The notes under the pieces: generated by a model
Told to the model about the DNA's origin: nothing
The model's database searches: none
Seen by the model: the letters and a program-made list of their open reading frames with translations, nothing else
Shown here: piece after piece, positions 1 to 64,000 of the stretch
Layout: every line of letters begins with the position of its first letter
How positions within the stretch are numbered: the first letter of the stretch is position 1
From: Calditrichota bacterium
GTDB taxonomy: Bacteria > Calditrichota > Calditrichia > RBG-13-44-9 > J042
Reading direction: 5' to 3'
Length of the DNA: 64,000 nucleotides
Assembly (NCBI GenBank): GCA_013150955.1
Contig: JAADJD010000038.1
Coordinates: 92,057-156,056, forward strand
Program-made: the position numbers and the translations under genes

Positions 1-1596
1 TAAGGGAAATTCCCGCAAAATGATTGACCGGCGGGTTCGACGGTTGCCAATGATTTCAATTCGCGAAATCGTTCCCGGATTGAACCGGACGACCAGTTCC
101 TTCCGTTCTGGTAAATATTGAATTCCCTCGATTGAAAACAGGGTGTAGCCTTCTTCAATCAGGGTATTGCGAATGTCCTCCACCGCCTCCAAAAAGCGCT
201 GAATATTAAACGGGCGCTGCAACGCGGTCTGGATCACACGTTGCCTCAGGGAATCGGGAATCTCCTGTCCATCCATCAGCTGCACCTGTTGCACCCGTGG
301 AAACAACGTTCCTTGAAACACAAACATGCGTTCCCCGGGCGTCCCTTTTACACACACCCGTACGTCCTGGAAAAGGCCCGTCTGATCCAGCAATCGGAGA
401 TCTGACAACACATCCAGCCGGTAAATGTGATCGCCTTCCCGGGTACGAAATCTTTTTTGTAGGGTGCGGTGGATGGAATCGGGAATGCCTTCGAAGTGTA
501 CCCGGGCAGCCAGGCCAAGATATCGATTCTCCCCCCAGAGATTTTTCCGCCGCTGGCGCAGGTTCCGGCGAATGGCATCCAGCTTATCCATAGCCGCCTG
601 GTAGCCCTTCTGGATAATGGAATCAATATTAGAAAAATCGCCACTTTTCTGATTGCCCAGATCCGGTACAATCAGCACATCCGCTTCCTGCCGACGCTCT
701 TCGGTGGGGCCAGACATCATGATAGTGGTCACCTGATCGGCAATTTCCCAGGGCGCCCGAATCTCGTGCCGTTCCCGCAATGGTGAGGTGGCATCCACGG
801 CAATGATAAATTCCGCTCCCAGATCCCGCGCCACATCCACCGGCAGATTATCGGTGATACCACCATCCACCAGCAGCATATCGGCCCATTCCACCGGGGC
901 AAAAAGCAGCGGCACCGCCATGCTGGCATTCATGGCCTCTGCCAGATCCCCGCTGTTCAAAACCACCCGGCGGCCCGATAGCAAATCGGTGGCCACCGCA
1001 CGAAAGGGGATCTTTAAATTATCAAAATTGTTCGCCGCCTGAAAATTGGCCTTCAATAATCGCGAATAGAGAATTTGCAGCACCTTCTGTCCCTGGGAGA
1101 TCGATGTGGGGATGTAGGGAATGAAGCCATCGAAACGCAGCTGCACCACGTGGCGCCGGGGAATATTTTTCTGAGAAACAAACAGGTTGGTTCGATAGGT
1201 CTCATCGGTAAACAAATTTTCCCAGTCGATGTTGTGAACAATTTGAATGATTTGATCGGCTGAATAGCCGGCAGCGTAAAATCCCCCAATGACACTGCCA
1301 ATGCTGGTACCCACGATCAGATCTACCGGAATGCGGTGTTCTTCCAGCGCTTTGAGTACCCCAATGTGGGCCAACCCTCGCGCACCGCCTCCGCTCAACA
1401 CCAATCCCACTTTAATTGATTTGACCGGTCGATAATTTAATCCTTCGATGTTTACCCGGGGTGCTGTTTCCCGTTGCAGGGTAATGATGGACTCACAGGA
1501 TTGCGCCGTCAGGTAGCTAAGAACTGCCGCCCCCAGAATACTCAGAAGTCCCCAGACAAAGCCGCTTCGAATTCCCTGTAACCACAAAATTTTCAT
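1..1596 (-). CDS. Patatin-like phospholipase with POTRA domain(s) (PlpD/type Vd-like), 3' end outside window
   Basis: Absent from the ORF track because it runs off the edge. Manual translation from ATG at 1596 gives a signal-like N-terminus, VGLVLSGGGARGLAHIGVLKALEE, GTSIG nucleophile elbow, LVDGGITDN, and a POTRA-like IEIIGNRRTRRSIILREF at the window edge. Confidence 0.88.
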   Translation of the reverse strand, partial: MKILWLQGIRSGFVWGLLSILGAAVLSYLTAQSCESIITLQRETAPRVNIEGLNYRPVKSIKVGLVLSGGGARGLAHIGVLKALEEHRIPVDLIVGTSIGSVIGGFYAAGYSADQIIQIVHNIDWENLFTDETYRTNLFVSQKNIPRRHVVQLRFDGFIPYIPTSISQGQKVLQILYSRLLKANFQAANNFDNLKIPFRAVATDLLSGRRVVLNSGDLAEAMNASMAVPLLFAPVEWADMLLVDGGITDNLPVDVARDLGAEFIIAVDATSPLRERHEIRAPWEIADQVTTIMMSGPTEERRQEADVLIVPDLGNQKSGDFSNIDSIIQKGYQAAMDKLDAIRRNLRQRRKNLWGENRYLGLAARVHFEGIPDSIHRTLQKRFRTREGDHIYRLDVLSDLRLLDQTGLFQDVRVCVKGTPGERMFVFQGTLFPRVQQVQLMDGQEIPDSLRQRVIQTALQRPFNIQRFLEAVEDIRNTLIEEGYTLFSIEGIQYLPERKELVVRFNPGTISRIEIIGNRRTRRSIILREFPL

Positions 1597-1768
1597 GCGC
1601 CTATTTTGCGAAAAATCTCTTCCTAAAGCAACTGCATTCGACTTTCTCCCTGGAACGGAATGGGGCCGGATTCCGGGGACAGCCATCCCTCTTCAGGATA
1701 ACAGGAGAAACCGGTCGAGATTGACAGATTACTCATCCACCTTCACAATAAATCCAAATTCTGTTTTA

Positions 1769-1934
1769 ACCCAGATTTTATGGTCACCTACGAATGACAC
1801 GAATTCACACAAATAAACCAATAAAATACATTGGATTATATCTGGATGAAAATGGGTTCCGGGATAGGGCAATAATTATGTTGATATTTTTTGGATGGAT
1901 GCGCGGGCTTTGTGGTTTCATGCATTATCCGGGT
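1769..1934 (+). mobile_element. ~167-bp inverted-repeat (MITE-like) element, copy 1 (diverged, subfamily B)
   Basis: Begins ACCCAGATT..CTACGAATGACACGAAT, core ATCTGGATGAAAAT, ends TGCATTATCCGGGT; flanked by TTA on both sides. Confidence 0.75.
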
Positions 1935-2000
1935 TTAAGGCTGGCCAGGATTTTTCAACGAGTCGGCGGGAAAAGGTGAATGGGGAGAAAAAACCCTTTA

Positions 2001-2293
2001 TCCCAGATTATGCAATAGCCTACGAATGACACGAATAAATACGAACAAAAATAATAAAATGCATTTGATTCTATCTGGATGAAAATGTTTCCAGGATATA
2101 TTCGCTATTTTGTTGATTTATTTTGAACCCAAATTACGCTTTAGACCACGAATTGCACGAATTAACACAAATAAAAACAATAAAATCCATTGATTTAGAT
2201 CTGGATGAAAATTCGCTTAGAGGTTTATTCGTGATTTTATTGATATTTTTTGTGTTCATTCGCGTGATTCGCGGTTTAACGCATTGTTTGTGT
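2001..2293 (+). mobile_element. MITE-like element: truncated copy (2001-2126) directly followed by a full copy (2127-2293)
   Basis: Two consecutive matches to the element consensus, junction TGA|ACCC. The right flank TTA (2294-2296) is the stop codon of the DUF4175-like gene. Confidence 0.8.
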
Positions 2294-5200
2294 TTATCGC
2301 GGTTGTGCTTTTTGTCGCACCAGTGCTTCGTAATATTGGCGAATCAGTTGCTGATATTCCCAGGAATAACCTTCTTCCAGCGATCTGAGCATTTCCTTGC
2401 GCAGCAGATCCTCTCTGTATATCTGCTCTTTTTGCAACTCCGGTGGCGATTTGACCAGCGGAGCTTTTTCCCATTCCGCCTTTCGCTTCCTGGAATATTC
2501 TTTTTCGCGGATGGATTTCTGGGCATCCAGCAGCCGGGACAGGATCCGTTCCTGCCGTTCAATCACCTTCCGATCCAATTTTTTCCGCCGCAATTCCTTA
2601 ACCACCTCCTCCATTTCCTGAGCCAGATTGTCCAGCCGGCCCAGCACATCCCCGCGATGTTGGCCGGACGTTTCCATCAATCTTTCCAGGGAACGGCGAA
2701 TCATTTCCTGTTGAGCGGCCAATCGCGCCAGCGCTTCATCGCTCAACTGCAACCGCCCGCTCTGCATTTGCTGAAACAGGCTCATGGTCTGCTGGTTCAA
2801 TTGCCCCTGTTGCCCGGCCATCTGTTGTAATTGTTTTAAAAATTCCTCGAAACCCGATGCGGAACTGGCCTGAGCCAGTTGCTGCATGGCGCTGCGCATG
2901 GATAAAATGGCCTGATTTAAATTGGCCATCACTTCCTTCTGGGCATGGGCGGCAGAACGGGGATTCCGCTCTTCCAGTCGCCGCAGGGATTGCCCGATGT
3001 TCAGCATCATGTTGCGCAGGATGCTGTTAAGCTGGGGAGACAGGAAAAAGGTCTTATTTCCGATCTGGATCAATTGCTCAATCATATGGCGAACATTCTC
3101 GCGAATCTGTGACTGACGACGGGCAATGTCGGTAATTCGTGGCGAGGCCATGTCGATTTTGCGGGACTGCTGCATGAGTTTTTCCTGACGGAAGGACGTT
3201 TGCAACATTTCCTCGGTAACCTTGCGCATGGCCTGCAGCAGCTGTTCCTTCTGTTCGGTCACCATTTGCTCGCGGGTCTGTTGCATCATACTCTGAAGGG
3301 TTTCCAGACGCGATTGAATTTGCTGCCCCGTTTGTCCCGCCTGGTGCTGTTGCCCCGCTTGAATTTGCTGCCTCATGCTATCCATCCGCGCACCCACACG
3401 CTGCTCCCGCAAAAACTGCTGCGCTTTCTCCAGCTCCCGGGACACCGAGGCCATTTCCTGCTGAAACGTTTGTTTGGTTTTCTCCAGCTTTTGCTCCAGA
3501 AAATCCAGCTCCTTGCGCAAACTCCCTTCCTGGTTGGCCAGCTGTTGCCGTTCCTGTGGCGACAATGACTTTTCCGACAATTTGCGATTAATCTCCTTTT
3601 GTTTTTCCCGGAGCTTCTCGGCCAGATTCACCAGCTCATCCATCATGCGTTCCATCTGCACCTGCTTAAACAATTCATAGGTGCGCTCCACCCGGCGCTC
3701 GAACTCTTCCAGTGAAAACTGGAAATTCTCCAGCGCTTTTTTGATCTTTCGGGGATCCATCTTCTCCAGGGCTTCCTGAAGCTTTTCCATGGCCTTTTGC
3801 AGCTCCGGAGTGGCCAATTCCTGGAACATCTTCTGCAATTCGAAGAATTTTTCCAGGGTTTCGGGACTTAGCAGCTGCTGTTCATCCAGCTGGCGAACCG
3901 TTTCTTCAATCTTCTTTTGAATTTCATCCAGTTTCTTCTGCAGCTGGCGATGTTGTTCCAGTTTTTCCTCCAGTGCCTTCCGCTGTTCCCAGGTCAATTC
4001 TTTCTGCCGCTTAATTTCACGCGCGATTTCTTCCAGCTTCTTCTTCAACTCCCGCTGCTCTTCCACCACTTCCCGGGTCTCTTCCAATCGATCGGTCAAA
4101 GCCGTTTCGCTTTCTTCCAGGATATCGATCAGCGATGGCAGTCGAATCACAAACGTTCGCGATTTCCCCACGCCCGGCCCGGAAACGGTATTATTGTCCC
4201 ACACCTCAGCGAAATATTCGATGTAATCATCCGGCACCAGGTAAAAATTGGTGAGATCCCAGTGGAACTGGCTCAGCGCCTGTTGATCACTGATGGGCTG
4301 AAACGGCACCTCCAGTGAAAATTGACTGGTGTCCCCCGTGGAACCCGCCCGGATGACCTGCCCCTTTATCCACAGCTTCTGAAAGCCAAAGTCGTCCTGC
4401 AACTTTATCCGAACCGGCACCACCAGTTCGTCACCCAGATCCACATCCTGACCGGGCTGAAGGATTTCCACCGTGGGTGGTTCATCCGGCAGCGCAAAGA
4501 CGGCATGCTGCACCGGCTGGTAGTTGGGAATGCTGTCCACATCCACCACGCGGATCTGATACTGATCGTTCCGCCAGATGGAGAAATGGCCTTTGGCCCG
4601 GTTGCCCAGCGGCGTTAAATCCACCCGCGTGGAATCCTGAAAAAGCAAATAGGCCTCCCGCAGGGGTTTGTTGGCCTCGATTTCTACTTCCACCCGCGTA
4701 CCGATCAAGGCGTAAATTTCCCCATTGTTGGCCTCCAGCAATTCCGGGGACTGCCCGGTGTAGGCCGGGGGAATTAACTTAATTTGCAGGTTGCGGATAA
4801 AGGGTCGCTCCCGCACTTCCACAATGCCCACCTCACTGCGGGCCACCCGCCCCTTAAAAGGCGCTACTTCCAGGCTCCCCTCGAACCAATAGCGAAAATC
4901 TTCCATGACATGGGGAATTTCGTAGCGGAAGGTACTACCGGTGTGCCCGGATAACTCCATGCGTTCCTGCACGGTCGCTTCCCCATTGGGAGCGGTCATT
5001 TCGGTGACAAACCAGAGGCGATCCGGTACCGTCCCCTCGATGCGCCCTTCCAGCACCACCGGATCGTTCTTCAACACCTGGATGTCTCCTGTCAGATTGA
5101 TTAACCGAAACGGGAGAGCCGGTTCGAAGGATTCGCCAGGGAAAATGACCCGTAAAAAAGCAGTTTGAATGCTTCCAGGAAAAAGAAAGAGCAGCACCAG

Positions 5201-5713
5201 AAACAGCAGGCCTGAAAGCAGGATTTTCCGCACATCCCGCGTCAATGCGCCAAACCGAATGCCATCCGAAAATGCCGCGTCTCGAAACCGTCGATACAAT
5301 TGCTGCAAGGACGCCAGACGGATAACCGGATCGGTGTCCGATGCCCGGCCTTCGTAGATCTGGAGAAAGTCAATTAACGCATCCTGAATATCCGGCCGGT
5401 GTTTACCCACCTCGCGGGCCGTTCGAATGATTTCTTCATGTTCGGGAAATAAACAGAGTTTCAATGGCGAGAACAGCCGCCAGAAAAAGTACACCAGCGC
5501 AAAGCCAATCCCCAGTCCCCAGAAACCCCAGCGGATCGCAGAAGGCAGGTCAAAAAGGAGCTCGATAAAGATGAATCCCAGAAAGGCCAGCAAAACATAC
5601 AGCGCTCCCGTTAAGAAGCGCTGAAGAAACATAAAAAGGTACTTTTTCCGCGTGGTGACGAAAAGTTTATGATAGGTTTCCTGATAAATCCGATCGATCC
5701 GGTCATTCTGCAT
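2294..5713 (-). CDS. DUF4175-like membrane-anchored coiled-coil protein (1139 aa)
   Basis: N-terminal TM helices, Ig-like middle (PDEPPTVEILQPG, DDFG, YFAEVWDNNTVSGP) and a long Q/E-rich coiled coil ending ILSRLLDAQKSIRE...YYEAL. Confidence 0.75.
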   Translation of the reverse strand: MQNDRIDRIYQETYHKLFVTTRKKYLFMFLQRFLTGALYVLLAFLGFIFIELLFDLPSAIRWGFWGLGIGFALVYFFWRLFSPLKLCLFPEHEEIIRTAREVGKHRPDIQDALIDFLQIYEGRASDTDPVIRLASLQQLYRRFRDAAFSDGIRFGALTRDVRKILLSGLLFLVLLFLFPGSIQTAFLRVIFPGESFEPALPFRLINLTGDIQVLKNDPVVLEGRIEGTVPDRLWFVTEMTAPNGEATVQERMELSGHTGSTFRYEIPHVMEDFRYWFEGSLEVAPFKGRVARSEVGIVEVRERPFIRNLQIKLIPPAYTGQSPELLEANNGEIYALIGTRVEVEIEANKPLREAYLLFQDSTRVDLTPLGNRAKGHFSIWRNDQYQIRVVDVDSIPNYQPVQHAVFALPDEPPTVEILQPGQDVDLGDELVVPVRIKLQDDFGFQKLWIKGQVIRAGSTGDTSQFSLEVPFQPISDQQALSQFHWDLTNFYLVPDDYIEYFAEVWDNNTVSGPGVGKSRTFVIRLPSLIDILEESETALTDRLEETREVVEEQRELKKKLEEIAREIKRQKELTWEQRKALEEKLEQHRQLQKKLDEIQKKIEETVRQLDEQQLLSPETLEKFFELQKMFQELATPELQKAMEKLQEALEKMDPRKIKKALENFQFSLEEFERRVERTYELFKQVQMERMMDELVNLAEKLREKQKEINRKLSEKSLSPQERQQLANQEGSLRKELDFLEQKLEKTKQTFQQEMASVSRELEKAQQFLREQRVGARMDSMRQQIQAGQQHQAGQTGQQIQSRLETLQSMMQQTREQMVTEQKEQLLQAMRKVTEEMLQTSFRQEKLMQQSRKIDMASPRITDIARRQSQIRENVRHMIEQLIQIGNKTFFLSPQLNSILRNMMLNIGQSLRRLEERNPRSAAHAQKEVMANLNQAILSMRSAMQQLAQASSASGFEEFLKQLQQMAGQQGQLNQQTMSLFQQMQSGRLQLSDEALARLAAQQEMIRRSLERLMETSGQHRGDVLGRLDNLAQEMEEVVKELRRKKLDRKVIERQERILSRLLDAQKSIREKEYSRKRKAEWEKAPLVKSPPELQKEQIYREDLLRKEMLRSLEEGYSWEYQQLIRQYYEALVRQKAQPR

Positions 5714-5734
5714 AACATCGGTACCTGTCGTAGA

Positions 5735-6397
5735 TTAATATAATAATGCGTAAAGGATGATGTTCGTTCCCATTTTCAGAGCCTGGCGACGAATTTCCGG
5801 GGGATCCCCGTGAATATCGGGATCTTCGCATCCATCGCTGATGTCCGTATTAAAACTGTAAAATGCGACCATGCGGCCTTCGTAAAACAGGCCGTAGCCA
5901 TGCGGTGGCCCACCCGCATGTTTGTGAACCTTGGGCAGTCCATTAGGAAAATTGAAATACACATGATAAATTGGATGCGAAAACGGCAGTTCCACCCACT
6001 CGGCTTCCGGGAACACTTTTTTCATCTCCCGACGAAAATAAGGATCCATTCCATAATCATCGTCCGCCCATAAAAATCCGCCCCCAATCAAGTACTGGCG
6101 CAACCGCTGCACTTCCTCATCGGTAAAGCGAATGTTTCCATGGCCGGCAATATACGCAATGGGATATTTAAAAAAATTCTCATCGGTGATCTTCATGGAA
6201 ACTTCCCGTTCAGCGGTGACCACATTGGTCTGTTCCCGCATGAATCGGAACAAATTCACAAACGTGGTGCGATTGCCGTACCAATCTCCACCCCCGCCAT
6301 ACTGAATACGCACCACGGTCACCGGCATTTGCGCCGACGTCTGCCCAATCAAACACAGCATAAATACAATGATGAATAATCGGAAGGCTGGCGTCAT
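5735..6397 (-). CDS. DUF4159 domain protein
   Basis: Signal peptide; YGGGGDWY, GHGNIRF, LRQYLIGGGFLWADDDYGMD, HPIYH, ALKMGTNIILYAL are typical of this family. Confidence 0.85.
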   Translation of the reverse strand: MTPAFRLFIIVFMLCLIGQTSAQMPVTVVRIQYGGGGDWYGNRTTFVNLFRFMREQTNVVTAEREVSMKITDENFFKYPIAYIAGHGNIRFTDEEVQRLRQYLIGGGFLWADDDYGMDPYFRREMKKVFPEAEWVELPFSHPIYHVYFNFPNGLPKVHKHAGGPPHGYGLFYEGRMVAFYSFNTDISDGCEDPDIHGDPPEIRRQALKMGTNIILYALLY

Positions 6398-6407
6398 GTT
6401 GGCCTGA

Positions 6408-6926
6408 TCATAAAAACAGTTTGTATCCCACGATCACGATCATGGTCAGGGTGCCGATGGCCTTCACGGTCAGTGGCCCCAACCGGCCGATTAATGCGCC
6501 CAGCATCACCTGCTTTGCTTGGCGCAAATTATTCTTCTTGATTAGCACCTCAAACACGATCGTCCCCACAATCAAACCAATCACCCCCCCGGTGATGGTA
6601 CCCAGCACGGGAGAAGCAAACGCGCCGCTGATGGCACCCAATAGCCCACCGGCAATGGCACCAATGACCAGAATACGATTGGCGCTGTATCCTCTTTTCC
6701 CGAAGGCAATGACGATGTATTCCAGCAATTCGATAAGCAGGGCAATCAAAATGAGGGAGATAATAAAGGAAAATTTATAGCGTTCAAAACGCGTTGCCAG
6801 ACCATACCACAACGCATCGATGACAATAATAAAATTTCCCGGAATGCTTAAAAATATCCCCACCAGACTGAATGCCAGAATTACCAAAAAAATAATTTCC
6901 AGTGTTCCAACCATACCACAACCCAA
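6408..6926 (-). CDS. DUF456-family membrane protein
   Basis: Highly hydrophobic, IPG motif near the N-terminus, glycine-rich GAIAGGLLG/GGVIG helices; the true start may be ATG at 6914. Confidence 0.7.
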   Translation of the reverse strand: MGCGMVGTLEIIFLVILAFSLVGIFLSIPGNFIIVIDALWYGLATRFERYKFSFIISLILIALLIELLEYIVIAFGKRGYSANRILVIGAIAGGLLGAISGAFASPVLGTITGGVIGLIVGTIVFEVLIKKNNLRQAKQVMLGALIGRLGPLTVKAIGTLTMIVIVGYKLFL

Positions 6927-7037
6927 ATTTTTTACAGAATGAAATTTAGGTATAAACGGTGCTTTCAGGCAAACAAATTCTTTTGCACAGGGAAACGATG
7001 TAAGGGGAATCGGTGGTTTTGTTCAAATCCGGATGAT

Positions 7038-7853
7038 TTAAACGCTGGCTTCCTGCACATTTTGCAACGAATACCGGGATCGATGCCGCAGGGCAAAATT
7101 CTGCCGTTTTTGACGGGTATCCAGATTGAGCTTTTTTAGCAGACTCCGCACCTTAAACCAACCGACTTTTTCATTTCCGAATTCCGGCGAGCGCAACCGC
7201 CGATTGATCCGAAACGCCCCGTAATCCGGATAATTGGATACAATATATTTGATTTTTTCTTCCAGGGGTAACCGCTTCAGGCTCACCGGTGCACTGCTGG
7301 TTTTGGGCTGAGTTTCGGAAGTTGTCAGCGGTTGTTCGCTTACGGGCCGGGTTGCCGTTGGTTGATCCACACTGACCGGGCGTTCCGGTTGGTGGGTGGT
7401 TTCACTGGCCTGGGCGACTTCCTCGGCCCTGGCCGCCTGAGCGCGCTCAAAAGCAGCCGCACTGGGCTCGCTGGCCGCCTCGGCCTGCTCAAATTTCATC
7501 ACCGCACCTTCCACCGTATCGTAAACATCCAGAATGTGATGAAATTCCAGCAATTCAAAAATTTCATAAACATCGGGGATCATCCCCACCAATTTTAAAT
7601 CCCCGTTATTTTCCCGAATGGTCTTGATTTCGCTGATAAAAATACCCCACCCCGCACTGCTGATATAGTCCACATTGCTCAGATCAATGATAATATTGTA
7701 TCTCCCCTGCTTTAACAGACTATTCAGGGCACGCTCTACCTCCGAAGATGTCGTGGTGTCGATATATCCGCCCACCTTAATCACCGAAATCTGATTGCGA
7801 CTCCCCGCCGTATGCGTGGAAACTTGGATGCCTTCCATCAAACCCTCCATCAA
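7038..7853 (-). CDS. Anti-sigma-factor antagonist (STAS, RsbV/SpoIIAA type) with Pro/Thr/Ser linker and C-terminal HTH-like domain
   Basis: VIKVGGYID, IIIDLSNVDYISSAGWGIF (phospho-Ser region), GDLKLVGM..VYEIFELL; C-terminal YPDYGAFRINRRL...KVRSLLKKLNL. Confidence 0.9.
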   Translation of the reverse strand: MMEGLMEGIQVSTHTAGSRNQISVIKVGGYIDTTTSSEVERALNSLLKQGRYNIIIDLSNVDYISSAGWGIFISEIKTIRENNGDLKLVGMIPDVYEIFELLEFHHILDVYDTVEGAVMKFEQAEAASEPSAAAFERAQAARAEEVAQASETTHQPERPVSVDQPTATRPVSEQPLTTSETQPKTSSAPVSLKRLPLEEKIKYIVSNYPDYGAFRINRRLRSPEFGNEKVGWFKVRSLLKKLNLDTRQKRQNFALRHRSRYSLQNVQEASV

Positions 7854-7864
7854 TTAATAAAAGG

Positions 7865-10624
7865 TCAGCGATTTTCCTCTTTATCCTGTTGTTCTACATT
7901 ATCATCGGCAACGACATCATTTCCAATAACTTCTTCATCGATTTTGTCCCTTTCGGGCTCATTTCCGTCGGAGTCGGTCACCGGTGTTTCCACCGGTTTT
8001 TCCTCATCCTGCGCATTTTCTTCCGTCAACTGTGCCTTGCGCCTTTCCTCTTCTTCGGAAATTTGCTCCGCAGTGATCAATCGCTTTCCACTCACGGAAA
8101 TAATTTTCTCTTTCGATCGTTTGCCGGCACCTGCACTGGGAATGTAATGATAGGTGGTTTCAAACATATCTTCGCTACGGAACCCAACCATGACCTCGCC
8201 ATCCAGCGTCAACAGCGGGGTACCCGGCGGTTTCAACCGCTGCTTACCGCCCCGCTTCACAAATTGAATCCGCTGCTGCTTGGTGTTCAATTTTGCCCGT
8301 TTTAATTCCTCGTAAATCAATTTCGGCGGTACCTTGGTATAGCCGTATTTCTCTGTATTCAACATGTCACTGATCTTTTTTGGGCCAAATTCAGGATGCT
8401 GCCGGATAATATCATATATTTTGGTCTTTATTTCAATACTTAAATGCTTCAACCCCAGATTAGTATAGCCGTGCAACATTTCCCGCAAATAGGTGTAGCC
8501 GCCCTTCTCGTAAATTTTCTTGTAACGGTAATAGGTCGATGGGGAGATTCCCAGTTCCCGACAGGCTTCCACCAGTGTTTTTCCGTTGGTTCCCTTTTTC
8601 CGCTCAAACAATTCCTTGAACAGATTTACTTTGATATCCACCGCTTCCATATTTTCTTTGATGGCCACCAGGGTGATGTCGTCATTCTGCTCATACCCGC
8701 CGGTAAAATTCAAAATCTCGTTCTTAATGCTTTTCACGAAGTCCACCACATCCAGGTGACCATACTTGCGAATGGCGGCCAGGAACCGTTCTTCCCCGAA
8801 GAGTTCCCGTTTGGCATTCATGGCTTCGGTAATTCCATCGGTGTAGAGCACCAGAATGTCGTCCGGATGCAGCCGAATTCGATCGGCCTGGATTTTTTCG
8901 GCAAACAGATTGATGTCCGGCAGGGTAATTCCCACCGGAAAGCCAGATGGATTCAAATAGTAGGTTTCCTTGGTCTTTCCGCGGAACAGGATCATGGGGT
9001 TATGCCCGGCACTGGCAAAGTAGACCATGCGTTCCCGGGAATCCAGGATGACATAGAACATGGTCACAAACATGCCCTTCTTAATATCCTCAGTCACAAA
9101 GGCGTTAACCCTGGTGAGCACGTCGGCTGGATTTTTATTCCCCCGCGCTTCCAGCCGCAGGGCGGTGCGGATCATGGTCATCACCAGGGAACCGGGAACG
9201 CCTTTTCCGGACACATCAGCCACACAAATGCCGATGCTCTGATCGTCCACCTCCACAAAATCAAACAGATCCCCACCCACTTCTTTGGCGGCCTGATAGT
9301 AGGACGCAATGTCGTATCCGATGACTTCCGGGAAGTCATCCGGCAACAGCATTTGTTGAATTTCCTGGGCCACCTGCAATTCCTTTTGCAGGCGCTGTTG
9401 CTCCACCAGATTGATCTGCGCTTCCCGGAACTTGCTGGTCATCTCATTAAAGGCCTGGGCAATCTCGCCCAGCTCGTCACTGGCGTCAATGTCAATCTCG
9501 TCTTCATCCACCGTACCTTCACCCACCTGACGCACCCACTCGGCCAATTTGTGGAAAGGTTCGGTAATCAGGCTAATGAGCAGGAAGAGGCCAATATAGC
9601 CAGCCACCAGAAAGAGTAAGAGATACAGGATCAGGTTGCGCCGGGCAATGGCAATCTGTTTCAGAATGTATGCCTCTTCCACCCACAGCTGGTAGTACCC
9701 CGCTGGCTCGTCTTCTAGTCCCGCCAGAGCAATGGGGGCCACGAAATAGAAAATGGCCGAATCCCCCACCGCGCGCCGATAGACTTCCACATTCTCCATT
9801 CGGGTGACCAGCTGGGCATGTTTCCAGTCCACTTTCTGGCGGATCATCTCCACCTGAATGGGATACACCGCCACCACCTGCGAATCCCGATCGGTGATTA
9901 CGGCCATGCGGATCATTTCGGGCTTGCTTTCCTTGACCGATTTGGCATTCTGGAACAGAGGAATATCGGTACCCCCTTCCAGCGCCACCGTCAGTGGCTC
10001 GTAGGAGATTTCCGCCAGATTTTGAACCATGGAACTGGCCTGGGAAAAGGTCAATTCGTAAATGTCGGTATTCAAACGGGCGTTAAACACAAAGAAGGCA
10101 ATGATGATGATGATGGTCAAACCCACCGAGCCGACCAGGGAGAATTTGGTGCGCAGGGTAAGCGAATCCCAGATGTCCAGCAACCGGGTTTTTTCCACTT
10201 CATCGCGCACCTTGGTGAGGCGCAATTCGTTGCCCCGGCTGGTTACATTGTAACGGATGTCGTCCATCAACTTGCGCATCATGAAGATGCCCAGACCGCC
10301 CTTTTTCCCGATCTGGACGTATTTCTGGAGATCGGGATTTTTCACCTGCCGGGGGTCAAAACTGATGCCCTGATCGATGATCACCATGGTCAGGCTGCGG
10401 CGGCGGATGATGGCCCGGATGGTGATCTTGCCATCCTTAATATCGCGATAACCGTGGCGGATGATGTTCGTGCAGGCTTCGTCGACAACCAGTTTAAAGG
10501 AATTGATAATCTTATCGGGGAACTTGTACTTTTTGCCAATGAACTCGATAAAATCCCGCACCTCGCGCAGATAACTCATCTGGGCGGGGATCTGAATTTC
10601 TTCTTTAGAAACGTTCTTAAACAT
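7865..10624 (-). CDS. Membrane protein: RsbW-type Ser kinase + TM/periplasmic domain/TM + HAMP + SpoIIE/PP2C phosphatase + HTH modules (919 aa)
   Basis: VDEACTNIIRHGY, IIDQG, GGLGIFMMRKLMD (HATPase); DELGEIAQAFNEM (HAMP); VGGDLFD, VADVSGKG, SAGHNP, YTDGITEA, NDDITLV (PP2C); EACRELGISPSTYYRY (HTH). Confidence 0.92.
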   Translation of the reverse strand: MFKNVSKEEIQIPAQMSYLREVRDFIEFIGKKYKFPDKIINSFKLVVDEACTNIIRHGYRDIKDGKITIRAIIRRRSLTMVIIDQGISFDPRQVKNPDLQKYVQIGKKGGLGIFMMRKLMDDIRYNVTSRGNELRLTKVRDEVEKTRLLDIWDSLTLRTKFSLVGSVGLTIIIIIAFFVFNARLNTDIYELTFSQASSMVQNLAEISYEPLTVALEGGTDIPLFQNAKSVKESKPEMIRMAVITDRDSQVVAVYPIQVEMIRQKVDWKHAQLVTRMENVEVYRRAVGDSAIFYFVAPIALAGLEDEPAGYYQLWVEEAYILKQIAIARRNLILYLLLFLVAGYIGLFLLISLITEPFHKLAEWVRQVGEGTVDEDEIDIDASDELGEIAQAFNEMTSKFREAQINLVEQQRLQKELQVAQEIQQMLLPDDFPEVIGYDIASYYQAAKEVGGDLFDFVEVDDQSIGICVADVSGKGVPGSLVMTMIRTALRLEARGNKNPADVLTRVNAFVTEDIKKGMFVTMFYVILDSRERMVYFASAGHNPMILFRGKTKETYYLNPSGFPVGITLPDINLFAEKIQADRIRLHPDDILVLYTDGITEAMNAKRELFGEERFLAAIRKYGHLDVVDFVKSIKNEILNFTGGYEQNDDITLVAIKENMEAVDIKVNLFKELFERKKGTNGKTLVEACRELGISPSTYYRYKKIYEKGGYTYLREMLHGYTNLGLKHLSIEIKTKIYDIIRQHPEFGPKKISDMLNTEKYGYTKVPPKLIYEELKRAKLNTKQQRIQFVKRGGKQRLKPPGTPLLTLDGEVMVGFRSEDMFETTYHYIPSAGAGKRSKEKIISVSGKRLITAEQISEEEERRKAQLTEENAQDEEKPVETPVTDSDGNEPERDKIDEEVIGNDVVADDNVEQQDKEENR

Positions 10625-10694
10625 TTTCGTCCACTATTTCAAATTCCTGCAAAATACAGCAAAAAAATCAATTTCAAAATACTTTTAACGTAAT

Positions 10695-12599
10695 TTAATT
10701 CTCTTTAGTTCTTTTAAGCAAATCTTCGGCTTTTTTTATGGCTTCCTGAATCTTCTGGTTGTATGGATATTTCCTGGCCAGCTCTCGCCACACCTCCAGT
10801 GCTTCCTGATAGCGTCCGGTCAGGAACAACTCGGTTCCCACAATATACTGCTTCTCGGCCTGCGGATCGAGCTCCTCTTCGCCTTCCCCCAGACCGCGTC
10901 GGGCGCGTTCCATGTACTGACGCAGCACTTCGTTGGCCGGATCCAGATTGAGCGCTTCCTGAAACAGTGCCAGGGCCTCCTGATACCGTCCCTGATCATA
11001 CAACTGCAGCGCCTGTTGCACATACTGTTGCACTTTCACCCGATTGGCCAGCGCATCCACTTCTCGTTTCAACTGAGGATCATCCGGGGACAGCACCAGC
11101 GCCTCGCTCAAGATGCGCAATGCTTCCGAAAGATTGCGATTCTGAAATTCCCGCCGGGCCTGGGTCACCAGACGACGCACTTCCTGGTTCAACCGACGTT
11201 TGGTGGTCTGAATGGCCTGAAGAATAATCGGGTCATCGGGAGACCGTTCCAGTGCCAGATTAAAGGCGATTAACGCTTCGTTAAATCGCTTCTGCTGCAG
11301 GTACAACTGCCCTTTTTCGAACTGCAATTCCACAAAGCGCTTGTTTTCCTTGGCCAGCTCTTTGTCTACCGCCTGGGCGATGAGCTGTTCCTGGCGAGCC
11401 TGCAGCTCGCGCTGGATCAACGTATTGGCGCTATCCAGCATGATCTTGGCCGTCTTGTTAAACGGATCTTCTGAAATGACCATCTGAAATTCGGTAGCGG
11501 CATCAAAGTACTTTTGCTGTTCAAACAATTCCTTTCCTTTGGCCAGATGCTCGGCAATGAAGCGTTGCCGTTCTTCCTCCTTGGTACGCTCCACCAATTC
11601 TTTTTCCCGCCGCCGACGTTCTTCTTCGGCCAGGCGAATCAATTCCTCGCGGGTCTTGCCCAGATTAAACGTGATAGAGAATCGATGGGTGGGCGGCCAA
11701 TCCCCCTGATAACTCAGGTTCCCGAAGGAATAATCGATCTGGACAAAAGAATAGCGCACCCCGGCGCCAAAGGCCAGATTGTTGCGATCGAACCCCACGC
11801 GAATGGTTCCCAGATCGCGGAAATTGTATTCGGTACCCATGTGAACGCGCATGGGCTCAAATTCGGACTTACTGAAATCCAGCAGCACATTCACTCGACC
11901 GCTGAGACCAACCGGGAAGGCCTTCAGGATGCCCAGCCGAAATTGTGCCGGTAGAACTTCCCGCTCCACCCCCAGCTTCAACTCCGGTTTTAGCAGATTC
12001 TGGTAATGAAACCCGATGGACAGATCCCGTAAGAAGCGATTGTCCCATCGCGGCTTGTACATGAGGCCCAGATCCAGACCGATGCCACTGGTGACCAGAT
12101 TCAAAAAGGTAAATTCCTGACGATCGATTTTGAATGTAATTCCTGTGGTAAGGTTAAAGGGCAGTTTCTTGGCGTAAGAAATGTAAAGCTCGCTATATTC
12201 GAAACGGGACACCCCTTCCTGAACGTTGAATTGATTGACCACCGGGATATCCCCCACCCCGATGCGGGCATACCCAACGCCAACCGTTCCGAATTGCAGC
12301 GTGGGATAGACAAATCCCAGGAAGTCGTACACGGCGCCTTCATAAAGGGGCGCATGCAGCAGGGAGATGGTCAGGCGCGGTACAAATTCCAGTCCCGCGG
12401 GATTCCAGAACACCGCGGCCGGGTCATCCGCCAGGGCCACGTACGCCCGACCCAATCCCAGCGCCCGCGCACTGGCACCGATGTTCATTAAACTGGTGGT
12501 GCCGGCACTGCCCTCCTGGGCCTGTATTGGCGGCACGGCTCCTGCAAGAACAACCAGCATGGCCAGTGCAAAAATGAGTGTCTTTGCCCGGTGTTTCAT
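10695..12599 (-). CDS. PorV/PorQ-family outer-membrane barrel with C-terminal coiled coil and TPR repeats (634 aa)
   Basis: Signal peptide, GASARALGLGRAYVALADDPAAVFWNPAGL, amphipathic strands ending HRFSITFNLG, then about 320 aa of TPR-like helices. Confidence 0.85.
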   Translation of the reverse strand: MKHRAKTLIFALAMLVVLAGAVPPIQAQEGSAGTTSLMNIGASARALGLGRAYVALADDPAAVFWNPAGLEFVPRLTISLLHAPLYEGAVYDFLGFVYPTLQFGTVGVGYARIGVGDIPVVNQFNVQEGVSRFEYSELYISYAKKLPFNLTTGITFKIDRQEFTFLNLVTSGIGLDLGLMYKPRWDNRFLRDLSIGFHYQNLLKPELKLGVEREVLPAQFRLGILKAFPVGLSGRVNVLLDFSKSEFEPMRVHMGTEYNFRDLGTIRVGFDRNNLAFGAGVRYSFVQIDYSFGNLSYQGDWPPTHRFSITFNLGKTREELIRLAEEERRRREKELVERTKEEERQRFIAEHLAKGKELFEQQKYFDAATEFQMVISEDPFNKTAKIMLDSANTLIQRELQARQEQLIAQAVDKELAKENKRFVELQFEKGQLYLQQKRFNEALIAFNLALERSPDDPIILQAIQTTKRRLNQEVRRLVTQARREFQNRNLSEALRILSEALVLSPDDPQLKREVDALANRVKVQQYVQQALQLYDQGRYQEALALFQEALNLDPANEVLRQYMERARRGLGEGEEELDPQAEKQYIVGTELFLTGRYQEALEVWRELARKYPYNQKIQEAIKKAEDLLKRTKEN

Positions 12600-12611
12600 A
12601 TGTGTCGATCT

Positions 12612-15600
12612 CTATTTTATAAATGCGACCTTGGTCTTAAACATTTTGGTTTCCCCGTTCTGGTATTTCACCCGAAGCACCGCCAGGTAAACGCCATTCA
12701 ACACGCGGTAACCCCGTTCGTTGCGACCATCCCAGACGATCTTTCCGTCGTACAATCCTTTCTGCAATCCTTTTTCCTCTTTCTTCCACACCAGCTCTCC
12801 CAACAGCGTGTAAATCCGCAATTCCACATCGGCGGGACTTTCCAGGTAAAAGACGAATTTGGTGTATTCATCCCGCAACCCGAAGGGATTGGGATAATTA
12901 CCAAAACTCTTCTTGGGATCCGAAGGCACCACGGAAATCGATTGCGATTGCAGCTTGTTGTTCAACGTATCGATCGGATTGCCAATGGAATCGGTCACCT
13001 CCACGCTGTAGAAATCGCCGGCAAATTTCTGAAAGGCCACCACGCCGTCCAGTCCCACATGAAAATTCCGGTTGGGTGCATTCTGCGCAATGTCGAACAA
13101 CACCACCAGCTCGTGTTTTTCGCCGGGTAGTAGAACGTCCTGGTTCACGTTAAAAGGAACCGATGCCGGATTGGCTGTTGTATCCGTAACCGGCACATCG
13201 GCAAAGATGTCCGGGATCTGTCCAGCGGCTTTCTTTTTCAACAATTCGCGATAGTATTTCAAGCTGACCACCTTAATCCGCGAGATCATGTTGACCAGAT
13301 CGGCGTAGGGACGATTGCCTTCAGCAGGATTCCTCAGCGAGATGAGCACCTTCTTCACGTACAGCGTGTCGTCGATCTGCGGATTGCTCATGGAAAATCC
13401 GAGTACCGCTACATCTTTCTGTCCCTGCACGTAATTGGATTCGGGAATGATGTCCTCCAGTTTTTCTACGATCAACCGCTTGGGGATCATGTTCACATCA
13501 ATGACCACCCGATTGCTGTCCGGGTGCACATCGACCGGTGCATTGGTATTGGCATCCTGCGGCAACTGACCGAACGTAATGTTCATCAATGTGTTTATGT
13601 TGGAATCGGGGGCCATGAGCTTCCAGGTAATTCGGGTATCTTTATTTGCACCCAGGGAGAAAGACTTCTCGGATGTTTCGCCGGGGGCGAGCAAAATTCC
13701 ATTCAATTCAATGCGGACGCTGCCGCTGCCACTCACCGGCGCCTCGCCCGTGTTTACCACCCGCACGGACACATCAAACCGCTGCTTTTGCGACAGTCGA
13801 TACGCCCGCTGCACCCCTTCCAGTCGTAATACGGCGCGCCGCTGCACCTCGATGGGCAACATGTTGCTGGTCTGACTCAGGGCTTCGCCAGTGTTCTTTT
13901 CCACGGCGTAAGCCTGCAGGAAAAAGGGCGTCCCCTGGGTGGTTTTTAACACATCCATGACCTTAAAGACTTTAGAGCGCGCTTCGGCCATCACCGGCTT
14001 CATTTTTTCGAATCCCAGAATGCGGAGTGCATCATCTCCGGTTCTCTTGCCAAACTTTCGTGGCGGCAATTTTCCGGCGGTTGAAGATTTCCCCGTTTTT
14101 CCGGGCTTTGTGGGTTTCTGTCTGGGTTCTGGCCCTTCGTTAACAAATTTTTTACGGGGCGATTGTGCCACCATCGCCGCGGGTACGCCAGGGACGGCTC
14201 CGGAACCGGGCACAAAATCGGGTGCCAGAACGTCCCAGGTCACGGTGACCTGATCACCCCTGTCGGATACCACCTGCACACTATCGCCCAGAATGCGGAA
14301 GCCGGTGGCGGGATCAAACACCAGCGCAACCAGCCGATTTTCTGGAGCCACGCTGCCGCGAAATTCAACCTCGCCTTTCAGGCGGAAGGTTTGTCCGGTG
14401 GAAATGGTCGAATCCCTGGCCCCCTCCGGCCAATCGATGCTTAATTGGGTCACAATTAAACCGCGCTGCTCGATGACGTAAGCAAATCGCACGGTGTCGC
14501 TCACCCGTGCCACACGGGCATTTTCAAAATTGTTGTTTTCATCCCGTGCAAGGGAATCGGTGATGGCAACAATCAACGTATCGGCTCCCACGTTCGCGGT
14601 GGCCGAGACGGCTAAATGTGCCGCTCCCGAGCGGGTTTCCGGGTCAATGGCGATGTACTGCGTGGCCGGGGTGCCCAGCAGGGTCAGGCCCTGCCCCATT
14701 TGAACAATCTGCACCCGTACCGAATCGGGCACCACTCGCGCATCTCCCAGATTCCGCAACTCCACGGTCAGCAGACCGGTTTGTCCGGTGGACATCACCG
14801 TATCGCCGCTGACGCTGAGCTGCAACAACGCTTTTCGCACAACCCGAATGGGAATGCGCACCAGATTATTGACGATTGCAGCCGGTTCCAGGGTGTTCTC
14901 GTCGCGGGCCACTTCCTGGAGCTGCACCACGATGTTTTGCAAGGGCAACGGATTGTTTAACGTACGCAATGTGAGGGTGGTATCCTGAATCCCCAGTTGA
15001 ATGCTTAACGTATCCCCGGATCGATCGGCGAACTGAATGCCTGCCGGCAATTGAATGCGAATCCGGTTGCGCGAGGTGTCCAGAATACCGGCCTGCCCCA
15101 CATTCAGGGTTTGAATCTTCAACTGGAAGAGTTGATCGGTGGACAATTCTCCGTCCACCGCGCCTTCAGGGGCTGCAATGGCTGCCTGCAGCCGAATCCT
15201 GGCCCCATCCACCACGTTAACCACCAGCGTCTGCACATCGGTAATTTCTTCGAAGGTATTTTCATCCTTACCGCGATTGATAATCCGCAACGTGTCTGGC
15301 CCGCTGGGGGTTGCCGGGGTGTTGATGCGCCACACAACTTCCTGCACCACGCCCTGGGGTTCCACATCCACCCGCGTGCGACCTTCCACCGAGTAACCGG
15401 TGGGGACAATGACTTCCGCCACCCGGTCGCTGCGGGCAACCTGCCCCAGGAAGAAGATGGTGTTCTTCAACAGAAATTGCTGTCCGGTGGTCAATTCCCG
15501 ATCCACGGCCCCCACGGGGTCAATAATTTCCACAGTAGAGACTATCCGCGCAGAGGTATCTGTTCGCACCGGGATTTTCACCGTATCGATGGCCACACCG

Positions 15601-18600
15601 GCCGGCTGATTGGTGTTCACATCCAGCGGCAACTGACGCAGGTGCACCAGCAGGGTGTCGTTCAATCCCTGCGTTAAGTCCATGGCCTTCACCTTCCAGA
15701 ACCCGCTCCGGTTGGTTGGACTGATGGTCTGTACCGCATCGGGCGTTTCCGGGGTAAGCTGGTAGTTTGGCGGCAACACCAGCTCCACCTGTCCGGTCGA
15801 CCATTCACTTTCTCCTGTGGTGGAAATCCGGTAATCCACGGTAAATTCCTGCACCTGGGAGAGCGTGCTATCCGATGCCGTGGCCGAGAGCGTCAGCACC
15901 ACCGGCTGCTGGATAAACAGATTTTCCGTATTGTCTACCGGCTGTCCCACAAAAACCTGATTCCCGGTGATTCGGGAAAAGGCGCTGTCAATCGTCGCGC
16001 GGAACAGCTGCGTCTGGCTGACCGAATCGGCCCGAAACGTGTAAGTAAATTTGGTAATGCGATTGGGCAATAGCACAGGAATGGTATCGCGAATAAAGAT
16101 TTCTGCATCCTTGAAAATGGTCACATGCACCTGACTGAGGGTGTCATCACCCGAATTGGCCAGGTACAGCTCCAGCGCCACCGGCTGGCCATAATTAACA
16201 AAAGGCGGATTGGGCACCTGAGCCAGTTTCAACTGACTGACAAAGGCACTGGAAAACTGAATGATGCGTACCTGATCGGTGACGGCCCCACTGGTGAAAT
16301 TCCGCTCATCGTCTGGTTTGCGCAGGTCGTTGTATGCCCCATTCAGTCCGGCAAATGCCGGGCCCAGTGGAGCGGTATCCAGAATGTTGTATTTTCGGAT
16401 AAAGGTGACCTGTTCGCCCGGCAGAATCGTAAAAGGCAGGTTGTGCGAATTGAAGACAGTAATCCATTGATCCGTCATTTCCTGCCCGGCACTGTCCACA
16501 AACACACTATTCAGCTCATTCACCTGCGCCCCGGATGCCCCCTTGTTACTCAAATAGTAGCGCACTTCCACAAAACTCTGTCCGCGGGTCACCACCTGAG
16601 GAACGATGTCAATGGAATCCACCACCACCAGGGCTTCGGGCAAAACGGTCAACTGGTGTTGTCCGACCAGGGTATCCCCTTCAAAGGGTTGATCGTTGGG
16701 AAGCTTTCCGTGCATCACCACCTGAATGGGTAAAATGAGATTGGGAGCAAAATCGGGCGGCACCGTCTCGGTCACAAACGGCACCGTGTTTTCCCGTGGC
16801 GTCTGGGTTAGCGTCCCCCGAATGGTGATGTTCCCATCCACGTTGGCGCGGAAAACCCGAACGCCATCGGTGAATTCCAGATACGAACTGTCCGGATTCA
16901 CGATCAGATCGGTATTTCCACTGTTTTCAACGATTACCGAGAACGTGACCGTCTCACCAGGAACAATACTATCCGGTTCCAGGGATCCATTCTGATAACT
17001 GAGCAGCACACCGGATTTAATCAGGAAGGTATCCGGTAAAAGCGAGACCTTGGTCAGGGTACCGTTGTTGAAACTGATAATCGCCTTCACCGTTACCCGT
17101 CCCACACGGGCGTCATCGGGGACGTCAAACAACCACTGCAGCGTTTCGAAAGAACCTGGTGGCGTGGTATGCAGGGTATCCAGATTGTCCACCCGTCGAT
17201 TGGGTGCAAACAGAATCTCTCCGTTGTCCACATAACGGAAATCCAGCATGGTGCCCTGCTCATCGATCTTTAGCGGCGGGCCGGCGTTGGTAACGCGCAC
17301 AAACACGTCCACATTCTTTTGGCCGGGCACCACCTGATCCGGATTCACCTGCACATCGGTGATCGAAACATTGCCACCGATGTTGATCACCACCGTATTC
17401 AAATTCTCGGCGTAGGGAATTTCATTCGAGGTGCCTCGAATCCGGGTCACCGGCACGTACTCCCCGGTCTGGGAAAGCACCAGCGGCTGAAAGACCAGTA
17501 CCGTGGTTTCCGCCGGTGCCACGGTCATATCGGTGGCCAGAGGATCGATGTAGGTAATCATCGCCGGTTCGGAAGGGATTTCCAGATGCGTCTGATTATT
17601 CAGGTGCACGATGCTTCCGCCGGCATTCACCACGGTCACGGTGAATTGCACCGTGTCCCCATCGTCAAAAACGGTGTAGGGGCCCAGTTCCAGAAATTCA
17701 AAATCCGCGGGATTGACCACGGTTAAATAGGCCAGGGAGTCGGCCGTGGTGTTCAGCGAGGCCTCGGAATACACATCCTGAGCCGTCAGGCGCGTGCCCG
17801 CATAAATCAACGTATCCTGATAGGTGTCCAGCGAAATGCTATTGGGCACGTCCACCGAATAGGTCAAATCCACCGTATTGCCGCCGGCAACGGTCACCGG
17901 AAGCAACGGATTCTGCAGCGTCTGTGTGAAAGGATACGACACATAAAACTGCAGGGTATTGCTAAAAATCTCGGCTCCGGCTTCCCCGGTATTTCGGATG
18001 CGCACCACATATTGCACGTCTTCCTGGCCCACATGTGCCGTATCGGGGGCAATGGCAATGGATTCTACCACCAGACGGGCCTGCTGGACAACCTGCAGGT
18101 CGTCGCTGGTGCTGGCATCCTCAAACAGCAGTGCCTGCTGATCGTTTTCATCCCGGTAATGCACCCGCGCGGTGAACGTGTACCGATTGCTGGCCGCGGT
18201 GGGTTTTACCTCTATGCGATAGTTCAGGCTGCTGGAAGCTCCATTGGGAAGCGTCACCGGCAAACTGAATAATCGCACAATGTTAAAATTACTGGTGTCG
18301 AAAGCCACGTTATTGGCCAGAATTTCAATGGAATCGATGCGTGCAGTGGCGGTGGGATTGCCCTGCCCCTGATTCTTGATGGTAAAGGCCAGCAGCACGT
18401 TCGTCTGTCCCGTGCTGGCGGTGTCCTGATCCACCGCAAAGCTGGTGTAGGCAAGTACCGGACGCTGTTGCACCGTCCAGGACGCGGTGGTCTGCGCTGC
18501 CGGTGCCTGAACCCGACTTCCAGAGACGGCATTCCGCCCGGAAGCAGCCGCATCGATGACATCCGCACCCAGTGTGGCCGTGGTGGAAACATCCACATAC

Positions 18601-21600
18601 AACAGCACCACCGCGGTATCGCCACCGGCAATGGTCTTATTCAAATTGGAACGAACGATATTACTATAATTGGCATTACCGCTGGAGAAATTCAACCGCA
18701 CCGTATCCAGCACCACATCGCCACCACCATTATTGACCAGGTTTACCTTAACCCGTACTCCGGTCTGCCCCCGACTCACGGTGCTCTGACTGGCAACCAC
18801 CGAGGTGATGGCCAGATCGGGGTTTTCCTGGATCAACCAGTCAAACGCCGGCGAAACCTGGGTGGTGATCGCATTCTGACTCAATTCATCCCGGCCCCGT
18901 ACGGTCAGGGCGATGGAATCGCGACCGGTGGCGGAATTGTCTTCCACCCGGAATTGATAAAACAGATTCACCGTCTGTCCCGGCGGAATCTGCTGTACGT
19001 TATGCTGTGCAGTGATGGTGTAGACCCCCATGTTCGGCGTAAATTGAATCTGATCCAACAGGGCAGCCACCTCACCCCGATTTCGCAGGGTGATTTTCAC
19101 CGAATCGACCGTCTGACCGGTGGTTACCGTATCCGGGGCAACGGCCTGCACAAAATCGATGGTGGCTTTCTTCAGCACAAACACCTGGGTCAGCGAATCG
19201 GTGCGGTTCTGGCGATTGATGTTCACATCCCGCCAGATCACCCGAACGGTGTAGGGATAGTTCCCCTGCACGGTGGTATCCAGCGAGGCATTGGCCGTGG
19301 GTAGCATCAGAACGGTATTGGGAGTGGCCTGCTGGCCAACATATTCTCGAATTCCCAGTTCCGGAATGAGCAGGGAGTCGATGATCGCATTGGCCCGACT
19401 GGCACCATCGTTGCGCACCGCCACCTGAATGGAAAACACCTGCTCCTGGGACACCGTATCGGGAGCCGTGATGGTATGGATTACCACCTTCGCCGAATCG
19501 TAAACGGTGATGGTAATGGGACTCAGCACCGTGGATTTGTAAAAACCATTTTCAAAATAGTTATTGGCGTAGAGCTGTCCATCGATGCTACCGGTGGGCA
19601 ACTGAATGGTTTTATTTTCAAAATACAGGTATTTGATGCGGTTTCCTTCCACCCAGGTGTCGTTCTTTAAATAATAGCGGGTGCCGGCAAAATCCAGGTA
19701 GGTCGAAGCGGCAAACAGCTTCATGTTGGCCTGACCTTCGTTTTCCACCTCGACCCGAAAACCAACCACCTGTCCGTTGCTCACCTCGTTTGGTGAGATG
19801 CTGGTGTAAATCAGTTTTCCGGGCACCACCATGCGCCAGCTGTCGGTGGTATCGGCACCGGAATCGGTCAGGCGCATGTTCGAATGGCTATCCCGTCCCG
19901 CCCCTCGCGCATTCAGGGTAACGCTTCGTGGACTGTTGGAACTCAACACATCGATGGCAAAATCGATTTGTCGGGTGGCTCCCGCCGCAATTTCCAGCGC
20001 CGGGGCGAACACCGTGTCCTGCCCCGCAAACGAACCGGTCGAGAAGGTCACCTGCAGGGTATCCAGCAACAGAGGGGTATTGCCGGTATTTTTCACCCGC
20101 ACGTGTACTGGCACATCATTGGAGCCAATGGATACCGAATCGAAGGCAAAGGTGGGACTGCTGGCATCCACCGCCAGGATGCGCAGTTCCGCCGGTCGGG
20201 TGACGGTCAGGGTCGGCCCCTCGGCCGCCGTGGAGGAATCCTTCACCGTCTCCTGCTTGTTGGTCTCAATGCCTTCCACGGTGGAGGTGATGGTGTAATT
20301 GCCCTCGCTGGCACTGGAGAGAACTTCCAGAGAAAAGTAAGCAATGTTGTTCCCGCTGAACGGATCGCTGCTTAATGAATCCAGATTCTGATAAAAACCG
20401 GTGGTGGCACCATTGAAGTAGAGCGTCACCTCGGTGACGTCCACCAGCGCCTGTCCGGGATTCTGGAAATACACCCGAACGGGGATCCCCTTCTGGCCGA
20501 CGGAGACCGCCGTCACCGGAGTGGTAACGCTGTCGATTTGCACAGAACCGGCGCTTTGCACCAGAACGGTCGCCGGAGCGGTGGAAGTCACCGGCCCCAG
20601 AGAACGGTTATCCACCAGATCCGTTCCCCGCGCTTCAAAGTCGATGGTGTCGGTCACCGTCTGGGCGGTGAGTTTAACGGTCATGCGGTAAATGAACTTC
20701 ACACTATCGCCACCGGCAATGGTGGGCAAGTCCACCGGCGAGACGCGTTCCATCGTAAAACCGGCCGCATCCGGCGAGATGCTTGGTGTGAATGCATCCA
20801 GCCGCAGATCGGCCATGCCGGTGTTTTTCACAAAGGTCGTCACCTCCACGTCCTGCTGTCCCTGACTCACCGTATCCCGGCTGACCTGAACGGCATTGAC
20901 GATCAGATTGGCCGGTGTTAACACATTCACGCTGTCCGTCCGGCTGGCACCCACCTCCCGGTACTGCTGGTTGGAATTCAGATCCGTGAACACCGCCCGC
21001 ACGTCCAGCGGAATGATGCCCGTATCGGCCGTTGTGCTGATGCTCAAAAGGAAGTTGTAAGTCCGGGAGCTCTTTCCGGGTAAAATTCCCAACGCGCTTA
21101 CCAGAGAATCCTTTACACCGGGTTGATTGGCAAAAATCCGCAGCGAATCGATGCGCGCATCCGCCTCGGCCAGATTGGTCAACTTGACCTTGGCGGAAAT
21201 ACCACTCTGTCCCTGATTGACGTTGAACTGGCTGACATCCAGGGAATTAATGGTGATTAAATTGGTGTCTGCAGCGGATTCCACATAAATCGTGTCTGCA
21301 TTGTTTCGTTTTTCGGTGGTAATGGCGCCCGTGCGGACGTTAGAATAAATCACCGTGCCGTTTACCGGATCCGGCCCCAGTGCCGACTTGCTGTTGATGG
21401 TATATTTAAATTGCAGGGTATCCGTACTGCCGGCCAGAATGGTGACCGGCAGGGGCGGTGTAATGCTTTCCAGACTGTGCTGATTGTTGAAACTTAAATA
21501 GGCGCTGTCCACACCCACGTGACCGTTCACTTCGCCACTGTTCTGCAATACCATGTTAAAGGTTACCCCGGTCTGTCCCTGACTTACCGTATCGCTCCCA

Positions 21601-24600
21601 ACTACCTGTACCGAGAGAATGGTAATCGTGGTTTTCTTTAATATCCGAATGGAGTCGATTTGTGTGGTCTGATCCTCATACACGTAACGCTGGTTCGAAT
21701 TGGAATCCGCATAGGTTGTACGTGCCCACAGCTTCTGCATTCCCACAGGAAATGCGTCGTGAAAACGCAGCTGGAACTGAAATGTACCGGATTGTCCCGC
21801 CTGCAACACGACGGGATAGGCAGAAGGTGCGGGGGAAATGGCGGTGGCATACACCGTGTCCACGGATTTGATCACAATATCGTCAGCAGATTGGATGACC
21901 AGCGGCGCTCCCAGGTTGGCATTATTTTGCATCACCAGGGTTAACGGAATGTTTCCCTCTCCCTGACTGGCCTGGGTAGAATCTACCACAAAACTGGTGT
22001 ACACCAGCGACGGTTGATTCTGCACCCGCAGCGAATCAAAATTGGTCAGCGTATCCGTATAGGTTGCCTGGCCTTCCAATCCGTATAAATACAGGGTGGC
22101 CCGGTAGCGACTCACCGCAGCGTTGCTCTTTACGGTGTCCCTTTCAAAATCCAGCATCAGGCTGCTGTTACCGTTCACCACCTGATCCTTATCCAGATAA
22201 AAAGTATCCACTCCAAACACCATGAACGTTCGGGTGGAATCCAGCGTTACTTCGGCCTGTCCGGTATTCTGAATCTTCAGCTGGAAGGCGAAAGGCAGGC
22301 CATTGGTCACCTGCCGGGGAGACAGGCTATTGGCCACGTAGGAAATCGTTGCCGCGGAGATAATTTGAATCACATCCGGGGTATTGGCCGTGGAATCGGC
22401 CACTGCCTGACCATTTTCCACAATCGTTCCGTTAATGACCCCGTCGATGTAAAAACTGCCCAGCGGAAAATTCACCGGAACGGTCAACCGGTACTGGAAA
22501 TTGACCGTCTGATCCGGCCCGATGGAGGTCACCGCACTCAGGGTTTGAGAAGGCAGCAGATAGGTCTGTCCGCCATCGCGCAAATAAACGTAAGTATTGG
22601 CGGTGTCCACATTAATGGTCACATTACCGGCGTTCCGCACCGTCATGGTCACATCAAAGGTGTTGCCGCGCTCGATCCGATCCGGTGCGGTGGCCGTGCT
22701 TAAAATGTCGATGGTAAAAATGCGCAACTCCTGCGTATCGGTGTATAATGAGCCACGAAAGTCCGCATCCACACCCCGGCCTTTTAAGGCAATCTCTGGC
22801 GTGTATCGCCCGGTGGTTAATTGATTGGAAATGGTCACCGGATCGAAAGACAACGTCCAGCCGGTGGCGTTGGCCGGAATGCTGTCTGTTTGATTGAGAT
22901 ACGTGGTGATGGTGATCGAACCGTCGGTAAAGGTCAGATAACTATTATTGGTATCCAGCCGCACGGGATAAGGGCCGGGATTGGTGACCTGAATCTGAAA
23001 CGTCTCCGTGGTACCCAGACGCGCAATATCGGGCGTTAAGGAGCCGGCCGTATACTGCAATCGGTAAAAATGGATGGGCAGGGTGTCCACCCCGGCAATG
23101 TAGGCATTCACGATCGTCAGCGTGGCGGCATCGTCAATCTTCACCGAATTTTTTACCACACCGTTGGTATCCGCCGTGGCGGACGATTCGGTCAGCAGGG
23201 CATTGGCACCGGAAGCAATGGAAAATTGAATGGTGGTATTTCCTACAATATTTCCATACTGATCCCGCACCCGTACGGAAAATGGGGTCGCATAGGTGGG
23301 CAGGGTGGTGACCGAATCGCTGGCGATGTTGCGGATGCTTACCAGCTGCAGCTGTCGGGGCGCATCGGAGATGGCCGTGGCGGTCAGGGTGTCGGAAATA
23401 ATCGTACCGGCGCTGTTCCGTGCACGCAAATAATAGGTACCGCGGGTTGTACCCAGCGTCCAGGTGGTGGAGGCAAAACCGTTGGCATCGGTCACCGCGG
23501 AGGTGGGAGACACGCTGCCACCGTTCAACGGTTCAAACACAATGGTTTCGCCGGAAATGGGATTCTCATACGCGTCCACCAGCTTGACCTTGACCGGGGT
23601 GGGTAGCGCCTGCCCCACCGTGTCCGTCTGGCCATCTCCATTAATCACCAGGATGGCATTGGCCGCCGCCGGCTGATTGGCCACACCGGTAAAATCCAGT
23701 CGCGCCGGCGTGGTGGACGCAAAAGCAGACACCCGATACGTCCCCAGCTTACTCCCCAGTGTAAGAGACGTTTCCGCATAACCATTGGCATCGGTAAACG
23801 CCGAATCCGCCGAAAGGGATTGATTCACGGCCCCATCCGGCTCACTGGTAATGGCAAAGCTAACCTTGGTGCCACTGACCGGGTTGTTTAAACTGTCCAG
23901 GATCTGTACCCGGAAGGGCCCCACCACACCATTCACCGCTCCCGTATCCGATGTGGCCGAGGCATAAATCATGGTATCGGCCTTGGTGCTGGTGGGAAAT
24001 CCGTAAAAAGTGACCGTGTCCGGATTGGTGGTATAAGTTGCCAGATAAGCCTTCACCGAGTCCGGATCGGTGGTGGGATGCAGCGTCCAGGTGGTGGACG
24101 CATAGCCCTGTGAATTGGTGGTCGAAACAGTTGGATTCACCGAGCCTCCGCCCACGGGATTCCAGGTGACCTGCACATTGGGCACCGGGTTGCTGTAAGC
24201 ATCCAGCACCCGCACTTTCAAATCGCGCGGCACCACCGTTCCCGGCGATGCCGTCTGACTGTCTGTGGAGGCCACCTTGGTCAGGGTGGCAGGATTGGCC
24301 GGTTTTACGGTAATGGTGGAAGTCTGATCCAGTAATCCCCCACTGGCCGTCACCGCCTTAATGACCGTATTGCCTGACTTGCGCGCTTCGAACACGTTCG
24401 TGGCGGTGGGATTCGGAGTCTGGAACACTCCAATGGTATCGGGAATATGCGACCAGTTGGACGACTGATCGGCAATGAAATTGTCCTTGGCATCGTACCC
24501 GCTGGCGTAAAGGTTCAGGGTGGTGCCCGCGGTCATGGTCAGGGTGTCGATTTCCGAGCCCGCACTGCCCGAGACATCCTGAATCACGATATAATCCAGC

Positions 24601-27600
24601 GTCCCCACATCGAGGGTGATGTTATTGGTCGAGTCGTTGGTAACCGTGGTGGACGTGGTGTAAATAAAGAAGTTATCGGGAGCCACCTGCGGATCGAACT
24701 GTATGTAGCTGCGGCTGCCAGACGGCACTGTGTTCAGCGTGCTGGAGATGGCCCAGGTAACGGGTAAATCGCCCACAAAGTTGCCGCGGGAATCGTAATG
24801 GGCGGCATACAGGTACAGGGTGGTGTCCGTGGTAATCGTTACATTGAGTTGATCGTAGCGCTGCCCGCCACCATTCGCCTGCGTGCGAATCACAATGTAG
24901 CTGGCGCTTCCCGCCTGGACGGTAATAATGCCAGATTCATCACTGATGCTGGAATTCGCCACGCTGACGGCCTGGATGGTACCATTGCCAGCACTGTCGG
25001 CCGTCATGGTGCCCGAGGTACCGGTGAATGTGGCCTGTCCATTCCCCCACTTTCCAATCGAAGAGGGGTTAATCGTCCAATCGCTATTGATGAGCCCCAG
25101 ATAATTCAAGTCGCTATCGTAGCCCACGGCATAAACGGTAAGGGTGGAACCGGCAGCGATGGTCGAATCGCCCAGCTGCTTTCCGCCACTGTCGGGAACC
25201 GTTTGAATGTACAGGTAAGCCAGGGCACCATCGTTCACGGTGACCACTCCGGTGGAATCGCCCGCAATGGCGGCATTCCCGGCAATTTCCACATGAATTT
25301 TTCCGGTCACCCCGCTGGTGGTGGGCTCAAAGGTCATTTTGCGAGCGGTGACGTTCACCACCGGTTTCAATCCGCCACTGGAAAACCAGTGGGCCGAATC
25401 GATATCGGCAATATAGTTTCCATATCGATCGTATCCGGCGGCGTAATAGGTCAGGCTTTCGTCCGCGGTGATGATCGTGTCCAGCAACGAAACCGCCCGT
25501 CCGCCGTTGTTGGCATCGGTGCGAATCTTGAGCTCCGCCAGCGCGGCGGGATTGATCGTAAAGGTATTCGATGTTGCTGACTTCCCGGTGGCATCGCTAA
25601 CGGTAAAGGTCACTCCACTTTCCTTCACCGTATCGATGGCAGTAAACGTGGCCGTTCCGTTCACCAGATTCTGTGGATTGGCCGAGGTAAACACCACACC
25701 GGTACCGTTCGAAGAAAGTGTCACCTGCCGACTGGAGGTGGTGACTACATTCCCGTAAACATCATAAGCGGTCACATTCAGGGTGATGGTCTCTCCGGCG
25801 TTGTACGTGTACACCCCTCCACTCGGTTCGATGGTGTAGTAAGAAACATCCGCCGGTTGCAGGGTCAACACCACGTAAATGCTATCCGCCGTACCGTAAT
25901 ACACCAGAATGGAATCGGTGGTTAACGCGGTGCTTTCGGAAGCGATGTATGACGTCTCCGCAATGCCGTTCTGATCGGTCAACACATCGATAGTGTCCAC
26001 ACCGGTGTTGACAAACGTCCCGGTTCCCCGAATGCGCCGAAACTTCACCGTGGAGTCGCTCAGGGTGTTCTGGTACTGATCCTTCAGCCGCACACGGATC
26101 AATACCTCGCTCCCCACGGTGGTATTGCCCGATCCCTGCAGTTCCTCCAGCAAAAATGCATTTGCGGGATTGACCGTGATGGCACCGCTCTGACCATTGA
26201 CATTCGGATCCGTGGATTTTTCCGCCTTCACGTAATAGGTTTCGGCCACTGTATCGGTTACCGAGATGGTTACCACCGTATCGGCGGCAAAGGTAACACT
26301 GGTACCCGGAGAAAACGTCACCCCGGTACCATTGATGGTGCTTAAATTGATCTGATCGGAGTTGGAAACGGGGTTATCGTAAATATCTCTGGCAATGATT
26401 TTGAAATTCAACGCCACTCCGGCACGGGTGGTCTGGGCGGTGGAGGGCACAAATTCGTAATAGCTCACCGCATCGGGTTGAAGGGGGAGGACAATCGTAT
26501 CCCGCACGGTGGTTTGCCAGGACACCTGAATTTGATCATTCACGAATTGGGTGCTGGTACTGGCGGTGTAGTTGGCCTCGGCAATACCGCTGGAATTGGT
26601 TTTGACGTGGGCACTGTCCAGACCGTTATCAAACGTACCGCTGCCATTAATGCGTTGAAACACCACCAGGCTATCTTTAATGCGATTGCCATAAACGTCC
26701 TCCAGGGCCACCTGCAGGAGCCGGGATTCCCCCACTGTAATGGCACTCTGGCTGGAAAGAATCAAAAACCGATTGGGTGCCGCGGGATTCACCGTAATTT
26801 GCCCGCTTTCCCCATTAATATTGGCATCGGTGCTTTTTTCGGCACGCACGGTGAACGATTCCGCCACCGTATCCGTCACACTAAAATTCACCGAGGAACC
26901 CCCACCAAAAGATAGCGTGGTTCCCGGAGAAAAGGTCACTCCCGTTCCCCCGATGGCCGAAAGGATCACCTGATCGGAATTATTGACCGCATTGCCGTAC
27001 ACATCCCGCGCCGTGATGGTAAAATTCAGGGTCGTTCCTGCCGTGGTGGTTTGATTGGTGGACGGGGAAAACGAATAATAACTCACCGCATCGGGTTGCA
27101 GCGGCAGGATGATGGTGTCGATCACCGTTCCCCGCCAGGACACCCGGATGCTATCGTTGACGTGCTGGGTGGTGGTGCTGGCCGTGTAGGTCACCTCCGC
27201 CACACCGGAGGCGTTGGTCTTCACATGCGCACTATCCAGCCCATTGGAAAAAGTCCCATTCCCGGTCAGCCGCTGAAATACCAGCAGACTGTCCTTATGC
27301 CGGTTGCCGTAGGCATCTTCCAGCGCCACCTGGAGCAGTCGGCTGGTTCCCACGGTAATAGCCGACTGACTGGAAAGAATCACCATCTGGCTGGGGGTAT
27401 TGGGATTTACCGTCACCAGGCCACTTTCCCCATCGATGTTGGGATCGGTGGACTTTTCTGCCCGGATGGTAAAATCTCCCACCACGGTATCGGAAACCGA
27501 AAAGTGAACCGTATCCTGCCCGTTAAAAGGAATGGGATTGGCCCGATTAAACGTGGCCGTACTGCTGCCCACTGCGGTCAGGTTTACACTATCGTTATTG

Positions 27601-28874
27601 GGCACGGGATTGCCAAAAGGATCAACGGCGGTCAAGACGTACTGCAAATTTTGACCGGCACGTACCGTTTGATCGGCCGCCGGCGTGAACTCGTAGCGGG
27701 CCACCTGAGTGGTCTGCACCGTGAAACTGGACGCCGCGGTGGCCGCACGTGCCTTTTCCAGGTCGGCGTAAACGTGAGTATTGAAGGTGTACGTGCCCGT
27801 GGACGTGGGGGCATCTTCAACAAACACTACCTTTATGGAATCTCGAATGGCGAACGGGGGCAGCAAAATGTACAGGCTATCCACCGTGTTGTTGTAATAC
27901 CAGGTGGCAAATCCCAGATCGGTGGGTGGGGTGGTGGATTTTTTCAGGTAATAGCTCTGCCCGTCCACCACAATTTCGGTCACGTAAATGGGATCGGTAA
28001 CCGTGGTGTTAATGGGATTGCTGATGCGCACCACATCGGCCTTGCCCATTAAATTCAATCGGGAGGCCGTGGAGGTCAGCCCGGTTAAATTCAGGGTAAA
28101 TGTTTGATTGTTAATGGCGGGTTCGGTGGTCGCCGGGGATAAACTGGAGTTCACACTTAGATTCCCAGCTGGATAAAAAATAATGGCCAGACTGTCCGAC
28201 AGCACCGGCTGGTTGTAAGAATAGACCAGATTGTCGAAGAATGAGGTGCCGGTAAACTTCAACCCGATGGTGGCACTGGCACCTTTTTCCTCGGGTGTCA
28301 GACCATCCCCGATGCGTAAATATTGAAACTTGATGATGTTGGTGGTCTCGTACAGAATCACTTCAAATTCGAATGGCCCATCGGCCAGATTCGCCCGACG
28401 TACCACATCCCGAAACTCGATGATCACCTGTCGGTAAGGCGCCTCCCCCTGCACATCCACAAATACCCCACCGGTACTGGTGTTTAAGAATTGCAGATCG
28501 TCCCAGAACACCGCCAGAATCGAATCCGGCGACGTCCCCTGGGCCAGATTATCGTTGGTTGGAAAACTATTGGTGCCATAATTGTGAAAGGTAATGTATC
28601 CGTTAGAACTGATGTAAATCTGGGTAAATGGTCGGGAATAAAAATAAAACGCAAACGGCAGGGTGTAGGTGTAAACTGTATCGTTATCTGGCGGTGTGGC
28701 CAGGTTGGTGGCATCGGAAGTTAAGCGAATCCAGTCGAAGGTCACATGTTGCGAATCGGCCCAGGCAAATCCTTCGGCAGAAGGGCCTCCCTTATCGGCC
28801 CAGACACGCGCAGCAGATCCCAACAGCAAAAGCACGATCAAACTGGAAAAGAGCGGTAGCTTAAATTTCATCAT
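12612..28874 (-). CDS. Giant secreted Ig-like repeat protein (5420 aa) with FlgD-Ig/T9SS-type C-terminal sorting domain
   Basis: Signal peptide; invasin/Big_1-like repeats (D.YGN, TDANG.A.T.WTLG); many V.N.G CARDB-like units; C-terminus NYPNPF...RIYTLLGELV...WDGRN...NGVYL...TKVAFIK. Confidence 0.9.
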   Translation of the reverse strand: MMKFKLPLFSSLIVLLLLGSAARVWADKGGPSAEGFAWADSQHVTFDWIRLTSDATNLATPPDNDTVYTYTLPFAFYFYSRPFTQIYISSNGYITFHNYGTNSFPTNDNLAQGTSPDSILAVFWDDLQFLNTSTGGVFVDVQGEAPYRQVIIEFRDVVRRANLADGPFEFEVILYETTNIIKFQYLRIGDGLTPEEKGASATIGLKFTGTSFFDNLVYSYNQPVLSDSLAIIFYPAGNLSVNSSLSPATTEPAINNQTFTLNLTGLTSTASRLNLMGKADVVRISNPINTTVTDPIYVTEIVVDGQSYYLKKSTTPPTDLGFATWYYNNTVDSLYILLPPFAIRDSIKVVFVEDAPTSTGTYTFNTHVYADLEKARAATAASSFTVQTTQVARYEFTPAADQTVRAGQNLQYVLTAVDPFGNPVPNNDSVNLTAVGSSTATFNRANPIPFNGQDTVHFSVSDTVVGDFTIRAEKSTDPNIDGESGLVTVNPNTPSQMVILSSQSAITVGTSRLLQVALEDAYGNRHKDSLLVFQRLTGNGTFSNGLDSAHVKTNASGVAEVTYTASTTTQHVNDSIRVSWRGTVIDTIILPLQPDAVSYYSFSPSTNQTTTAGTTLNFTITARDVYGNAVNNSDQVILSAIGGTGVTFSPGTTLSFGGGSSVNFSVTDTVAESFTVRAEKSTDANINGESGQITVNPAAPNRFLILSSQSAITVGESRLLQVALEDVYGNRIKDSLVVFQRINGSGTFDNGLDSAHVKTNSSGIAEANYTASTSTQFVNDQIQVSWQTTVRDTIVLPLQPDAVSYYEFVPSTAQTTRAGVALNFKIIARDIYDNPVSNSDQINLSTINGTGVTFSPGTSVTFAADTVVTISVTDTVAETYYVKAEKSTDPNVNGQSGAITVNPANAFLLEELQGSGNTTVGSEVLIRVRLKDQYQNTLSDSTVKFRRIRGTGTFVNTGVDTIDVLTDQNGIAETSYIASESTALTTDSILVYYGTADSIYVVLTLQPADVSYYTIEPSGGVYTYNAGETITLNVTAYDVYGNVVTTSSRQVTLSSNGTGVVFTSANPQNLVNGTATFTAIDTVKESGVTFTVSDATGKSATSNTFTINPAALAELKIRTDANNGGRAVSLLDTIITADESLTYYAAGYDRYGNYIADIDSAHWFSSGGLKPVVNVTARKMTFEPTTSGVTGKIHVEIAGNAAIAGDSTGVVTVNDGALAYLYIQTVPDSGGKQLGDSTIAAGSTLTVYAVGYDSDLNYLGLINSDWTINPSSIGKWGNGQATFTGTSGTMTADSAGNGTIQAVSVANSSISDESGIITVQAGSASYIVIRTQANGGGQRYDQLNVTITTDTTLYLYAAHYDSRGNFVGDLPVTWAISSTLNTVPSGSRSYIQFDPQVAPDNFFIYTTSTTVTNDSTNNITLDVGTLDYIVIQDVSGSAGSEIDTLTMTAGTTLNLYASGYDAKDNFIADQSSNWSHIPDTIGVFQTPNPTATNVFEARKSGNTVIKAVTASGGLLDQTSTITVKPANPATLTKVASTDSQTASPGTVVPRDLKVRVLDAYSNPVPNVQVTWNPVGGGSVNPTVSTTNSQGYASTTWTLHPTTDPDSVKAYLATYTTNPDTVTFYGFPTSTKADTMIYASATSDTGAVNGVVGPFRVQILDSLNNPVSGTKVSFAITSEPDGAVNQSLSADSAFTDANGYAETSLTLGSKLGTYRVSAFASTTPARLDFTGVANQPAAANAILVINGDGQTDTVGQALPTPVKVKLVDAYENPISGETIVFEPLNGGSVSPTSAVTDANGFASTTWTLGTTRGTYYLRARNSAGTIISDTLTATAISDAPRQLQLVSIRNIASDSVTTLPTYATPFSVRVRDQYGNIVGNTTIQFSIASGANALLTESSATADTNGVVKNSVKIDDAATLTIVNAYIAGVDTLPIHFYRLQYTAGSLTPDIARLGTTETFQIQVTNPGPYPVRLDTNNSYLTFTDGSITITTYLNQTDSIPANATGWTLSFDPVTISNQLTTGRYTPEIALKGRGVDADFRGSLYTDTQELRIFTIDILSTATAPDRIERGNTFDVTMTVRNAGNVTINVDTANTYVYLRDGGQTYLLPSQTLSAVTSIGPDQTVNFQYRLTVPVNFPLGSFYIDGVINGTIVENGQAVADSTANTPDVIQIISAATISYVANSLSPRQVTNGLPFAFQLKIQNTGQAEVTLDSTRTFMVFGVDTFYLDKDQVVNGNSSLMLDFERDTVKSNAAVSRYRATLYLYGLEGQATYTDTLTNFDSLRVQNQPSLVYTSFVVDSTQASQGEGNIPLTLVMQNNANLGAPLVIQSADDIVIKSVDTVYATAISPAPSAYPVVLQAGQSGTFQFQLRFHDAFPVGMQKLWARTTYADSNSNQRYVYEDQTTQIDSIRILKKTTITILSVQVVGSDTVSQGQTGVTFNMVLQNSGEVNGHVGVDSAYLSFNNQHSLESITPPLPVTILAGSTDTLQFKYTINSKSALGPDPVNGTVIYSNVRTGAITTEKRNNADTIYVESAADTNLITINSLDVSQFNVNQGQSGISAKVKLTNLAEADARIDSLRIFANQPGVKDSLVSALGILPGKSSRTYNFLLSISTTADTGIIPLDVRAVFTDLNSNQQYREVGASRTDSVNVLTPANLIVNAVQVSRDTVSQGQQDVEVTTFVKNTGMADLRLDAFTPSISPDAAGFTMERVSPVDLPTIAGGDSVKFIYRMTVKLTAQTVTDTIDFEARGTDLVDNRSLGPVTSTAPATVLVQSAGSVQIDSVTTPVTAVSVGQKGIPVRVYFQNPGQALVDVTEVTLYFNGATTGFYQNLDSLSSDPFSGNNIAYFSLEVLSSASEGNYTITSTVEGIETNKQETVKDSSTAAEGPTLTVTRPAELRILAVDASSPTFAFDSVSIGSNDVPVHVRVKNTGNTPLLLDTLQVTFSTGSFAGQDTVFAPALEIAAGATRQIDFAIDVLSSNSPRSVTLNARGAGRDSHSNMRLTDSGADTTDSWRMVVPGKLIYTSISPNEVSNGQVVGFRVEVENEGQANMKLFAASTYLDFAGTRYYLKNDTWVEGNRIKYLYFENKTIQLPTGSIDGQLYANNYFENGFYKSTVLSPITITVYDSAKVVIHTITAPDTVSQEQVFSIQVAVRNDGASRANAIIDSLLIPELGIREYVGQQATPNTVLMLPTANASLDTTVQGNYPYTVRVIWRDVNINRQNRTDSLTQVFVLKKATIDFVQAVAPDTVTTGQTVDSVKITLRNRGEVAALLDQIQFTPNMGVYTITAQHNVQQIPPGQTVNLFYQFRVEDNSATGRDSIALTVRGRDELSQNAITTQVSPAFDWLIQENPDLAITSVVASQSTVSRGQTGVRVKVNLVNNGGGDVVLDTVRLNFSSGNANYSNIVRSNLNKTIAGGDTAVVLLYVDVSTTATLGADVIDAAASGRNAVSGSRVQAPAAQTTASWTVQQRPVLAYTSFAVDQDTASTGQTNVLLAFTIKNQGQGNPTATARIDSIEILANNVAFDTSNFNIVRLFSLPVTLPNGASSSLNYRIEVKPTAASNRYTFTARVHYRDENDQQALLFEDASTSDDLQVVQQARLVVESIAIAPDTAHVGQEDVQYVVRIRNTGEAGAEIFSNTLQFYVSYPFTQTLQNPLLPVTVAGGNTVDLTYSVDVPNSISLDTYQDTLIYAGTRLTAQDVYSEASLNTTADSLAYLTVVNPADFEFLELGPYTVFDDGDTVQFTVTVVNAGGSIVHLNNQTHLEIPSEPAMITYIDPLATDMTVAPAETTVLVFQPLVLSQTGEYVPVTRIRGTSNEIPYAENLNTVVINIGGNVSITDVQVNPDQVVPGQKNVDVFVRVTNAGPPLKIDEQGTMLDFRYVDNGEILFAPNRRVDNLDTLHTTPPGSFETLQWLFDVPDDARVGRVTVKAIISFNNGTLTKVSLLPDTFLIKSGVLLSYQNGSLEPDSIVPGETVTFSVIVENSGNTDLIVNPDSSYLEFTDGVRVFRANVDGNITIRGTLTQTPRENTVPFVTETVPPDFAPNLILPIQVVMHGKLPNDQPFEGDTLVGQHQLTVLPEALVVVDSIDIVPQVVTRGQSFVEVRYYLSNKGASGAQVNELNSVFVDSAGQEMTDQWITVFNSHNLPFTILPGEQVTFIRKYNILDTAPLGPAFAGLNGAYNDLRKPDDERNFTSGAVTDQVRIIQFSSAFVSQLKLAQVPNPPFVNYGQPVALELYLANSGDDTLSQVHVTIFKDAEIFIRDTIPVLLPNRITKFTYTFRADSVSQTQLFRATIDSAFSRITGNQVFVGQPVDNTENLFIQQPVVLTLSATASDSTLSQVQEFTVDYRISTTGESEWSTGQVELVLPPNYQLTPETPDAVQTISPTNRSGFWKVKAMDLTQGLNDTLLVHLRQLPLDVNTNQPAGVAIDTVKIPVRTDTSARIVSTVEIIDPVGAVDRELTTGQQFLLKNTIFFLGQVARSDRVAEVIVPTGYSVEGRTRVDVEPQGVVQEVVWRINTPATPSGPDTLRIINRGKDENTFEEITDVQTLVVNVVDGARIRLQAAIAAPEGAVDGELSTDQLFQLKIQTLNVGQAGILDTSRNRIRIQLPAGIQFADRSGDTLSIQLGIQDTTLTLRTLNNPLPLQNIVVQLQEVARDENTLEPAAIVNNLVRIPIRVVRKALLQLSVSGDTVMSTGQTGLLTVELRNLGDARVVPDSVRVQIVQMGQGLTLLGTPATQYIAIDPETRSGAAHLAVSATANVGADTLIVAITDSLARDENNNFENARVARVSDTVRFAYVIEQRGLIVTQLSIDWPEGARDSTISTGQTFRLKGEVEFRGSVAPENRLVALVFDPATGFRILGDSVQVVSDRGDQVTVTWDVLAPDFVPGSGAVPGVPAAMVAQSPRKKFVNEGPEPRQKPTKPGKTGKSSTAGKLPPRKFGKRTGDDALRILGFEKMKPVMAEARSKVFKVMDVLKTTQGTPFFLQAYAVEKNTGEALSQTSNMLPIEVQRRAVLRLEGVQRAYRLSQKQRFDVSVRVVNTGEAPVSGSGSVRIELNGILLAPGETSEKSFSLGANKDTRITWKLMAPDSNINTLMNITFGQLPQDANTNAPVDVHPDSNRVVIDVNMIPKRLIVEKLEDIIPESNYVQGQKDVAVLGFSMSNPQIDDTLYVKKVLISLRNPAEGNRPYADLVNMISRIKVVSLKYYRELLKKKAAGQIPDIFADVPVTDTTANPASVPFNVNQDVLLPGEKHELVVLFDIAQNAPNRNFHVGLDGVVAFQKFAGDFYSVEVTDSIGNPIDTLNNKLQSQSISVVPSDPKKSFGNYPNPFGLRDEYTKFVFYLESPADVELRIYTLLGELVWKKEEKGLQKGLYDGKIVWDGRNERGYRVLNGVYLAVLRVKYQNGETKMFKTKVAFIK
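25850..27710 (-). repeat. Three tandem ~206-aa (~618-bp) repeats within the giant protein
   Basis: Recurring AEKSTDxNxxGxSGxxTVNP, SSQSAITVGxSRLLQVALEDxYGNR, LDSAHVKTN and LQPDAVSYY units about 618 bp apart. Confidence 0.85.
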
Positions 28875-28885
28875 CCGTTTCCGGG

Positions 28886-29362
28886 CTATTTTTTCAATGT
28901 AATTTTGGATGTTACATCGACCAAACCCGATGGATTAAAAACGGAAGTACTTCCGGCCCAGACCCGCAATTGTTGCACGGGGGTGCGCCGATCCACCGGA
29001 AGTAAGCGAATTTGCATTCGATTGAAATCCGCCCGTCGATCGGGATGGAAGATAATCGTCAACATGCGACGGGTGGAATCGTAGTTCCAGTGCACCACGT
29101 CCGGATGCGCCGGCGGCTGATCCGATTGTTTCAGCCAGAGCGATTGGCCATCCACCCACACCTCGCCCACCGCCAGCGCCGCCTCGCTGGTATCCTGCAC
29201 AAATAGCACGACGGCCGCTTGCGGCAAATCCGCGGCAGCCAGCTCCACATCCAGATGACGGGTAACCGCCTCCTGCGCCAGCGCCATTGTCCCCAGCGAA
29301 AGCATCCCCAGGATCCAGCTCACTTTCAGGAACAGCGATTTTATCATCATGATCTTTACCAA
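28886..29362 (-). CDS. Small exported protein paralogous to a domain of the adjacent giant protein
   Basis: Signal peptide ending ALA|QE; ends 11 bp upstream of the giant gene; shares a VDGQS..LK.S..PP......W.Y motif with it. Confidence 0.75.
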   Translation of the reverse strand: MVKIMMIKSLFLKVSWILGMLSLGTMALAQEAVTRHLDVELAAADLPQAAVVLFVQDTSEAALAVGEVWVDGQSLWLKQSDQPPAHPDVVHWNYDSTRRMLTIIFHPDRRADFNRMQIRLLPVDRRTPVQQLRVWAGSTSVFNPSGLVDVTSKITLKK

Positions 29363-29467
29363 CCGATTTTTTCGCCTATTGTTGAGATTTTCAAAATATC
29401 CGCACTTTTACCCGATAAGGGTGATAACAATCACAAGGATTTTAATAGATTTACGGTTTTTCTCCCG

Positions 29468-30658
29468 TCAGACAATGGCTTTGATGAGTGCCAGAAATTC
29501 CCGGCTATCATTTTCAATAATGCGACGATTTTTGGCGGCCTTCTCAAAATTGGGATTGATGCGGGTGGCCTCCCGGAAATAATCCTTGCCCTGCAAAAAG
29601 TAGTGCCGGCACTGCATCAGGTGGATTAACCCGATGTAATACCACAAATCCGGATAATTAATGCGGGCATCAATGGCCTGCTGTAACCGTTCTTCAAATC
29701 GTTCCAGCAAGCTGAAGGTCACCTCGTCGCTGTAATATTTTAAAAATAAGTAAAATTGATGACCAATGAGTTCCGGAGGGAATCGTTTTTCAAAATGCTT
29801 TTCGAAAAACTCATCGGCGTAGGCCACGGCTTTATTAATTGCCCCTTTCTGAATCTGCTGGAACAGCTGCTGCACAAACTTTCGGGTGGAGTCATCGCCA
29901 ATCTCGTGCACCTTTTGCATGGTGATTTTCAGGAACGAAATCACCTTATTTTTCTCTTCGGGACGATTTTCGGCACGCAAAAACTGAATTCGCCGCAGCA
30001 ACACGCGCATCAAATTCACGTGGGCTTCCACGTATTCGGGATTGTAATGAAGGGCTTGCTTTAAATACTGGAGGGCCTGAATGTATTGCTTGCGTTCCAG
30101 GGAAATGAGGCCAAACAAATTGTAGAAATCGGGATACTGAATGTTGTACTTGAGTAGATTGGACAACACGGCATGCGCCTGCTGAAATTTCCGTTGCCGG
30201 TAATAGGTGCGTCCCAGGTAAACGCCGCTGCTGTAGCGCTGGGGATCCAGCTCCATGGCGCGGGAAAAGTGAAATTCCGCTTTATCGTACACGTGCATGA
30301 ATAAAAAGATGCGGCCGATTTTTTCGTGAGCCTGGGCATCGTTTTCCTGATTGACCCGCTCGGAGATGTGAAAGAGGGCTTCGATTTCTTCCACGATGGT
30401 GCGGTGGAACTGATCGGCCAGCTGACGAATCCGGCGCTCCAGCCCTTTATCGTCCTGCTGGCGACGCCGTTCGTAATAATACAGCTCCGAATACAACAAC
30501 CGTCCCTGTTCGAACACCTCGCTTTTGATAAACCCGCCATCAATATTGGTCGATGTCTGGATATGAAACTTCCGTTGATCGACTTCCAGATTACTATTCA
30601 AGCCAACATCAGCCATTGGGGTACCGATCATCCGTTCCGATTTTTCATTCAGGATCAA
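29468..30658 (-). CDS. Tetratricopeptide repeat protein
   Basis: TPR motifs (AHEKIGRIF, AMELDP, YPDFYNLFG, ALHYNPEY, YPDLWYYIG, ATRINPNF); the start may be the internal MADVGLN. Confidence 0.8.
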   Translation of the reverse strand: MILNEKSERMIGTPMADVGLNSNLEVDQRKFHIQTSTNIDGGFIKSEVFEQGRLLYSELYYYERRRQQDDKGLERRIRQLADQFHRTIVEEIEALFHISERVNQENDAQAHEKIGRIFLFMHVYDKAEFHFSRAMELDPQRYSSGVYLGRTYYRQRKFQQAHAVLSNLLKYNIQYPDFYNLFGLISLERKQYIQALQYLKQALHYNPEYVEAHVNLMRVLLRRIQFLRAENRPEEKNKVISFLKITMQKVHEIGDDSTRKFVQQLFQQIQKGAINKAVAYADEFFEKHFEKRFPPELIGHQFYLFLKYYSDEVTFSLLERFEERLQQAIDARINYPDLWYYIGLIHLMQCRHYFLQGKDYFREATRINPNFEKAAKNRRIIENDSREFLALIKAIV

Positions 30659-30742
30659 TTAACCAAAAAATCATTTAAAGTTAGGCATCGAATGCAGGTA
30701 ATTCAAGAAAATTCATCGTCTGGCGCAAATTGTCGTTTCAGG

Positions 30743-31129
30743 CTACCGTTTTTCTTTCAATACATCCAGGAAGGCCCGAATGGCACGCGCCACGGCCGCC
30801 AGCGTGGTAAAGGTTTCTACAAATGGATCCTCTATGCGGCGTTTGATGTCTTTCTCCAACTGGACAATATCATCTACCATGCCCTTCACCTCCTGGGCCG
30901 CTTCTTCCAGCATCATCACCTGCCGGCGACCCGAGGTTAAAATGCTGGTGAGATTGGTGGTGATTTCATCCAGGTTGGTCAAAATCGCGGGTAGATGGTG
31001 ATTCAATGAATCGGAAATCACCTCTACCCGCTTGGCCGTTCGCCGCAACTGAACGATGGTGGGCACCAGAAAGGCAACCAGAATCACAAATCCAATGCTC
31101 ACGATCAGTAAACTGATTTCCCAGATCAT
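30743..31129 (-). CDS. DUF948 / YtxG-like protein
   Basis: N-terminal TM (FVILVAFLVPTIVQLRRT) followed by a coiled coil; adjacent to a YtxH-like gene. Confidence 0.75.
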   Translation of the reverse strand: MIWEISLLIVSIGFVILVAFLVPTIVQLRRTAKRVEVISDSLNHHLPAILTNLDEITTNLTSILTSGRRQVMMLEEAAQEVKGMVDDIVQLEKDIKRRIEDPFVETFTTLAAVARAIRAFLDVLKEKR

Positions 31130-31162
31130 GGATTCTTCTCCCTTTTATTCACCGCAGTGGAT

Positions 31163-31570
31163 TCAGGCCTTCTTCTTGCTTTCCTTCTTCTCTTTCTTTT
31201 CTTTCTCTTCCATAAATGCGGTCTTCCCCGCCTCAATGGCTTTTTTCAATCGGGACTTGCTCTCTTCCACCTCTTCCTTGCCCTTTTCCACCATCTCTTC
31301 CACCAGGTGCTCCATTTCTTCGGCTTTTTTCTTGGCCTCTTCTTCCAGTTCTTTCAGCCGGGCCATTGCCTTTTCGTACGATTTCTTTGCAGCTTCCAGT
31401 GCCCGGTCGTAATCCTTCTTCGCCTGTTCGTAAAACTCCTCCGCCTTCTGGCTCAGCTCCTCACGCGTCTCCCGCCCACTCTTCGGGGCATACAATAAGG
31501 CCACAATTGCACCGACTGCACCACCAATAATAAATCCCTTCAGAAAATCCAGACCTCGATTTTCCGCCAT
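31163..31570 (-). CDS. YtxH-like protein
   Basis: FLKGFIIGGAVGAIVALLYAPKSGRETRE signature followed by a charged coiled coil; AGGAGG RBS. Confidence 0.88.
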   Translation of the reverse strand: MAENRGLDFLKGFIIGGAVGAIVALLYAPKSGRETREELSQKAEEFYEQAKKDYDRALEAAKKSYEKAMARLKELEEEAKKKAEEMEHLVEEMVEKGKEEVEESKSRLKKAIEAGKTAFMEEKEKKEKKESKKKA

Positions 31571-31641
31571 GATGACCCTCCTTTAGTTTCATTCATTTTT
31601 TTCAAACGATCCTGTTGTTTCCGAGATTCCCTTTGTGCAAA

Positions 31642-31670
31642 AAATTAACCGCAAAAGGATTATTTTACAA
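31642..31670 (-). promoter_or_regulatory. Putative sigma70-type promoter upstream of the ytxH-like gene
   Basis: Minus strand TTGTAA-N17-TAATTT. Confidence 0.4.
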
Positions 31671-31702
31671 GCATATTCGAGAAAGGCAGGGTCAGAGTTG
31701 AG

Positions 31703-31869
31703 CCCCAAATCATGCAGTGAACCACGAATCACGCGAATGAATTCGAAAAAAATTAACAAAATAGCGAATATATCCGGGAAAATATTTTCATCCAGATAGA
31801 ATCAAGTGCATTTTGTTATTTTTATTGGTGTTAATTCGTGTCATTCGTAGGCTAATGCATAATCTGGGT
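31703..31869 (-). mobile_element. MITE-like element, full copy (subfamily A)
   Basis: Reverse-complement match to the consensus; ends TGCATAATCTGGGT|TTA. Confidence 0.85.
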
Positions 31870-31923
31870 TTATAAGAAGAATCTCTCAAAAGGGAATGTT
31901 TTCCTCCGACAATTTTCCAATGT

Positions 31924-32862
31924 TTACTGGACTATCGGGATGCGCGCAGCGACCGGCCGATGGTCGGAAACGTCCTGATAAAAATTGCTCAGGAGCTGAT
32001 CCAGTTTAATGATCTGGGTTTCGATATTGGGATACGCCTGCTGAATGCTGGTGGTGATTAAAATGTGGTCAATCAGGCTGCGGTAATTTCCCACATAATA
32101 CGATACTTCGCCATTCTTTGCCAGCGGAAGCGTCAGGAAGATAAACTGCTCCGGATTATTCAAAAACGGCAGAAACACATTGTGCAGGTCTTCGTCGGTG
32201 AGTTCATCGTTCCAGTCGCCGGCCAGGATAAAATCAGGATCGGCACCCGCGGCGATCTGATCTTCCACGTACTTCTTTAACTTCTGTACTGCACTGCGCC
32301 GACGATCCTCGTTTTCGGCACCACTAAACGCCTTTAAATGCAGGACAATCAGGTAAAAATCAAAATCCACCGTGCCAAAATCGGCGGTGACATACACCTG
32401 AAGCGGCGGCCGGGGAAAACTGAACCGGTCGTTCCAGTACAGCTGCTTTTTATCGGCCAGCGTCACCAGCTGCTTTTTGTAAATCACCCCGGTCTTTTGA
32501 TACCAGCTGGAGTAGGTATCGGCGGAATAAATTCCCTCATAATCGGGAAGCCGCTGCAGCAACTGCCGGAACGCCACCGTGTCCTGAATCTCCTGCACCG
32601 CATAAACATCAATGTTCAGGGACTGGATAATCTCGGCCAGCAATTTCAGGGTGTTCTCTCCGGCCTTGGGAAAATTTTGAATATTCCAGGTGGCAATTTC
32701 GAAGGTCTGGTCGCTACCAAAAGCCGGAATCCGGGATTTTTCTCCGTCTTCCGGGGTTACCGGCAAATCGCCATTGGTGACCCGCTTATTGCACCCGAAG
32801 ATTCCCAGCAGGAATAGGCCGATCAGCAAGAACAATCGGATAAACGGGGTCAGTCGCGTCAT
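31924..32862 (-). CDS. Endonuclease/exonuclease/phosphatase (DNase I-like) family lipoprotein
   Basis: IATWNIQNF, AVQEI, VLHLKA, ILAGDWND, IDHILIT, VSDHRPV. Start moved to ATG 32862, which gives the lipoprotein signal LLGIFGC and removes the overlap with ndk. Confidence 0.88.
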   Translation of the reverse strand: MTRLTPFIRLFLLIGLFLLGIFGCNKRVTNGDLPVTPEDGEKSRIPAFGSDQTFEIATWNIQNFPKAGENTLKLLAEIIQSLNIDVYAVQEIQDTVAFRQLLQRLPDYEGIYSADTYSSWYQKTGVIYKKQLVTLADKKQLYWNDRFSFPRPPLQVYVTADFGTVDFDFYLIVLHLKAFSGAENEDRRRSAVQKLKKYVEDQIAAGADPDFILAGDWNDELTDEDLHNVFLPFLNNPEQFIFLTLPLAKNGEVSYYVGNYRSLIDHILITTSIQQAYPNIETQIIKLDQLLSNFYQDVSDHRPVAARIPIVQ

Positions 32863-32941
32863 GGTCAAAGCAAAGCCCTGCGGACAGGCGCTGTCGGCAG
32901 GGCCTCTGGTTTCGTTTCCTTCCATTTTCTCTAACGTTCCA

Positions 32942-33361
32942 TCAATCCATGATTTCCCGATCGGAGAAATAAAAATAAATTTCCCGGACGGCATTTTCCG
33001 GGGAATCGGAGGCGTGCACACAATTCATCTGAATGTCCTTTCCAAACTCCTTACGGATGGTGCCCTCGGCCGCCTCTTTGGGATTGGTGGCTCCAATGAA
33101 GTTTCGAAAATCGGCAATGCAATTTTCTTTTTCCAGCACCATGGCCACAATCGGGCCGCTGCTCATGTATTCGGTTAATTCCCCATAAAAAGGGCGTTCC
33201 CGGTGCACTTCATAAAACTTTTCGGCTTCTCGCCTGGATAATTGCAACATCTTGATGGCTTTAATCCGAAAGCCAGCCTTTTCAATTCGGGAAATCACAT
33301 CCCCGATGTGCTTTTCGGCCACACACTCCGGCTTAATTAACGTCAGTGTTCGTTCTACCAC
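32942..33361 (-). CDS. ndk: Nucleoside-diphosphate kinase
   Basis: ERTLTLIKP, FYEVHRERPFY, IGATNP, GTIR, NCVHASDS. Confidence 0.97.
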   Translation of the reverse strand: MVERTLTLIKPECVAEKHIGDVISRIEKAGFRIKAIKMLQLSRREAEKFYEVHRERPFYGELTEYMSSGPIVAMVLEKENCIADFRNFIGATNPKEAAEGTIRKEFGKDIQMNCVHASDSPENAVREIYFYFSDREIMD

Positions 33362-33548
33362 CTTGTTCCTCCTGTTCCTTTAAATATGACCTTTCCTTTT
33401 TGCCGCGTAAAATTAGCGCGCAATGATTCGGTTCCCAAATGCTGATTTATTTTTTCGCCTCCGCAACCGAACGATCCGATGTTCCGTTACCCATTTCCAC
33501 ACGCGAGCCCCCACGGTCACCACAGCGGTTCGGTTGAATGCCCGGATT

Positions 33549-34424
33549 TTATTTTCCCAGCACTTCGGCAACCGTGCGACCAATCACCGCCGGGCTTTCC
33601 ACCACGGTAATGCCCGCATCCCGCAGCGCCTTCATCTTTTCCGCCGCCGTGCCTTTTCCACCGCTGATGATGGCACCGGCATGACCCATTCGCTTACCCG
33701 GAGGCGCAGTTTGTCCGGCAATAAAGGCCACCACCGGCTTGTTAAAATGCTCTTTAATCCAGGCCGCCGCTTCTTCCTCCGCCGTACCCCCAATCTCCCC
33801 AATCAGCACCACCGCTTCTGTTTCGTCATCTTCTTTGAACAGCTTCAACGCGTCGATGAATCGGGTGCCAATGACCGGATCGCCGCCAATCCCGATGCAG
33901 GTGGATTGCCCCAGCCCCATTTTGGTGATCTGATCCACCGCCTCATACGTCAGGGTACCGCTGCGGCTGATGATCCCCACCGTCCCTTCGCGATGAATGA
34001 ATCCGGGCATGATGCCCACCTTGCACTTTCCGGGAGAAATGACGCCGGGACAATTGGGGCCAATCAAACGGGTAGAGGTCTTTTGCAGGTAATTGTACAC
34101 CTTTACCATGTCCATTGCGGGAATACCTTCGGTAATACACACCACCGTCTCGATGCCGGCATCGGCGGCTTCGTAGATGGCATCGGGAGCAAATGCCGGG
34201 GGAACAAACACCACCGAAACATTGGCCCCGGTTTCCCGCACGGCTTCTTCCATGGTATTAAACACGGGAACGGTATCGTTAAACTTTTGCCCCCCTTTGC
34301 CAGGAGTGACGCCGGCAACCACACGGGTACCGTATTCGATCATCTGCTGGGCATGAAAGGATCCCTCTTTACCGGTAATTCCCTGAACCACCACACGGGT
34401 ATTTTCATCCACAATGATGCTCAT
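33549..34424 (-). CDS. sucD: Succinyl-CoA synthetase alpha subunit
   Basis: [43 protein letters not shown]. Confidence 0.97.
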
Positions 34425-34450
34425 GTTGTCTCCTCTTCCATTTTTGCGTT

Positions 34451-35611
34451 CTATTGAATCAGGCGAACCACTTTCTGAGCGGCTTCTTCCAGGGAAGAGG
34501 CCACTTCAAAATTCATACCGGAATTTTTCAGCAGTTCGGCCGCCTCTTCGGCGTTGGTACCGGCCAGACGAATGACCATGGGCACTCGAATGTCAATGGA
34601 CTTGGCTGCCTCGATGATTCCCCTGGCCACCCGATCGCAGCGCACGATACCGCCAAAGATGTTCACCAGCACCGCTTTGACGTTGGGATCGGATAGTAAA
34701 ATTTGAAACCCATTGCGCACGGTCTCCACGCTGGCGCCGCCACCCACATCCAGAAAGTTTGCCGGCATGCCCCCCGCCAGCTTAATGATGTCCATGGTCG
34801 CCATGGCCAGACCGGCACCATTCACCATACAGCCCACATTCCCATCCAACTTGATGTAGTTCAGGTGATACTTCGAAGCTTCCACTTCCAGCGGATCCTC
34901 CTCGTTGGTGTCCCGCATTTCGGCAATTTCGGGATGGCGGTAAAGGGCGTTATCATCAAAGTTCATTTTCGCATCCAGTGCCAGCACGTCGCCGGAACCG
35001 GTCACGACCAGAGGATTGATTTCCGCCAGCGAGGCGTCGCTCTCCACATACGCCCGATACAGCGCCAGGATAAACTTCACACCGTTTTTTACCTGATTTC
35101 CCGTCAGCCCCAGCTTGAAAGCCAAACGGCGCGCCTGAAAGGGCTGCAAACCAATTTCGGGATCCACATATTCTTTGAAGATGGCCTCCGGATGTTCTTC
35201 GGCAACCTTTTCGATTTCCACCCCGCCTTCGGTGGAGGCCATGATCACCAGCTTAGAAACCGATCGATCCAGCACAATGCCCAGATACAACTCACGGGCA
35301 ATATCCACCCCTTCTTCGATCAGTACTCGCTGAACCACCTTGCCTTCGGGCCCGGTCTGGTGGGTAACCAGCTTGCTGCCCAGCATCTGGGCAGCCAGTT
35401 CCTGAACTTCCTCCGGGCTTTTGGCCAGCTTCACCCCACCGGCTTTACCCCGCCCTCCAGCATGGATCTGTGCCTTTACCACAAATACGTCCCCACCCAG
35501 GGATTCCGCCGCCTCCCGGGCTTCTTCCGGGGTAAATGCCACCTGTCCCCGGGGCACCGCCACACCATATTTCCGTAAAATCTCTTTGGCCTGATGTTCG
35601 TGAATGTTCAT
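34451..35611 (-). CDS. sucC: Succinyl-CoA synthetase beta subunit
   Basis: [60 protein letters not shown]. Confidence 0.97.
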
Positions 35612-35767
35612 GCGCTGCTCCTTCGGTTATTTTTGAAAAATGCTTTCCTGAATTTCACACCGCCATTTATTATCGCGAAACCATCCCACTCGTATTCCGA
35701 TAAAAAAGAAAGTTAATGCTTCCCGCGCGCAATATCCACCCTGGATCGGATTTGTTCTTCACCCGCC

Positions 35768-36742
35768 TCACGCATCCGGCAGGATGACCGTGCCCGCGCG
35801 ACCGTACACCGCATCGATGGATTTTTCGATGGAGGTGATGATGACCTTTCTCCCGCCATTGCGGATAAAATTGATGGCCGCCTGAATTTTGGGGCCCATA
35901 CTGCCGGGCGGGAAATGTCCCTCTGCCAGATAGCGTTCGGCCTCGCTGACGGTCATCCGATCCAGAAACCGCTGCTGGGGGGTGCCAAAATGCAACGCCA
36001 CCCGTTCCACACCGGTCAGAATCATCAACTCCTGCGCCCCGATATCATTCCCCAGCACTGCCGAAGCCAGATCTTTGTCGATGACCGCGTCCAGTCCCTC
36101 CAACCAGCCGTTGTCTTCGATGTAAACCGGGATACCCCCGCCACCCGCAGCAATCACCACCACATCGTTTTCCACCAGCAGACGGATCACCTCGCGTTCC
36201 ACCACCGATTTGGGTTGGGGGGAAGGTACCACCCGCCGCCAGCCCCGACCGGGATCCTCCTTCATGATCCAGCCGCGTTTCTCCACCAGCTCCGGCACCT
36301 GCTCCTTTTTAAAAAATGGCCCCACGTATTTGGTGGGATTCTTGATGGATGGGTCGTGCTTATCCACCAGCATCTGGGTCACAATGCAGGCCACCTGCTT
36401 TTCTATGCCATGATCATGCAGAATGTTCTGCAGGCACTGTTCAATCATGTACCCCATGCCCCCTTCCGTATCGGCCACGATGATGCCCAGTGGCAGGGGA
36501 GGTACCAGGTGCCGGGATTCCTCCACCCGGATCAGATAATTTCCCACCTGAGGGCCATTCCCGTGGGTAATGAGCACCCGATGCCCCATGCGAATCAGTT
36601 CCGCAACGCCTTCCAGACTGCGGCGGGTATTGGCGAACTGTTCGTGAATGTTGCCTTCTTCAAATTGCTGGGTAATGGCGTTGCCCCCCAGCGCCACCAC
36701 CACAGTTTTTCGATCGATCGCTTCAGTGGAATGCGTACGCAA
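35768..36742 (-). CDS. arcC: Carbamate kinase
   Basis: [54 protein letters not shown]; TTG start at 36742 follows an AAGGAG RBS. Confidence 0.95.
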   Translation of the reverse strand: MRTHSTEAIDRKTVVVALGGNAITQQFEEGNIHEQFANTRRSLEGVAELIRMGHRVLITHGNGPQVGNYLIRVEESRHLVPPLPLGIIVADTEGGMGYMIEQCLQNILHDHGIEKQVACIVTQMLVDKHDPSIKNPTKYVGPFFKKEQVPELVEKRGWIMKEDPGRGWRRVVPSPQPKSVVEREVIRLLVENDVVVIAAGGGGIPVYIEDNGWLEGLDAVIDKDLASAVLGNDIGAQELMILTGVERVALHFGTPQQRFLDRMTVSEAERYLAEGHFPPGSMGPKIQAAINFIRNGGRKVIITSIEKSIDAVYGRAGTVILPDA

Positions 36743-36765
36743 GCAGGCTCTCCTTTTCAATGGTT

Positions 36766-36812
36766 AAAAAACAATGGTGGCGCTGCCGAATAAAACATCC
36801 GCCAACGCCACC
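36766..36812 (-). terminator. Putative intrinsic terminator between the COG2403 gene and arcC
   Basis: Minus strand GGTGGCGTTGGCGGAT-loop-ATTCGGCAGCGCCACC followed by ATTGTTTTTT. Confidence 0.55.
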
Positions 36813-36835
36813 GGTCGTTTCCTACCCGATTTCAA

Positions 36836-38158
36836 CTATTTCAGGAAATCGCTTAAAACATCCTTCAAATCCGGCGTGCCGATCTCCTGCAATTCGTAAG
36901 TGACCCGAACCGCCGGTTTGTTTAGTTTCACCAGCTTCCGCAGGTCAATGGGGGTCCCCACAATCACCAGATCGCACTCGGTCCGGTTGATGGTTTCCTC
37001 CAGGTCGCGGATCTGCTGTTCGCCATATCCCATGGCCGGCAACAAGGTGCCAATGTCCGGATATTTCTCGAACGTTTCTGTGATGGTACCTACCGTGTAA
37101 GGCCGCGGATCCACCAGCTCTGCGGCACCATATTTTTCCGCAGCAACCACCGCGGCACCATAGGTCATTTCTCCATGGGTCAGGGTGGGACCATCCTCCA
37201 CCGCCAGAATGCGCTTCCCCTGAATGAGATGGTAATCCTCTACAAAAATGGGGGATGCTGCCTCGATGATGGTCGCACCGGGATTGACTTCGTAAATGGA
37301 TTCGCGCACCATGTTGACGCTTTCAGGATCGGCGGTGTCGATCTTATTGATCACCACCGCATGCGCCATGCGCAAATTCGCTTCTCCGGGATAATAGAAA
37401 CGCTCGTCTCCTGGCCGATGCGGATCCACCACGGTGATGTGCAAATCGGGTTTGAAAAAGGGCAAATCGTTATTGCCCCCATCCCACACCACCACATCGG
37501 CTTCTTTTTCGGCTTCCCGAAGAATGGCCTCGTAATCCACCCCGGCATACACCACGTGGCCACGTACGATGTGGGGTTCGTATTCCTCCCGTTCTTCGAT
37601 GGTGCACTTATGTTTATCCAAGTCCTCCAGCGAGGCAAATCGTTGCACCCGCTGGGCCACCAAATCGCCATATGGCATGGGATGCCGGACCACGGCCACT
37701 TTCTTCCCGGCCTCGCGCAACATCTGCACCACCTTCCGGGTGGTCTGGCTTTTTCCGCAACCGGTGCGCACCGCACACACAGCAATAACCGGTTTACTGG
37801 ACGCCAACATCGTATGCCGCGGCCCCATCACCTTAAAATCCGCCCCGGCCGCATTCACGATGGCGGATCGTTCCATGACATAATCGTAAGGTACATCGGA
37901 GTAGGCAAAAACCACCTCCTGAACGTCCATTTTTTCAATCAACTCTGGCAGCTGGCTTTCGGGATAAATATCGATGCCGTTGGGATACAACTTCCCGGCC
38001 AGCTGTGGTGGATATTTTCGTCCTTCTATATTGGGGATCTGGGTTGCCGTAAAAGCCACCACTTCGTATTGATCGTTGTCCCGGAAATACACGTTGAAAT
38101 TATGAAAATCACGCCCTGCCGCACCCATGATGATCACGCGCTTTTTGGCCATGGACAT
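36836..38158 (-). CDS. COG2403 P-loop protein (cDPG-synthetase-like), probable arginine synthetase ArcE
   Basis: IMGAAGRDFHNFN, AVRTGCGKSQT, VRHPMPYG, TIEEREEYE, WDGGNND, EDGPTLTHG; lies directly upstream of carbamate kinase. Confidence 0.75.
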   Translation of the reverse strand: MSMAKKRVIIMGAAGRDFHNFNVYFRDNDQYEVVAFTATQIPNIEGRKYPPQLAGKLYPNGIDIYPESQLPELIEKMDVQEVVFAYSDVPYDYVMERSAIVNAAGADFKVMGPRHTMLASSKPVIAVCAVRTGCGKSQTTRKVVQMLREAGKKVAVVRHPMPYGDLVAQRVQRFASLEDLDKHKCTIEEREEYEPHIVRGHVVYAGVDYEAILREAEKEADVVVWDGGNNDLPFFKPDLHITVVDPHRPGDERFYYPGEANLRMAHAVVINKIDTADPESVNMVRESIYEVNPGATIIEAASPIFVEDYHLIQGKRILAVEDGPTLTHGEMTYGAAVVAAEKYGAAELVDPRPYTVGTITETFEKYPDIGTLLPAMGYGEQQIRDLEETINRTECDLVIVGTPIDLRKLVKLNKPAVRVTYELQEIGTPDLKDVLSDFLK

Positions 38159-38589
38159 GTCCTCCTTCATGGTTTTTGGTTTGTATCCATCGACGAAAAT
38201 CAGAAAAAAATAATCATGTACCGGCGAAAATGCAGGGTGGGCAGTTAGCTAAACCCGTACCATTGCTGACAGGCAATCAAATATGTTTCTAAAATGAAGT
38301 TATACTCCATGGAAACGTGATGATTTTCCGGTTTATCATTGGGTGGAAAATATACATCATGGCAACAAAAAAGAAAACTGGAATTTGAAATGATGAGAGC
38401 CAACAGGGAGATTCCTTTCAGGAATCGGCGAAAAATTCCAGAAAAATTGTATTTTTACCCGCCGGAAGGGAGAGGATTTACAGGATTTTTTCTCCAGGCT
38501 GTCAATAAATTGAAATGTTATTTATATTTGAATAAAACGCAGGTATTTGAAATGACGCGGGTAGAACCAAAATGCGCTATGGAGGTGAC

Positions 38590-40176
38590 ATGGACTTACT
38601 TATTAAGCAACTGAACGGTCTGGGTCTTTCGAACTGGAAAGACCTGCATGTGAACTGGTCCTCTCCGCAGCTGGTGGAGGAGGCCATTCGTCGCCGGGAA
38701 GGCGTGCTGGCAAACAACGGGGCGTTAATTGTGGAAACGGGGGAACGCACGGGTCGCTCACCGAATGACCGCTACGTGGTGGAAGAGCCTTCAACCCGAG
38801 ATCACATTGCCTGGGGTAAAGTGAACAAACCTATGTCCGAAGCCCAGTTTGAACGCCTGCTGGGCAAAATTCAATCCTATTTCCAGGGAAGAGACCTTTT
38901 TGTGCAGGATCTGTTTGCGGGTCAGGATCCCGAATATCGGCTACCCATTCGGGTGGTTTCGGAGCTGGCCTGGGGTGCCCTGTTTGCCCGCACCATGTTT
39001 GTGCGGCCCAGGAGTGTGGATGAAGTGGCCAATCATCAACCGGAATTTACCGTGCTCCATGCACCCAGATTGCATGCCGTACCGGAAGTGGATGGAACCC
39101 GCTCCCACGTGTTTGTGGTGATCCATTTTGCGCGGAAGCTGATCCTGATTGGGGGCACCATGTATGGCGGCGAAATTAAAAAGTCTATCTTTTCGGTGAT
39201 GAACTTCCTGCTACCGTTTAAGAATGTGTTTCCGATGCACTGTTCTGCAAACGTGGGTGCCGATGGCGACGTGGCGTTGTTTTTCGGGCTGTCCGGAACC
39301 GGAAAGACCAGCCTTTCGGCCGATCCAGAGCGGAAGCTGATAGGCGACGATGAACACGGCTGGAGCGATCGGGGCATCTTCAACTTCGAGGGGGGCTGTT
39401 ACGCCAAAACCATTCGATTGTCCCCGGAAAAGGAGCCGCAGATTTACAATGCGATCCGGTTCGGCTCCATCACCGAAAACGTGGTGTATGATCCGATCAC
39501 CCGGGCCATTGATTACGATTCGGACAAAATCACCGAAAACACCCGGGCCACCTACCCCCTGGAACACATCGATAACATCCAGCTCCCGGCAATTGGAGGC
39601 CATCCCCGAAACGTACTGTTCCTCACGGCAGATGCTTTCGGGGTGTTGCCCCCCATTGCCAAACTGACTCCGGAAATGGCCATGTACCACTTCATCTCGG
39701 GCTACACCTCCAAGCTGGCGGGTACCGAAACCGGCATTGATGAACCGGTGGCCACCTTTAGCGAATGTTTTGCCGCCCCCTTTCTGCCGCTGCCAGCCAC
39801 CCGATACGCCGAAATGCTGGGTGAGAAAATGCGCCAGCACAAGGTCAATGTCTGGCTGGTCAATACCGGCTGGTCGGGTGGACCGTATGGTGTGGGCAAA
39901 CGGATTGATATCCGTTTTACCCGGGCAATGGTTAAAGCGGCGTTGAACGGGGATCTGGATCGGGTGGAATTTCGTCCGGATCCGATTTTCAGGGTGCTGG
40001 TTCCCACGCAATGCCCGGGGGTGCCAGCAGAGATTCTCAATCCCCGTAATACCTGGGAAGACAAAAGCGCATACGACCTCAAGGCACGTGAGTTGGCACG
40101 GCGGTTTCAGGAGAATTTCAAGCGATTTCCGAATGCCTCGGAGGAAATTAAAGCAGCGGGACCCAAATCCGATTGA
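38590..40176 (+). CDS. pckA: Phosphoenolpyruvate carboxykinase (ATP)
   Basis: [53 protein letters not shown]; GGAGGT RBS before ATG 38590. Confidence 0.97.
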
Positions 40177-40181
40177 TTCCT

Positions 40182-40217
40182 AAAGCGGTTGCGGTACGTT
40201 GCCGCAACCGCTTTTTC
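40182..40217 (+). terminator. Intrinsic terminator after pckA
   Basis: AAAGCGGTTGCGG-tacgttg-CCGCAACCGCTTTTT, a perfect 13-bp stem. Confidence 0.85.
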
Positions 40218-40258
40218 AGGCTCTAAACCGGGAACACGATTTTCATCCTGCAAAATAA

Positions 40259-40540
40259 ACCCAGATTATGCATTCGCCTACGAATGACACGAATGAACAT
40301 TAATAAAACAAATAAACCCAAATAAAGCGTTAAACCACGAATCACGCGAATGAATTCTAAAATAATCAATAAAAAAGCGAATATATCCGGGAAAGCATTT
40401 TCATCCAGATAGAATCAAGTGCATTTTATTATTTTTATTGGTATTCATTCGTGTAATTCGTGGTTCTAATGCATAATCTGGGTTTATTATTTTTATTGGT
40501 GTTAATTCGTGTAATTCGTAGGATAATGCATAATCTGGGT
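40259..40540. mobile_element. Nested MITE-like cluster: left-arm stub (+), full copy (-, 40316-40483), left-arm stub (-)
   Basis: Four element termini (ACCC at 40259 and 40316, GGGT ending 40483 and 40540), each next to TAA or TTA; outer flanks TAA/TAA. Confidence 0.85.
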
Positions 40541-41809
40541 TAATCTTTCCTGAAAATACGATACCAGAAACTGTTGCTGCTCTTCCAGAGAACGATCGGG
40601 CAACAGGCAAAAGGGCGGATTGACCTCCAGAACAACCGAGGCCCGAGACGGCCAGGAAGCCCATCGGGGCCAGAACTGGTAAGCGCCATGGATAATCACC
40701 GGATATATGGGTTGGCGGGACTGCATCAATAGCTTTACCACGCTCCATTTAAAAGGCTGTAAGCCGCCACCCCAGCAGCGCTCGCCTTCGGGGAAAATCC
40801 CCACCCGCACACCTCGACTCAACAATCGGTGAATCTGACGGATGACCACCGGATCGCGCTGATAACGGGTGGTGGGAATGCCCATGGCCCACCGCAAAAA
40901 CGCACGCGGAATCGCACTCCCAAAGGAGGTGCTTTTGGTCAAAAATGCAATTTGATAATCCAGAAATGCGCCAATGATGAATGGATCCATGATGCTTTGA
41001 TGATTGGCGATGACAAATCCCTTTCCGGATCGCAACAAATCCACCGCACCGCGTACCTGCACTCGAATCCAGAACCGCAACACCCCCCTTAATACTCTCC
41101 GGGCAAGGGATTTCAAGAATCGATCCGTCCAGGGAAAATCCGGTCTGGTTTGAATTGGATCAGGTGAACGGAAATTTGCGGATTTGCGAGGAAGGGTTGT
41201 GATAACCCGGGGCTGAAATTCCACCACCTGCTTTCCCATCCGGTGATACCATCCCCGTAACCACTTCTGAAGAATTAATTCATACTTCAGGGGACTTTCT
41301 TTCTGAAAATCCAGATGGTAGACCGGTTCCCCCCTGATTTTAAGTTCCAGGTAATGCCCATCGGTGGTGATGCAGGTGACGTTTTCCGCCGGCCAGTCGA
41401 GACATTGATTTGCTCCCCAGAAACAAAGACGGTCTTCATAAATCACCAGCCGCCCTTTTGCCCGGGAACGATATCGCACCAGCCAGCGGCGGAACCAGTT
41501 TCGGTATCCCCGGAAGAAAAATTGCACATCGCCGCTGTACAGGGTTACCGGGCCACTGACCCGCAGCGGCGAAAGTTTATCGGCATCGCACGGGGGATTT
41601 TCGTTGGGCATTTCCGGCAAAGGCCGAGCCACTGGTAAATGATCGCGTAAAAAATGATAATACGCATCCGTAGTAAATTCCCGATTCCCCACACGAATTC
41701 CCTTCCGATGGAACACCACCGGCTGATGACAGCTCTGGCAGCGGCCATCATGGAAGGATTCTTCGGCCTGACAGTGGGGACACAGAAAATAAAATCGGTG
41801 TGCTTTCAT
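40502..41809 (-). CDS. 1-acyl-sn-glycerol-3-phosphate acyltransferase-like (PlsC domain) with N-terminal CxxC..CxxC domain
   Basis: IANHQSIMDPF, AFLTK, GIFPEGER, PIYPV; N-terminal CPHC...CQSC. The last 12 codons come from the repeat element. Confidence 0.85.
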   Translation of the reverse strand: MKAHRFYFLCPHCQAEESFHDGRCQSCHQPVVFHRKGIRVGNREFTTDAYYHFLRDHLPVARPLPEMPNENPPCDADKLSPLRVSGPVTLYSGDVQFFFRGYRNWFRRWLVRYRSRAKGRLVIYEDRLCFWGANQCLDWPAENVTCITTDGHYLELKIRGEPVYHLDFQKESPLKYELILQKWLRGWYHRMGKQVVEFQPRVITTLPRKSANFRSPDPIQTRPDFPWTDRFLKSLARRVLRGVLRFWIRVQVRGAVDLLRSGKGFVIANHQSIMDPFIIGAFLDYQIAFLTKSTSFGSAIPRAFLRWAMGIPTTRYQRDPVVIRQIHRLLSRGVRVGIFPEGERCWGGGLQPFKWSVVKLLMQSRQPIYPVIIHGAYQFWPRWASWPSRASVVLEVNPPFCLLPDRSLEEQQQFLVSYFQERLTQIMHYPTNYTN

Positions 41810-41871
41810 ATGGGTTTATTTGTGGTCATATGATGGATTTGCCCCGGCCAATCGATTCGTTCCCGGATAAC

Positions 41872-41895
41872 AAAAAAGCCGCTCCGTAGAGCGGC
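41872..41895 (-). terminator. Intrinsic terminator after rplS
   Basis: Minus strand GCCGCTC-tacg-GAGCGGC-TTTTTT. Confidence 0.8.
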
Positions 41896-41908
41896 CATTT
41901 GTTCGGAC

Positions 41909-42250
41909 CTACCGTTTTTCCTTGATGCGTGCGGCTTTCCCCTGACGATTGCGCAGGTAATACAGTTTGGCACGGCGCACCCGCCCTACTTTCAGTACCT
42001 CAATTTTTTCGATCCGTGGGGAATGCAGGGGAAAAATTCGCTCCACACCAACGCCATTGGAGATTTTCCGCACCGTAAAGGTGGCATTAATTCCCGAACC
42101 CCGTTTTTTAATGCACACTCCGGTAAACACCTGAATGCGCTCTTTGTCCCCTTCCCGTACTTTAAAATGCACGGCAATTGTGTCTCCGGCTTTAAAATCG
42201 GGCAGGTCTGTTCGCAGTTGCTCTGCCGTCACCGCGTTTAAAATATCCAT
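41909..42250 (-). CDS. rplS: 50S ribosomal protein L19
   Basis: [46 protein letters not shown]. Confidence 0.98.
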
Positions 42251-42312
42251 GGTCGCCTCCAGCTTTTATTTTTTACCCGTTGTTCATTTTGTTCAATGGT
42301 TTTATCGATCAC

Positions 42313-43035
42313 TTACCCGGACTTTTGTTTTCCCTTCCGGGAATTTAGAAATTTTTCGTACAAATCCGGTCGTCGCGCCCGGGTTCGTTCCAGACGTTGT
42401 TCCATGCGCCAGCGGGCAATCTTTTGATGATTCCCGGACAACAGCACCTCTGGTACCCGCATTCCCCGATACACTTCTGGACGGGTGTAGTATGGGCAAT
42501 CCAGTAAAAAGTCCTGAAAAGAATCGGTTCGAGCCGATTCGATGTCGCTGATGACCCCGGGAATCAGTCGCACAATGGCATCAATCATCAGCAGGCTGGG
42601 GATCTCGCCACCGGTCAGGATAAAATCTCCGATGGAAATTTCATCCGTCACCCAGTAATCGATGACCCGCTGATCCACTGCCTTATAATGCCCACACAGA
42701 AATACCAGGTGGCTTTCCCCGGCCAGTTCCTGAGCCACCTGCTGATCGAACATCCGTCCCTGCGGTGTGGGAAAAATAATCCGGGCACTTCGCCGATCCC
42801 CACTCTGCCGAAAAATATAATCCAGCGCCTCAAAAAACGGTTCCGGTTTCAGGACCATCCCAGGTCCTCCACCGTAGGGTACATCATCCACCGTTCGGTG
42901 TTTATCGGTGGTAAAATCCCGCAAATCCCACAATCGCAAATCCAGTTCCACCCGTTTGCGCGCCTGTTTAAGGATGCTCTCGTTCAGGGGTTCACGCAGG
43001 ATTCGGGGAAACGCTGTGATGACGTCAATCCGCAT
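42313..43035 (-). CDS. trmD: tRNA (guanine-N1)-methyltransferase
   Basis: VDDVPYGGGPGMVLKPEP, LCGHY, EISIGDFILTGGE, YTRP, VPEVLLSGNH; start MRIDV at 43035. Confidence 0.97.
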   Translation of the reverse strand: MRIDVITAFPRILREPLNESILKQARKRVELDLRLWDLRDFTTDKHRTVDDVPYGGGPGMVLKPEPFFEALDYIFRQSGDRRSARIIFPTPQGRMFDQQVAQELAGESHLVFLCGHYKAVDQRVIDYWVTDEISIGDFILTGGEIPSLLMIDAIVRLIPGVISDIESARTDSFQDFLLDCPYYTRPEVYRGMRVPEVLLSGNHQKIARWRMEQRLERTRARRPDLYEKFLNSRKGKQKSG

Positions 43036-43552
43036 TTTCCTCCTCTTCCAGCATTCCCTCAATCAACTGCACCACCACTTTCCCGGCGTTCAGATCCACG
43101 GCCTTAACAAACTGGGAGATGGCCGGGATCAAAACCTCGCGTTTCCCCTGGCGGACCACATACACATCGTGGGCACCCCGGGTCCAGACTTCCTCCAGTG
43201 TCCCCAGAAACTGTCCTTCCGTGTCAAAGACCTTCAAACCAATCAAATCGTGAATAAAATAGGTATCCTCTGGCAATTCAATTTTTTCCGTTTCGGGCAC
43301 AAACAATTCCTTTTGAGTTAGCTGCCGGGCTAACTCCTTGGTGTGAACCCCCTTTAATTTCAACAGGATCGTGGATCCTCTCAGTTGCACATCTTCGACG
43401 ATGAATCCACGATACCCCTCATCCGTCTCGACATAAACGGTTTTTAATTGCAAAAACCGTTCTGGAATTCCCGAATAGGCTACGGCTTTGACATACCCCT
43501 GAACGCCATGGGTTTGCAAAACCCGCCCGATTGCTATATACATGGCATCCAA
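43025..43552 (-). CDS. rimM: Ribosome maturation factor RimM
   Basis: IGRVLQTHGVQG, YFIHDLIGLKV, GAHDVYVV, EVLIPA; canonical position. Confidence 0.93.
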   Translation of the reverse strand: MDAMYIAIGRVLQTHGVQGYVKAVAYSGIPERFLQLKTVYVETDEGYRGFIVEDVQLRGSTILLKLKGVHTKELARQLTQKELFVPETEKIELPEDTYFIHDLIGLKVFDTEGQFLGTLEEVWTRGAHDVYVVRQGKREVLIPAISQFVKAVDLNAGKVVVQLIEGMLEEEENAD

Positions 43553-43621
43553 ACATTAAAAAACAAGATTCGGGAAAACCCCCTTCCCGAATCTTGCAGG
43601 CATCCATTGGTCAATAAATTT

Positions 43622-43852
43622 TTATTCAAGGATTTCCAATACGGCTCGCTTCCCCATTTTGGCGGCCGCCGCGCTCAAGAGGGTTCGAATGGCCTTGGCG
43701 GTTTGACCGCGCTTTCCAATCACTTTACCCAGGTCGCCATCACCCACGCGCAGTTCGTAAACCGTAACTCGCTCTCCTTCCACTTCCGTCACCTGAACCT
43801 CTTCCGGCTTATCCACAAGATGCTTAGCAATGAACTCCACGAATTCTTTCAT
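43622..43852 (-). CDS. khpA: KH-domain RNA-binding protein (KhpA/YlqC)
   Basis: [28 protein letters not shown]; lies between rpsP and rimM. Confidence 0.92.
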
Positions 43853-43909
43853 CGACCATACCTCCTTTAACCTATTTGAAGTTGTGAATTATTTAGGAGA
43901 TGTTTTGCC

Positions 43910-44452
43910 TTACCCTTCTTTCTTCTCGTCCTTCTCTTCGGTCGTTTCTTCTGTGGATGCTGCATTGGTTTCGGTTTCTGCGCTTTCCGGAGTTGCCGGT
44001 GCTTCGGTTGCGGATTCCGCTTCTGCCTCCGCTGTGGCTGCCTCTTCCGGTGCCGGTTCCGCTTCCTCGGCCTTCTGGGCAGCTGCTTTCTTTTCCTGAG
44101 CCTTCTTGGCTTCCAGACGTTTTCGACGCTCTATCTGCAGGACCTCCCACTTCTTCATTTCTTCTTCAATTTTTTCCGGGGGAAGTCCGCGACGCATCAA
44201 ATCAAATTTTAAGATAATGCCTTTCCGCCGCAGCAAGCTCTTCACCGTATCCGTGGGAATTGCGCCCTGACTTAACCAGTACAACGCCCGATCTTCTTTG
44301 ACTTCAATGACGTGCGGATCGGTCATCGGGTTGTAATAACCAATTTCTTCAATAAACCGGCCATCCCGGGGCGAACGCGCATCGGCAGCCACAATGCGAT
44401 AAAACGGGCGCTTCTTCCGACCCATCCGACGCAGTCTTAGTTTAACAGCCAA
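43910..44452 (-). CDS. rpsP: 30S ribosomal protein S16 with acidic C-terminal extension
   Basis: [40 protein letters not shown]. Confidence 0.97.
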
Positions 44453-44566
44453 TCCTGACCTCCATCCTTTTGTTCGTTTATGTTCACTTAATTTAACCGT
44501 TCACCGTAATTTCTATGGTAAAATAAACGTTTCCGTGCAAAGGTTCAATCTTTTTTGATGGAAATT

Positions 44567-45904
44567 TTAGGAAAATGGAAATCCTCCGGGATTTATCCCG
44601 CCGCGAAATTTCATGCGTTTCATTCGGCGGATCATTTTCCGCATTTCGTCGAATTGTTTTAATAACTGATTCACGTCCTGAACGCGGGTACCGCTCCCCA
44701 TGGCAATCCGGCGGCGCCGGCTGCCATTAATGATTCGCGGATTGCGCCGCTCCTCCGGGGTCATGGAATTGATGATGGCCTCGATGCGCACCAGGGCCTT
44801 TTCATCCACCTGAACATTGCGCAGTTGCTTGCCCACTCCAGGGATCATCCCCAGCAGCTGTTCCAGAGGCCCCATCTTTTTAATTTGCTGCAGCTGATCG
44901 TAAAAATCCTCCAGCGTAAATTCATCCCGCCGCAACTTCTGTTCCAGCTTCCTGGCTTTCTCCACATCGATGGCTTCCTGGGCTTTTTCCACCAGCGTCA
45001 CCACATCGCCCATGCCCAGGATGCGCGAGGCCATGCGATCGGGATGAAAGTCCTCGATGGCATCCAATTTTTCGCCGGTACCAATGAATTTAATGGGTCG
45101 CCCGGTCACCGCCCGAATGCTCAGGGCAGCACCGCCACGGGCATCGCCATCCATCTTGGTCAACACCACGCCGGAAAAGTCCAGTCGATCCAGGAATGCC
45201 TTCGCCGCATTCACGGCATCCTGACCGGTCATGCTATCGGCCACAAACAGGATTTCGTGTGGCTTAACTTCCTTTTTGATGCGTTCCAGTTCCTGCATCA
45301 TCTCATCATCAATGTGCAGGCGACCCGCCGTATCCAGGATCAACACATCGCATCCCTGCTTGCGGCACGCCTGAATGGATTCCTTACAAATGGCCACCGC
45401 ATCCTGCGAATCGGTGGCATAGACCGGAATCCCCAGATTTTTGCCGATGATTTTCAGCTGTTCCTTTGCTGCCGGACGATACACATCCGCGGCGACCAGC
45501 ATAGGCCGACGCCCTTTTTTCCGCAGGTAATTGGCCAGCTTCCCGGCAAATGTCGTTTTACCGGAGCCCTGCAGTCCGGCCAACATGATGATGGTCGGCG
45601 GAATCCCGGCCATTTTTATTTCGGCATGGGATTCCCCCATCAACCGCACCAGCTCATCATGGACGATTTTTACAACTTGCTGACCGGGAGTGACGCTTCG
45701 TAAGACTTCGGCCCCCACAGCCTTTTGTCGAACCGCATCGATAAAATCCTTTGCCACCCGATAGTTCACATCCGCTTCCAGCAACGCCCGCCGTATTTCC
45801 TTCAGCGAATCCGCAATGTTTTTTTCGGTCAGCTTCCCCTGTCCGCGAATCTTCTTTAACGCCGTTTCCAGCTTCGCCGTTAAGTCCTCAAGCATATTCG
45901 CCAC
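44567..45904 (-). CDS. ffh: Signal recognition particle protein
   Basis: ALLEADV, GLQGSGKTT, DTAGRL, TKMDGDARGGAAL, FHPDRMASRILGMGD, M domain. Confidence 0.98.
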   Translation of the reverse strand: MANMLEDLTAKLETALKKIRGQGKLTEKNIADSLKEIRRALLEADVNYRVAKDFIDAVRQKAVGAEVLRSVTPGQQVVKIVHDELVRLMGESHAEIKMAGIPPTIIMLAGLQGSGKTTFAGKLANYLRKKGRRPMLVAADVYRPAAKEQLKIIGKNLGIPVYATDSQDAVAICKESIQACRKQGCDVLILDTAGRLHIDDEMMQELERIKKEVKPHEILFVADSMTGQDAVNAAKAFLDRLDFSGVVLTKMDGDARGGAALSIRAVTGRPIKFIGTGEKLDAIEDFHPDRMASRILGMGDVVTLVEKAQEAIDVEKARKLEQKLRRDEFTLEDFYDQLQQIKKMGPLEQLLGMIPGVGKQLRNVQVDEKALVRIEAIINSMTPEERRNPRIINGSRRRRIAMGSGTRVQDVNQLLKQFDEMRKMIRRMKRMKFRGGINPGGFPFS

Positions 45905-45949
45905 TCTGCGCCTTTGTCCATAGCAATCCCAATCTAATTAAAGCGGGTA

Positions 45950-45978
45950 AATTTACGGAAACTGTAATATCTTTGCAA
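45950..45978 (-). promoter_or_regulatory. Putative sigma70-type promoter of ffh
   Basis: Minus strand TTGCAA-N17-TAAATT about 45 bp upstream of the ORF. Confidence 0.5.
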
Positions 45979-46173
45979 ATATTTTTTATTAATCAAACGG
46001 GTGGTCCGCAGCTCTCAGACACCGAAATCGTCAAGGGCTTTCCGGGTCGAAAATCGGCCTGAAAGTCCAGGCATCAGCTCCGGGAAAATCCTGACTTTTC
46101 TGCCAAAACCGTGCGGCCCCTCCCTTCGTTTTTCCTGGATAACACAAACCCGGAAAGCCTCCTCTCAAATCGA

Positions 46174-46680
46174 TTAAAATTCCTCAAATATGCGGCGACC
46201 GTCAACCTTTTTCATATTCAACAACACTTTTTTCCCTTCGTTTACATACGCTTCCAGAATGCGGCCGATGAAAATGATGTGATCCCCGGAGTCAACTTCC
46301 TTCTCCAGCACACATTCAAAATTGATGGTCGCATCCCGGATGAGCGGTGACTGGATGTGACGGGCAGGGAGTGTTGCCAACCCGGTCTCCTTAAATTTAT
46401 CCACCTGATCCCCGTGAGTCGATCCAAAAAATTCCACCGCGGATTGCAGTCCCTTGTTGGGTACGGCGATGACAAACTCCCCACTTTCGCGGATCAAACG
46501 GTGGGTATATCCGGTTTTGGACAGGGCCACAGCAAACAGCGGGGGATCGTATGAGCACTTCATGTTCCATCCAGCAATCATCCCGCTGGGTCGCCCACCC
46601 CGATCCACAGAAATGACAAATACACAACTTTCAGGTTTAAATCGATCAAACGCTTCTCGGGGTGTAACGGTTTTCATCAA
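46174..46680 (-). CDS. Flavin reductase-like (flavoredoxin) family protein
   Basis: SYDPPLFAV, THRLIRESGEFVI, GSTHGDQVDKF, NFEC, GDHIIFIGRI. Confidence 0.88.
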   Translation of the reverse strand: MMKTVTPREAFDRFKPESCVFVISVDRGGRPSGMIAGWNMKCSYDPPLFAVALSKTGYTHRLIRESGEFVIAVPNKGLQSAVEFFGSTHGDQVDKFKETGLATLPARHIQSPLIRDATINFECVLEKEVDSGDHIIFIGRILEAYVNEGKKVLLNMKKVDGRRIFEEF

Positions 46681-46832
46681 ATCTCCCTTTATTTTTTTTG
46701 GCTAAAAATTAATGATTCATTGGTGATGCGAAAATCTGAATTTATCTTTTTCGCCGCCCTTACCTGCCTCCCAAGATGGTTCAATTTTGACTTTGCAGGG
46801 AATCGGGGGTTACCCAAATTCATACCAAATAA

Positions 46833-47020
46833 ACTCAGATTATGGATTCGCCTACGAATGACACGAATGAACACCAATAAAAATGTTATCTGGATGAAAA
46901 TGTTTTCCCGGATATATTCGCTATCTTGTTGATGCTTTTAGAATTCATTCGCGTGATTCGTGGTTTAACGCTTTATTTGGGATTATTCGCGTAATTCGTG
47001 ATCAAAAGCATAATTTGGGT
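46833..47020 (+). mobile_element. MITE-like element with a short internal deletion (46833-46982) plus an extra arm stub (to 47020)
   Basis: Consensus match lacking the AATAAAATGCACTTGATTC segment; junction GGGA|TTA, then a second arm ending GGGT|TTA. Confidence 0.8.
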
Positions 47021-47282
47021 TTAATTCCCTCATCGGTTTCGTCTCAGGCTTGAATGGAACCGCAAGCTATCTGGCGATTTTTGTCAAAAAAATTTGACAC
47101 CGGAAAGGTATCCATCTTCAAAGACACATCCAACAACCTTTTGAAAAACCAGAAATTAGAAGCACTGGCAAGCTTTTTGAAAAAACGCCTCCACTGAGCG
47201 GCATGCGCCGTGAGCAGTCTGAACACCTGTCACCTCTTCAGGTGAAAGGAAATATGGATCCATCATTAAGGAGGGGAATCGA

Positions 47283-48272
47283 TTGGGTCGTTTGCTTATC
47301 ACCCACCTGCGCCGACTGGGCGTTCTTTTCCTGGATGCCCTTTTCGATCACGACCGCTTTTACGCATTCCTGGGATGGATGCAGCGTCGACTGGGCTGGC
47401 CTCGCATTCAGACCGTCTTTCTGATGTACCCGGAAACGCTGGCTTATGCGCTGGCGTTTGTGTATCCTTCGCGACTGGAACGAGTCAAATGGCGGCCATT
47501 TCTGGCAGGGTTCTTTCGCCAGAACCGTCGGTGGGGACTTATGTTTGCCATTTCGGCCACCCAGCAAGATTTCCGGGATCCCCAAAATCTCCCCTATCTC
47601 CAACAGCTGGTCGATCGGATGGAAACGATACGTCGTCTGGTGGGGGGACGACAAAAGACGTTTGCCGGGATTCTGCCCGGGGTTCTCTTTGCACGTCGGA
47701 TTTTACGGGATGCTCCGGAAGCCGACCTCACCGTGGCCGCCGTCATTCAGGCAATTCAGCAGATCGAGAAAAGGGAATCGCTATCGCCATCACCTCCCAT
47801 CCTGGTGCTGGGCGGTCGGGGCTTTATCGGGCGCCGGCTGGTCAAAGCGTTGCAATCCAGGGGGCGGATGGTGTTTACCGTGGACAGGGACGAAGCCTGG
47901 CCGGTTTTTCCCGGGGATACCCGTTTCGTTGTCGTAAACGTGGCCTCCAATCGAGCCCTTCTGGAATATATGGGACACCTGCAACCCGGTATGGTGGTGA
48001 TTAACGAAGCCTACCCGCCGCCACCTTCTTACCTGCTCCAGTTCACTGGAATCGTTTTATATCACATCAAGGGCATCCGCGCCTGGGCAATGCCACCCTT
48101 TCCCCATGCCTACCAAGGGGGAATCCCCTGTTGTGCTGCCTTTCCCGACGATCAAATGGAGGTGCTGGTGGAAAGATTGCTGGATGGTGTCAAAAGGGTA
48201 TCGATTCAAAAATCAAAAAAAGTGTCTACAACGACAACCGCAAAATTCAAATCAGAAAATGACTTTTCATAA
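47283..48272 (+). CDS. Hypothetical protein with NAD(P)-binding Rossmann motif
   Basis: AGGAGG RBS and TTG start; ILVLGGRGFIGRRLV dinucleotide-binding motif; family not recognised. Confidence 0.65.
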   Translation: MGRLLITHLRRLGVLFLDALFDHDRFYAFLGWMQRRLGWPRIQTVFLMYPETLAYALAFVYPSRLERVKWRPFLAGFFRQNRRWGLMFAISATQQDFRDPQNLPYLQQLVDRMETIRRLVGGRQKTFAGILPGVLFARRILRDAPEADLTVAAVIQAIQQIEKRESLSPSPPILVLGGRGFIGRRLVKALQSRGRMVFTVDRDEAWPVFPGDTRFVVVNVASNRALLEYMGHLQPGMVVINEAYPPPPSYLLQFTGIVLYHIKGIRAWAMPPFPHAYQGGIPCCAAFPDDQMEVLVERLLDGVKRVSIQKSKKVSTTTTAKFKSENDFS

Positions 48273-48350
48273 AATAGGTTTAGCCACAATAAAAAATTTT
48301 TGACACTCAAACCATTGAAAAATCAAGTTAAAACATTAACTATTTGTTTA

Positions 48351-48555
48351 TCCAAGATTATGCATTAACCTACGAATTGCACGAATTAACCCAGATTATG
48401 CATTAAAACCACGAATTACACGAATAAACACAAATAAAAATAATAGAATACACTTGATTCTATCAGGATAAAATGTTTTCCCGGATATATTCGCTATTTT
48501 GTTAATATTATTCGAATTCATTCGCGTGATTCGTGGTTTAACGTATTATTTGGGT
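48351..48555 (+). mobile_element. MITE-like element: arm stub (48351-48388) + full copy (48389-48555)
   Basis: Tandem start TCCAAGATTATGCATT.. then ACCCAGATTATGCATT..; the full copy is flanked TTA/TTA. Confidence 0.85.
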
Positions 48556-48713
48556 TTATCTCAAATGATTCTTCAATAACGAAAAACGCCCAAAAGTAAA
48601 AAAAATCGCACAAGTCCTTAAAATTCAATTTTCTTTTTGACACAATCCTTTCTGCAGTAGAAATTGTGACATGAAATAACCGAGAATCATATCAATGCTT
48701 AATGAATTTGGAA

Positions 48714-51359
48714 TCACTTTACCAATAACATCTTGCGGATGTGAACAAATTCTCCTGCCTGGAACCGATATACATAAATTCCACTGGATACAGCTTTTCC
48801 ACGATCGTCCCGACCATTCCAAAAAACCCTATATTCTCCTGCCGGTTGTTGTGCACGGACTAATTTCCGCACCCGCTGTCCCAGCAAATTGAATATTTCA
48901 ATTTCTACTTTTGCCGCTTTAGAAAGCCGATAAACAATTGTTGTTCCTGAATTAAATGGATTGGGATAATTTTTTATTAATGTAACTGTTCTATTATAGG
49001 CTTCGTTTGACCGAACAATATTTGTGATTTCAGAATTGACATCCAGCACATTGCTCCAGATATCCCATCCCGTGTGAAGATCACTTAACTGAGACCAAAA
49101 CGAGATCAATTGATCCTGCCGTAATAACATGTATATATCTTTCTGATCAAATTTATCATTTCGGGGAATTTGAAAAACCGTGTCCAGAGGTTGGGAAAAA
49201 CGCTGAAATCTTTGAGCAAATATCCGCGATCCGTTGGTATTCACCTGCTGCCAACTCGCCACCCAATTTCTGTCGTCATCCATGGCCAAAGATATTTTTT
49301 TATGAAAATCAAATTGAATGCCATCAGGCAATTGGAAGATCAACGAATCCTGAATGGAGCCATGGGATATAAGTTTCGCATAAATTGCTGACGGTGCCAG
49401 AACACTATCCTGGTCGATCCAGGCAACCAGAATATCGCCTTTTGAATTACCAATTATACCTGGAATACCTTGACCCAAAATAATTCGAACTGGATCATGA
49501 AGCACAATCTTTTCCCCTACAGGTTGAAATTGGTCGTCAAAATATCGCAAGACAAACATTGACGAATCATTGCCAAAGTCATAAGTTAGTAAGGTAACCT
49601 GGTTATTATAGAGGCTACCCAATAAGACGATTTTTCCCGGTGGATCGAGAATTGGTTGCAGGCGTTTAAGAGTTTCTCCTTCCCTTGAAATAATTAAGGC
49701 ATTTACATTTCCCATGTTTTCGCCATTCCAGAGAACGGCGAAACCTTGATCCGCCAATCCAATCAATTGAAAATTGGCATCCATCCACTCATCAATATCT
49801 AACCTCACCTTGGTGATTTCAGGATTGGTTGGATGACCGGTGATAATGGCCAACCAAATCAATACTTCGGCATACGTTCTTTCCTGCCATAGTACCGCCC
49901 AATCTCCCTGAGAATTGACCGCAACGCGAACCAGCTTATCGGCTTTCCCAGAGGGTTCTCCCCGAAGTTCGAATTCATTCCCCAACGCCGTTCCCTCAGC
50001 AGTTAAAAATCTTGCAAAAATGGAAGGCGTCCAATCTCGCTCATCTACCCAGGCAACCAGAATTCTTCCCAGACCATCCATTGTAGCTACCGGTAAGTAT
50101 TGGGGAGCAGCAGAAAGTGTGTCATCCGATACCTGCCAATCCTCCATCAAATACTGCCCTTCAGTATCCATTCGGCTTAAGACTACTTGGCTAAGAACCC
50201 CAAGACCCGCCAATCGGGTTATTAATACACCGTCCGGGAAAACAGCGAGATTTGGGGAATAATGCCGGTTATCCGTGTTTATAGTATCGATAAGTAATTT
50301 CTCAAAAAGGATTTCCCCCGAAAGGGGGTTCACTTTTTGCAAGATTACCCCAACTGCCGGGCCATTTTGCGACCAATAGACAACATCGGTGGTAAAGTAA
50401 AAATGGCCGCTGGTGTCAAATTCGACCTCCATTTTATCCAAATCGGGCTCAAACAACCACTCCCCTAACAAAAATACCGAATCAGGGGATTGGCCATCGG
50501 CTGTGAAATACCGTCCCTTTAAAAAATTATCTTCCCGCCAGACAATAACAAAATTATTATTCCGGTCATGAGCAATATCGATGGCAACAAAATATCTCCC
50601 CTCAAATGGGCTTACCAAAACCAGTGGATCAAATTCTCCGGTACTGCGAACAAATTTTTGATAATAAATCGAATTTCTTCCCTGAGTTGACCCTAAGTTA
50701 GCAAAATACAAATCTCCATTGGAATTAATGGACAAAGCTGGAATTCTATAGCCTCTTCCAACTGCTCCACTCAATGACAGCAATGGCGTCAGTGGTTGAC
50801 CGTATACATCCAATACCTGAAAAAACGTTTGCCCTGTGTAATACAAATAAACCAGGGTTGTATCCGTAATAAATTGCACATCAAAACCATAAAGCAATCC
50901 TGGTAAATCTAGCTGCAATAAATCTCTGATTTTTTGTCCCGATTCATTAAAAAGCTGTATGAAAATGGTTGCAATAAACCGAGAGGATGCTTGTTCTCGC
51001 TCCCCCCGCACATAGCCAATGACAATTTGATTCCTCCGATTAATATCCGTTTCATAATAAAAAATTGTTTTCCTGCCGTCGGGGGGAACGAACAGAATTG
51101 TCTCGGTGGAAGAATTCCCCCTGGGCAATATCTGTTTACCTCTTATGGTGTACTGATAATAATCCCATTCCTTCCATGTTACCACGGCCAATTGATTGTT
51201 AGTGACCACCCGGGGTGAATAATAGATCTGTTTTACTTGACCGGTGAGGCCATTTACACGATAATCCGGAATGAAGGTATCCAGAAACTGGGCGTGAATT
51301 ATAAAAGGAAACCACCCTACCATTCCCCCGAAAATCCAAAGCAAACGGGAAATTGACAT
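48714..51359 (-). CDS. Secreted beta-repeat protein with FlgD-Ig/T9SS-type C-terminal domain (881 aa)
   Basis: Signal peptide; repeated G.FV(I/V).W and IFAxxF..dG units; NYPNPFN...IFNLLGQRV...WNGRD...SSGIY...RKMLLVK; visibly AT-richer than the core genes. Confidence 0.85.
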   Translation of the reverse strand: MSISRLLWIFGGMVGWFPFIIHAQFLDTFIPDYRVNGLTGQVKQIYYSPRVVTNNQLAVVTWKEWDYYQYTIRGKQILPRGNSSTETILFVPPDGRKTIFYYETDINRRNQIVIGYVRGEREQASSRFIATIFIQLFNESGQKIRDLLQLDLPGLLYGFDVQFITDTTLVYLYYTGQTFFQVLDVYGQPLTPLLSLSGAVGRGYRIPALSINSNGDLYFANLGSTQGRNSIYYQKFVRSTGEFDPLVLVSPFEGRYFVAIDIAHDRNNNFVIVWREDNFLKGRYFTADGQSPDSVFLLGEWLFEPDLDKMEVEFDTSGHFYFTTDVVYWSQNGPAVGVILQKVNPLSGEILFEKLLIDTINTDNRHYSPNLAVFPDGVLITRLAGLGVLSQVVLSRMDTEGQYLMEDWQVSDDTLSAAPQYLPVATMDGLGRILVAWVDERDWTPSIFARFLTAEGTALGNEFELRGEPSGKADKLVRVAVNSQGDWAVLWQERTYAEVLIWLAIITGHPTNPEITKVRLDIDEWMDANFQLIGLADQGFAVLWNGENMGNVNALIISREGETLKRLQPILDPPGKIVLLGSLYNNQVTLLTYDFGNDSSMFVLRYFDDQFQPVGEKIVLHDPVRIILGQGIPGIIGNSKGDILVAWIDQDSVLAPSAIYAKLISHGSIQDSLIFQLPDGIQFDFHKKISLAMDDDRNWVASWQQVNTNGSRIFAQRFQRFSQPLDTVFQIPRNDKFDQKDIYMLLRQDQLISFWSQLSDLHTGWDIWSNVLDVNSEITNIVRSNEAYNRTVTLIKNYPNPFNSGTTIVYRLSKAAKVEIEIFNLLGQRVRKLVRAQQPAGEYRVFWNGRDDRGKAVSSGIYVYRFQAGEFVHIRKMLLVK

Positions 51360-51493
51360 GGGAGTACCTTTTTTATTAAAATTTAATTCATTCGCATTTA
51401 TCTGTCCAGCTTAATTTTTCCAGGCGCATTTTTTCAAAACCTGTAACACAAGAATTAAAGGAAAAACCTATCTCAAAATCCCTCTCCATCTTA

Positions 51494-51804
51494 TCCCATC
51501 TTTAACGCAAAACTACAAAAAAGCCAATAAATACAAGCATTACGAATTTTTTATTCCCACTACGGATTTTATTTTTAGTATTGAGAGATGTATTTTCAAG
51601 GAAAATGTGGAGTGGAGTTCAATCTCATGTTGTTTTTTCTTTTTAGCTGATAACATAGAAAGAAAGTTTTACAAAGTCAATAAAAATAATACATTATGAT
51701 CACTACACTTGCTGCTTAGACGAAAAAATAATAACTTAGATGTGATTTTTGGGTTTTTCGGGGCAATTTTTAGTGAAAACGGCCGTTTTCCGTTAAAGAT
51801 GGGT
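51494..51804. repeat. ~20-bp inverted repeats enclosing a 311-bp AT-rich segment (possible second MITE type)
   Basis: TCCCATCTTTAACGCAAAAC (51494-51513) vs the reverse complement of 51785-51804, ACCCATCTTTAACGGAAAAC: 18/20 identical. Confidence 0.55.
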
Positions 51805-52125
51805 TATGGGAATTTCCCAATACCAGATCAATTTTCATGATCAATATAACTGGATGTGCTAATTGGAAATTAATTATAGAAAGTTGATCTAAGAAGATTC
51901 GCTTTTTTATGAATTGCTAACCTTTTCCCCGGCCCACTCCTATCGAGAAAGAAAATGGAGAATGGGGACGGGCTTATTTGCGCGTCACAATGCTTTATCT
52001 GAAGATAAAACCAGGGTGAACAACATTGATAAGTTCTGGGATTCCACTTAAACTAGCACAGCGGATAAAAATAAATTCTTTTTATTATATCTTTGTTTGT
52101 TCAAGATGATTCATAGCAAACTTAA

Positions 52126-52350
52126 ACCCAAATTATGCATTAAACCGCGAATCACACGAATGAAACCCAAAAATATCTACAAAATCACGAATAAATCACG
52201 ATAACAAGCTTTCATCCAGAAACAATTCAATTTATTTTATTAATTTTATTTGTGTTAATTCGTGTAATTCGTGGTCTAACGCATAATCTGGGTTTATTAT
52301 TTTTATTGGTGTGAATTCATGTCATTCGTATGCTATTGCTTAATCCGGGT
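52126..52350 (-). mobile_element. MITE-like element: full copy (52126-52293, subfamily B) + left-arm stub
   Basis: Same GGGT|TTATTATTTTTATTGGTG junction as at 40483; outer flanks TAA/TAA. Confidence 0.8.
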
Positions 52351-52355
52351 TAAAA

Positions 52356-52398
52356 TAAAAAACCGCCCCGGGGACACCTCCCCCCAAAGGCGGCTTTT
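52356..52398 (-). terminator. Putative intrinsic terminator
   Basis: Minus strand GCCGCC..GGGGAGGTGTCCCC..GGCGG followed by TTTTTT. Confidence 0.4.
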
Positions 52399-52595
52399 GC
52401 GAGACATGTGGGCTGTGGGGACTTTTTCAAATTTCAAAATTCATGCCAGCCAATATTTCCCGGAGAAAACGGCCTTTTCGGCGTCTATTGTGGAAAAAAT
52501 TGCAACACGCAACTGAAAGAAAGGTTGCAAAATTAACCACACTTGTTCCTTTCCTACGATCAAAGGCCAACGCAGGGGATGCATATCACATTTCA

Positions 52596-52780
52596 TCCCA
52601 CACAATGCATTAAACCCAGATAATGCATTAAACCGCAAATCACGCGAATGAAATCAAAAAATATCTACAAAATCGCGAATAAACTCTGGACCATATTTTC
52701 AACCATACACAATCCAATGCATTTTATTGGTTTTATTTGTGTTCATTCGTGTCATTCGTAGGGTAATGCATTATTTGGGT
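52596..52780 (-). mobile_element. MITE-like element: 18-bp stub + full copy (52614-52780, subfamily B)
   Basis: TCCCACACAATGCATTAA|ACCCAGATAATGCATTAAACC...GGGT; the full copy is flanked TAA/TAA. Confidence 0.8.
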
Positions 52781-52889
52781 TAAAAGGAAGGGATATAACC
52801 GTCATTAAACGGTCGGGTGCAATGGCACCAAAGATCCGCGTTTGCCCAAACACAGCCCTACCGGGATCAGGCCATCTTGCCGCGATGGA

Positions 52890-55800
52890 TTAATGAGATT
52901 CGTAGCCTTTCAGCCCACCTTTGGGAACCACCAGTTTGAACAGATTGGGTGCGATCTCAAACACCCGATCATCCGCCACAAATCGGTAAACACCCCGGTG
53001 TTCTTCCACATGCACACCGGCCAGTTGGAGCGTATCCAGCACCATCTGCTGCCACCGGGGCCATTCCCGGGGTTCGATCTGTTCCAGCTTGCCATGAGTA
53101 TACTGCCTGGGATGCAGCCGATCGTAGGGGTCGAAAAACAACATCTTTCCGCGGGATGCGCCTCCCAGCAATTTGGTTCCCCGATAGGGTCGCTCCTGAA
53201 TGCGCAACCGCCCCTGACTGTCGAAATACATCCCCCCAAAGAAAAACCGTCCCCCCATCAGCGATTCGCCGCAATATTTACTGGCACTTCCCAGAATGTG
53301 CACTTTCAGTTCCTGACAGCGGGGATCGTTCACCGAGTTCGTCCACGCGCGATCCACGATGTCCCCCAGGATGAACACACTACCCCCCTTTGACGCATAT
53401 CCACACACCTTTCCAGCATTGCCAAACACGTACAGATTGCCGTGATGCATGGTCATGGCGCAAAAGTTCTGGGCGTTACCGTGCAATCGGATAGTACCGC
53501 CCTGCATGAACGCACCGAAATACTCGCCCGGTATCCCGTACACATCCATTTCCACGTCATCGGTGTCGCCCTGCCCCATTACAGCGGTGGAGATGAGGCG
53601 TTGTCCATTCACCCGATACAGGATGAAGCGACGCCAGCCCCGATCGTATGCCAGACTCAAAAATGCCGCCAGCGATCGTTGGGGATCGGTGCCCTCCGCG
53701 GCAAATCCACTGGCATCGATCAGCAGAGTCTGCCGTTCGGGATCCCTGGCCATGGGCACCTCCGTCTGCTGGCGGGTAGCCCGCACCCATCGATCCGGCT
53801 GACGATCGGCCAGTTCATCCAGCCACTGGTAGAACAACTTCCGGGTAACATCCAGCAGGGAACTCTTTGCTTTCTCCCCGGTATTCATCCGGCGCAAATA
53901 ATCAATAAAATAAGTAAAGATGCGATTCACATCTGCAACGTGCGCATCTTCCGCCAGCTGCATCATCCGGGTAAATACCCAGCGGTACGTGTTAAAATCC
54001 CATTCCGGAAGCTGCTCCTCTACCCATCGGCACAAAAACGTCACCCGGGATTCGCCATCCCGGCTCAATCCATCCTGAATGATGGCCTCCAGTTCCGGAG
54101 CATTTGCCGGCGTCTTCAACGCCTGTCGGCGCAGACTGTAATGCTGGCCGAATTTTTCCAGCGGAAGCGGCTGGCCATAGCGATCGATCAATTCGTAGCG
54201 CGTGATCCGTCCCTGCTCATCGTAATGATAGCGACTGATCATTCCATTGCTGACCAGCACCCGGTCTGCGGCGGCTCCATCGATCAGGCCTTCCTGATCC
54301 AGCAATTCCAGCATTTGTTGAATGGCCTGTTCTTCAGACGCGATGATACTGAATGCCCGGGTTTCCCCGTTGCGTTCATCCACCCAGAATGCCGTGGTAC
54401 TGGGTCGCAGATCGGCCGGATCCTTCAAATCCACCCGCTCGGTGACCCGCCTGTCCGGAAGATGCCGCAGACAGAGATATTGATAGGGGCCATCCGGTGA
54501 ACTGGTAAATTCCACCCGCTGTACCTCCTCCAGCTGCTGGCGAATCTCCGGTGGCATCAGGGCCAGGTCGTCCCCGGTGGTTGGGGAAAAACTCTCGAAC
54601 AACGCCCAGTCCGGATACTCCAGCTCTTCCGCCAGCAGGTGAAATTTCAGGGACGCCACTTCGGTGTCCGTGGTAGCCAGCGGTGGCAGGCCGAACTGTT
54701 CCACCCGCTGTTTCAGGGTTTCGTAGTTGGTGGTTTCTCCATTGTGCGTCAGCGCGGTGTGAAGTTTGGCAAACGGATGCGCATTCATCTGTTCCACAAT
54801 GGAACCGGTGGCCAGGCGCACGTGGATAATGTTGTTGGGGGATGGTGGGGTATCCCAGGGAATTTCCCGTCCAGCAGTCTTCCAGACGGCGAAATTCTTA
54901 CCACAGGACATCACCGCCGCGATGCGCCGAATGCGCTGCCGGTATTTCTCCTTGTGCCAGCGCCAGGGATGGGTACGGATAAAATCGCGCAGCAAGTACA
55001 GGAAGGTTTCACCATAAATATCAATAAATTCATCCGATAGCGGATCCGACTGGGTGAGTACCGGTAAATATTCTTTAAACGCGCGATTGGCTTTCACAAA
55101 CTGCACCCAGCTTTCTGGCTCCACTTCCCACACGTACAGAATCTGAGTCAACATCACGGAGTGGTTGAACACGAACAAATCCTCGGCCTTGCGGAGAAAT
55201 TTTTCATGGGATCGGTAATTGTGTGCCTTCACGTCCGGAAAATATTCGCGAATGTAAGCAAACCGGGGAGACAACAGGATCTCCTGCTCAATAAACTCCT
55301 GCAGCACCCGCGGCTTGACCCGCACAAAAAACCGGTACACGTCTCCGGGATCGGTATTCTCATTCCCAAATTCCCGATAGTCGCGTTCCCGACCCCGGGA
55401 ATCCCGTTTGTAGGGTTCCCTTACCTTCTCGATTTCGGTTTCGCCGGCAAAATCGAAATAGGGATCCAGAAAGACTTTCTTGATTTTTTCCGCCAGTTTC
55501 GATCGGTATCTCAGCAATACTTGCCGCGCCTGGTAGCGAAACTCCGCCTCATCGGCAGGCACTTCCCCCTGCCGGCGCAGGGCATCCTCCACTTCCAGCT
55601 GCAGCTTCCCTTTCACCATGATGCGATAGGCATAGTGATCGGGAAACTCCGGGAAGCAGAGCGTTTTCCCCACTCCAACACCGTCCATGCCACGATTCTT
55701 CATGGCGGCCAGCGTGCGATCCAGCACGTAGCTGGGAATGTTGTGAGTACCAATCACCGCGGCCACTCCACAATTGGATTGTCCTGTGGGATGGACAGCC

Positions 55801-58800
55801 TCTTTCTGCGCCGCCCGCTGCTTCAGATAATCCCGATACTGCCGGATGCGGAAATCCACCCGTTCCTTGAGTCCCAGCCACTGTATCTTGTCGAAGCGTC
55901 CCCGCAATTCCCGAATATCCCGAAAGCCCAGTCCCGCCAGCGCACGGATCACCTGCATCTGCATGATTAGAAAGGCATTGATCATCTGGCGGGAATTTTT
56001 CTCCACATCCCGCAGGTTTTGCATGATCAAATTGCTGGTGGCAATGCCGCGGGAACAACCATCGTGACAGTTGCGATTGCGATCGCAGCCAATGGCCACC
56101 ATGGGTGCGGTTCCCCAGATCACACCATCGGCACCCAGGGCAATGGCTTTGATGACGTCTTCATAGGTACGAATGCCCCCGCTGACGAAGAACTTCACGT
56201 AGTTGCGCAACCCATCCTGCACAAGCCGATCGTGAATCAGGGGAATGGCGTACTCGATGTGCATGCCCATCTGCCCCTTAATGATATTGGGAGATGCCCC
56301 GGTTCCCCCGCGGGGGCCGTCCAGCCAGAGCTCAATCTTCATCCCGTATTTGCGGGCATATTCGGAAAGCACCCGCGAGAGTTCTACCGTGTTGTCCTGA
56401 ATTTCCCGCGCTTTTTCCCGCAGCACCTCCTCGGTATTGTCCTTGGCAATGCGTCCCAGTCCCGCGGCAATAAATTCAATATCCACCGATGGCGACACCT
56501 TAACGCTGACCACGGCGCGGGGGTTGATCATCCGCACAATATCAATAAACGCCTTCACATCCTCAATGGAATAACAATTGTGAAACGGGAATGGGGAGAT
56601 GATGCTGGTGTACGACAGGCCGATGACTTCCTCGGTCAGGCGCAAAATGTGCTCAAACTCGATGGGATCCAGTTTCCCTTCCGCATTCAGCTGATACGCC
56701 GTCTGTTGAATCTGCCACAGCCAGTGTTTCAATTCCGGAAAGATCTCGTTTTCATCGTAAGCGCGCTGCAGATGTGGCGAGGCCTCCTGCGCCACCGCTT
56801 TTAACGGATGATGGGCTTCTCGCTCAATCTTTTCGATTTTCTGGATCAGCTGCTGGATCTTCTCGTTGTCCAGGTATTCCAGCCCTTCCACGCCCCGCAA
56901 ATAGGCCACCAGCTTGTTCACCTTTTGCGCCAGGATGTGCCCCCCAATGCCCATCTTGGCCCCCTGGCTGTAGGCAATTACCACCCGGCGGGCCTTCTTG
57001 ATGGTTTCCTTGGTGACGCCAAACAGGCCCGTTTTTAACTCCGTGGACACGTACGGCTCATCTTCTTTGTCCACCACCACATAGAACAAAAACGGCTGCA
57101 ATTCCGGGTACTGATTGAGCGTTTCAAAAATGCGGGGGTGTTTTTCCGGTGTAATCCCATTTTTTTGCAAAATTTCCTTGATCTCCCGAACGGTGTAGTG
57201 CCGATCGTGCTGGAAGTAGGGTTTCATGACCTGAATATCCGGCTCGGTAAAGAAGATTGGCTCCCCTTTGCGATTCAGGAAGAAACAGGTGGGATAGCCT
57301 CCCTCACCGGTGTCGTACTGAATGCCCAGTTCTCGGGCGGCAATCACGTGGGCCCGCCAGCTGTCCAGACCAATCGACCCCACGGACTTTCCGCCAAACA
57401 TCCAGGGTGCGCGCAAAATTAGGTCTTTATCCAGCATCACCGCGGTTTTTACCCGATCCAGCTCCTCCTCTGGAATGCGATCCGGATCCCGCTGGTACAG
57501 AATTTTCATCACATCGAAACCATCACCCAGCAGGCCGGTGCCTTTCACATTGCGCAGCTCGGCCATCTGCAAATCCCCGGCAGCCATGCGTCCCAGCGTC
57601 TCAATCACCTCGCCCGGCCAGACGTGATCCCGGTGATAAACCGACAGGTTCACCTCATCCAGGTGGTAAAAATCGTGTGGCGGACGCAACGGCACCACCC
57701 GCTGCTTCAATTCCGTGTACCGGGGCGAAGCGTCTTCGGGCAGCGGTTCCGCCTCAATCAATTCCCGATTGAGCCGCTCGTAGACCTCCAGACGACGCTC
57801 ATCTTCAAAGATTTGCTTCTGGATGCGCTCTTCCAGTTCGTAAAAATCGATCAGGCGTCCCTCTTCCCCCACGGTTTTCTTCAAGTCCTTGAATCCGGCT
57901 GCACCCAGCACCTCCAGAATCTGCACCTTGCGGGATTCCATCTGATTATTCAGGCGCTGAACCGCCCAGTCAATGTCCAGATTCATCAGCTTCTCGGTGG
58001 TGGTTTTCCGCTCCAGAATGGCCCGGTAGGCGTAGGGATCCAGCGCCAGCAGGGCAGCAAAATCGATCAGAGTCGCGGCTGCCCCCCGCTGAATGGTCTT
58101 TTGACTGTCGGAAGCCAGCCGGATGCCACCGGAAGCGATCAACGAAACCAGATGCCGCCGACCACTGGCCAGCAGGTAATGGTGAATGGCGCGCACGGCC
58201 TGAGAGGTCACAAAATAATTATCTTTGTTCCGCAATCCATGAATGTGAATGACGTCCACACCCAGTTTCAAAAAGTCCTCGATCTTTTGCTGCAGGTGGG
58301 GCAAAATCTCCATTCCCCCGATGATGTCGTACTCGGACACCTCCAGGTAACCGCAAATCAGCGGCGATTTGCCATTGGTCGCCGCCACCGAATTGCGAAT
58401 GAACTCCACGGTTTGATCCATTTTGGGGTGATACAACACCTCGAACATGGGCATGCCCCATAGATCCGTCAAAAATTCTCGCGTCACATGGGGATGCACC
58501 TGCAAATGATCGATCAGCTCCTGATCAAAACGGGGAACAATGACCGGGGGTAGCTGGGTGTACCCGCCCTCTTCCTTCCAGAAATCATAATATTCCAGGA
58601 ATCGATTGAATTTGATCACCACCAGGGTGCCCTGCTGCTCGGCCACTTTAATGAAGGCCAGTTCCACCCGCCCGTTGCTTTCCAGTGGCACCGCGTTGTA
58701 AAGGATCGGGCTTTTTAATTTGAGGGTGGGGAATTCCGGATTGTGCAGGTTACCCGCTTCGTCGAACCGGCAATACCGGTAGCGGCGTCCCAGCGTGACC

Positions 58801-61562
58801 GAAAGCTCTTCATCGGGATCGCCCTCATGCAAACGATTCTGCGCCGGCCCCACGATGTGGAAATGGCTAAAACGCTCCGCATCGAAGCCAATCCCCATAT
58901 GTCGATCGCCCTGCCCCATGCCGGAGACCGGTATCTGCCCGGTGGAGGCCTCCTTGTCGATTTCCATCAAAATGTCCTCGGTCAAATAAATATCGGCCAT
59001 CTCGGTCAGCTCCGGCGACCGCTGGATGATGGTGGTATCCCGCAAAAACTGCTTGCGGCTTTCCCAGTAGCGTTTTTCCTCCAGATCCACCGCGTGTTCA
59101 ATCAATTCATCAATGTATTCCCGTTCCGCCTGAATGGCCTTGTTCTGGGGACAGAAATTGATGCAGGCGTTGCACAGGGCACAGTTCTCATCCAGCAGAA
59201 CCGGAATTTCCCGCGGTTTCCCGATGCGCGCACCATAGGTGCAGGCATTTTCGTGGGCACACATGCCACAACGGATGCAGGTTTCGGGATCGATGAACAG
59301 TTTTCCGTAGGGAAATCCCCGCGGATAAATAATTTTCAATCCGTGCTCCAGATGGGAGCGTTCTTCCTTCTGTTCCGCCAGGGTGTGTTCCCGGTACAGG
59401 GGACTCTGCTTCATGATGTCCCAGAAGCGCTCGATGAAATCGGACTTTTCCTCCTGGGAAATCCCCAGAGCCAGCTGGAAGCGGGTATCGGCTTCCACCA
59501 GATCGAACATACGCGTCAGGGGAATATCGGTGGGACACACGCGGGTGCAGTTGTCACAACGGGTGCAGACCAGGAATCCCAGCGCTTCCTGCTGACTGAT
59601 CGTTTCCCCGCGAGCCAGGCGAACGGCCGTCTTTCGCCGGGTGATGGGGGTGGCCACTCCCAGCAGTCCGAAAACGTCGCTGGTGGGACACACCCGCTCA
59701 CAGCTGTCGCACTCGGCACAATTCACCGCCATTTGCAAAATGGGATCGCGCTGGGTCTCCAGCCGGGGTGGAATGACCCGTGGAAAAATCAGTTTATTCA
59801 ATTTCCAGAACAATCGGGGGATGGAATACAGAGACATGCGGCGCCCATTCTCCTGGCCCCGCTGAAGCAGGCGCACGCCGTATTCCATGAAAATTGGGGT
59901 GAGCTTTTGAAATATTCGCAAACTGAGCTTGCGACCCACCGGATTGACGAATTTTACCTGATTTATCAGCCGATGGGGATCCTGTTCTTTTTTCAACGCC
60001 CATAATTGTTGTACACGACCGGCCTGTCCTGGGCCCTCCATGCGCTTCATGAACGGCAAATTCCAGATGCCCACCCCATAGGGTCGGCCCCCAAAATGAA
60101 TGGCCGCCTGCGTCATAAAGGGTACCAGTCCCAGATAGGTTTTGTGACGCAGGGTATCGGTATTGGCCAGCAAAATGGTCTGCAACAAAATTTCTCCACC
60201 GTTCAGGACATGGCCTTCGGTTTTCACGGGATTTTGTGTCCAGTCAGAAATGGCCGACTGAATGAAGGCCATGTATTCCGGGAAGCGGGCCAGGGGGACA
60301 ATCGTTTCGCTGACCAGCATGGAAGGGCCTTTTTGCTTCATCTGCACCGGCTGGTAGCGGTGATCCCACAGCTTATGAGCCACCGATGCAGGCAGGCGAT
60401 CGTACACCAGCCCCTGATAGCGCCGCCTCTCCCGCGAAGCACTGAACAATGGATATTTCAGCGCCGCCTGATAGTCCTCCCGGGTATCGAATTCCAGCAC
60501 CACGGTGTGGTTTAGATCCTTCAGCTGCTCCACCACTTCCTGCTCCGCACGGGCACGGCGAATGAGCAGATCGTCCTCCTTCTCCAGCGCCCGATTCAGC
60601 TCCTGCTGCAATTTCTCCTTCTCAATTTCATAGGTGGTGATCAGGTAATTGCGATCGAAATACAGGATGGACGTGGGGCGCAATCCCCAGGCCTGGATCA
60701 GCTCCACAAACCGCTGAACGGACTGGGCATTGGGGAAGGAAAAGGCAAACGGCTTGGAGACGTACGTCAGCGGCTGTACCCGGAGGGTTATTCCCGCAAT
60801 AATACCCAGCTGGCCCTCGCTGGAAAACAGTTGATCAAAGGCTTCGTGCCCGGGATGTACGCTGATCCATTCCCCCTGCGGATTTAACAGCAGAATGGCC
60901 TCCACCGATTGCCGCACGTGACCGTATTTATAGGCACCCAGTCCCAATCCACCGGTCGCCACCCAGCCGCAAATGGTTCCCGAATGGGGATTGGTAATAT
61001 CCTGCCGTAAGGTAAATCCCTTTTGCCGCAGGTATTTGCGCATGTCCGCAAAAATAACGCCCGGCCCAACCGTCAACAGATTCTCCGCCGCATGCAGATG
61101 ATAAAAATCCAGATGGGACAGATCCAGAATCACCTCGTGGTTCATAGGAACCGCGCCGCCAAACGGCCAGGTACCCGCCCCCCGAATGGTATAATGCAGG
61201 CGATGTTGCCCGGCATACCGAACGAACTGGCGCAAATCCTCCAGCGTGCCAGGACGCACCACAAAGCGGGCACGAATGGTCAGCAACACTTTCTTAAAAA
61301 ATTCGGGAATGAAAGCCGTTCCCGAATCATTATGGTAAATGCGCTGTTGTACGTCAGACAGGGAGAACAGAACACTGGCATCGCTCAACAGGCCCCGCAA
61401 CTCCGTATAAACGGGATCGCGTTCCAGGCCCTGCCCATCCTTTAATTCCGGGAACTTTTCGAACAACAGATCCAGCGCCTGATGTTGCGCCCGTACCCGA
61501 TGCGCTGCCGATTGCTGAAACAGGGGATCAAAATAGGAAGAAATTGCCGAATTGCTCATCAA
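52890..61562 (-). CDS. Giant fusion: FAD-binding oxidoreductase + 4x[4Fe-4S] motifs + two glutamate-synthase FMN domains + class II GATase + GXGXG domain (2890 aa)
   Basis: RGAGT..GGAVP, GTICGWVATG, SEGQLGII; CAECDSCERVCP, CTRCDNCTRVCP, CIRCGMC, CALCNACINFCP; IASGGIR; DTGEGG, SQGAKMGIGGH, DGPRGGTGASP, SGGIRT..ALGAD, CDRNRNCHDGC; NCGVAA, HVRLAT, AHPF, HNGE, TDTE; GQR, GNAQ, GYASKGG. Confidence 0.9.
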   Translation of the reverse strand: MMSNSAISSYFDPLFQQSAAHRVRAQHQALDLLFEKFPELKDGQGLERDPVYTELRGLLSDASVLFSLSDVQQRIYHNDSGTAFIPEFFKKVLLTIRARFVVRPGTLEDLRQFVRYAGQHRLHYTIRGAGTWPFGGAVPMNHEVILDLSHLDFYHLHAAENLLTVGPGVIFADMRKYLRQKGFTLRQDITNPHSGTICGWVATGGLGLGAYKYGHVRQSVEAILLLNPQGEWISVHPGHEAFDQLFSSEGQLGIIAGITLRVQPLTYVSKPFAFSFPNAQSVQRFVELIQAWGLRPTSILYFDRNYLITTYEIEKEKLQQELNRALEKEDDLLIRRARAEQEVVEQLKDLNHTVVLEFDTREDYQAALKYPLFSASRERRRYQGLVYDRLPASVAHKLWDHRYQPVQMKQKGPSMLVSETIVPLARFPEYMAFIQSAISDWTQNPVKTEGHVLNGGEILLQTILLANTDTLRHKTYLGLVPFMTQAAIHFGGRPYGVGIWNLPFMKRMEGPGQAGRVQQLWALKKEQDPHRLINQVKFVNPVGRKLSLRIFQKLTPIFMEYGVRLLQRGQENGRRMSLYSIPRLFWKLNKLIFPRVIPPRLETQRDPILQMAVNCAECDSCERVCPTSDVFGLLGVATPITRRKTAVRLARGETISQQEALGFLVCTRCDNCTRVCPTDIPLTRMFDLVEADTRFQLALGISQEEKSDFIERFWDIMKQSPLYREHTLAEQKEERSHLEHGLKIIYPRGFPYGKLFIDPETCIRCGMCAHENACTYGARIGKPREIPVLLDENCALCNACINFCPQNKAIQAEREYIDELIEHAVDLEEKRYWESRKQFLRDTTIIQRSPELTEMADIYLTEDILMEIDKEASTGQIPVSGMGQGDRHMGIGFDAERFSHFHIVGPAQNRLHEGDPDEELSVTLGRRYRYCRFDEAGNLHNPEFPTLKLKSPILYNAVPLESNGRVELAFIKVAEQQGTLVVIKFNRFLEYYDFWKEEGGYTQLPPVIVPRFDQELIDHLQVHPHVTREFLTDLWGMPMFEVLYHPKMDQTVEFIRNSVAATNGKSPLICGYLEVSEYDIIGGMEILPHLQQKIEDFLKLGVDVIHIHGLRNKDNYFVTSQAVRAIHHYLLASGRRHLVSLIASGGIRLASDSQKTIQRGAAATLIDFAALLALDPYAYRAILERKTTTEKLMNLDIDWAVQRLNNQMESRKVQILEVLGAAGFKDLKKTVGEEGRLIDFYELEERIQKQIFEDERRLEVYERLNRELIEAEPLPEDASPRYTELKQRVVPLRPPHDFYHLDEVNLSVYHRDHVWPGEVIETLGRMAAGDLQMAELRNVKGTGLLGDGFDVMKILYQRDPDRIPEEELDRVKTAVMLDKDLILRAPWMFGGKSVGSIGLDSWRAHVIAARELGIQYDTGEGGYPTCFFLNRKGEPIFFTEPDIQVMKPYFQHDRHYTVREIKEILQKNGITPEKHPRIFETLNQYPELQPFLFYVVVDKEDEPYVSTELKTGLFGVTKETIKKARRVVIAYSQGAKMGIGGHILAQKVNKLVAYLRGVEGLEYLDNEKIQQLIQKIEKIEREAHHPLKAVAQEASPHLQRAYDENEIFPELKHWLWQIQQTAYQLNAEGKLDPIEFEHILRLTEEVIGLSYTSIISPFPFHNCYSIEDVKAFIDIVRMINPRAVVSVKVSPSVDIEFIAAGLGRIAKDNTEEVLREKAREIQDNTVELSRVLSEYARKYGMKIELWLDGPRGGTGASPNIIKGQMGMHIEYAIPLIHDRLVQDGLRNYVKFFVSGGIRTYEDVIKAIALGADGVIWGTAPMVAIGCDRNRNCHDGCSRGIATSNLIMQNLRDVEKNSRQMINAFLIMQMQVIRALAGLGFRDIRELRGRFDKIQWLGLKERVDFRIRQYRDYLKQRAAQKEAVHPTGQSNCGVAAVIGTHNIPSYVLDRTLAAMKNRGMDGVGVGKTLCFPEFPDHYAYRIMVKGKLQLEVEDALRRQGEVPADEAEFRYQARQVLLRYRSKLAEKIKKVFLDPYFDFAGETEIEKVREPYKRDSRGRERDYREFGNENTDPGDVYRFFVRVKPRVLQEFIEQEILLSPRFAYIREYFPDVKAHNYRSHEKFLRKAEDLFVFNHSVMLTQILYVWEVEPESWVQFVKANRAFKEYLPVLTQSDPLSDEFIDIYGETFLYLLRDFIRTHPWRWHKEKYRQRIRRIAAVMSCGKNFAVWKTAGREIPWDTPPSPNNIIHVRLATGSIVEQMNAHPFAKLHTALTHNGETTNYETLKQRVEQFGLPPLATTDTEVASLKFHLLAEELEYPDWALFESFSPTTGDDLALMPPEIRQQLEEVQRVEFTSSPDGPYQYLCLRHLPDRRVTERVDLKDPADLRPSTTAFWVDERNGETRAFSIIASEEQAIQQMLELLDQEGLIDGAAADRVLVSNGMISRYHYDEQGRITRYELIDRYGQPLPLEKFGQHYSLRRQALKTPANAPELEAIIQDGLSRDGESRVTFLCRWVEEQLPEWDFNTYRWVFTRMMQLAEDAHVADVNRIFTYFIDYLRRMNTGEKAKSSLLDVTRKLFYQWLDELADRQPDRWVRATRQQTEVPMARDPERQTLLIDASGFAAEGTDPQRSLAAFLSLAYDRGWRRFILYRVNGQRLISTAVMGQGDTDDVEMDVYGIPGEYFGAFMQGGTIRLHGNAQNFCAMTMHHGNLYVFGNAGKVCGYASKGGSVFILGDIVDRAWTNSVNDPRCQELKVHILGSASKYCGESLMGGRFFFGGMYFDSQGRLRIQERPYRGTKLLGGASRGKMLFFDPYDRLHPRQYTHGKLEQIEPREWPRWQQMVLDTLQLAGVHVEEHRGVYRFVADDRVFEIAPNLFKLVVPKGGLKGYESH

Positions 61563-61868
61563 AATATTCCAATTTTGTTTAATTTGAATTTCACAATTTC
61601 AAAGGGAGCCAAAATTATGCCCGAATGAACATCATTTTTTTGCAAACCATCAAAATTTAAAAATCAATTTTACGAAGAAAATCTACCAATTAAAAATCGG
61701 AAAATTTTTTCTGAAAATGAGGAAAAAGCGGAACTTGTGGAACCCGGAAAGGATTGCGAACGATGCGGTCAATATTTTCCATGGGGAATGCCGCAGATTA
61801 CAAGCCTGCGGTACCTTTCCCTTTCCTTTCAGAAGAATCCGCCGTTTTTCCGGAGAAAAAGCAATCCA

Positions 61869-62465
61869 TCAGGGCTCGTAAATATCGCTGAATCGCCGAC
61901 GCGTGCGCTGCACATCCTTCCAGAATTTTACCTTGTAATAGATGGAGTCCAGGCGGGAGACGGAAATGCCAAATTGCCGGGCCACTTTTTGTTCCAGCTC
62001 GGTGGTCGAATCCAGTGGGGGAATGCCGTACTTAAACAGGGTATCCAGATAGCAATTGTACACACAAATTTCCCAGTCGCTGGGTGCCGTCAACCAGGAC
62101 GAATCCGGCTTCCAGTCTCGTAAATCCCACAAAATGCCTTTACCCGGTTTATACACGCATCCGGTCTTGGATTCGGTGCCAATGGGATCCGTTTCCTTAA
62201 ACACATAGACATAGGTTTTGCGTTTGGGGGGATCGGTACCCGGGAAAAAGAGCATCAGTCGAATTTGTTCCATTAATTCCGCGGTGGTTAAAAACGGGGG
62301 AACCATGATTTTGATGGTGTTAAAAAACGGGCCGTAATCCTGGTAAATAATCTGGTATTGGATGTTTAACGTGTCCCACATGGAAGGCTGAGCCTTAGAG
62401 ATTCCGGTCAACCCCAGCAGAATGGCCACGATTAGGACACGTACGTGCCTGTTCCATTTCCCCAT
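61869..62465 (-). CDS. Hypothetical exported protein
   Basis: Signal peptide (VLIVAILLGLTGISKA|Q), non-overlapping 198-aa ORF; no family recognised. Confidence 0.65.
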   Translation of the reverse strand: MGKWNRHVRVLIVAILLGLTGISKAQPSMWDTLNIQYQIIYQDYGPFFNTIKIMVPPFLTTAELMEQIRLMLFFPGTDPPKRKTYVYVFKETDPIGTESKTGCVYKPGKGILWDLRDWKPDSSWLTAPSDWEICVYNCYLDTLFKYGIPPLDSTTELEQKVARQFGISVSRLDSIYYKVKFWKDVQRTRRRFSDIYEP

Positions 62466-62601
62466 GGCTCACCGCAATCTTTCTGTTTTAAGAATAATAA
62501 GGCCTGGCGTCGGACATTTCCACAAAAAAATGGCGGGCAATTAATTTTTTCCTGGTTTTCAGCAGTTGACGGTACCAGTCAAATCTCGACGGGTGATTTC
62601 A

Positions 62602-62768
62602 TCCCAGATTAAGCATTAGAACCACGAATTACACGAATTAACACCAATAAAAATAATAAAATGCACTTGATTCTATCTGGATGAAAATGTTTGCCCGGAT
62701 ATATTCGCTATTTTGTTGATTTTTTTCGAATTCATTCGCGTGATTCGCGGTTTAATCATCATTTGGGT
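62602..62768 (+). mobile_element. MITE-like element, full copy (subfamily A)
   Basis: TCCCAGATTAAGCATTAGAACCACGAATTACACGAATT...ATTCGCGTGATTCGCGGTTTAATCATCATTTGGGT; flanks TCA/TAA. Confidence 0.85.
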
Positions 62769-62807
62769 TAAAACGAACTGAAGTCGATGGCCTGGAGTTA
62801 CTGGATA

Positions 62808-64000
62808 CTATTTTAAAACCACCATTTTCCGGATGGTGGTTTGGTCATTTACTCTGAGCACATAAAAATAGGTTCCCGATGGTAATAGAAAAGAGGACAC
62901 CCTTACCTGATAAAAGCCCGGCAAATGCCGCTCATCCACCAAAACGTCCACCTCCCGACCCAGAAGATCATATATCTTCAGACTCACATGAGAGCTCAGC
63001 GGCACATAATAACGGATGATCGTTTCGCCATTAAAAGGGTTCGGGTAGTTTTGGAACAACTGAAATCTGGCTGAAAGATTTGGGGAATCGTGAATAATAC
63101 CGGTTAAATCCGGATCGTAAATCTCACACATTTCTGTGGGGAAAACAAGTGGAATACCTGTGGTATCCGTCCAGGAACGGCCACCAATACTCAAAATGCG
63201 TCCATCCGGAAGCAGATTCATGGTTGGGATCTCTTTGACAACGGGATAAGATCCCAAATAAACCGGCTGGAAGTTCTCCGGATCATACAACTCCCAGGTA
63301 ATATTCACCGACCCACCCGCAACCAGAATTCTTCCATTGGGCAACAATAAGGAGTAATGACTTATTCTTCCTTCAAACATATCCCCAACCCTTTGCCAGC
63401 TATTATTTTCAGGATCGTAAAGCTCACAGGAAGATAACCATTTGCGACGCTCCCTATCCCTTCCTCCCATGACCAAAACCCTTCCATCTGGAAGCAATAT
63501 ATCCGAATGCCGCTCCCTGGAGGAATCCAGTTCGGCGGCAAGCTGCCATTGCCCGGTATTCGGATCGAACAGCTCGCACCTCTTGACACTGGAACCGCCC
63601 ACAACCAAAACCCGGCCATCCATCAACAGGGTCGCCGTATGCCCTTTCCGCCCATAACGCATCGAATCAACGAATTGCCACCGTTCCAACCAGGGATCAT
63701 AAATCTCCGCGCTTTTCTCATAGGGATAAGATAAACCCACAAATCCGCCCGTCACCAGCACCCTCCCATCCGATAAAAGCGTCGCGGTAAAAAAAGAATT
63801 CCTTTCCGTGTTCAATGAATCCGTCCACCGCCATTGCTCCGTTTCGGGATCAAAAATCTCGCAACTGCGGTTCTTATAACCCCCAATGGCCAATACTTCT
63901 CCTGTGTGCAATAGCACCAGCTTATGATTGGCCCGTCCACTGTTCATATTCGATGTATAGCGCCATTTGCCAGTGGATACATCATAGATCTCACAACTAT
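62808..64000 (-). CDS. Kelch-repeat protein with T9SS-type C-terminal domain, 5' end outside window
   Basis: Repeated HTATLL.DGRVLV.GG...CE.YDP....W; NYPNPFN...KIYDLLGREV...SGTYFY...RKMVVLK. The frame stays open to the window edge (SCEIYDVSTGKWRYTSN precedes the listed Met). Confidence 0.9.
   Translation of the reverse strand, partial: SCEIYDVSTGKWRYTSNMNSGRANHKLVLLHTGEVLAIGGYKNRSCEIFDPETEQWRWTDSLNTERNSFFTATLLSDGRVLVTGGFVGLSYPYEKSAEIYDPWLERWQFVDSMRYGRKGHTATLLMDGRVLVVGGSSVKRCELFDPNTGQWQLAAELDSSRERHSDILLPDGRVLVMGGRDRERRKWLSSCELYDPENNSWQRVGDMFEGRISHYSLLLPNGRILVAGGSVNITWELYDPENFQPVYLGSYPVVKEIPTMNLLPDGRILSIGGRSWTDTTGIPLVFPTEMCEIYDPDLTGIIHDSPNLSARFQLFQNYPNPFNGETIIRYYVPLSSHVSLKIYDLLGREVDVLVDERHLPGFYQVRVSSFLLPSGTYFYVLRVNDQTTIRKMVVLK

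Follow-up and report, generated by a model that had tools for sequence, protein, structure and literature searches.

SypE of Vibrio fischeri is a cytoplasmic protein with a central receiver domain. It combines an RsbW-type serine kinase and a PP2C phosphatase on one polypeptide and acts on the small STAS protein SypA; the pair sits in the syp biofilm locus, and no sigma factor is known as its target (PMC3610818, PMC4517449, PMC10120452). CapS, a STAS-wHTH repressor with a MarR/ArsR-like wHTH, leaves DNA once an RsbW-like kinase has phosphorylated it. This kinase, CapK, also contains an HTH, is soluble, senses single-stranded DNA and has no phosphatase, and the pair regulates adjacent immune operons without a sigma factor (Chambers et al., EMBO J 2026, PMC13373217).

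On the side of surface proteins, the gene for the giant adhesin SprB of Flavobacterium johnsoniae is followed by the gene for its own outer-membrane barrel, SprF, which has a functional periplasmic C-tail linking it to an internal structure; other type-B cargo likewise has cognate PorP/SprF shuttles (PMC12618676, PMC9143113, PMC12635249). For Porphyromonas gingivalis, it is reported that the C-terminal domain (CTD) of the T9SS cargo component PorA binds the inner-membrane sensor PorY in the periplasm and switches on T9SS genes, with a histidine kinase, a response regulator and an ECF sigma factor forming the PorXY-SigP pathway (PMC12152298).

Here, a gene cluster from a Calditrichota bacterium is described, located in the window, which is the whole stretch of 64,000 nt that was analysed. 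It consists of six co-directional genes:

29468..30658, minus strand, head gene, cytoplasmic TPR protein (396 aa)
29421..29434, no strand assigned, palindrome with the core GTGA-N6-TCAC (TGTGATTGTTATCACC, coding strand), 59 nt upstream of the small ORF
28886-29362, minus strand, small exported protein (158 aa)
12612-28874, minus strand, giant secreted protein (5420 aa)
10695-12599, minus strand, PorV-family/TPR barrel protein (634 aa)
10625..10694, minus strand, intergenic gap, barrel to sensor (70 bp)
7865-10624, minus strand, kinase/phosphatase sensor (919 aa)
7038-7853, minus strand, STAS protein (271 aa)

In the best explanation, the six genes would form one conserved functional unit, pairing a T9SS-type cargo and its cognate shuttle/anchor barrel with a SypE-like membrane STAS kinase/phosphatase. 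For this explanation as a whole, a confidence of 0.45 is given. If it holds, the cluster would represent an unstudied way for the cell to monitor or control its own surface.

A sequence-only reading of the locus had described five genes, and their ORFs, their minus-strand orientation and the gaps of 11, 12, 70 and 11 bp were confirmed. The cluster contains six genes, however, the additional one being the head gene outside the span of that reading. In its product, only TPRs were identified by Pfam, and neither a signal peptide nor a TM or hydrophobic span is present. Homologues of the head gene are located 5' of the small and giant genes in 6/6 Calditrichia genomes and in 15/17 further stretches, and were also found in the KSB1-labelled genome G089 (E=3e-42) and in G090 (E=5e-40). 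The palindrome is the single GTGA-N6-TCAC site in the window and is a candidate operator; its core occurs in the same intergenic region in 10/10 genomes of the window's order and in 0/14 from other orders. When the 70-bp gap was scanned for terminator-like and promoter-like sites, none was identified, by a scan which performs at chance level overall. In the orthologous loci computed, the barrel-sensor junction spans 3-301 nt, with 3-12 nt in five of the nine junctions measured. The earlier statement that the window contains no sigma factor gene was borne out for the sigma-70 family: a search identified 12 such genes in the genome and none on the window's contig.

A single-copy orthologue of the sensor was found in 80/86 Calditrichota genomes and in 52/53 of the high-quality ones. 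Directly upstream of it, on the same strand, lies the barrel gene in 71 of these 80 genomes, a tally made by our own count from gene coordinates, with two genomes (G017 and G036) included from separate locus data; eight of the nine exceptions are explained by breaks in the assembly. A STAS homologue follows 3' of the sensor gene in 42/55 loci, the others being cut by contig ends (5), lacking STAS (3) or being remote hits (5). The same four genes, with 46-56% identity, are present in 10/10 distant loci for which upstream sequence is available, one of them in a named Zhuqueibacterota MAG, and further copies of the cassette are present in genomes labelled Zhuqueibacterota or KSB1. In G090 the six-gene form is found, and in G089 the same form without the small ORF. 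The giant/barrel pair and the signalling pair thus clearly proved to be linked elsewhere as well, being adjacent and co-directional in these 71/80 Calditrichota genomes and adjacent in all ten distant loci. The gene order is kept across the whole phylum and at least two further phylum-level lineages, and since it is conserved across the phylum, the arrangement is far beyond chance.

The small protein has a signal-peptide-like N-terminus and matched no Pfam or NCBIfam family; at its position, an ORF of 150-240 aa with a hydrophobic N-terminus is present in 6/6 genomes. Its residues 55-107 resemble residues 288-340 of the giant protein (E=7e-8), a likeness that did not recur in five of six other genomes. 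The giant protein contains a signal peptide, a sub-threshold NIDO-like domain at its N-terminus, four Big_1 domains, many CARDB-like repeats and, at its end, the following domain:

12612-12950, minus strand, C-terminal Ig-like sorting-type domain (approximately the last 110 aa)

Its orthologues comprise 4441-5606 aa in 6/6 Calditrichia genomes and 2186-4219 aa in distant lineages. The proposal of a CTD-bearing Ig-repeat protein was upheld for the Ig-like sorting-type tail, which exceeds one cut-off only (FlgD_ig, 30.7 vs 27) and matches the PorU model (locally) and the PorZ model, each at its C-terminal end. It was not upheld for the T9SS-specific models, all of which scored below cut-off (TIGR04183, 19.6 vs 23; PF18962, 14.9 vs 27; CHU_C, 24.9 vs 27). 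The genome encodes a PorU sortase (849.8 bits vs a cut-off of 420), an SprA translocon (787.7 bits summed) and about 50 CTD-like sorting tails, that of the giant protein among them. However, the GldK, GldL and GldM models gave zero matches in this 99.7%-complete genome, and the export route is therefore not a canonical T9SS.

The 634-aa barrel protein consists of two parts:

11661..12491, minus strand, PorV/PorQ-family outer-membrane beta-barrel (aa 37-313; NF033709)
10698..11654, minus strand, C-terminal tail (aa 316-634; a 44-residue helix, then TPR-like helical repeats)

It belongs to the PorV/PorQ family (NF033709, 126.7 bits vs a cut-off of 90), with TPRs following to aa 630. In the AF2 model (pLDDT 85.8), strands are located at 76-313, and PorV chains were the top Foldseek matches (8gl6_F, E 2.9e-12, and 6h3i_F), in agreement with the earlier description as a PorV-like barrel with a TPR tail of about 320 aa. 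The tail, presumably periplasmic, contains no cysteines. The genome contains 13 PorV-family genes that exceed the cut-off, of which the cluster-linked one alone sits in a frame of approximately 638 aa with a TPR tail.

For the sensor, the proposed order of RsbW-type kinase, TM span, periplasmic domain, TM span, HAMP, PP2C and HTH was confirmed:

10211..10591, minus strand, RsbW-type serine kinase domain (aa 12-138; HATPase_c_2, 100.3 bits)
9641..10078, minus strand, periplasmic sensor domain with a PDC/sCache-like fold (aa 183-328, between two hydrophobic TM spans)
8657..9583, minus strand, HAMP (aa 348-398), linker and SpoIIE/PP2C phosphatase (aa 460-656)
8180..8587, minus strand, transposase-type bipartite HTH (aa 680-790), then an invariant motif (aa 791-815)

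The kinase domain matched RsbW (6m36_A) with 60.9 bits; in PDB comparisons, RsbW of this solved complex ranks with the best for the kinase domain, and RsbV for the STAS protein. For the phosphatase and the model, Foldseek identified the PP2C of SiaA (TMt 0.82), RssB and, as the best match, Rv1364c (PDB 3ke6). The predicted kinase and PP2C motifs are intact: the N-box/G-box residues E49, N53, D84, G86 and G106-G112 and the PP2C residues D452, D455, D470, D596, D648 and D649 are invariant in 27/27 sequences. In the AF2 model of the periplasmic domain, a long helix is accompanied by two helices and six strands (block-mean pLDDT about 74-91), and an atlas feature matched an sCache_3_2 cluster at 0.96. 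The first HTH (aa 680-713) lies just over the Pfam cut-offs (HTH_28, 27.5 vs 25; HTH_23, 27.1 vs 24.6), and the IS481 transposase model aligns through its N-terminal part with the HTH region (35 bits). In the motif that follows, disordered in AF2, P800, G801, T802, P803, T806 and G809 are invariant.

The probable start of the STAS protein is the conserved MEGIQVS (ATG at 7838), which gives 266 aa; in the numbering of the 271-aa ORF the protein contains:

minus strand, STAS domain (aa 19-117)
7656-7658, minus strand, codon of the candidate phospho-serine S66
7086-7286, minus strand, conserved C-terminal domain (aa 190-256), after a variable linker

The motif DYISSAGWG, present in all 28 orthologues examined, aligns with MDSAGLG of TM1442 and MDSTGLG of RsbV, and the predicted phospho-serine is kept. 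Of the STAS-HTH protein proposed earlier, the STAS part stood. The C-terminal domain reached no Pfam HTH cut-off (HTH_21, 14.3 vs 28.1); it has a homologue in the second HTH sub-domain of the sensor (32% identity, E=1e-6, plus cross-hits).

In the mechanism favoured here, the giant protein would be exported by the SprA-type translocon and passed to its own barrel. By a reasonable analogy with cognate PorP/SprF shuttles (PMC12618676), it may dock on this dedicated barrel, which would retain it on the cell surface in the manner of SprF with SprB and of other PorP-like shuttles with their cognate cargo. The 320-residue helical/TPR tail would extend into the periplasm. The inner-membrane protein would be a SypE in which the receiver has been swapped for a transmembrane sCache-HAMP input, so that a periplasmic signal tips the balance between the N-terminal kinase and the PP2C and sets the phosphorylation of S66. 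The preferred source of this signal is the system itself, with the TPR arm of the barrel reporting cargo in place; taken alone, this step is doubtful. The STAS protein would behave like CapS: depending on its phosphorylation state, it would associate with itself and bind DNA by means of its transposase-derived C-terminal domain. The homologue of this domain on the sensor may offer another contact with DNA or a place for the substrate to dock. With CapK/CapS as the experimental precedent (PMC13373217), output probably passes through the STAS-HTH protein with no sigma factor needed, and the cluster's own promoter region would be the likely target. Against this explanation, the only conserved palindrome identified upstream is confined to a single order, whereas conservation of the HTH modules extends over several phyla. 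The sub-threshold scores of the STAS C-terminal domain and of the giant protein's tail, the lack of GldK, GldL and GldM matches, the sCache-like fold, the insertion between sensor and STAS genes in one locus (L050) and the lone sensor paralogues of KSB1-type genomes count against it as well.

For the contact between tail and sensor, complex prediction gave a score of 0.60 (runs 0.60, 0.60 and 0.00; best of three controls 0.00), and passing scores no higher than this were reached by only 7/80 solved complexes plus both mismatched pairs that passed; the mark itself was reached by 58/80 solved complexes and 2/110 mismatched pairs. Partner pLDDT was at least 80, and the runs agreed in at least 0% of contacts. 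The prediction hints that the TPR tail contacts the periplasmic sCache-like domain, as the sequence-only reading had suggested; the much faster evolution of the periplasmic domain than of the tail speaks against it. Identity to the window in Calditrichia and in the distant group is 29% and 9% for the periplasmic domain, the least conserved part of the sensor, and 53% and 25% for the tail, which is not expected of a fixed tail-sensor interface; the cytoplasmic domains of the sensor retain 77-88% and 56-69%. In a distance-matrix test, no signal specific to the sensor/tail pair was obtained.

Folds of the sCache class usually bind small molecules. The sensor may be an ordinary local regulator which detects an external or metabolic small molecule and regulates the adjoining surface-protein operon. 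The tail would then not touch the sensor, and would serve instead as a periplasmic chaperone, a hand-off platform for the giant protein or an envelope tether. Besides the sCache-like fold, the fast evolution usual for ligand-binding domains and the lack of specific co-variation, this is favoured by regulators being common beside their target operons, as with SypE/SypA in the syp locus (PMC4517449). It is nevertheless unlikely, given that the TPR tail occurs only on the cluster-linked barrel, that barrel and sensor genes are often separated by 3-12 nt and that the complex prediction passed, if weakly, while all controls gave 0.00.

A distinctly improbable alternative is that the switch targets a protein instead of DNA. 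The unphosphorylated STAS protein would bind a protein target, which could be the cytoplasmic TPR protein or belong to the export machinery, as proposed for SypA, whose mechanism of action is still given as unknown in the cited source (PMC4517449), and the transposase-derived modules would be mere docking domains joining substrate and enzyme. The sub-threshold HTH score of the STAS C-terminal domain, the same domain on enzyme and substrate, the conserved TPR protein at the cluster head and the cytoplasmic C-terminal TPRs borne by distant-lineage sensors agree with this, but the first HTH of the sensor passes three Pfam HTH cut-offs, and CapS is a working STAS-DNA-binding fusion repressor (PMC13373217). 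Less likely still is a secretion checkpoint of the PorA-PorY type, in which the periplasmic domain binds the sorting domain of the giant protein or the small protein before it has left the periplasm and reports cargo backlog instead of the state of the barrel. The PorA precedent (PMC12152298) and the fast evolution of the giant protein, the small protein and the sensor domain would fit, but the sensor is not a histidine kinase, and no search gave any likeness to PorY or PorA. That two independent modules are merely adjacent by descent is very improbable: lone sensor paralogues without barrel or STAS neighbours in KSB1-type genomes (L061, L063, L064) and three unrelated genes between the sensor and STAS genes in one locus (L050) would suit it, but same-strand adjacency is kept in 71/80 genomes of the phylum and in other phylum-level lineages although the downstream genes differ.

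In the literature, no paper was found on the combination of T9SS-type surface display with STAS partner switching, in line with the sequence-only reading, which knew of no such system. The novelty is limited to this combination, however, since the single halves and the coupling ideas have published relatives in PorA-PorY, SprF-GldK, SypE/SypA and CapK/CapS. The relation of PorA to its sensor resembles the proposed coupling in that part of the T9SS cargo passes a signal through the periplasm to a sensor in the inner membrane which controls secretion-related genes, but here a STAS kinase/phosphatase takes the place of that sensor and no sigma factor gene lies nearby. With SprB/SprF, the cluster shares a giant surface protein gene followed by that of a tailed barrel. 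Unlike SprF, this barrel is of the PorV/PorQ and not the PorP/SprF family and its tail is a 320-residue TPR arm; as the tail contains no cysteines, the SprF-GldK disulfide mechanism cannot apply, and GldK was not found in the window's genome. With PorV and PorQ of the T9SS attachment complex (6h3i, 8gl6), the barrel shares the family model and the fold, but its equivalog scores of 55 for PorV and 65 for PorQ lie far under the respective cut-offs of 250 and 220, and it bears the TPR tail that known members lack.

For the signalling half, Rv1364c of Mycobacterium tuberculosis (PDB 3ke6) also carries PP2C and an RsbW-like kinase on one chain, but is soluble, without membrane sensor and HTH. Its domain order is reversed relative to the 919-aa sensor, and a STAS domain is fused in. 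CapK/CapS corresponds in the RsbW-like kinase, the HTH on the kinase protein and the conserved serine of a STAS domain fused to a C-terminal DNA-binding-type domain. It differs in the wHTH of CapS, compared with the transposase-derived, sub-threshold domain found here, and in its association with immune operons instead of surface proteins (PMC13373217); no CapS chain was among the PDB matches of the STAS protein at E<=0.001. Compared to SypE/SypA, the 919-aa sensor has a TM-sCache-TM-HAMP input in place of the receiver and an added transposase-type HTH, and its STAS partner has an extra C-terminal domain, whereas kinase and PP2C on one polypeptide, a small STAS partner and the tie to a cell-surface locus are common to both.

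For the Calditrichota cluster, the gene linkage is strongly supported. The five co-directional ORFs of the sequence-only reading are all present on the minus strand, separated by 11, 12, 70 and 11 bp, and a sixth gene stands at their head:

29468-30658, minus strand: cytoplasmic TPR protein of 396 aa, heading the cluster, found in the same place in Calditrichia and in the compared genomes G089 and G090
29421-29434, no strand assigned: palindrome TGTGAT-TGTT-ATCACC with the core GTGA-N6-TCAC, 59 nt upstream of the small ORF and the only such site of the window
28886-29362, minus strand: small exported protein
12612-28874, minus strand: giant protein of 5420 aa
10695-12599, minus strand: barrel-TPR protein of 634 aa
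7865-10624, minus strand: sensor of 919 aa (K919), a kinase/phosphatase protein
7038-7853, minus strand: STAS protein of 271 aa

The K919 orthologue was identified as a single copy in 80 of 86 Calditrichota genomes, including 52 of the 53 high-quality ones, and the barrel-TPR protein in 78 of the 86. When coordinates were compared by eye, 71 of the 80 genomes had the barrel gene directly upstream of K919, with strand and contig shared; two of the 71 (G017 and G036) were counted via N-terminal fragments. In seven of the nine others the sensor match abuts a contig end, in one a 100-N scaffold gap lies at the barrel position, and genome G062 is the ninth. The surface pair is thus linked to the signalling pair outside this genome, as the sequence-only reading needed it to be. 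An apparent loss of giant and barrel in the closed genome G011 (locus L042) proved to be a 100-N scaffold gap. Among the 55 closest K919 loci, the barrel gene lies upstream in 38 and a STAS homologue downstream in 42; the remaining loci mostly come without flanking sequence, or else are remote matches, the lone K919 paralogues of loci L061, L063 and L064, or locus L067. The junction between barrel and sensor measures 3-12 nt in five of nine measured loci and 44-301 nt in the other four.

The full order, from the head TPR protein over the small exported ORF, the giant (4441-5606 aa) and the barrel-TPR protein (632-648 aa) to the sensor, was found in 6/6 Calditrichia genomes. A four-gene core is present in all ten more distant loci with 46-56% identity, one of them being a named Zhuqueibacterota MAG. 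The six-gene form is also present in the more distant genome G090, and the KSB1-labelled genome G089 carries the head TPR protein, giant, barrel-TPR protein and sensor on one contig, with a lone 1990-aa sensor paralogue elsewhere. After the STAS gene (window 1-6926, minus strand), genes for DUF456, DUF4159, DUF4175 and patatin-POTRA proteins follow, which are syntenic in Calditrichia loci and absent from distant loci, and which were therefore treated as a separate unit. Further along the window, positions 48001-52000 have a G+C content of 0.40, compared to about 0.50-0.55 around them. No account of this cluster turned up in the portions searched of the literature on Calditrichota or Caldithrix with type IX secretion or PorV, or on partner-switching combined with type IX secretion.

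For the 919-aa protein, the domain matches bore out the predicted RsbW-TM-periplasmic-TM-HAMP-PP2C-HTH architecture. An RsbW-type kinase domain occupies aa 12-138 and a SpoIIE/PP2C domain aa 460-656; two hydrophobic spans and HAMP lie between them, and an HTH region follows. The centre of the protein is of the TM-sCache-TM-HAMP type, without a receiver domain. The kinase domain scores 100.3 bits with HATPase_c_2 and falls among the GHKL serine kinases, and its ATP-binding boxes are invariant in 27/27 aligned orthologues. The PP2C domain (SpoIIE, 173.7 bits) matches SiaA with a TMt of 0.82, and its metal-binding aspartates are likewise invariant in all 27. In the 271-aa protein, the STAS domain was identified with 72.8 bits; its S66, the candidate phospho-serine, falls, in the alignment, on the position of the phosphorylated serine in TM1442 and RsbV and is kept in all 28 STAS orthologues listed. 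The solved complex 6m36 supplies, with its RsbW and RsbV chains, some of the best PDB matches for the sensor's kinase domain and the STAS protein. Translation of the STAS protein probably starts at the conserved MEGIQVS, five codons further in.

The periplasmic domain of the sensor (aa 183-328) shows 29% identity within Calditrichia (17 sequences) and 9% in the distant group (8 sequences), the cytoplasmic parts 77-88% and 56-69% in the same two sets. In its AF2 model (block-mean pLDDT about 74-91), a long helix is accompanied by two more helices and a sheet of six strands, and its nearest atlas cluster carries sCache_3_2 with a score of 0.96. Distant sensor homologues (L061, L063, L064 and L051:9977-13873) reach lengths of 1250-1990 aa and carry cytoplasmic TPRs at their end; the three KSB1-labelled ones, L061, L063 and L064, are lone paralogues without barrel or STAS neighbours, and after one of them a free 158-aa RsbW-like protein was identified. 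A Rosetta-stone reading of these terminal TPRs was set aside and not counted as evidence, since the likeness is weak to the head TPR protein (best E=8e-8, 25% identity) and about as weak to the barrel tail (E=1.7e-4).

On the side of the surface pair, the description of the 634-aa protein as a PorV-like barrel with a TPR tail proved correct. The PorV/PorQ family model NF033709 is matched by aa 37-313 with 126.7 bits (cut-off 90), and TPRs follow the barrel up to aa 630. The AF2 model (pLDDT 85.8) contains barrel strands at 76-313, a 44-residue helix and then helical repeats to the end, and in Foldseek the SprA translocon structures 8gl6 and 6h3i rank first with their PorV chains, followed by FadL/TodX. 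It scores below the cut-offs of the narrower models, with 55.2 versus 250 for PorV (NF033710), 65.2 versus 220 for PorQ (NF033711) and 88.8 versus 325 for the PorV2 equivalog, and a stronger PorV candidate with 309 bits to the family model is encoded elsewhere in the same genome. Among the 13 PorV-family genes over the cut-off in this genome, only the barrel of the cluster has a frame of about 638 aa. The tail (aa 316-634) contains no cysteine and, therefore, the SprF-GldK disulfide chemistry cannot apply. At L044:8142-9982 and G039:C14:14877-16758, the barrel-TPR gene lies in several frames or as two ORFs with barrel and tail apart, which is either a real split or the result of sequencing errors.

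The N-terminus of the giant protein is hydrophobic (MMKFKLPLFSSLIVLLLLGSAARVWA) and has a conserved DKGG after it; by eye it reads as a Sec signal peptide. Behind it lie four Big_1 domains, CARDB-like repeats and, at the C-terminus, an Ig-like domain. The claim that the giant bears a sorting CTD stands in part. The only model passed by the C-terminal domain is FlgD_ig (30.7, cut-off 27), and a local alignment of the tail to the C-terminal end of the PorU model scores 45.7 bits, but the tail stays under the T9SS-specific cut-offs (TIGR04183, 19.6 versus 23; PF18962, 14.9 versus 27) and is thus not assigned to the type A sorting domains. PorU-like tails were identified in about 50 proteins of the genome, the giant's being among the best matches.

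The genome, which is 99.7% complete, encodes a PorU sortase (849.8 bits, cut-off 420) and the SprA translocon (787.7 bits summed). The GldK, GldL and GldM models had no match in it; their absence is not thereby proven, because no control genome gave a match over the cut-off either (none at all for GldL and GldM). The bacterium may have a translocon that lacks the known motor and ring, or the divergence of its genes may exceed what these models recognise. Two more PorV-family genes (G000:C29:159767-160737 and G000:C5:15405-17104, G000 being the genome of the window) lie directly downstream of a gene with a PorU-like C-terminal domain, and pairs of a cargo with its own barrel therefore recur.

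The small exported protein resembles a part of the giant: its aa 55-107 align with aa 288-340 of the giant (27855-28013) with 36% identity (E=7e-8). As a paralogue of a giant domain in general it was rejected, the likeness being clear in this genome, weak in one of six others and absent in five. For the N-terminal 110 or so residues of the head TPR protein, no family was matched and the atlas look-up came back empty (0.76).

The most far-reaching mechanism conceivable for the cluster would be a trans-envelope relay. A surface fibre of several thousand residues would be held on the PorV-like barrel, whose TPR arm would span the periplasm and touch the sCache sensor; the fibre, by its presence, load or loss, would set the phosphorylation of the STAS protein, and the signal would be passed to DNA via domesticated transposase HTH modules and no sigma factor, in bacteria with SprA and without recognisable PorKLMN. 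For this chain as a whole, we estimate a probability of roughly 0.2.

The contact between tail and sensor, postulated in the sequence-only reading, was addressed by complex prediction of the TPR tail (aa 316-634) with the periplasmic domain (aa 183-328), using a 27-row alignment for each. The score was 0.60 (runs of 0.60, 0.60 and 0.00), compared to 0.00 for the best of three controls. Of 80 solved complexes, 58 reach the mark used, as do 2 of 110 mismatched pairs; at scores of 0.60 or below, only 7 of the 80 do so, along with both passing mismatches. Contacts agree between the runs in at least 0%, with a partner pLDDT of at least 80. The prediction weakly favours a contact, the score standing above the controls with one run at 0.00. 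The sensor domain was also compared with barrel, coil and TPR by distance matrices (mirror-tree), with the cytoplasmic part controlled; the partial r of 0.26-0.54 gave no specific signal, because the cytoplasmic kinase domain as control gave the same values (0.27-0.54). A physical relay from barrel tail to sensor is regarded as rather unlikely, though not negligible. A different route from cargo to sensor has been reported for PorA, a cargo whose CTD is bound in the periplasm by the sensor PorY (PMC12152298).

For the output, both signalling proteins carry candidate DNA-binding modules. The HTH of the 919-aa protein is just over three Pfam HTH cut-offs, and aa 679-790 match the N-terminal DNA-binding part of IS481/IS3 transposase models. 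The C-terminal domain of the STAS protein shares homology with the second of the HTH sub-domains in the 919-aa protein (32% identity, E=1e-6, reciprocal tblastn matches), and it remains below the Pfam HTH_21 cut-off (14.3 versus 28.1). Directly after the HTH of the sensor, a motif with the consensus RGGKRRLKPPGTPLLTLDGEV.VGFRS was identified (aa 791-815; window 8180-8254, minus strand), in which P800, G801, T802, P803, T806 and G809 are invariant in 27/27 sequences and which is disordered in the AF2 model.

The window lacks a sigma factor gene, as had been noticed: of the 12 sigma-70-family genes of the genome, none lies on the contig of the window, and no sigma-B/F/G-type gene over the cut-off is present in the genome. 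A sigma factor held by the kinase, which would define classical partner-switching, was not found here; the kinase may bind a distant one.

Upstream of the small ORF, the palindrome likely marks a promoter or operator in the interval from the head TPR gene to the five-gene unit. Its half-sites resemble the CRP/FNR consensus. The GTGA-N6-TCAC core is present in the same intergenic region in 10/10 genomes of the order of this bacterium and in 0/14 genomes of other orders, in four of which the available stretch covered the interval only partly. This narrow range argues against a universal target of the conserved HTH modules. Exact TGTGA-N6-TCACC sites occur only six times in the genome, versus four for the reversed control. 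Promoter and terminator scans, whose models leave out FCB-type promoters, gave counts at shuffle level or within about 1.5 sd and no hit in the cluster gaps, and the intergenic regions of the cluster contain neither the sigma-54 consensus (TGGCAC-N5-TTGC, at most one mismatch) nor GG-N10-GC.

The cluster is near-universal and single-copy in Calditrichota and recurs in sister FCB lineages; therefore, it is probably central to building or controlling the surface of these abundant sediment bacteria. Three topics that have been studied separately are united in it, namely the cognate shuttle barrels of T9SS cargo, partner-switching free of a sigma factor, and transposase DNA-binding modules reused as regulators. 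If the barrel tail does talk to the sensor, a new route for information from the cell surface to the cytoplasm would be given. The genome also raises the question of how an SprA-type translocon can function when PorKLMN-like genes go undetected. By source name, orthologues of the barrel protein are also listed for a cultured strain, Caldithrix abyssi DSM 13497, which makes bench tests of these questions possible.

The cluster is built from known kinds of parts. In SypE, which acts on the STAS protein SypA, a kinase and a PP2C domain are also fused on one chain. However, SypE has a central receiver domain, and the sensor has a transmembrane input instead. For the output, the nearest precedent is the CapK/CapS pair. 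CapS is reported to be a repressor consisting of a STAS protein with a C-terminal winged HTH, which leaves DNA once the STAS serine is phosphorylated by the RsbW-like and itself HTH-bearing kinase CapK (PMC13373217). This order of STAS and DNA-binding domain fits the STAS protein of the cluster, a candidate DNA-binder, although the domain is a winged HTH in CapS and a transposase-derived, sub-threshold one here. With this precedent, an output through the fused HTH modules of the sensor and STAS proteins becomes plausible by analogy, and also less new.

Follow-up and report, generated by a model that had tools for sequence, protein, structure and literature searches.

Most descriptions of partner-switching systems place a sigma factor at the end of the pathway, and the outputs of non-canonical ones such as SypA are, to our knowledge, long-standing unknowns. 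The locus described here lies in a 64,000-nucleotide stretch of a Calditrichota genome (the window; contig JAADJD010000038.1, positions 92,057 to 156,056) and raises the question of whether such an output can be built into the switch proteins themselves. A transmembrane kinase/phosphatase and the STAS protein encoded beside it share a small basic module, which an earlier note on this DNA had taken for a domesticated transposase DNA-binding domain.

The enzyme and two STAS proteins

The genes and domains considered here are as follows (window coordinates).

10695..12599, minus strand: PorV/PorQ-family outer-membrane protein fused to TPR repeats (NCBIfam PorV_fam 126.7 bits, cut-off 90; TPR)
7865..10624, minus strand: enzyme gene, 919 aa (ORF and translation; Pfam HATPase_c_2 1e-28, HAMP 1.3e-9, SpoIIE 5.3e-51)
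10211..10591, minus strand: RsbW/SpoIIAB-type serine kinase domain, aa 12-138 (Pfam HATPase_c_2 E=1e-28; NCBIfam RsbW E=6e-22, under its cut-off)
9566..10144, minus strand: two transmembrane (TM) segments, aa 161-181 and 331-353 (Kyte-Doolittle 19-aa windows >1.8)
8657..9247, minus strand: PP2C/SpoIIE phosphatase domain, aa 460-656 (Pfam SpoIIE E=5.3e-51)
8459..8590, minus strand: HTH1, aa 679-722, first half of a bipartite transposase-type unit (Pfam HTH_23, HTH_28, HTH_Tnp_1, E ~1e-5)
8255..8458, minus strand: HTH_21-like module of the enzyme, aa 723-790 (BLASTP to the STAS tail; IS481 model; AF2 pLDDT 86-96)
8162..8254, minus strand: post-module motif RGGKxRLKPPGTPLLTLDG, aa 791-821 (invariant columns in the enzyme-tail alignment; 13/13 diverse orthologues)
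7868..8074, minus strand: acidic C-terminal tail, aa 851-919, net charge -18, poorly conserved (alignment and charge)
7038..7838, minus strand: STAS1 gene, 266 aa from MEGIQ, plus stop (orthologue alignment; an identical 266-aa protein is on record)
7503..7799, minus strand: STAS domain with the invariant YISSAGWG serines (Pfam STAS E=2.2e-20; pLDDT >90)
7278..7478, minus strand: hypervariable disordered linker (alignment; pLDDT 47-68; dN/dS 0.73)
7074..7277, minus strand: HTH_21-like module of STAS1, aa 193-260 of the 271-aa frame (four helices; pLDDT ~95; charge ~+12)

The enzyme runs in the order kinase, TM, sensor, TM, HAMP, PP2C, HTH1, module, conserved motif and acidic tail. Its HATPase_c_2 and SpoIIE matches both exceed the Pfam cut-offs, placing a GHKL anti-sigma-type kinase and a PP2C phosphatase in one polypeptide. 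The Pfam scan detected neither a Response_reg (REC) nor a STAS domain in the enzyme, the center of which is occupied by TM, sensor, TM and HAMP; the ~150-aa sensor between the TM segments is probably periplasmic. The earlier note had the protein end with the module, but another 129 residues (aa 791-919) come after it: an invariant K-x-PGTPLLTLDG motif, a basic stretch and the acidic tail, the last of which is replaced by C-terminal TPR repeats in longer orthologues. We note that a DNA-binding tail on a membrane-anchored enzyme would be mechanistically awkward.

STAS1 begins 27 nt past the enzyme stop codon. The upstream TTG start taken earlier (271-aa frame) is disfavored by the orthologues, which support MEGIQ and a 266-aa protein. 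The protein consists of the STAS domain, the disordered linker and a second HTH half only (HTH_21-like). Residues S60 and S61 are invariant among 28 sequences, and from its position in the motif we take the conserved serine to be the equivalent of SpoIIAA Ser58. On the upstream side, a PorV-TPR homologue adjoins the enzyme gene in 60 of 63 related loci. The gap between the two is 10-60 nt in most loci, which places the enzyme promoter elsewhere.

The tail recurs on a second STAS paralogue, STAS2, which is encoded within an XrtA/PEP-CTERM exopolysaccharide operon. It is flanked by priming sugar transferase/XrtA deacetylase genes on one side and Wza/Wzc-like genes on the other, an arrangement also found in two other families. 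A small kinase gene lies 4 kb from STAS2, and the genome encodes about five HATPase_c_2 proteins over the cut-off and seven SpoIIE proteins. Because other kinases and PP2C proteins are thus present, action of the enzyme on STAS2 is an assumption drawn from the common module alone.

Homology and fold of the tails

Both tail peptides quoted in the earlier note are found in the translations at the positions given, and the enzyme and STAS1 tails align with each other as it had proposed (BLASTP E=3e-8, 32% identity over 69 aa). We find the ~65-aa basic module to be homologous among all three proteins (enzyme, STAS1 and STAS2). The tails also display the pattern YG..[KR]I...L....G..V....V...L...L, which we take to be a transposase motif.

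Transposase and HTH profiles of the kind expected from the earlier reading match the enzyme tail. Matches to Pfam HTH_23, HTH_28 and HTH_Tnp_1 span enzyme aa 680-713, with a weak match to HTH_32, and the NCBIfam IS481 transposase model (NF033577) matches enzyme aa 679-784 over positions 11-112 of its 284 (E=1e-8). This non-catalytic N-terminus of the model matches 17/17 orthologous enzyme tails tested (best 3.5e-14), with scores that fall far short of 224 bits, the cut-off for a whole transposase, since the tails correspond to its N-terminus only. The STAS1 tail matches positions 129-197 of an IS3 transposase model (NCBIfam, E=3e-4) and, weakly, HTH_21 (PF13276; E=0.013-0.15), reaching 16.2 bits (E=0.013) where the gathering threshold is 28.1 bits. 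HTH_21 is matched by 19 of 37 modules at E<=1 (best 2e-6). Metagenomes contain rve-less proteins with two to five modules in tandem, and the tandem proteins P0005 and P0138, also metagenomic, clear the HTH_21 threshold with 82 and 138 bits. A word-index search with the STAS tail, an insensitive method, returned only two near-identical proteins, and a profile search was used instead.

Of the bipartite transposase unit, the enzyme retains both the HTH_28-like and the HTH_21-like half (HTH1 and module, aa 679-790, window 8255-8590). The two STAS proteins retain the HTH_21-like half only, on a disordered linker, which for STAS1 corrects the earlier note. HTH1 is confined to the enzyme and is kept in 13/13 diverse orthologues aligned. 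The enzyme tail has two helical units in the same order as in IS481/IS3-family transposases (NF033577, NF033516; HTH_28, HTH_23, HTH_21, HTH_32). Unlike those transposases, the tails have no rve core, occupy a fixed position and are single-copy orthologues in two phyla. In line with the earlier note, no rve/DDE core was found in either protein at E<=1 (Pfam), and PF00665 (rve) is unmatched anywhere in the 99.7%-complete assembly. In a profile search of 1.84 billion proteins, none of the best 150 was domain-typed as a transposase, rve having been scanned in 14 of those. At the level of sequence homology, we consider it shown that the tail module descends from an IS481/IS3-type transposase, namely from the DNA-binding region at its non-catalytic N-terminus.

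Net charge of the module averages about +9, with a pI of about 10, in all three classes, compared with -9 for the STAS domain. In structure, the enzyme tail model comes closest to the end-binding domains I-beta/I-gamma of MuA (PDB 4fcy, 2ezl; Z 6.0, 122 residues aligned), alongside DNA binders of the TnsB, Tc3, Pax paired and Myb/wHTH kinds, all of these matches being weak (Z 4.6-6.0, identity 10-21%) and within a range common for helical domains. With MuA, TnsB, Tc3 and Pax paired the enzyme tail shares two tethered helical units. The Foldseek comparison with the PDB suggested in the earlier note gave nothing at E<=1e-3 (top matches E>=0.17), and a PDB-sequence profile search with the enzyme-tail alignment gave a single marginal, TetR-like match (E=0.22). 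Look-alikes in an ESM Atlas structure search include IS481/rve transposases; the ESM Atlas feature search yielded no usable match. The basic charge and the transposase/Myb/wHTH-like fold of the models fit DNA binding without proving it. In the enzyme, the third helix contains an invariant acidic YEEL, unusual for a recognition helix. Residues common to all three classes are mostly core P, G, I and L with one K and one R, and the alignment shows no evident common recognition surface, which speaks against DNA binding.

Relation to known systems

CapS is a STAS-wHTH repressor in which phosphorylation of the STAS serine dissociates the STAS dimer and releases the protein from DNA; its partner CapK is a soluble, ssDNA-activated HTH-STAS-GHKL protein that is not known to have a phosphatase, and the pair acts in phage defence in Enterobacter roggenkampii and Vibrio cholerae (Chambers et al., EMBO J 2026, PMC13373217). 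As in CapS, a STAS domain with a conserved phosphorylatable serine precedes an HTH-type domain, here with predicted DNA binding, in one polypeptide; as in CapK, a GHKL anti-sigma-type kinase bears an HTH, and the output would be direct, without a sigma factor (PMC13373217). The differences are several. In CapS a MarR/ArsR-like wHTH is packed immediately behind the STAS domain, whereas here a transposase-derived HTH_21-like module follows a disordered linker of ~65 aa. Unlike CapK, the enzyme spans the membrane, joins a PP2C domain to its kinase and bears a bipartite HTH in its C-terminal part, and the setting is exopolysaccharide and the cell surface, with two presumed STAS substrates. The STAS profile (E<=0.01) matched nine solved structures, all STAS-only and none with a chain named CapS, in a copy of the PDB that may not include CapS.

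SypE of Vibrio fischeri is a dual serine kinase/PP2C phosphatase acting on the STAS protein SypA, in a polysaccharide locus (PMC8256260). Like SypE, the enzyme combines an RsbW-like kinase and a PP2C domain in one polypeptide, which here would act on STAS2; like SypA, which is not known to target a sigma factor, STAS2 is encoded inside a polysaccharide locus. SypE is soluble with a central receiver domain, in place of the TM, sensor, TM and HAMP found here, SypA is STAS-only, and neither is known to carry HTH modules.

The kind of system is thus a known one (CapK/CapS as STAS-wHTH, SypE/SypA as dual enzyme), of which the transposase-derived tails are a variant. A literature search retrieved no paper on STAS or PP2C proteins fused to a transposase-type HTH, or on this system in Calditrichota; the words 'sigma' and 'SpoIIE' occur nowhere in the main text of the Caldithrix abyssi genome paper.

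Candidate roles of the tails

We favor, at roughly an even chance, the reading that the locus encodes a conserved sigma-independent partner-switching circuit in which the HTH_21-like tails would serve as the DNA-binding output, set by the phosphorylation state of STAS. The sensor would set the balance of the enzyme's kinase and phosphatase activities, and this balance the phosphorylation of the invariant serine on STAS1 and STAS2. The phospho-state would alter self- or partner association of the STAS domains and so change how avidly the tails bind DNA, as in CapS, by analogy with which phosphorylation-controlled DNA binding becomes more plausible here. The ~65-aa linker, unlike the compact CapS, makes a fixed-spacing dimer mechanism unlikely. 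STAS2 would control the exopolysaccharide operon and STAS1 a different target, which may be the operon it belongs to, together with the PorV-TPR gene and a giant surface protein; the bipartite HTH would place the enzyme at the same or related DNA, or act as a second input. The conserved operon itself contains no sigma factor gene.

The candidate output domain is built into the proteins, as a basic transposase-derived HTH module on both presumed STAS substrates and the enzyme, near-universal in two poorly studied phyla and with one copy inside an exopolysaccharide operon. Capture of transposase DNA-binding domains is well known in eukaryotes. If the tails bind DNA, they would be a clear bacterial example of it, would carry the CapS principle beyond phage-defence islands into the core regulation of envelope and biofilm, and would, together with their sites, provide a testable handle on partner-switch targets. 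A bolder and rather improbable extension has the bipartite enzyme HTH holding specific chromosomal sites at the membrane, the two STAS-HTH proteins, with their cognate half-module, competing for or receiving these sites according to phospho-state, and surface sensing (PorV-TPR, giant adhesin) passing to exopolysaccharide genes without a sigma factor; an ancient transposase capture would then have created a new transcription-factor class.

The common module might instead be a protein-protein contact, homotypic or heterotypic, that tethers both STAS proteins to the enzyme, increases their local concentration and confers substrate specificity amid the many partner-switch components of the genome, with no DNA involved. 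We regard this as unlikely. The module is present on two of the 11 STAS proteins and one of the seven PP2C proteins of the genome, as would suit a specificity tag; all three partners have it, the STAS proteins bear it on a long flexible linker, and longer orthologues add TPR protein-interaction repeats behind the enzyme tail. However, all classes are basic (+9), which disfavors like-with-like contact unless an acidic partner bridges it, and the module surfaces differ among classes. The top structural match (MuA I-beta/I-gamma) and what the unit originally does in transposases, binding DNA ends, also weigh against docking. A complex prediction for the enzyme tail with STAS1 residues 186-266 gave no answer (scores of 0.00 in two runs, no controls) and speaks neither for nor against binding.

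Binding of some other ligand by the basic module strikes us as quite unlikely. Its partner would be RNA, the enzyme's acidic tail, the acidic linker of STAS2, membrane phospholipid or a polysaccharide-export component, with a post-transcriptional effect, as proposed for SypA, for which no target is reported (PMC8256260). Acidic segments do lie near the module (-18 at the enzyme C-terminal end, -9 in the STAS domain), and the STAS2 gene has export genes (Wza-like, Wzc-like) as neighbors, but the acidic tail and linkers vary in sequence and length, and no particular ligand is supported.

That the tails are decaying IS remnants, or annotation or assembly artefacts, without function, as their likeness to transposase N-termini and the division of STAS and tail into separate ORFs in 3/80 loci could suggest, is refuted, as far as sequence analysis goes, by the conservation of the module in 84/86 genomes of Calditrichota and in 120/121 sampled genomes of a second phylum (a count that takes in one unpublished genome, G176), by a tail dN/dS of 0.21 against 0.73 for the linker (0.06 for the STAS domain), and by many invariant columns, a confident fold and the absence of rve from the genome. 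The trio of enzyme, STAS1 and STAS2 is under purifying selection in nearly all genomes of the two phyla. An ORF combining STAS and the module lies directly 3' of the enzyme gene in 74/80 loci, and this fixed synteny argues against mobility of the module. Domestication, as first proposed from the window, is well supported by the homology to transposase N-termini, the absent catalytic core, the two-phylum conservation and the purifying selection.

Returning to the favored DNA-binding reading, the suggestion that local repeats would serve as binding probes is weakened, as the repeat is abundant in this genome alone and the module is phylum-wide. The repeat motif ACGAATNNNNCGAATKAA was rejected as a conserved target, with 886 copies here, none in the genome from the same genus and no more than 26 in any single other genome of the phylum; a lineage-specific role for the ACGAATNNNNCGAATKAA repeats is possible.

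Domain organization of the enzyme and its STAS partners

The 919-aa membrane kinase/PP2C protein (the enzyme) and the STAS gene directly after it (STAS1) carry the following features.

window 7865-10624, minus strand: enzyme gene, 919 aa (open reading frame and translation)
enzyme aa 12-138: HATPase_c_2, RsbW/SpoIIAB-type serine kinase (Pfam/NCBIfam, E=1e-28)
enzyme aa 348-398: HAMP (Pfam/NCBIfam)
enzyme aa 460-656: SpoIIE/PP2C (E=5e-51)
enzyme aa 680-713: HTH_23, HTH_28 and HTH_Tnp_1 (E about 1e-5; HTH_32 match weak)
window 8162-8254, minus strand: RGGKxRLKPPGTPLLTLDG motif, immediately after the enzyme module (alignments of orthologues)
window 7038-7853, minus strand: STAS1 open reading frame (translation)

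The translation contains the motifs that we take to be usual for active enzymes, both in the kinase domain (EACTNIIRHG, DQGISFD, GGLGIF) and in the PP2C domain (GGDLFDF, ADVSGKG, YTDG, NDDITLV). With a hydrophobic segment on either side of its ~150-aa sensor region (aa 161-181 and 331-353), the enzyme is predicted to be a transmembrane receptor whose kinase and PP2C domains are both cytoplasmic.

The peptides that an earlier note had quoted from the enzyme and STAS1 are present at the coordinates it gave, and the C-terminal tails of the two proteins are homologous, as it had proposed (BLASTP E=3e-8, 32% identity over 69 aa). The same note placed IS481-transposase-like DNA-binding modules on both proteins and had the PP2C protein end with its one. 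The enzyme contains both halves of the bipartite transposase-type unit, HTH1 and the ~65-aa HTH_21-like second half (the module), but STAS1 has only the second half, and enzyme aa 791-919 lie beyond the module. This extension comprises the invariant RGGKxRLKPPGTPLLTLDG motif, which a low-confidence model folds into a small hairpin, and then an acidic stretch (net charge -18). The motif is (near-)invariant in 17/17 close and 13/13 diverse enzyme orthologues, and all 13 diverse enzymes aligned contain HTH1, the module and K-x-PGTPLLTLDG.

STAS1 begins at MEGIQ by comparison with orthologues, which gives a protein of 266 aa, and includes a STAS domain (E=2e-20). The genome contains one further module copy, at the C-terminal end of STAS2 (287 aa), another STAS paralogue, which has an acidic linker and ends in ...KRYRYYRSC. 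The enzyme, STAS1 and STAS2 are the only three module carriers in a genome that encodes 11 STAS, about 5 clear HATPase_c_2 and 7 SpoIIE proteins. The linkers differ between the paralogues (acidic in STAS2, P/Q/A-rich in STAS1), and ...KRYR[YF]YRSC, with its terminal cysteine, closes 4/4 STAS2 tails examined, from three families (locus L002, 1495-1689, G000:C23; loci L035, L037 and L038).

Origin and predicted structure of the module

Enzyme aa 679-784 align with positions 11-112 of a 284-position IS481-transposase model, in its non-catalytic N-terminus (NCBIfam, E=1e-8), and 17/17 aligned enzyme tails match the N-terminal regions of IS481 and IS3 transposase models (best 3.5e-14). The STAS1 tail aligns with positions 129-197 of an IS3-transposase model (E=3e-4) and weakly with HTH_21, which is matched by 19 of 37 modules at E<=1 (best 2e-6). 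In Foldseek, TnsB and Pax paired domains occupy the top rows, at E>=0.17. As the note had stated, no rve/DDE core follows the module in the enzyme or STAS1, and none was detected across the whole 99.7%-complete assembly. Its proposal that the module was domesticated from a transposase is supported.

Among 1.84 billion representative proteins, a profile search returned only 571 matches at E<=1e-3. The best 150 of the 571 are nearly all STAS-module or kinase-HAMP-PP2C-HTH1-module proteins, either whole or fragmentary; enzyme orthologues of the long type finish in TPR repeats. Domain typing assigned none of these 150 to transposases, with rve scanned for in the 14 of them submitted to Pfam. The exceptions are STAS-module-module proteins and rve-less proteins with tandem modules, such as the metagenomic representatives P0005 (five modules) and P0138 (four to five HTH_21 units); P0118, P0139 and P0146 consist of repeated HTH_28+HTH_21 units, also without rve. 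P0069 has ten HTH_Tnp_IS630 stretches, and the metagenomic rve-less proteins span 2-10 tandem transposase-type HTH units. They may represent a separate class of transposase-derived multi-HTH proteins.

In the AlphaFold2 models of the STAS protein, a disordered linker separates the STAS domain from a four-helix tail (pLDDT about 95), both of which are modelled confidently; the enzyme module is modelled at pLDDT 86-96. In a Foldseek-independent search the Mu transpososome came top (4fcy_B residues 99-242, Z 6.0, rmsd 12.1 over 122 aligned residues), followed by MuA I-beta (Z 5.7), TnsB (4.9), Tc3 (4.6) and many Myb/SANT/wHTH DNA binders (Z 4.3-5.0). The search tool warns that Z values of this size are common for helical domains. 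Structural matches overall are weak but consistent. Structure look-alikes of the STAS tail in the ESM Atlas, which we treat as leads only, comprise its own two families and IS481/rve transposases, together with two clusters, one enzyme-like and labelled Zixiibacteriota, the other T2SSC+HTH_21. In each of the three classes the module is strongly basic, with a net charge averaging about +9 and a pI of about 10; the acidic parts are the STAS domain (-9) and the C-terminal end of the enzyme (-18).

Conservation and gene neighbourhoods

The STAS tail was matched in 84/86 genomes of the window's phylum, including 53/53 high-quality ones; the two genomes lacking a match are 52% and 67% complete. Each genome usually yields a 230-270-aa STAS protein, a 270-290-aa STAS protein and a 900-1200-aa ORF. 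When species-representative genomes were scanned for the enzyme tail, 92 relatives were confirmed and 80 of them kept; the titles of most of the 80 read Calditrichota, Calditrichia or Caldithrix, while a few bear other submitter labels. One related locus led to a second phylum, in which one public record is labelled candidate division KSB1 and the module occurs in 120/121 evenly sampled genomes (119/120 without the unpublished genome G176), mostly with three matches apiece.

The earlier note had suggested measuring dN/dS across homologues. Along the STAS1 gene (Nei-Gojobori), the ratio is 0.06 in the STAS domain, 0.73 in the linker and 0.21 in the tail, for the 21-29 pairs with dS<2, with dS near saturation and an unreliable linker alignment. 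A tree built from 37 modules unites those of the enzyme in a single clade (100/100) and those of STAS2 in a second (100/100). For the window's own family, the STAS1 tails (window 7041-7286, minus strand, compared with loci L002 and L006) fall beside the STAS2 clade, apart from other STAS1 tails, which may reflect gene conversion between paralogue tails or an artefact of the 72-column alignment.

Two genes precede the enzyme gene:

window 12612-28874, minus strand: 5420-aa ORF with Big_1 and CARDB domains
window 10695-12599, minus strand: PorV/PorQ-family outer-membrane protein fused to TPR repeats, following the 5420-aa ORF

Of 63 loci with enough upstream sequence, 60 have a homologue of the window's PorV/PorQ-TPR protein immediately before the enzyme gene, and the two therefore probably share one operon. 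A STAS+module ORF directly follows the enzyme gene in 74/80 related loci; three of the other six are truncated by the end of the contig or locus, and in the last three STAS and tail occupy separate ORFs. A stop or frameshift splits STAS from tail, or the enzyme gene, in a few genomes (loci L078, L081 and L083; L042 and L043, from genomes G045 and G041), which could stem from misassembly or from sporadic decay. Genes for DUF456 (membrane), DUF4159 and a DUF4175-like coiled-coil protein of 1139 aa lie beyond STAS1, downstream and in its orientation (window 2294-6926, minus strand).

STAS2 is located within an exopolysaccharide operon, preceded by a priming sugar transferase and then an XrtA-system polysaccharide deacetylase (TIGR03006, over cut-off), and followed by a Wza-like exporter, a Wzc-like chain-length/tyrosine-kinase protein and a FemAB-family XrtA/PEP-CTERM protein (TIGR03019, over cut-off). 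Around STAS2, genomes of two other families show this order too.

Possible output of the switch and dispersed repeats

In the mechanism we propose, the sensor enzyme, encoded after the PorV-TPR protein and the 5420-aa Big_1/CARDB surface protein, would switch between kinase and phosphatase activity; the balance would set phosphorylation of the invariant STAS serine in STAS1 and STAS2, with the tail as their output domain. We favour DNA binding by the tail, an evenly balanced call, because of the module's ancestry and charge, the tandem-module proteins and the published CapK/CapS pair. CapS is a dimeric STAS-wHTH repressor; phosphorylation of its STAS serine by an anti-sigma-type kinase, CapK, releases it from DNA, and CapK has an HTH of its own (PMC13373217). 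A DNA-binding mechanism is plausible, with this pair as its precedent. The module might instead be a docking tag that ties both STAS substrates to the sole enzyme carrying it, which we consider unlikely, or this basic module might bind another polyanion or the export machinery, which seems to us less probable again. That it is a functionless relic is highly improbable and contradicted by its conservation.

Two features, the dual kinase/phosphatase and the placement of a STAS gene in a polysaccharide locus, have parallels in SypE/SypA, the target of which is described as still unknown (PMC8256260). CapS and SypE already exemplify STAS transcription factors and dual kinase/phosphatases, respectively. 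What is new is the transposase-derived module, present on all three partners, together with a dual enzyme that spans the membrane, a flexible linker, an association with genes for exopolysaccharide and the cell surface, and near-universal retention in two phyla. Our literature search found no description of a STAS/enzyme system with a transposase-derived module.

The window also contains dispersed intergenic repeats:

window 1768-2297, 31699-31879, 40252-40547, 46829-47004, 48347-48559, 52108-52354, 52578-52790 and 62603-62773, both orientations: dispersed intergenic repeats

These span 60-175 nt around the core ACGAAT-N4-CGAAT[GT]AA, which occurs in 886 copies in the 4.07-Mb genome (reversed-pattern control, 0), 0 in the same-genus genome and <=26 in any other genome of the phylum. 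They look like a recent, lineage-specific REP/MITE-like expansion. Several coincide with window 48001-52000, a low-GC stretch (0.40, versus about 0.50-0.55 elsewhere) that may be an island.
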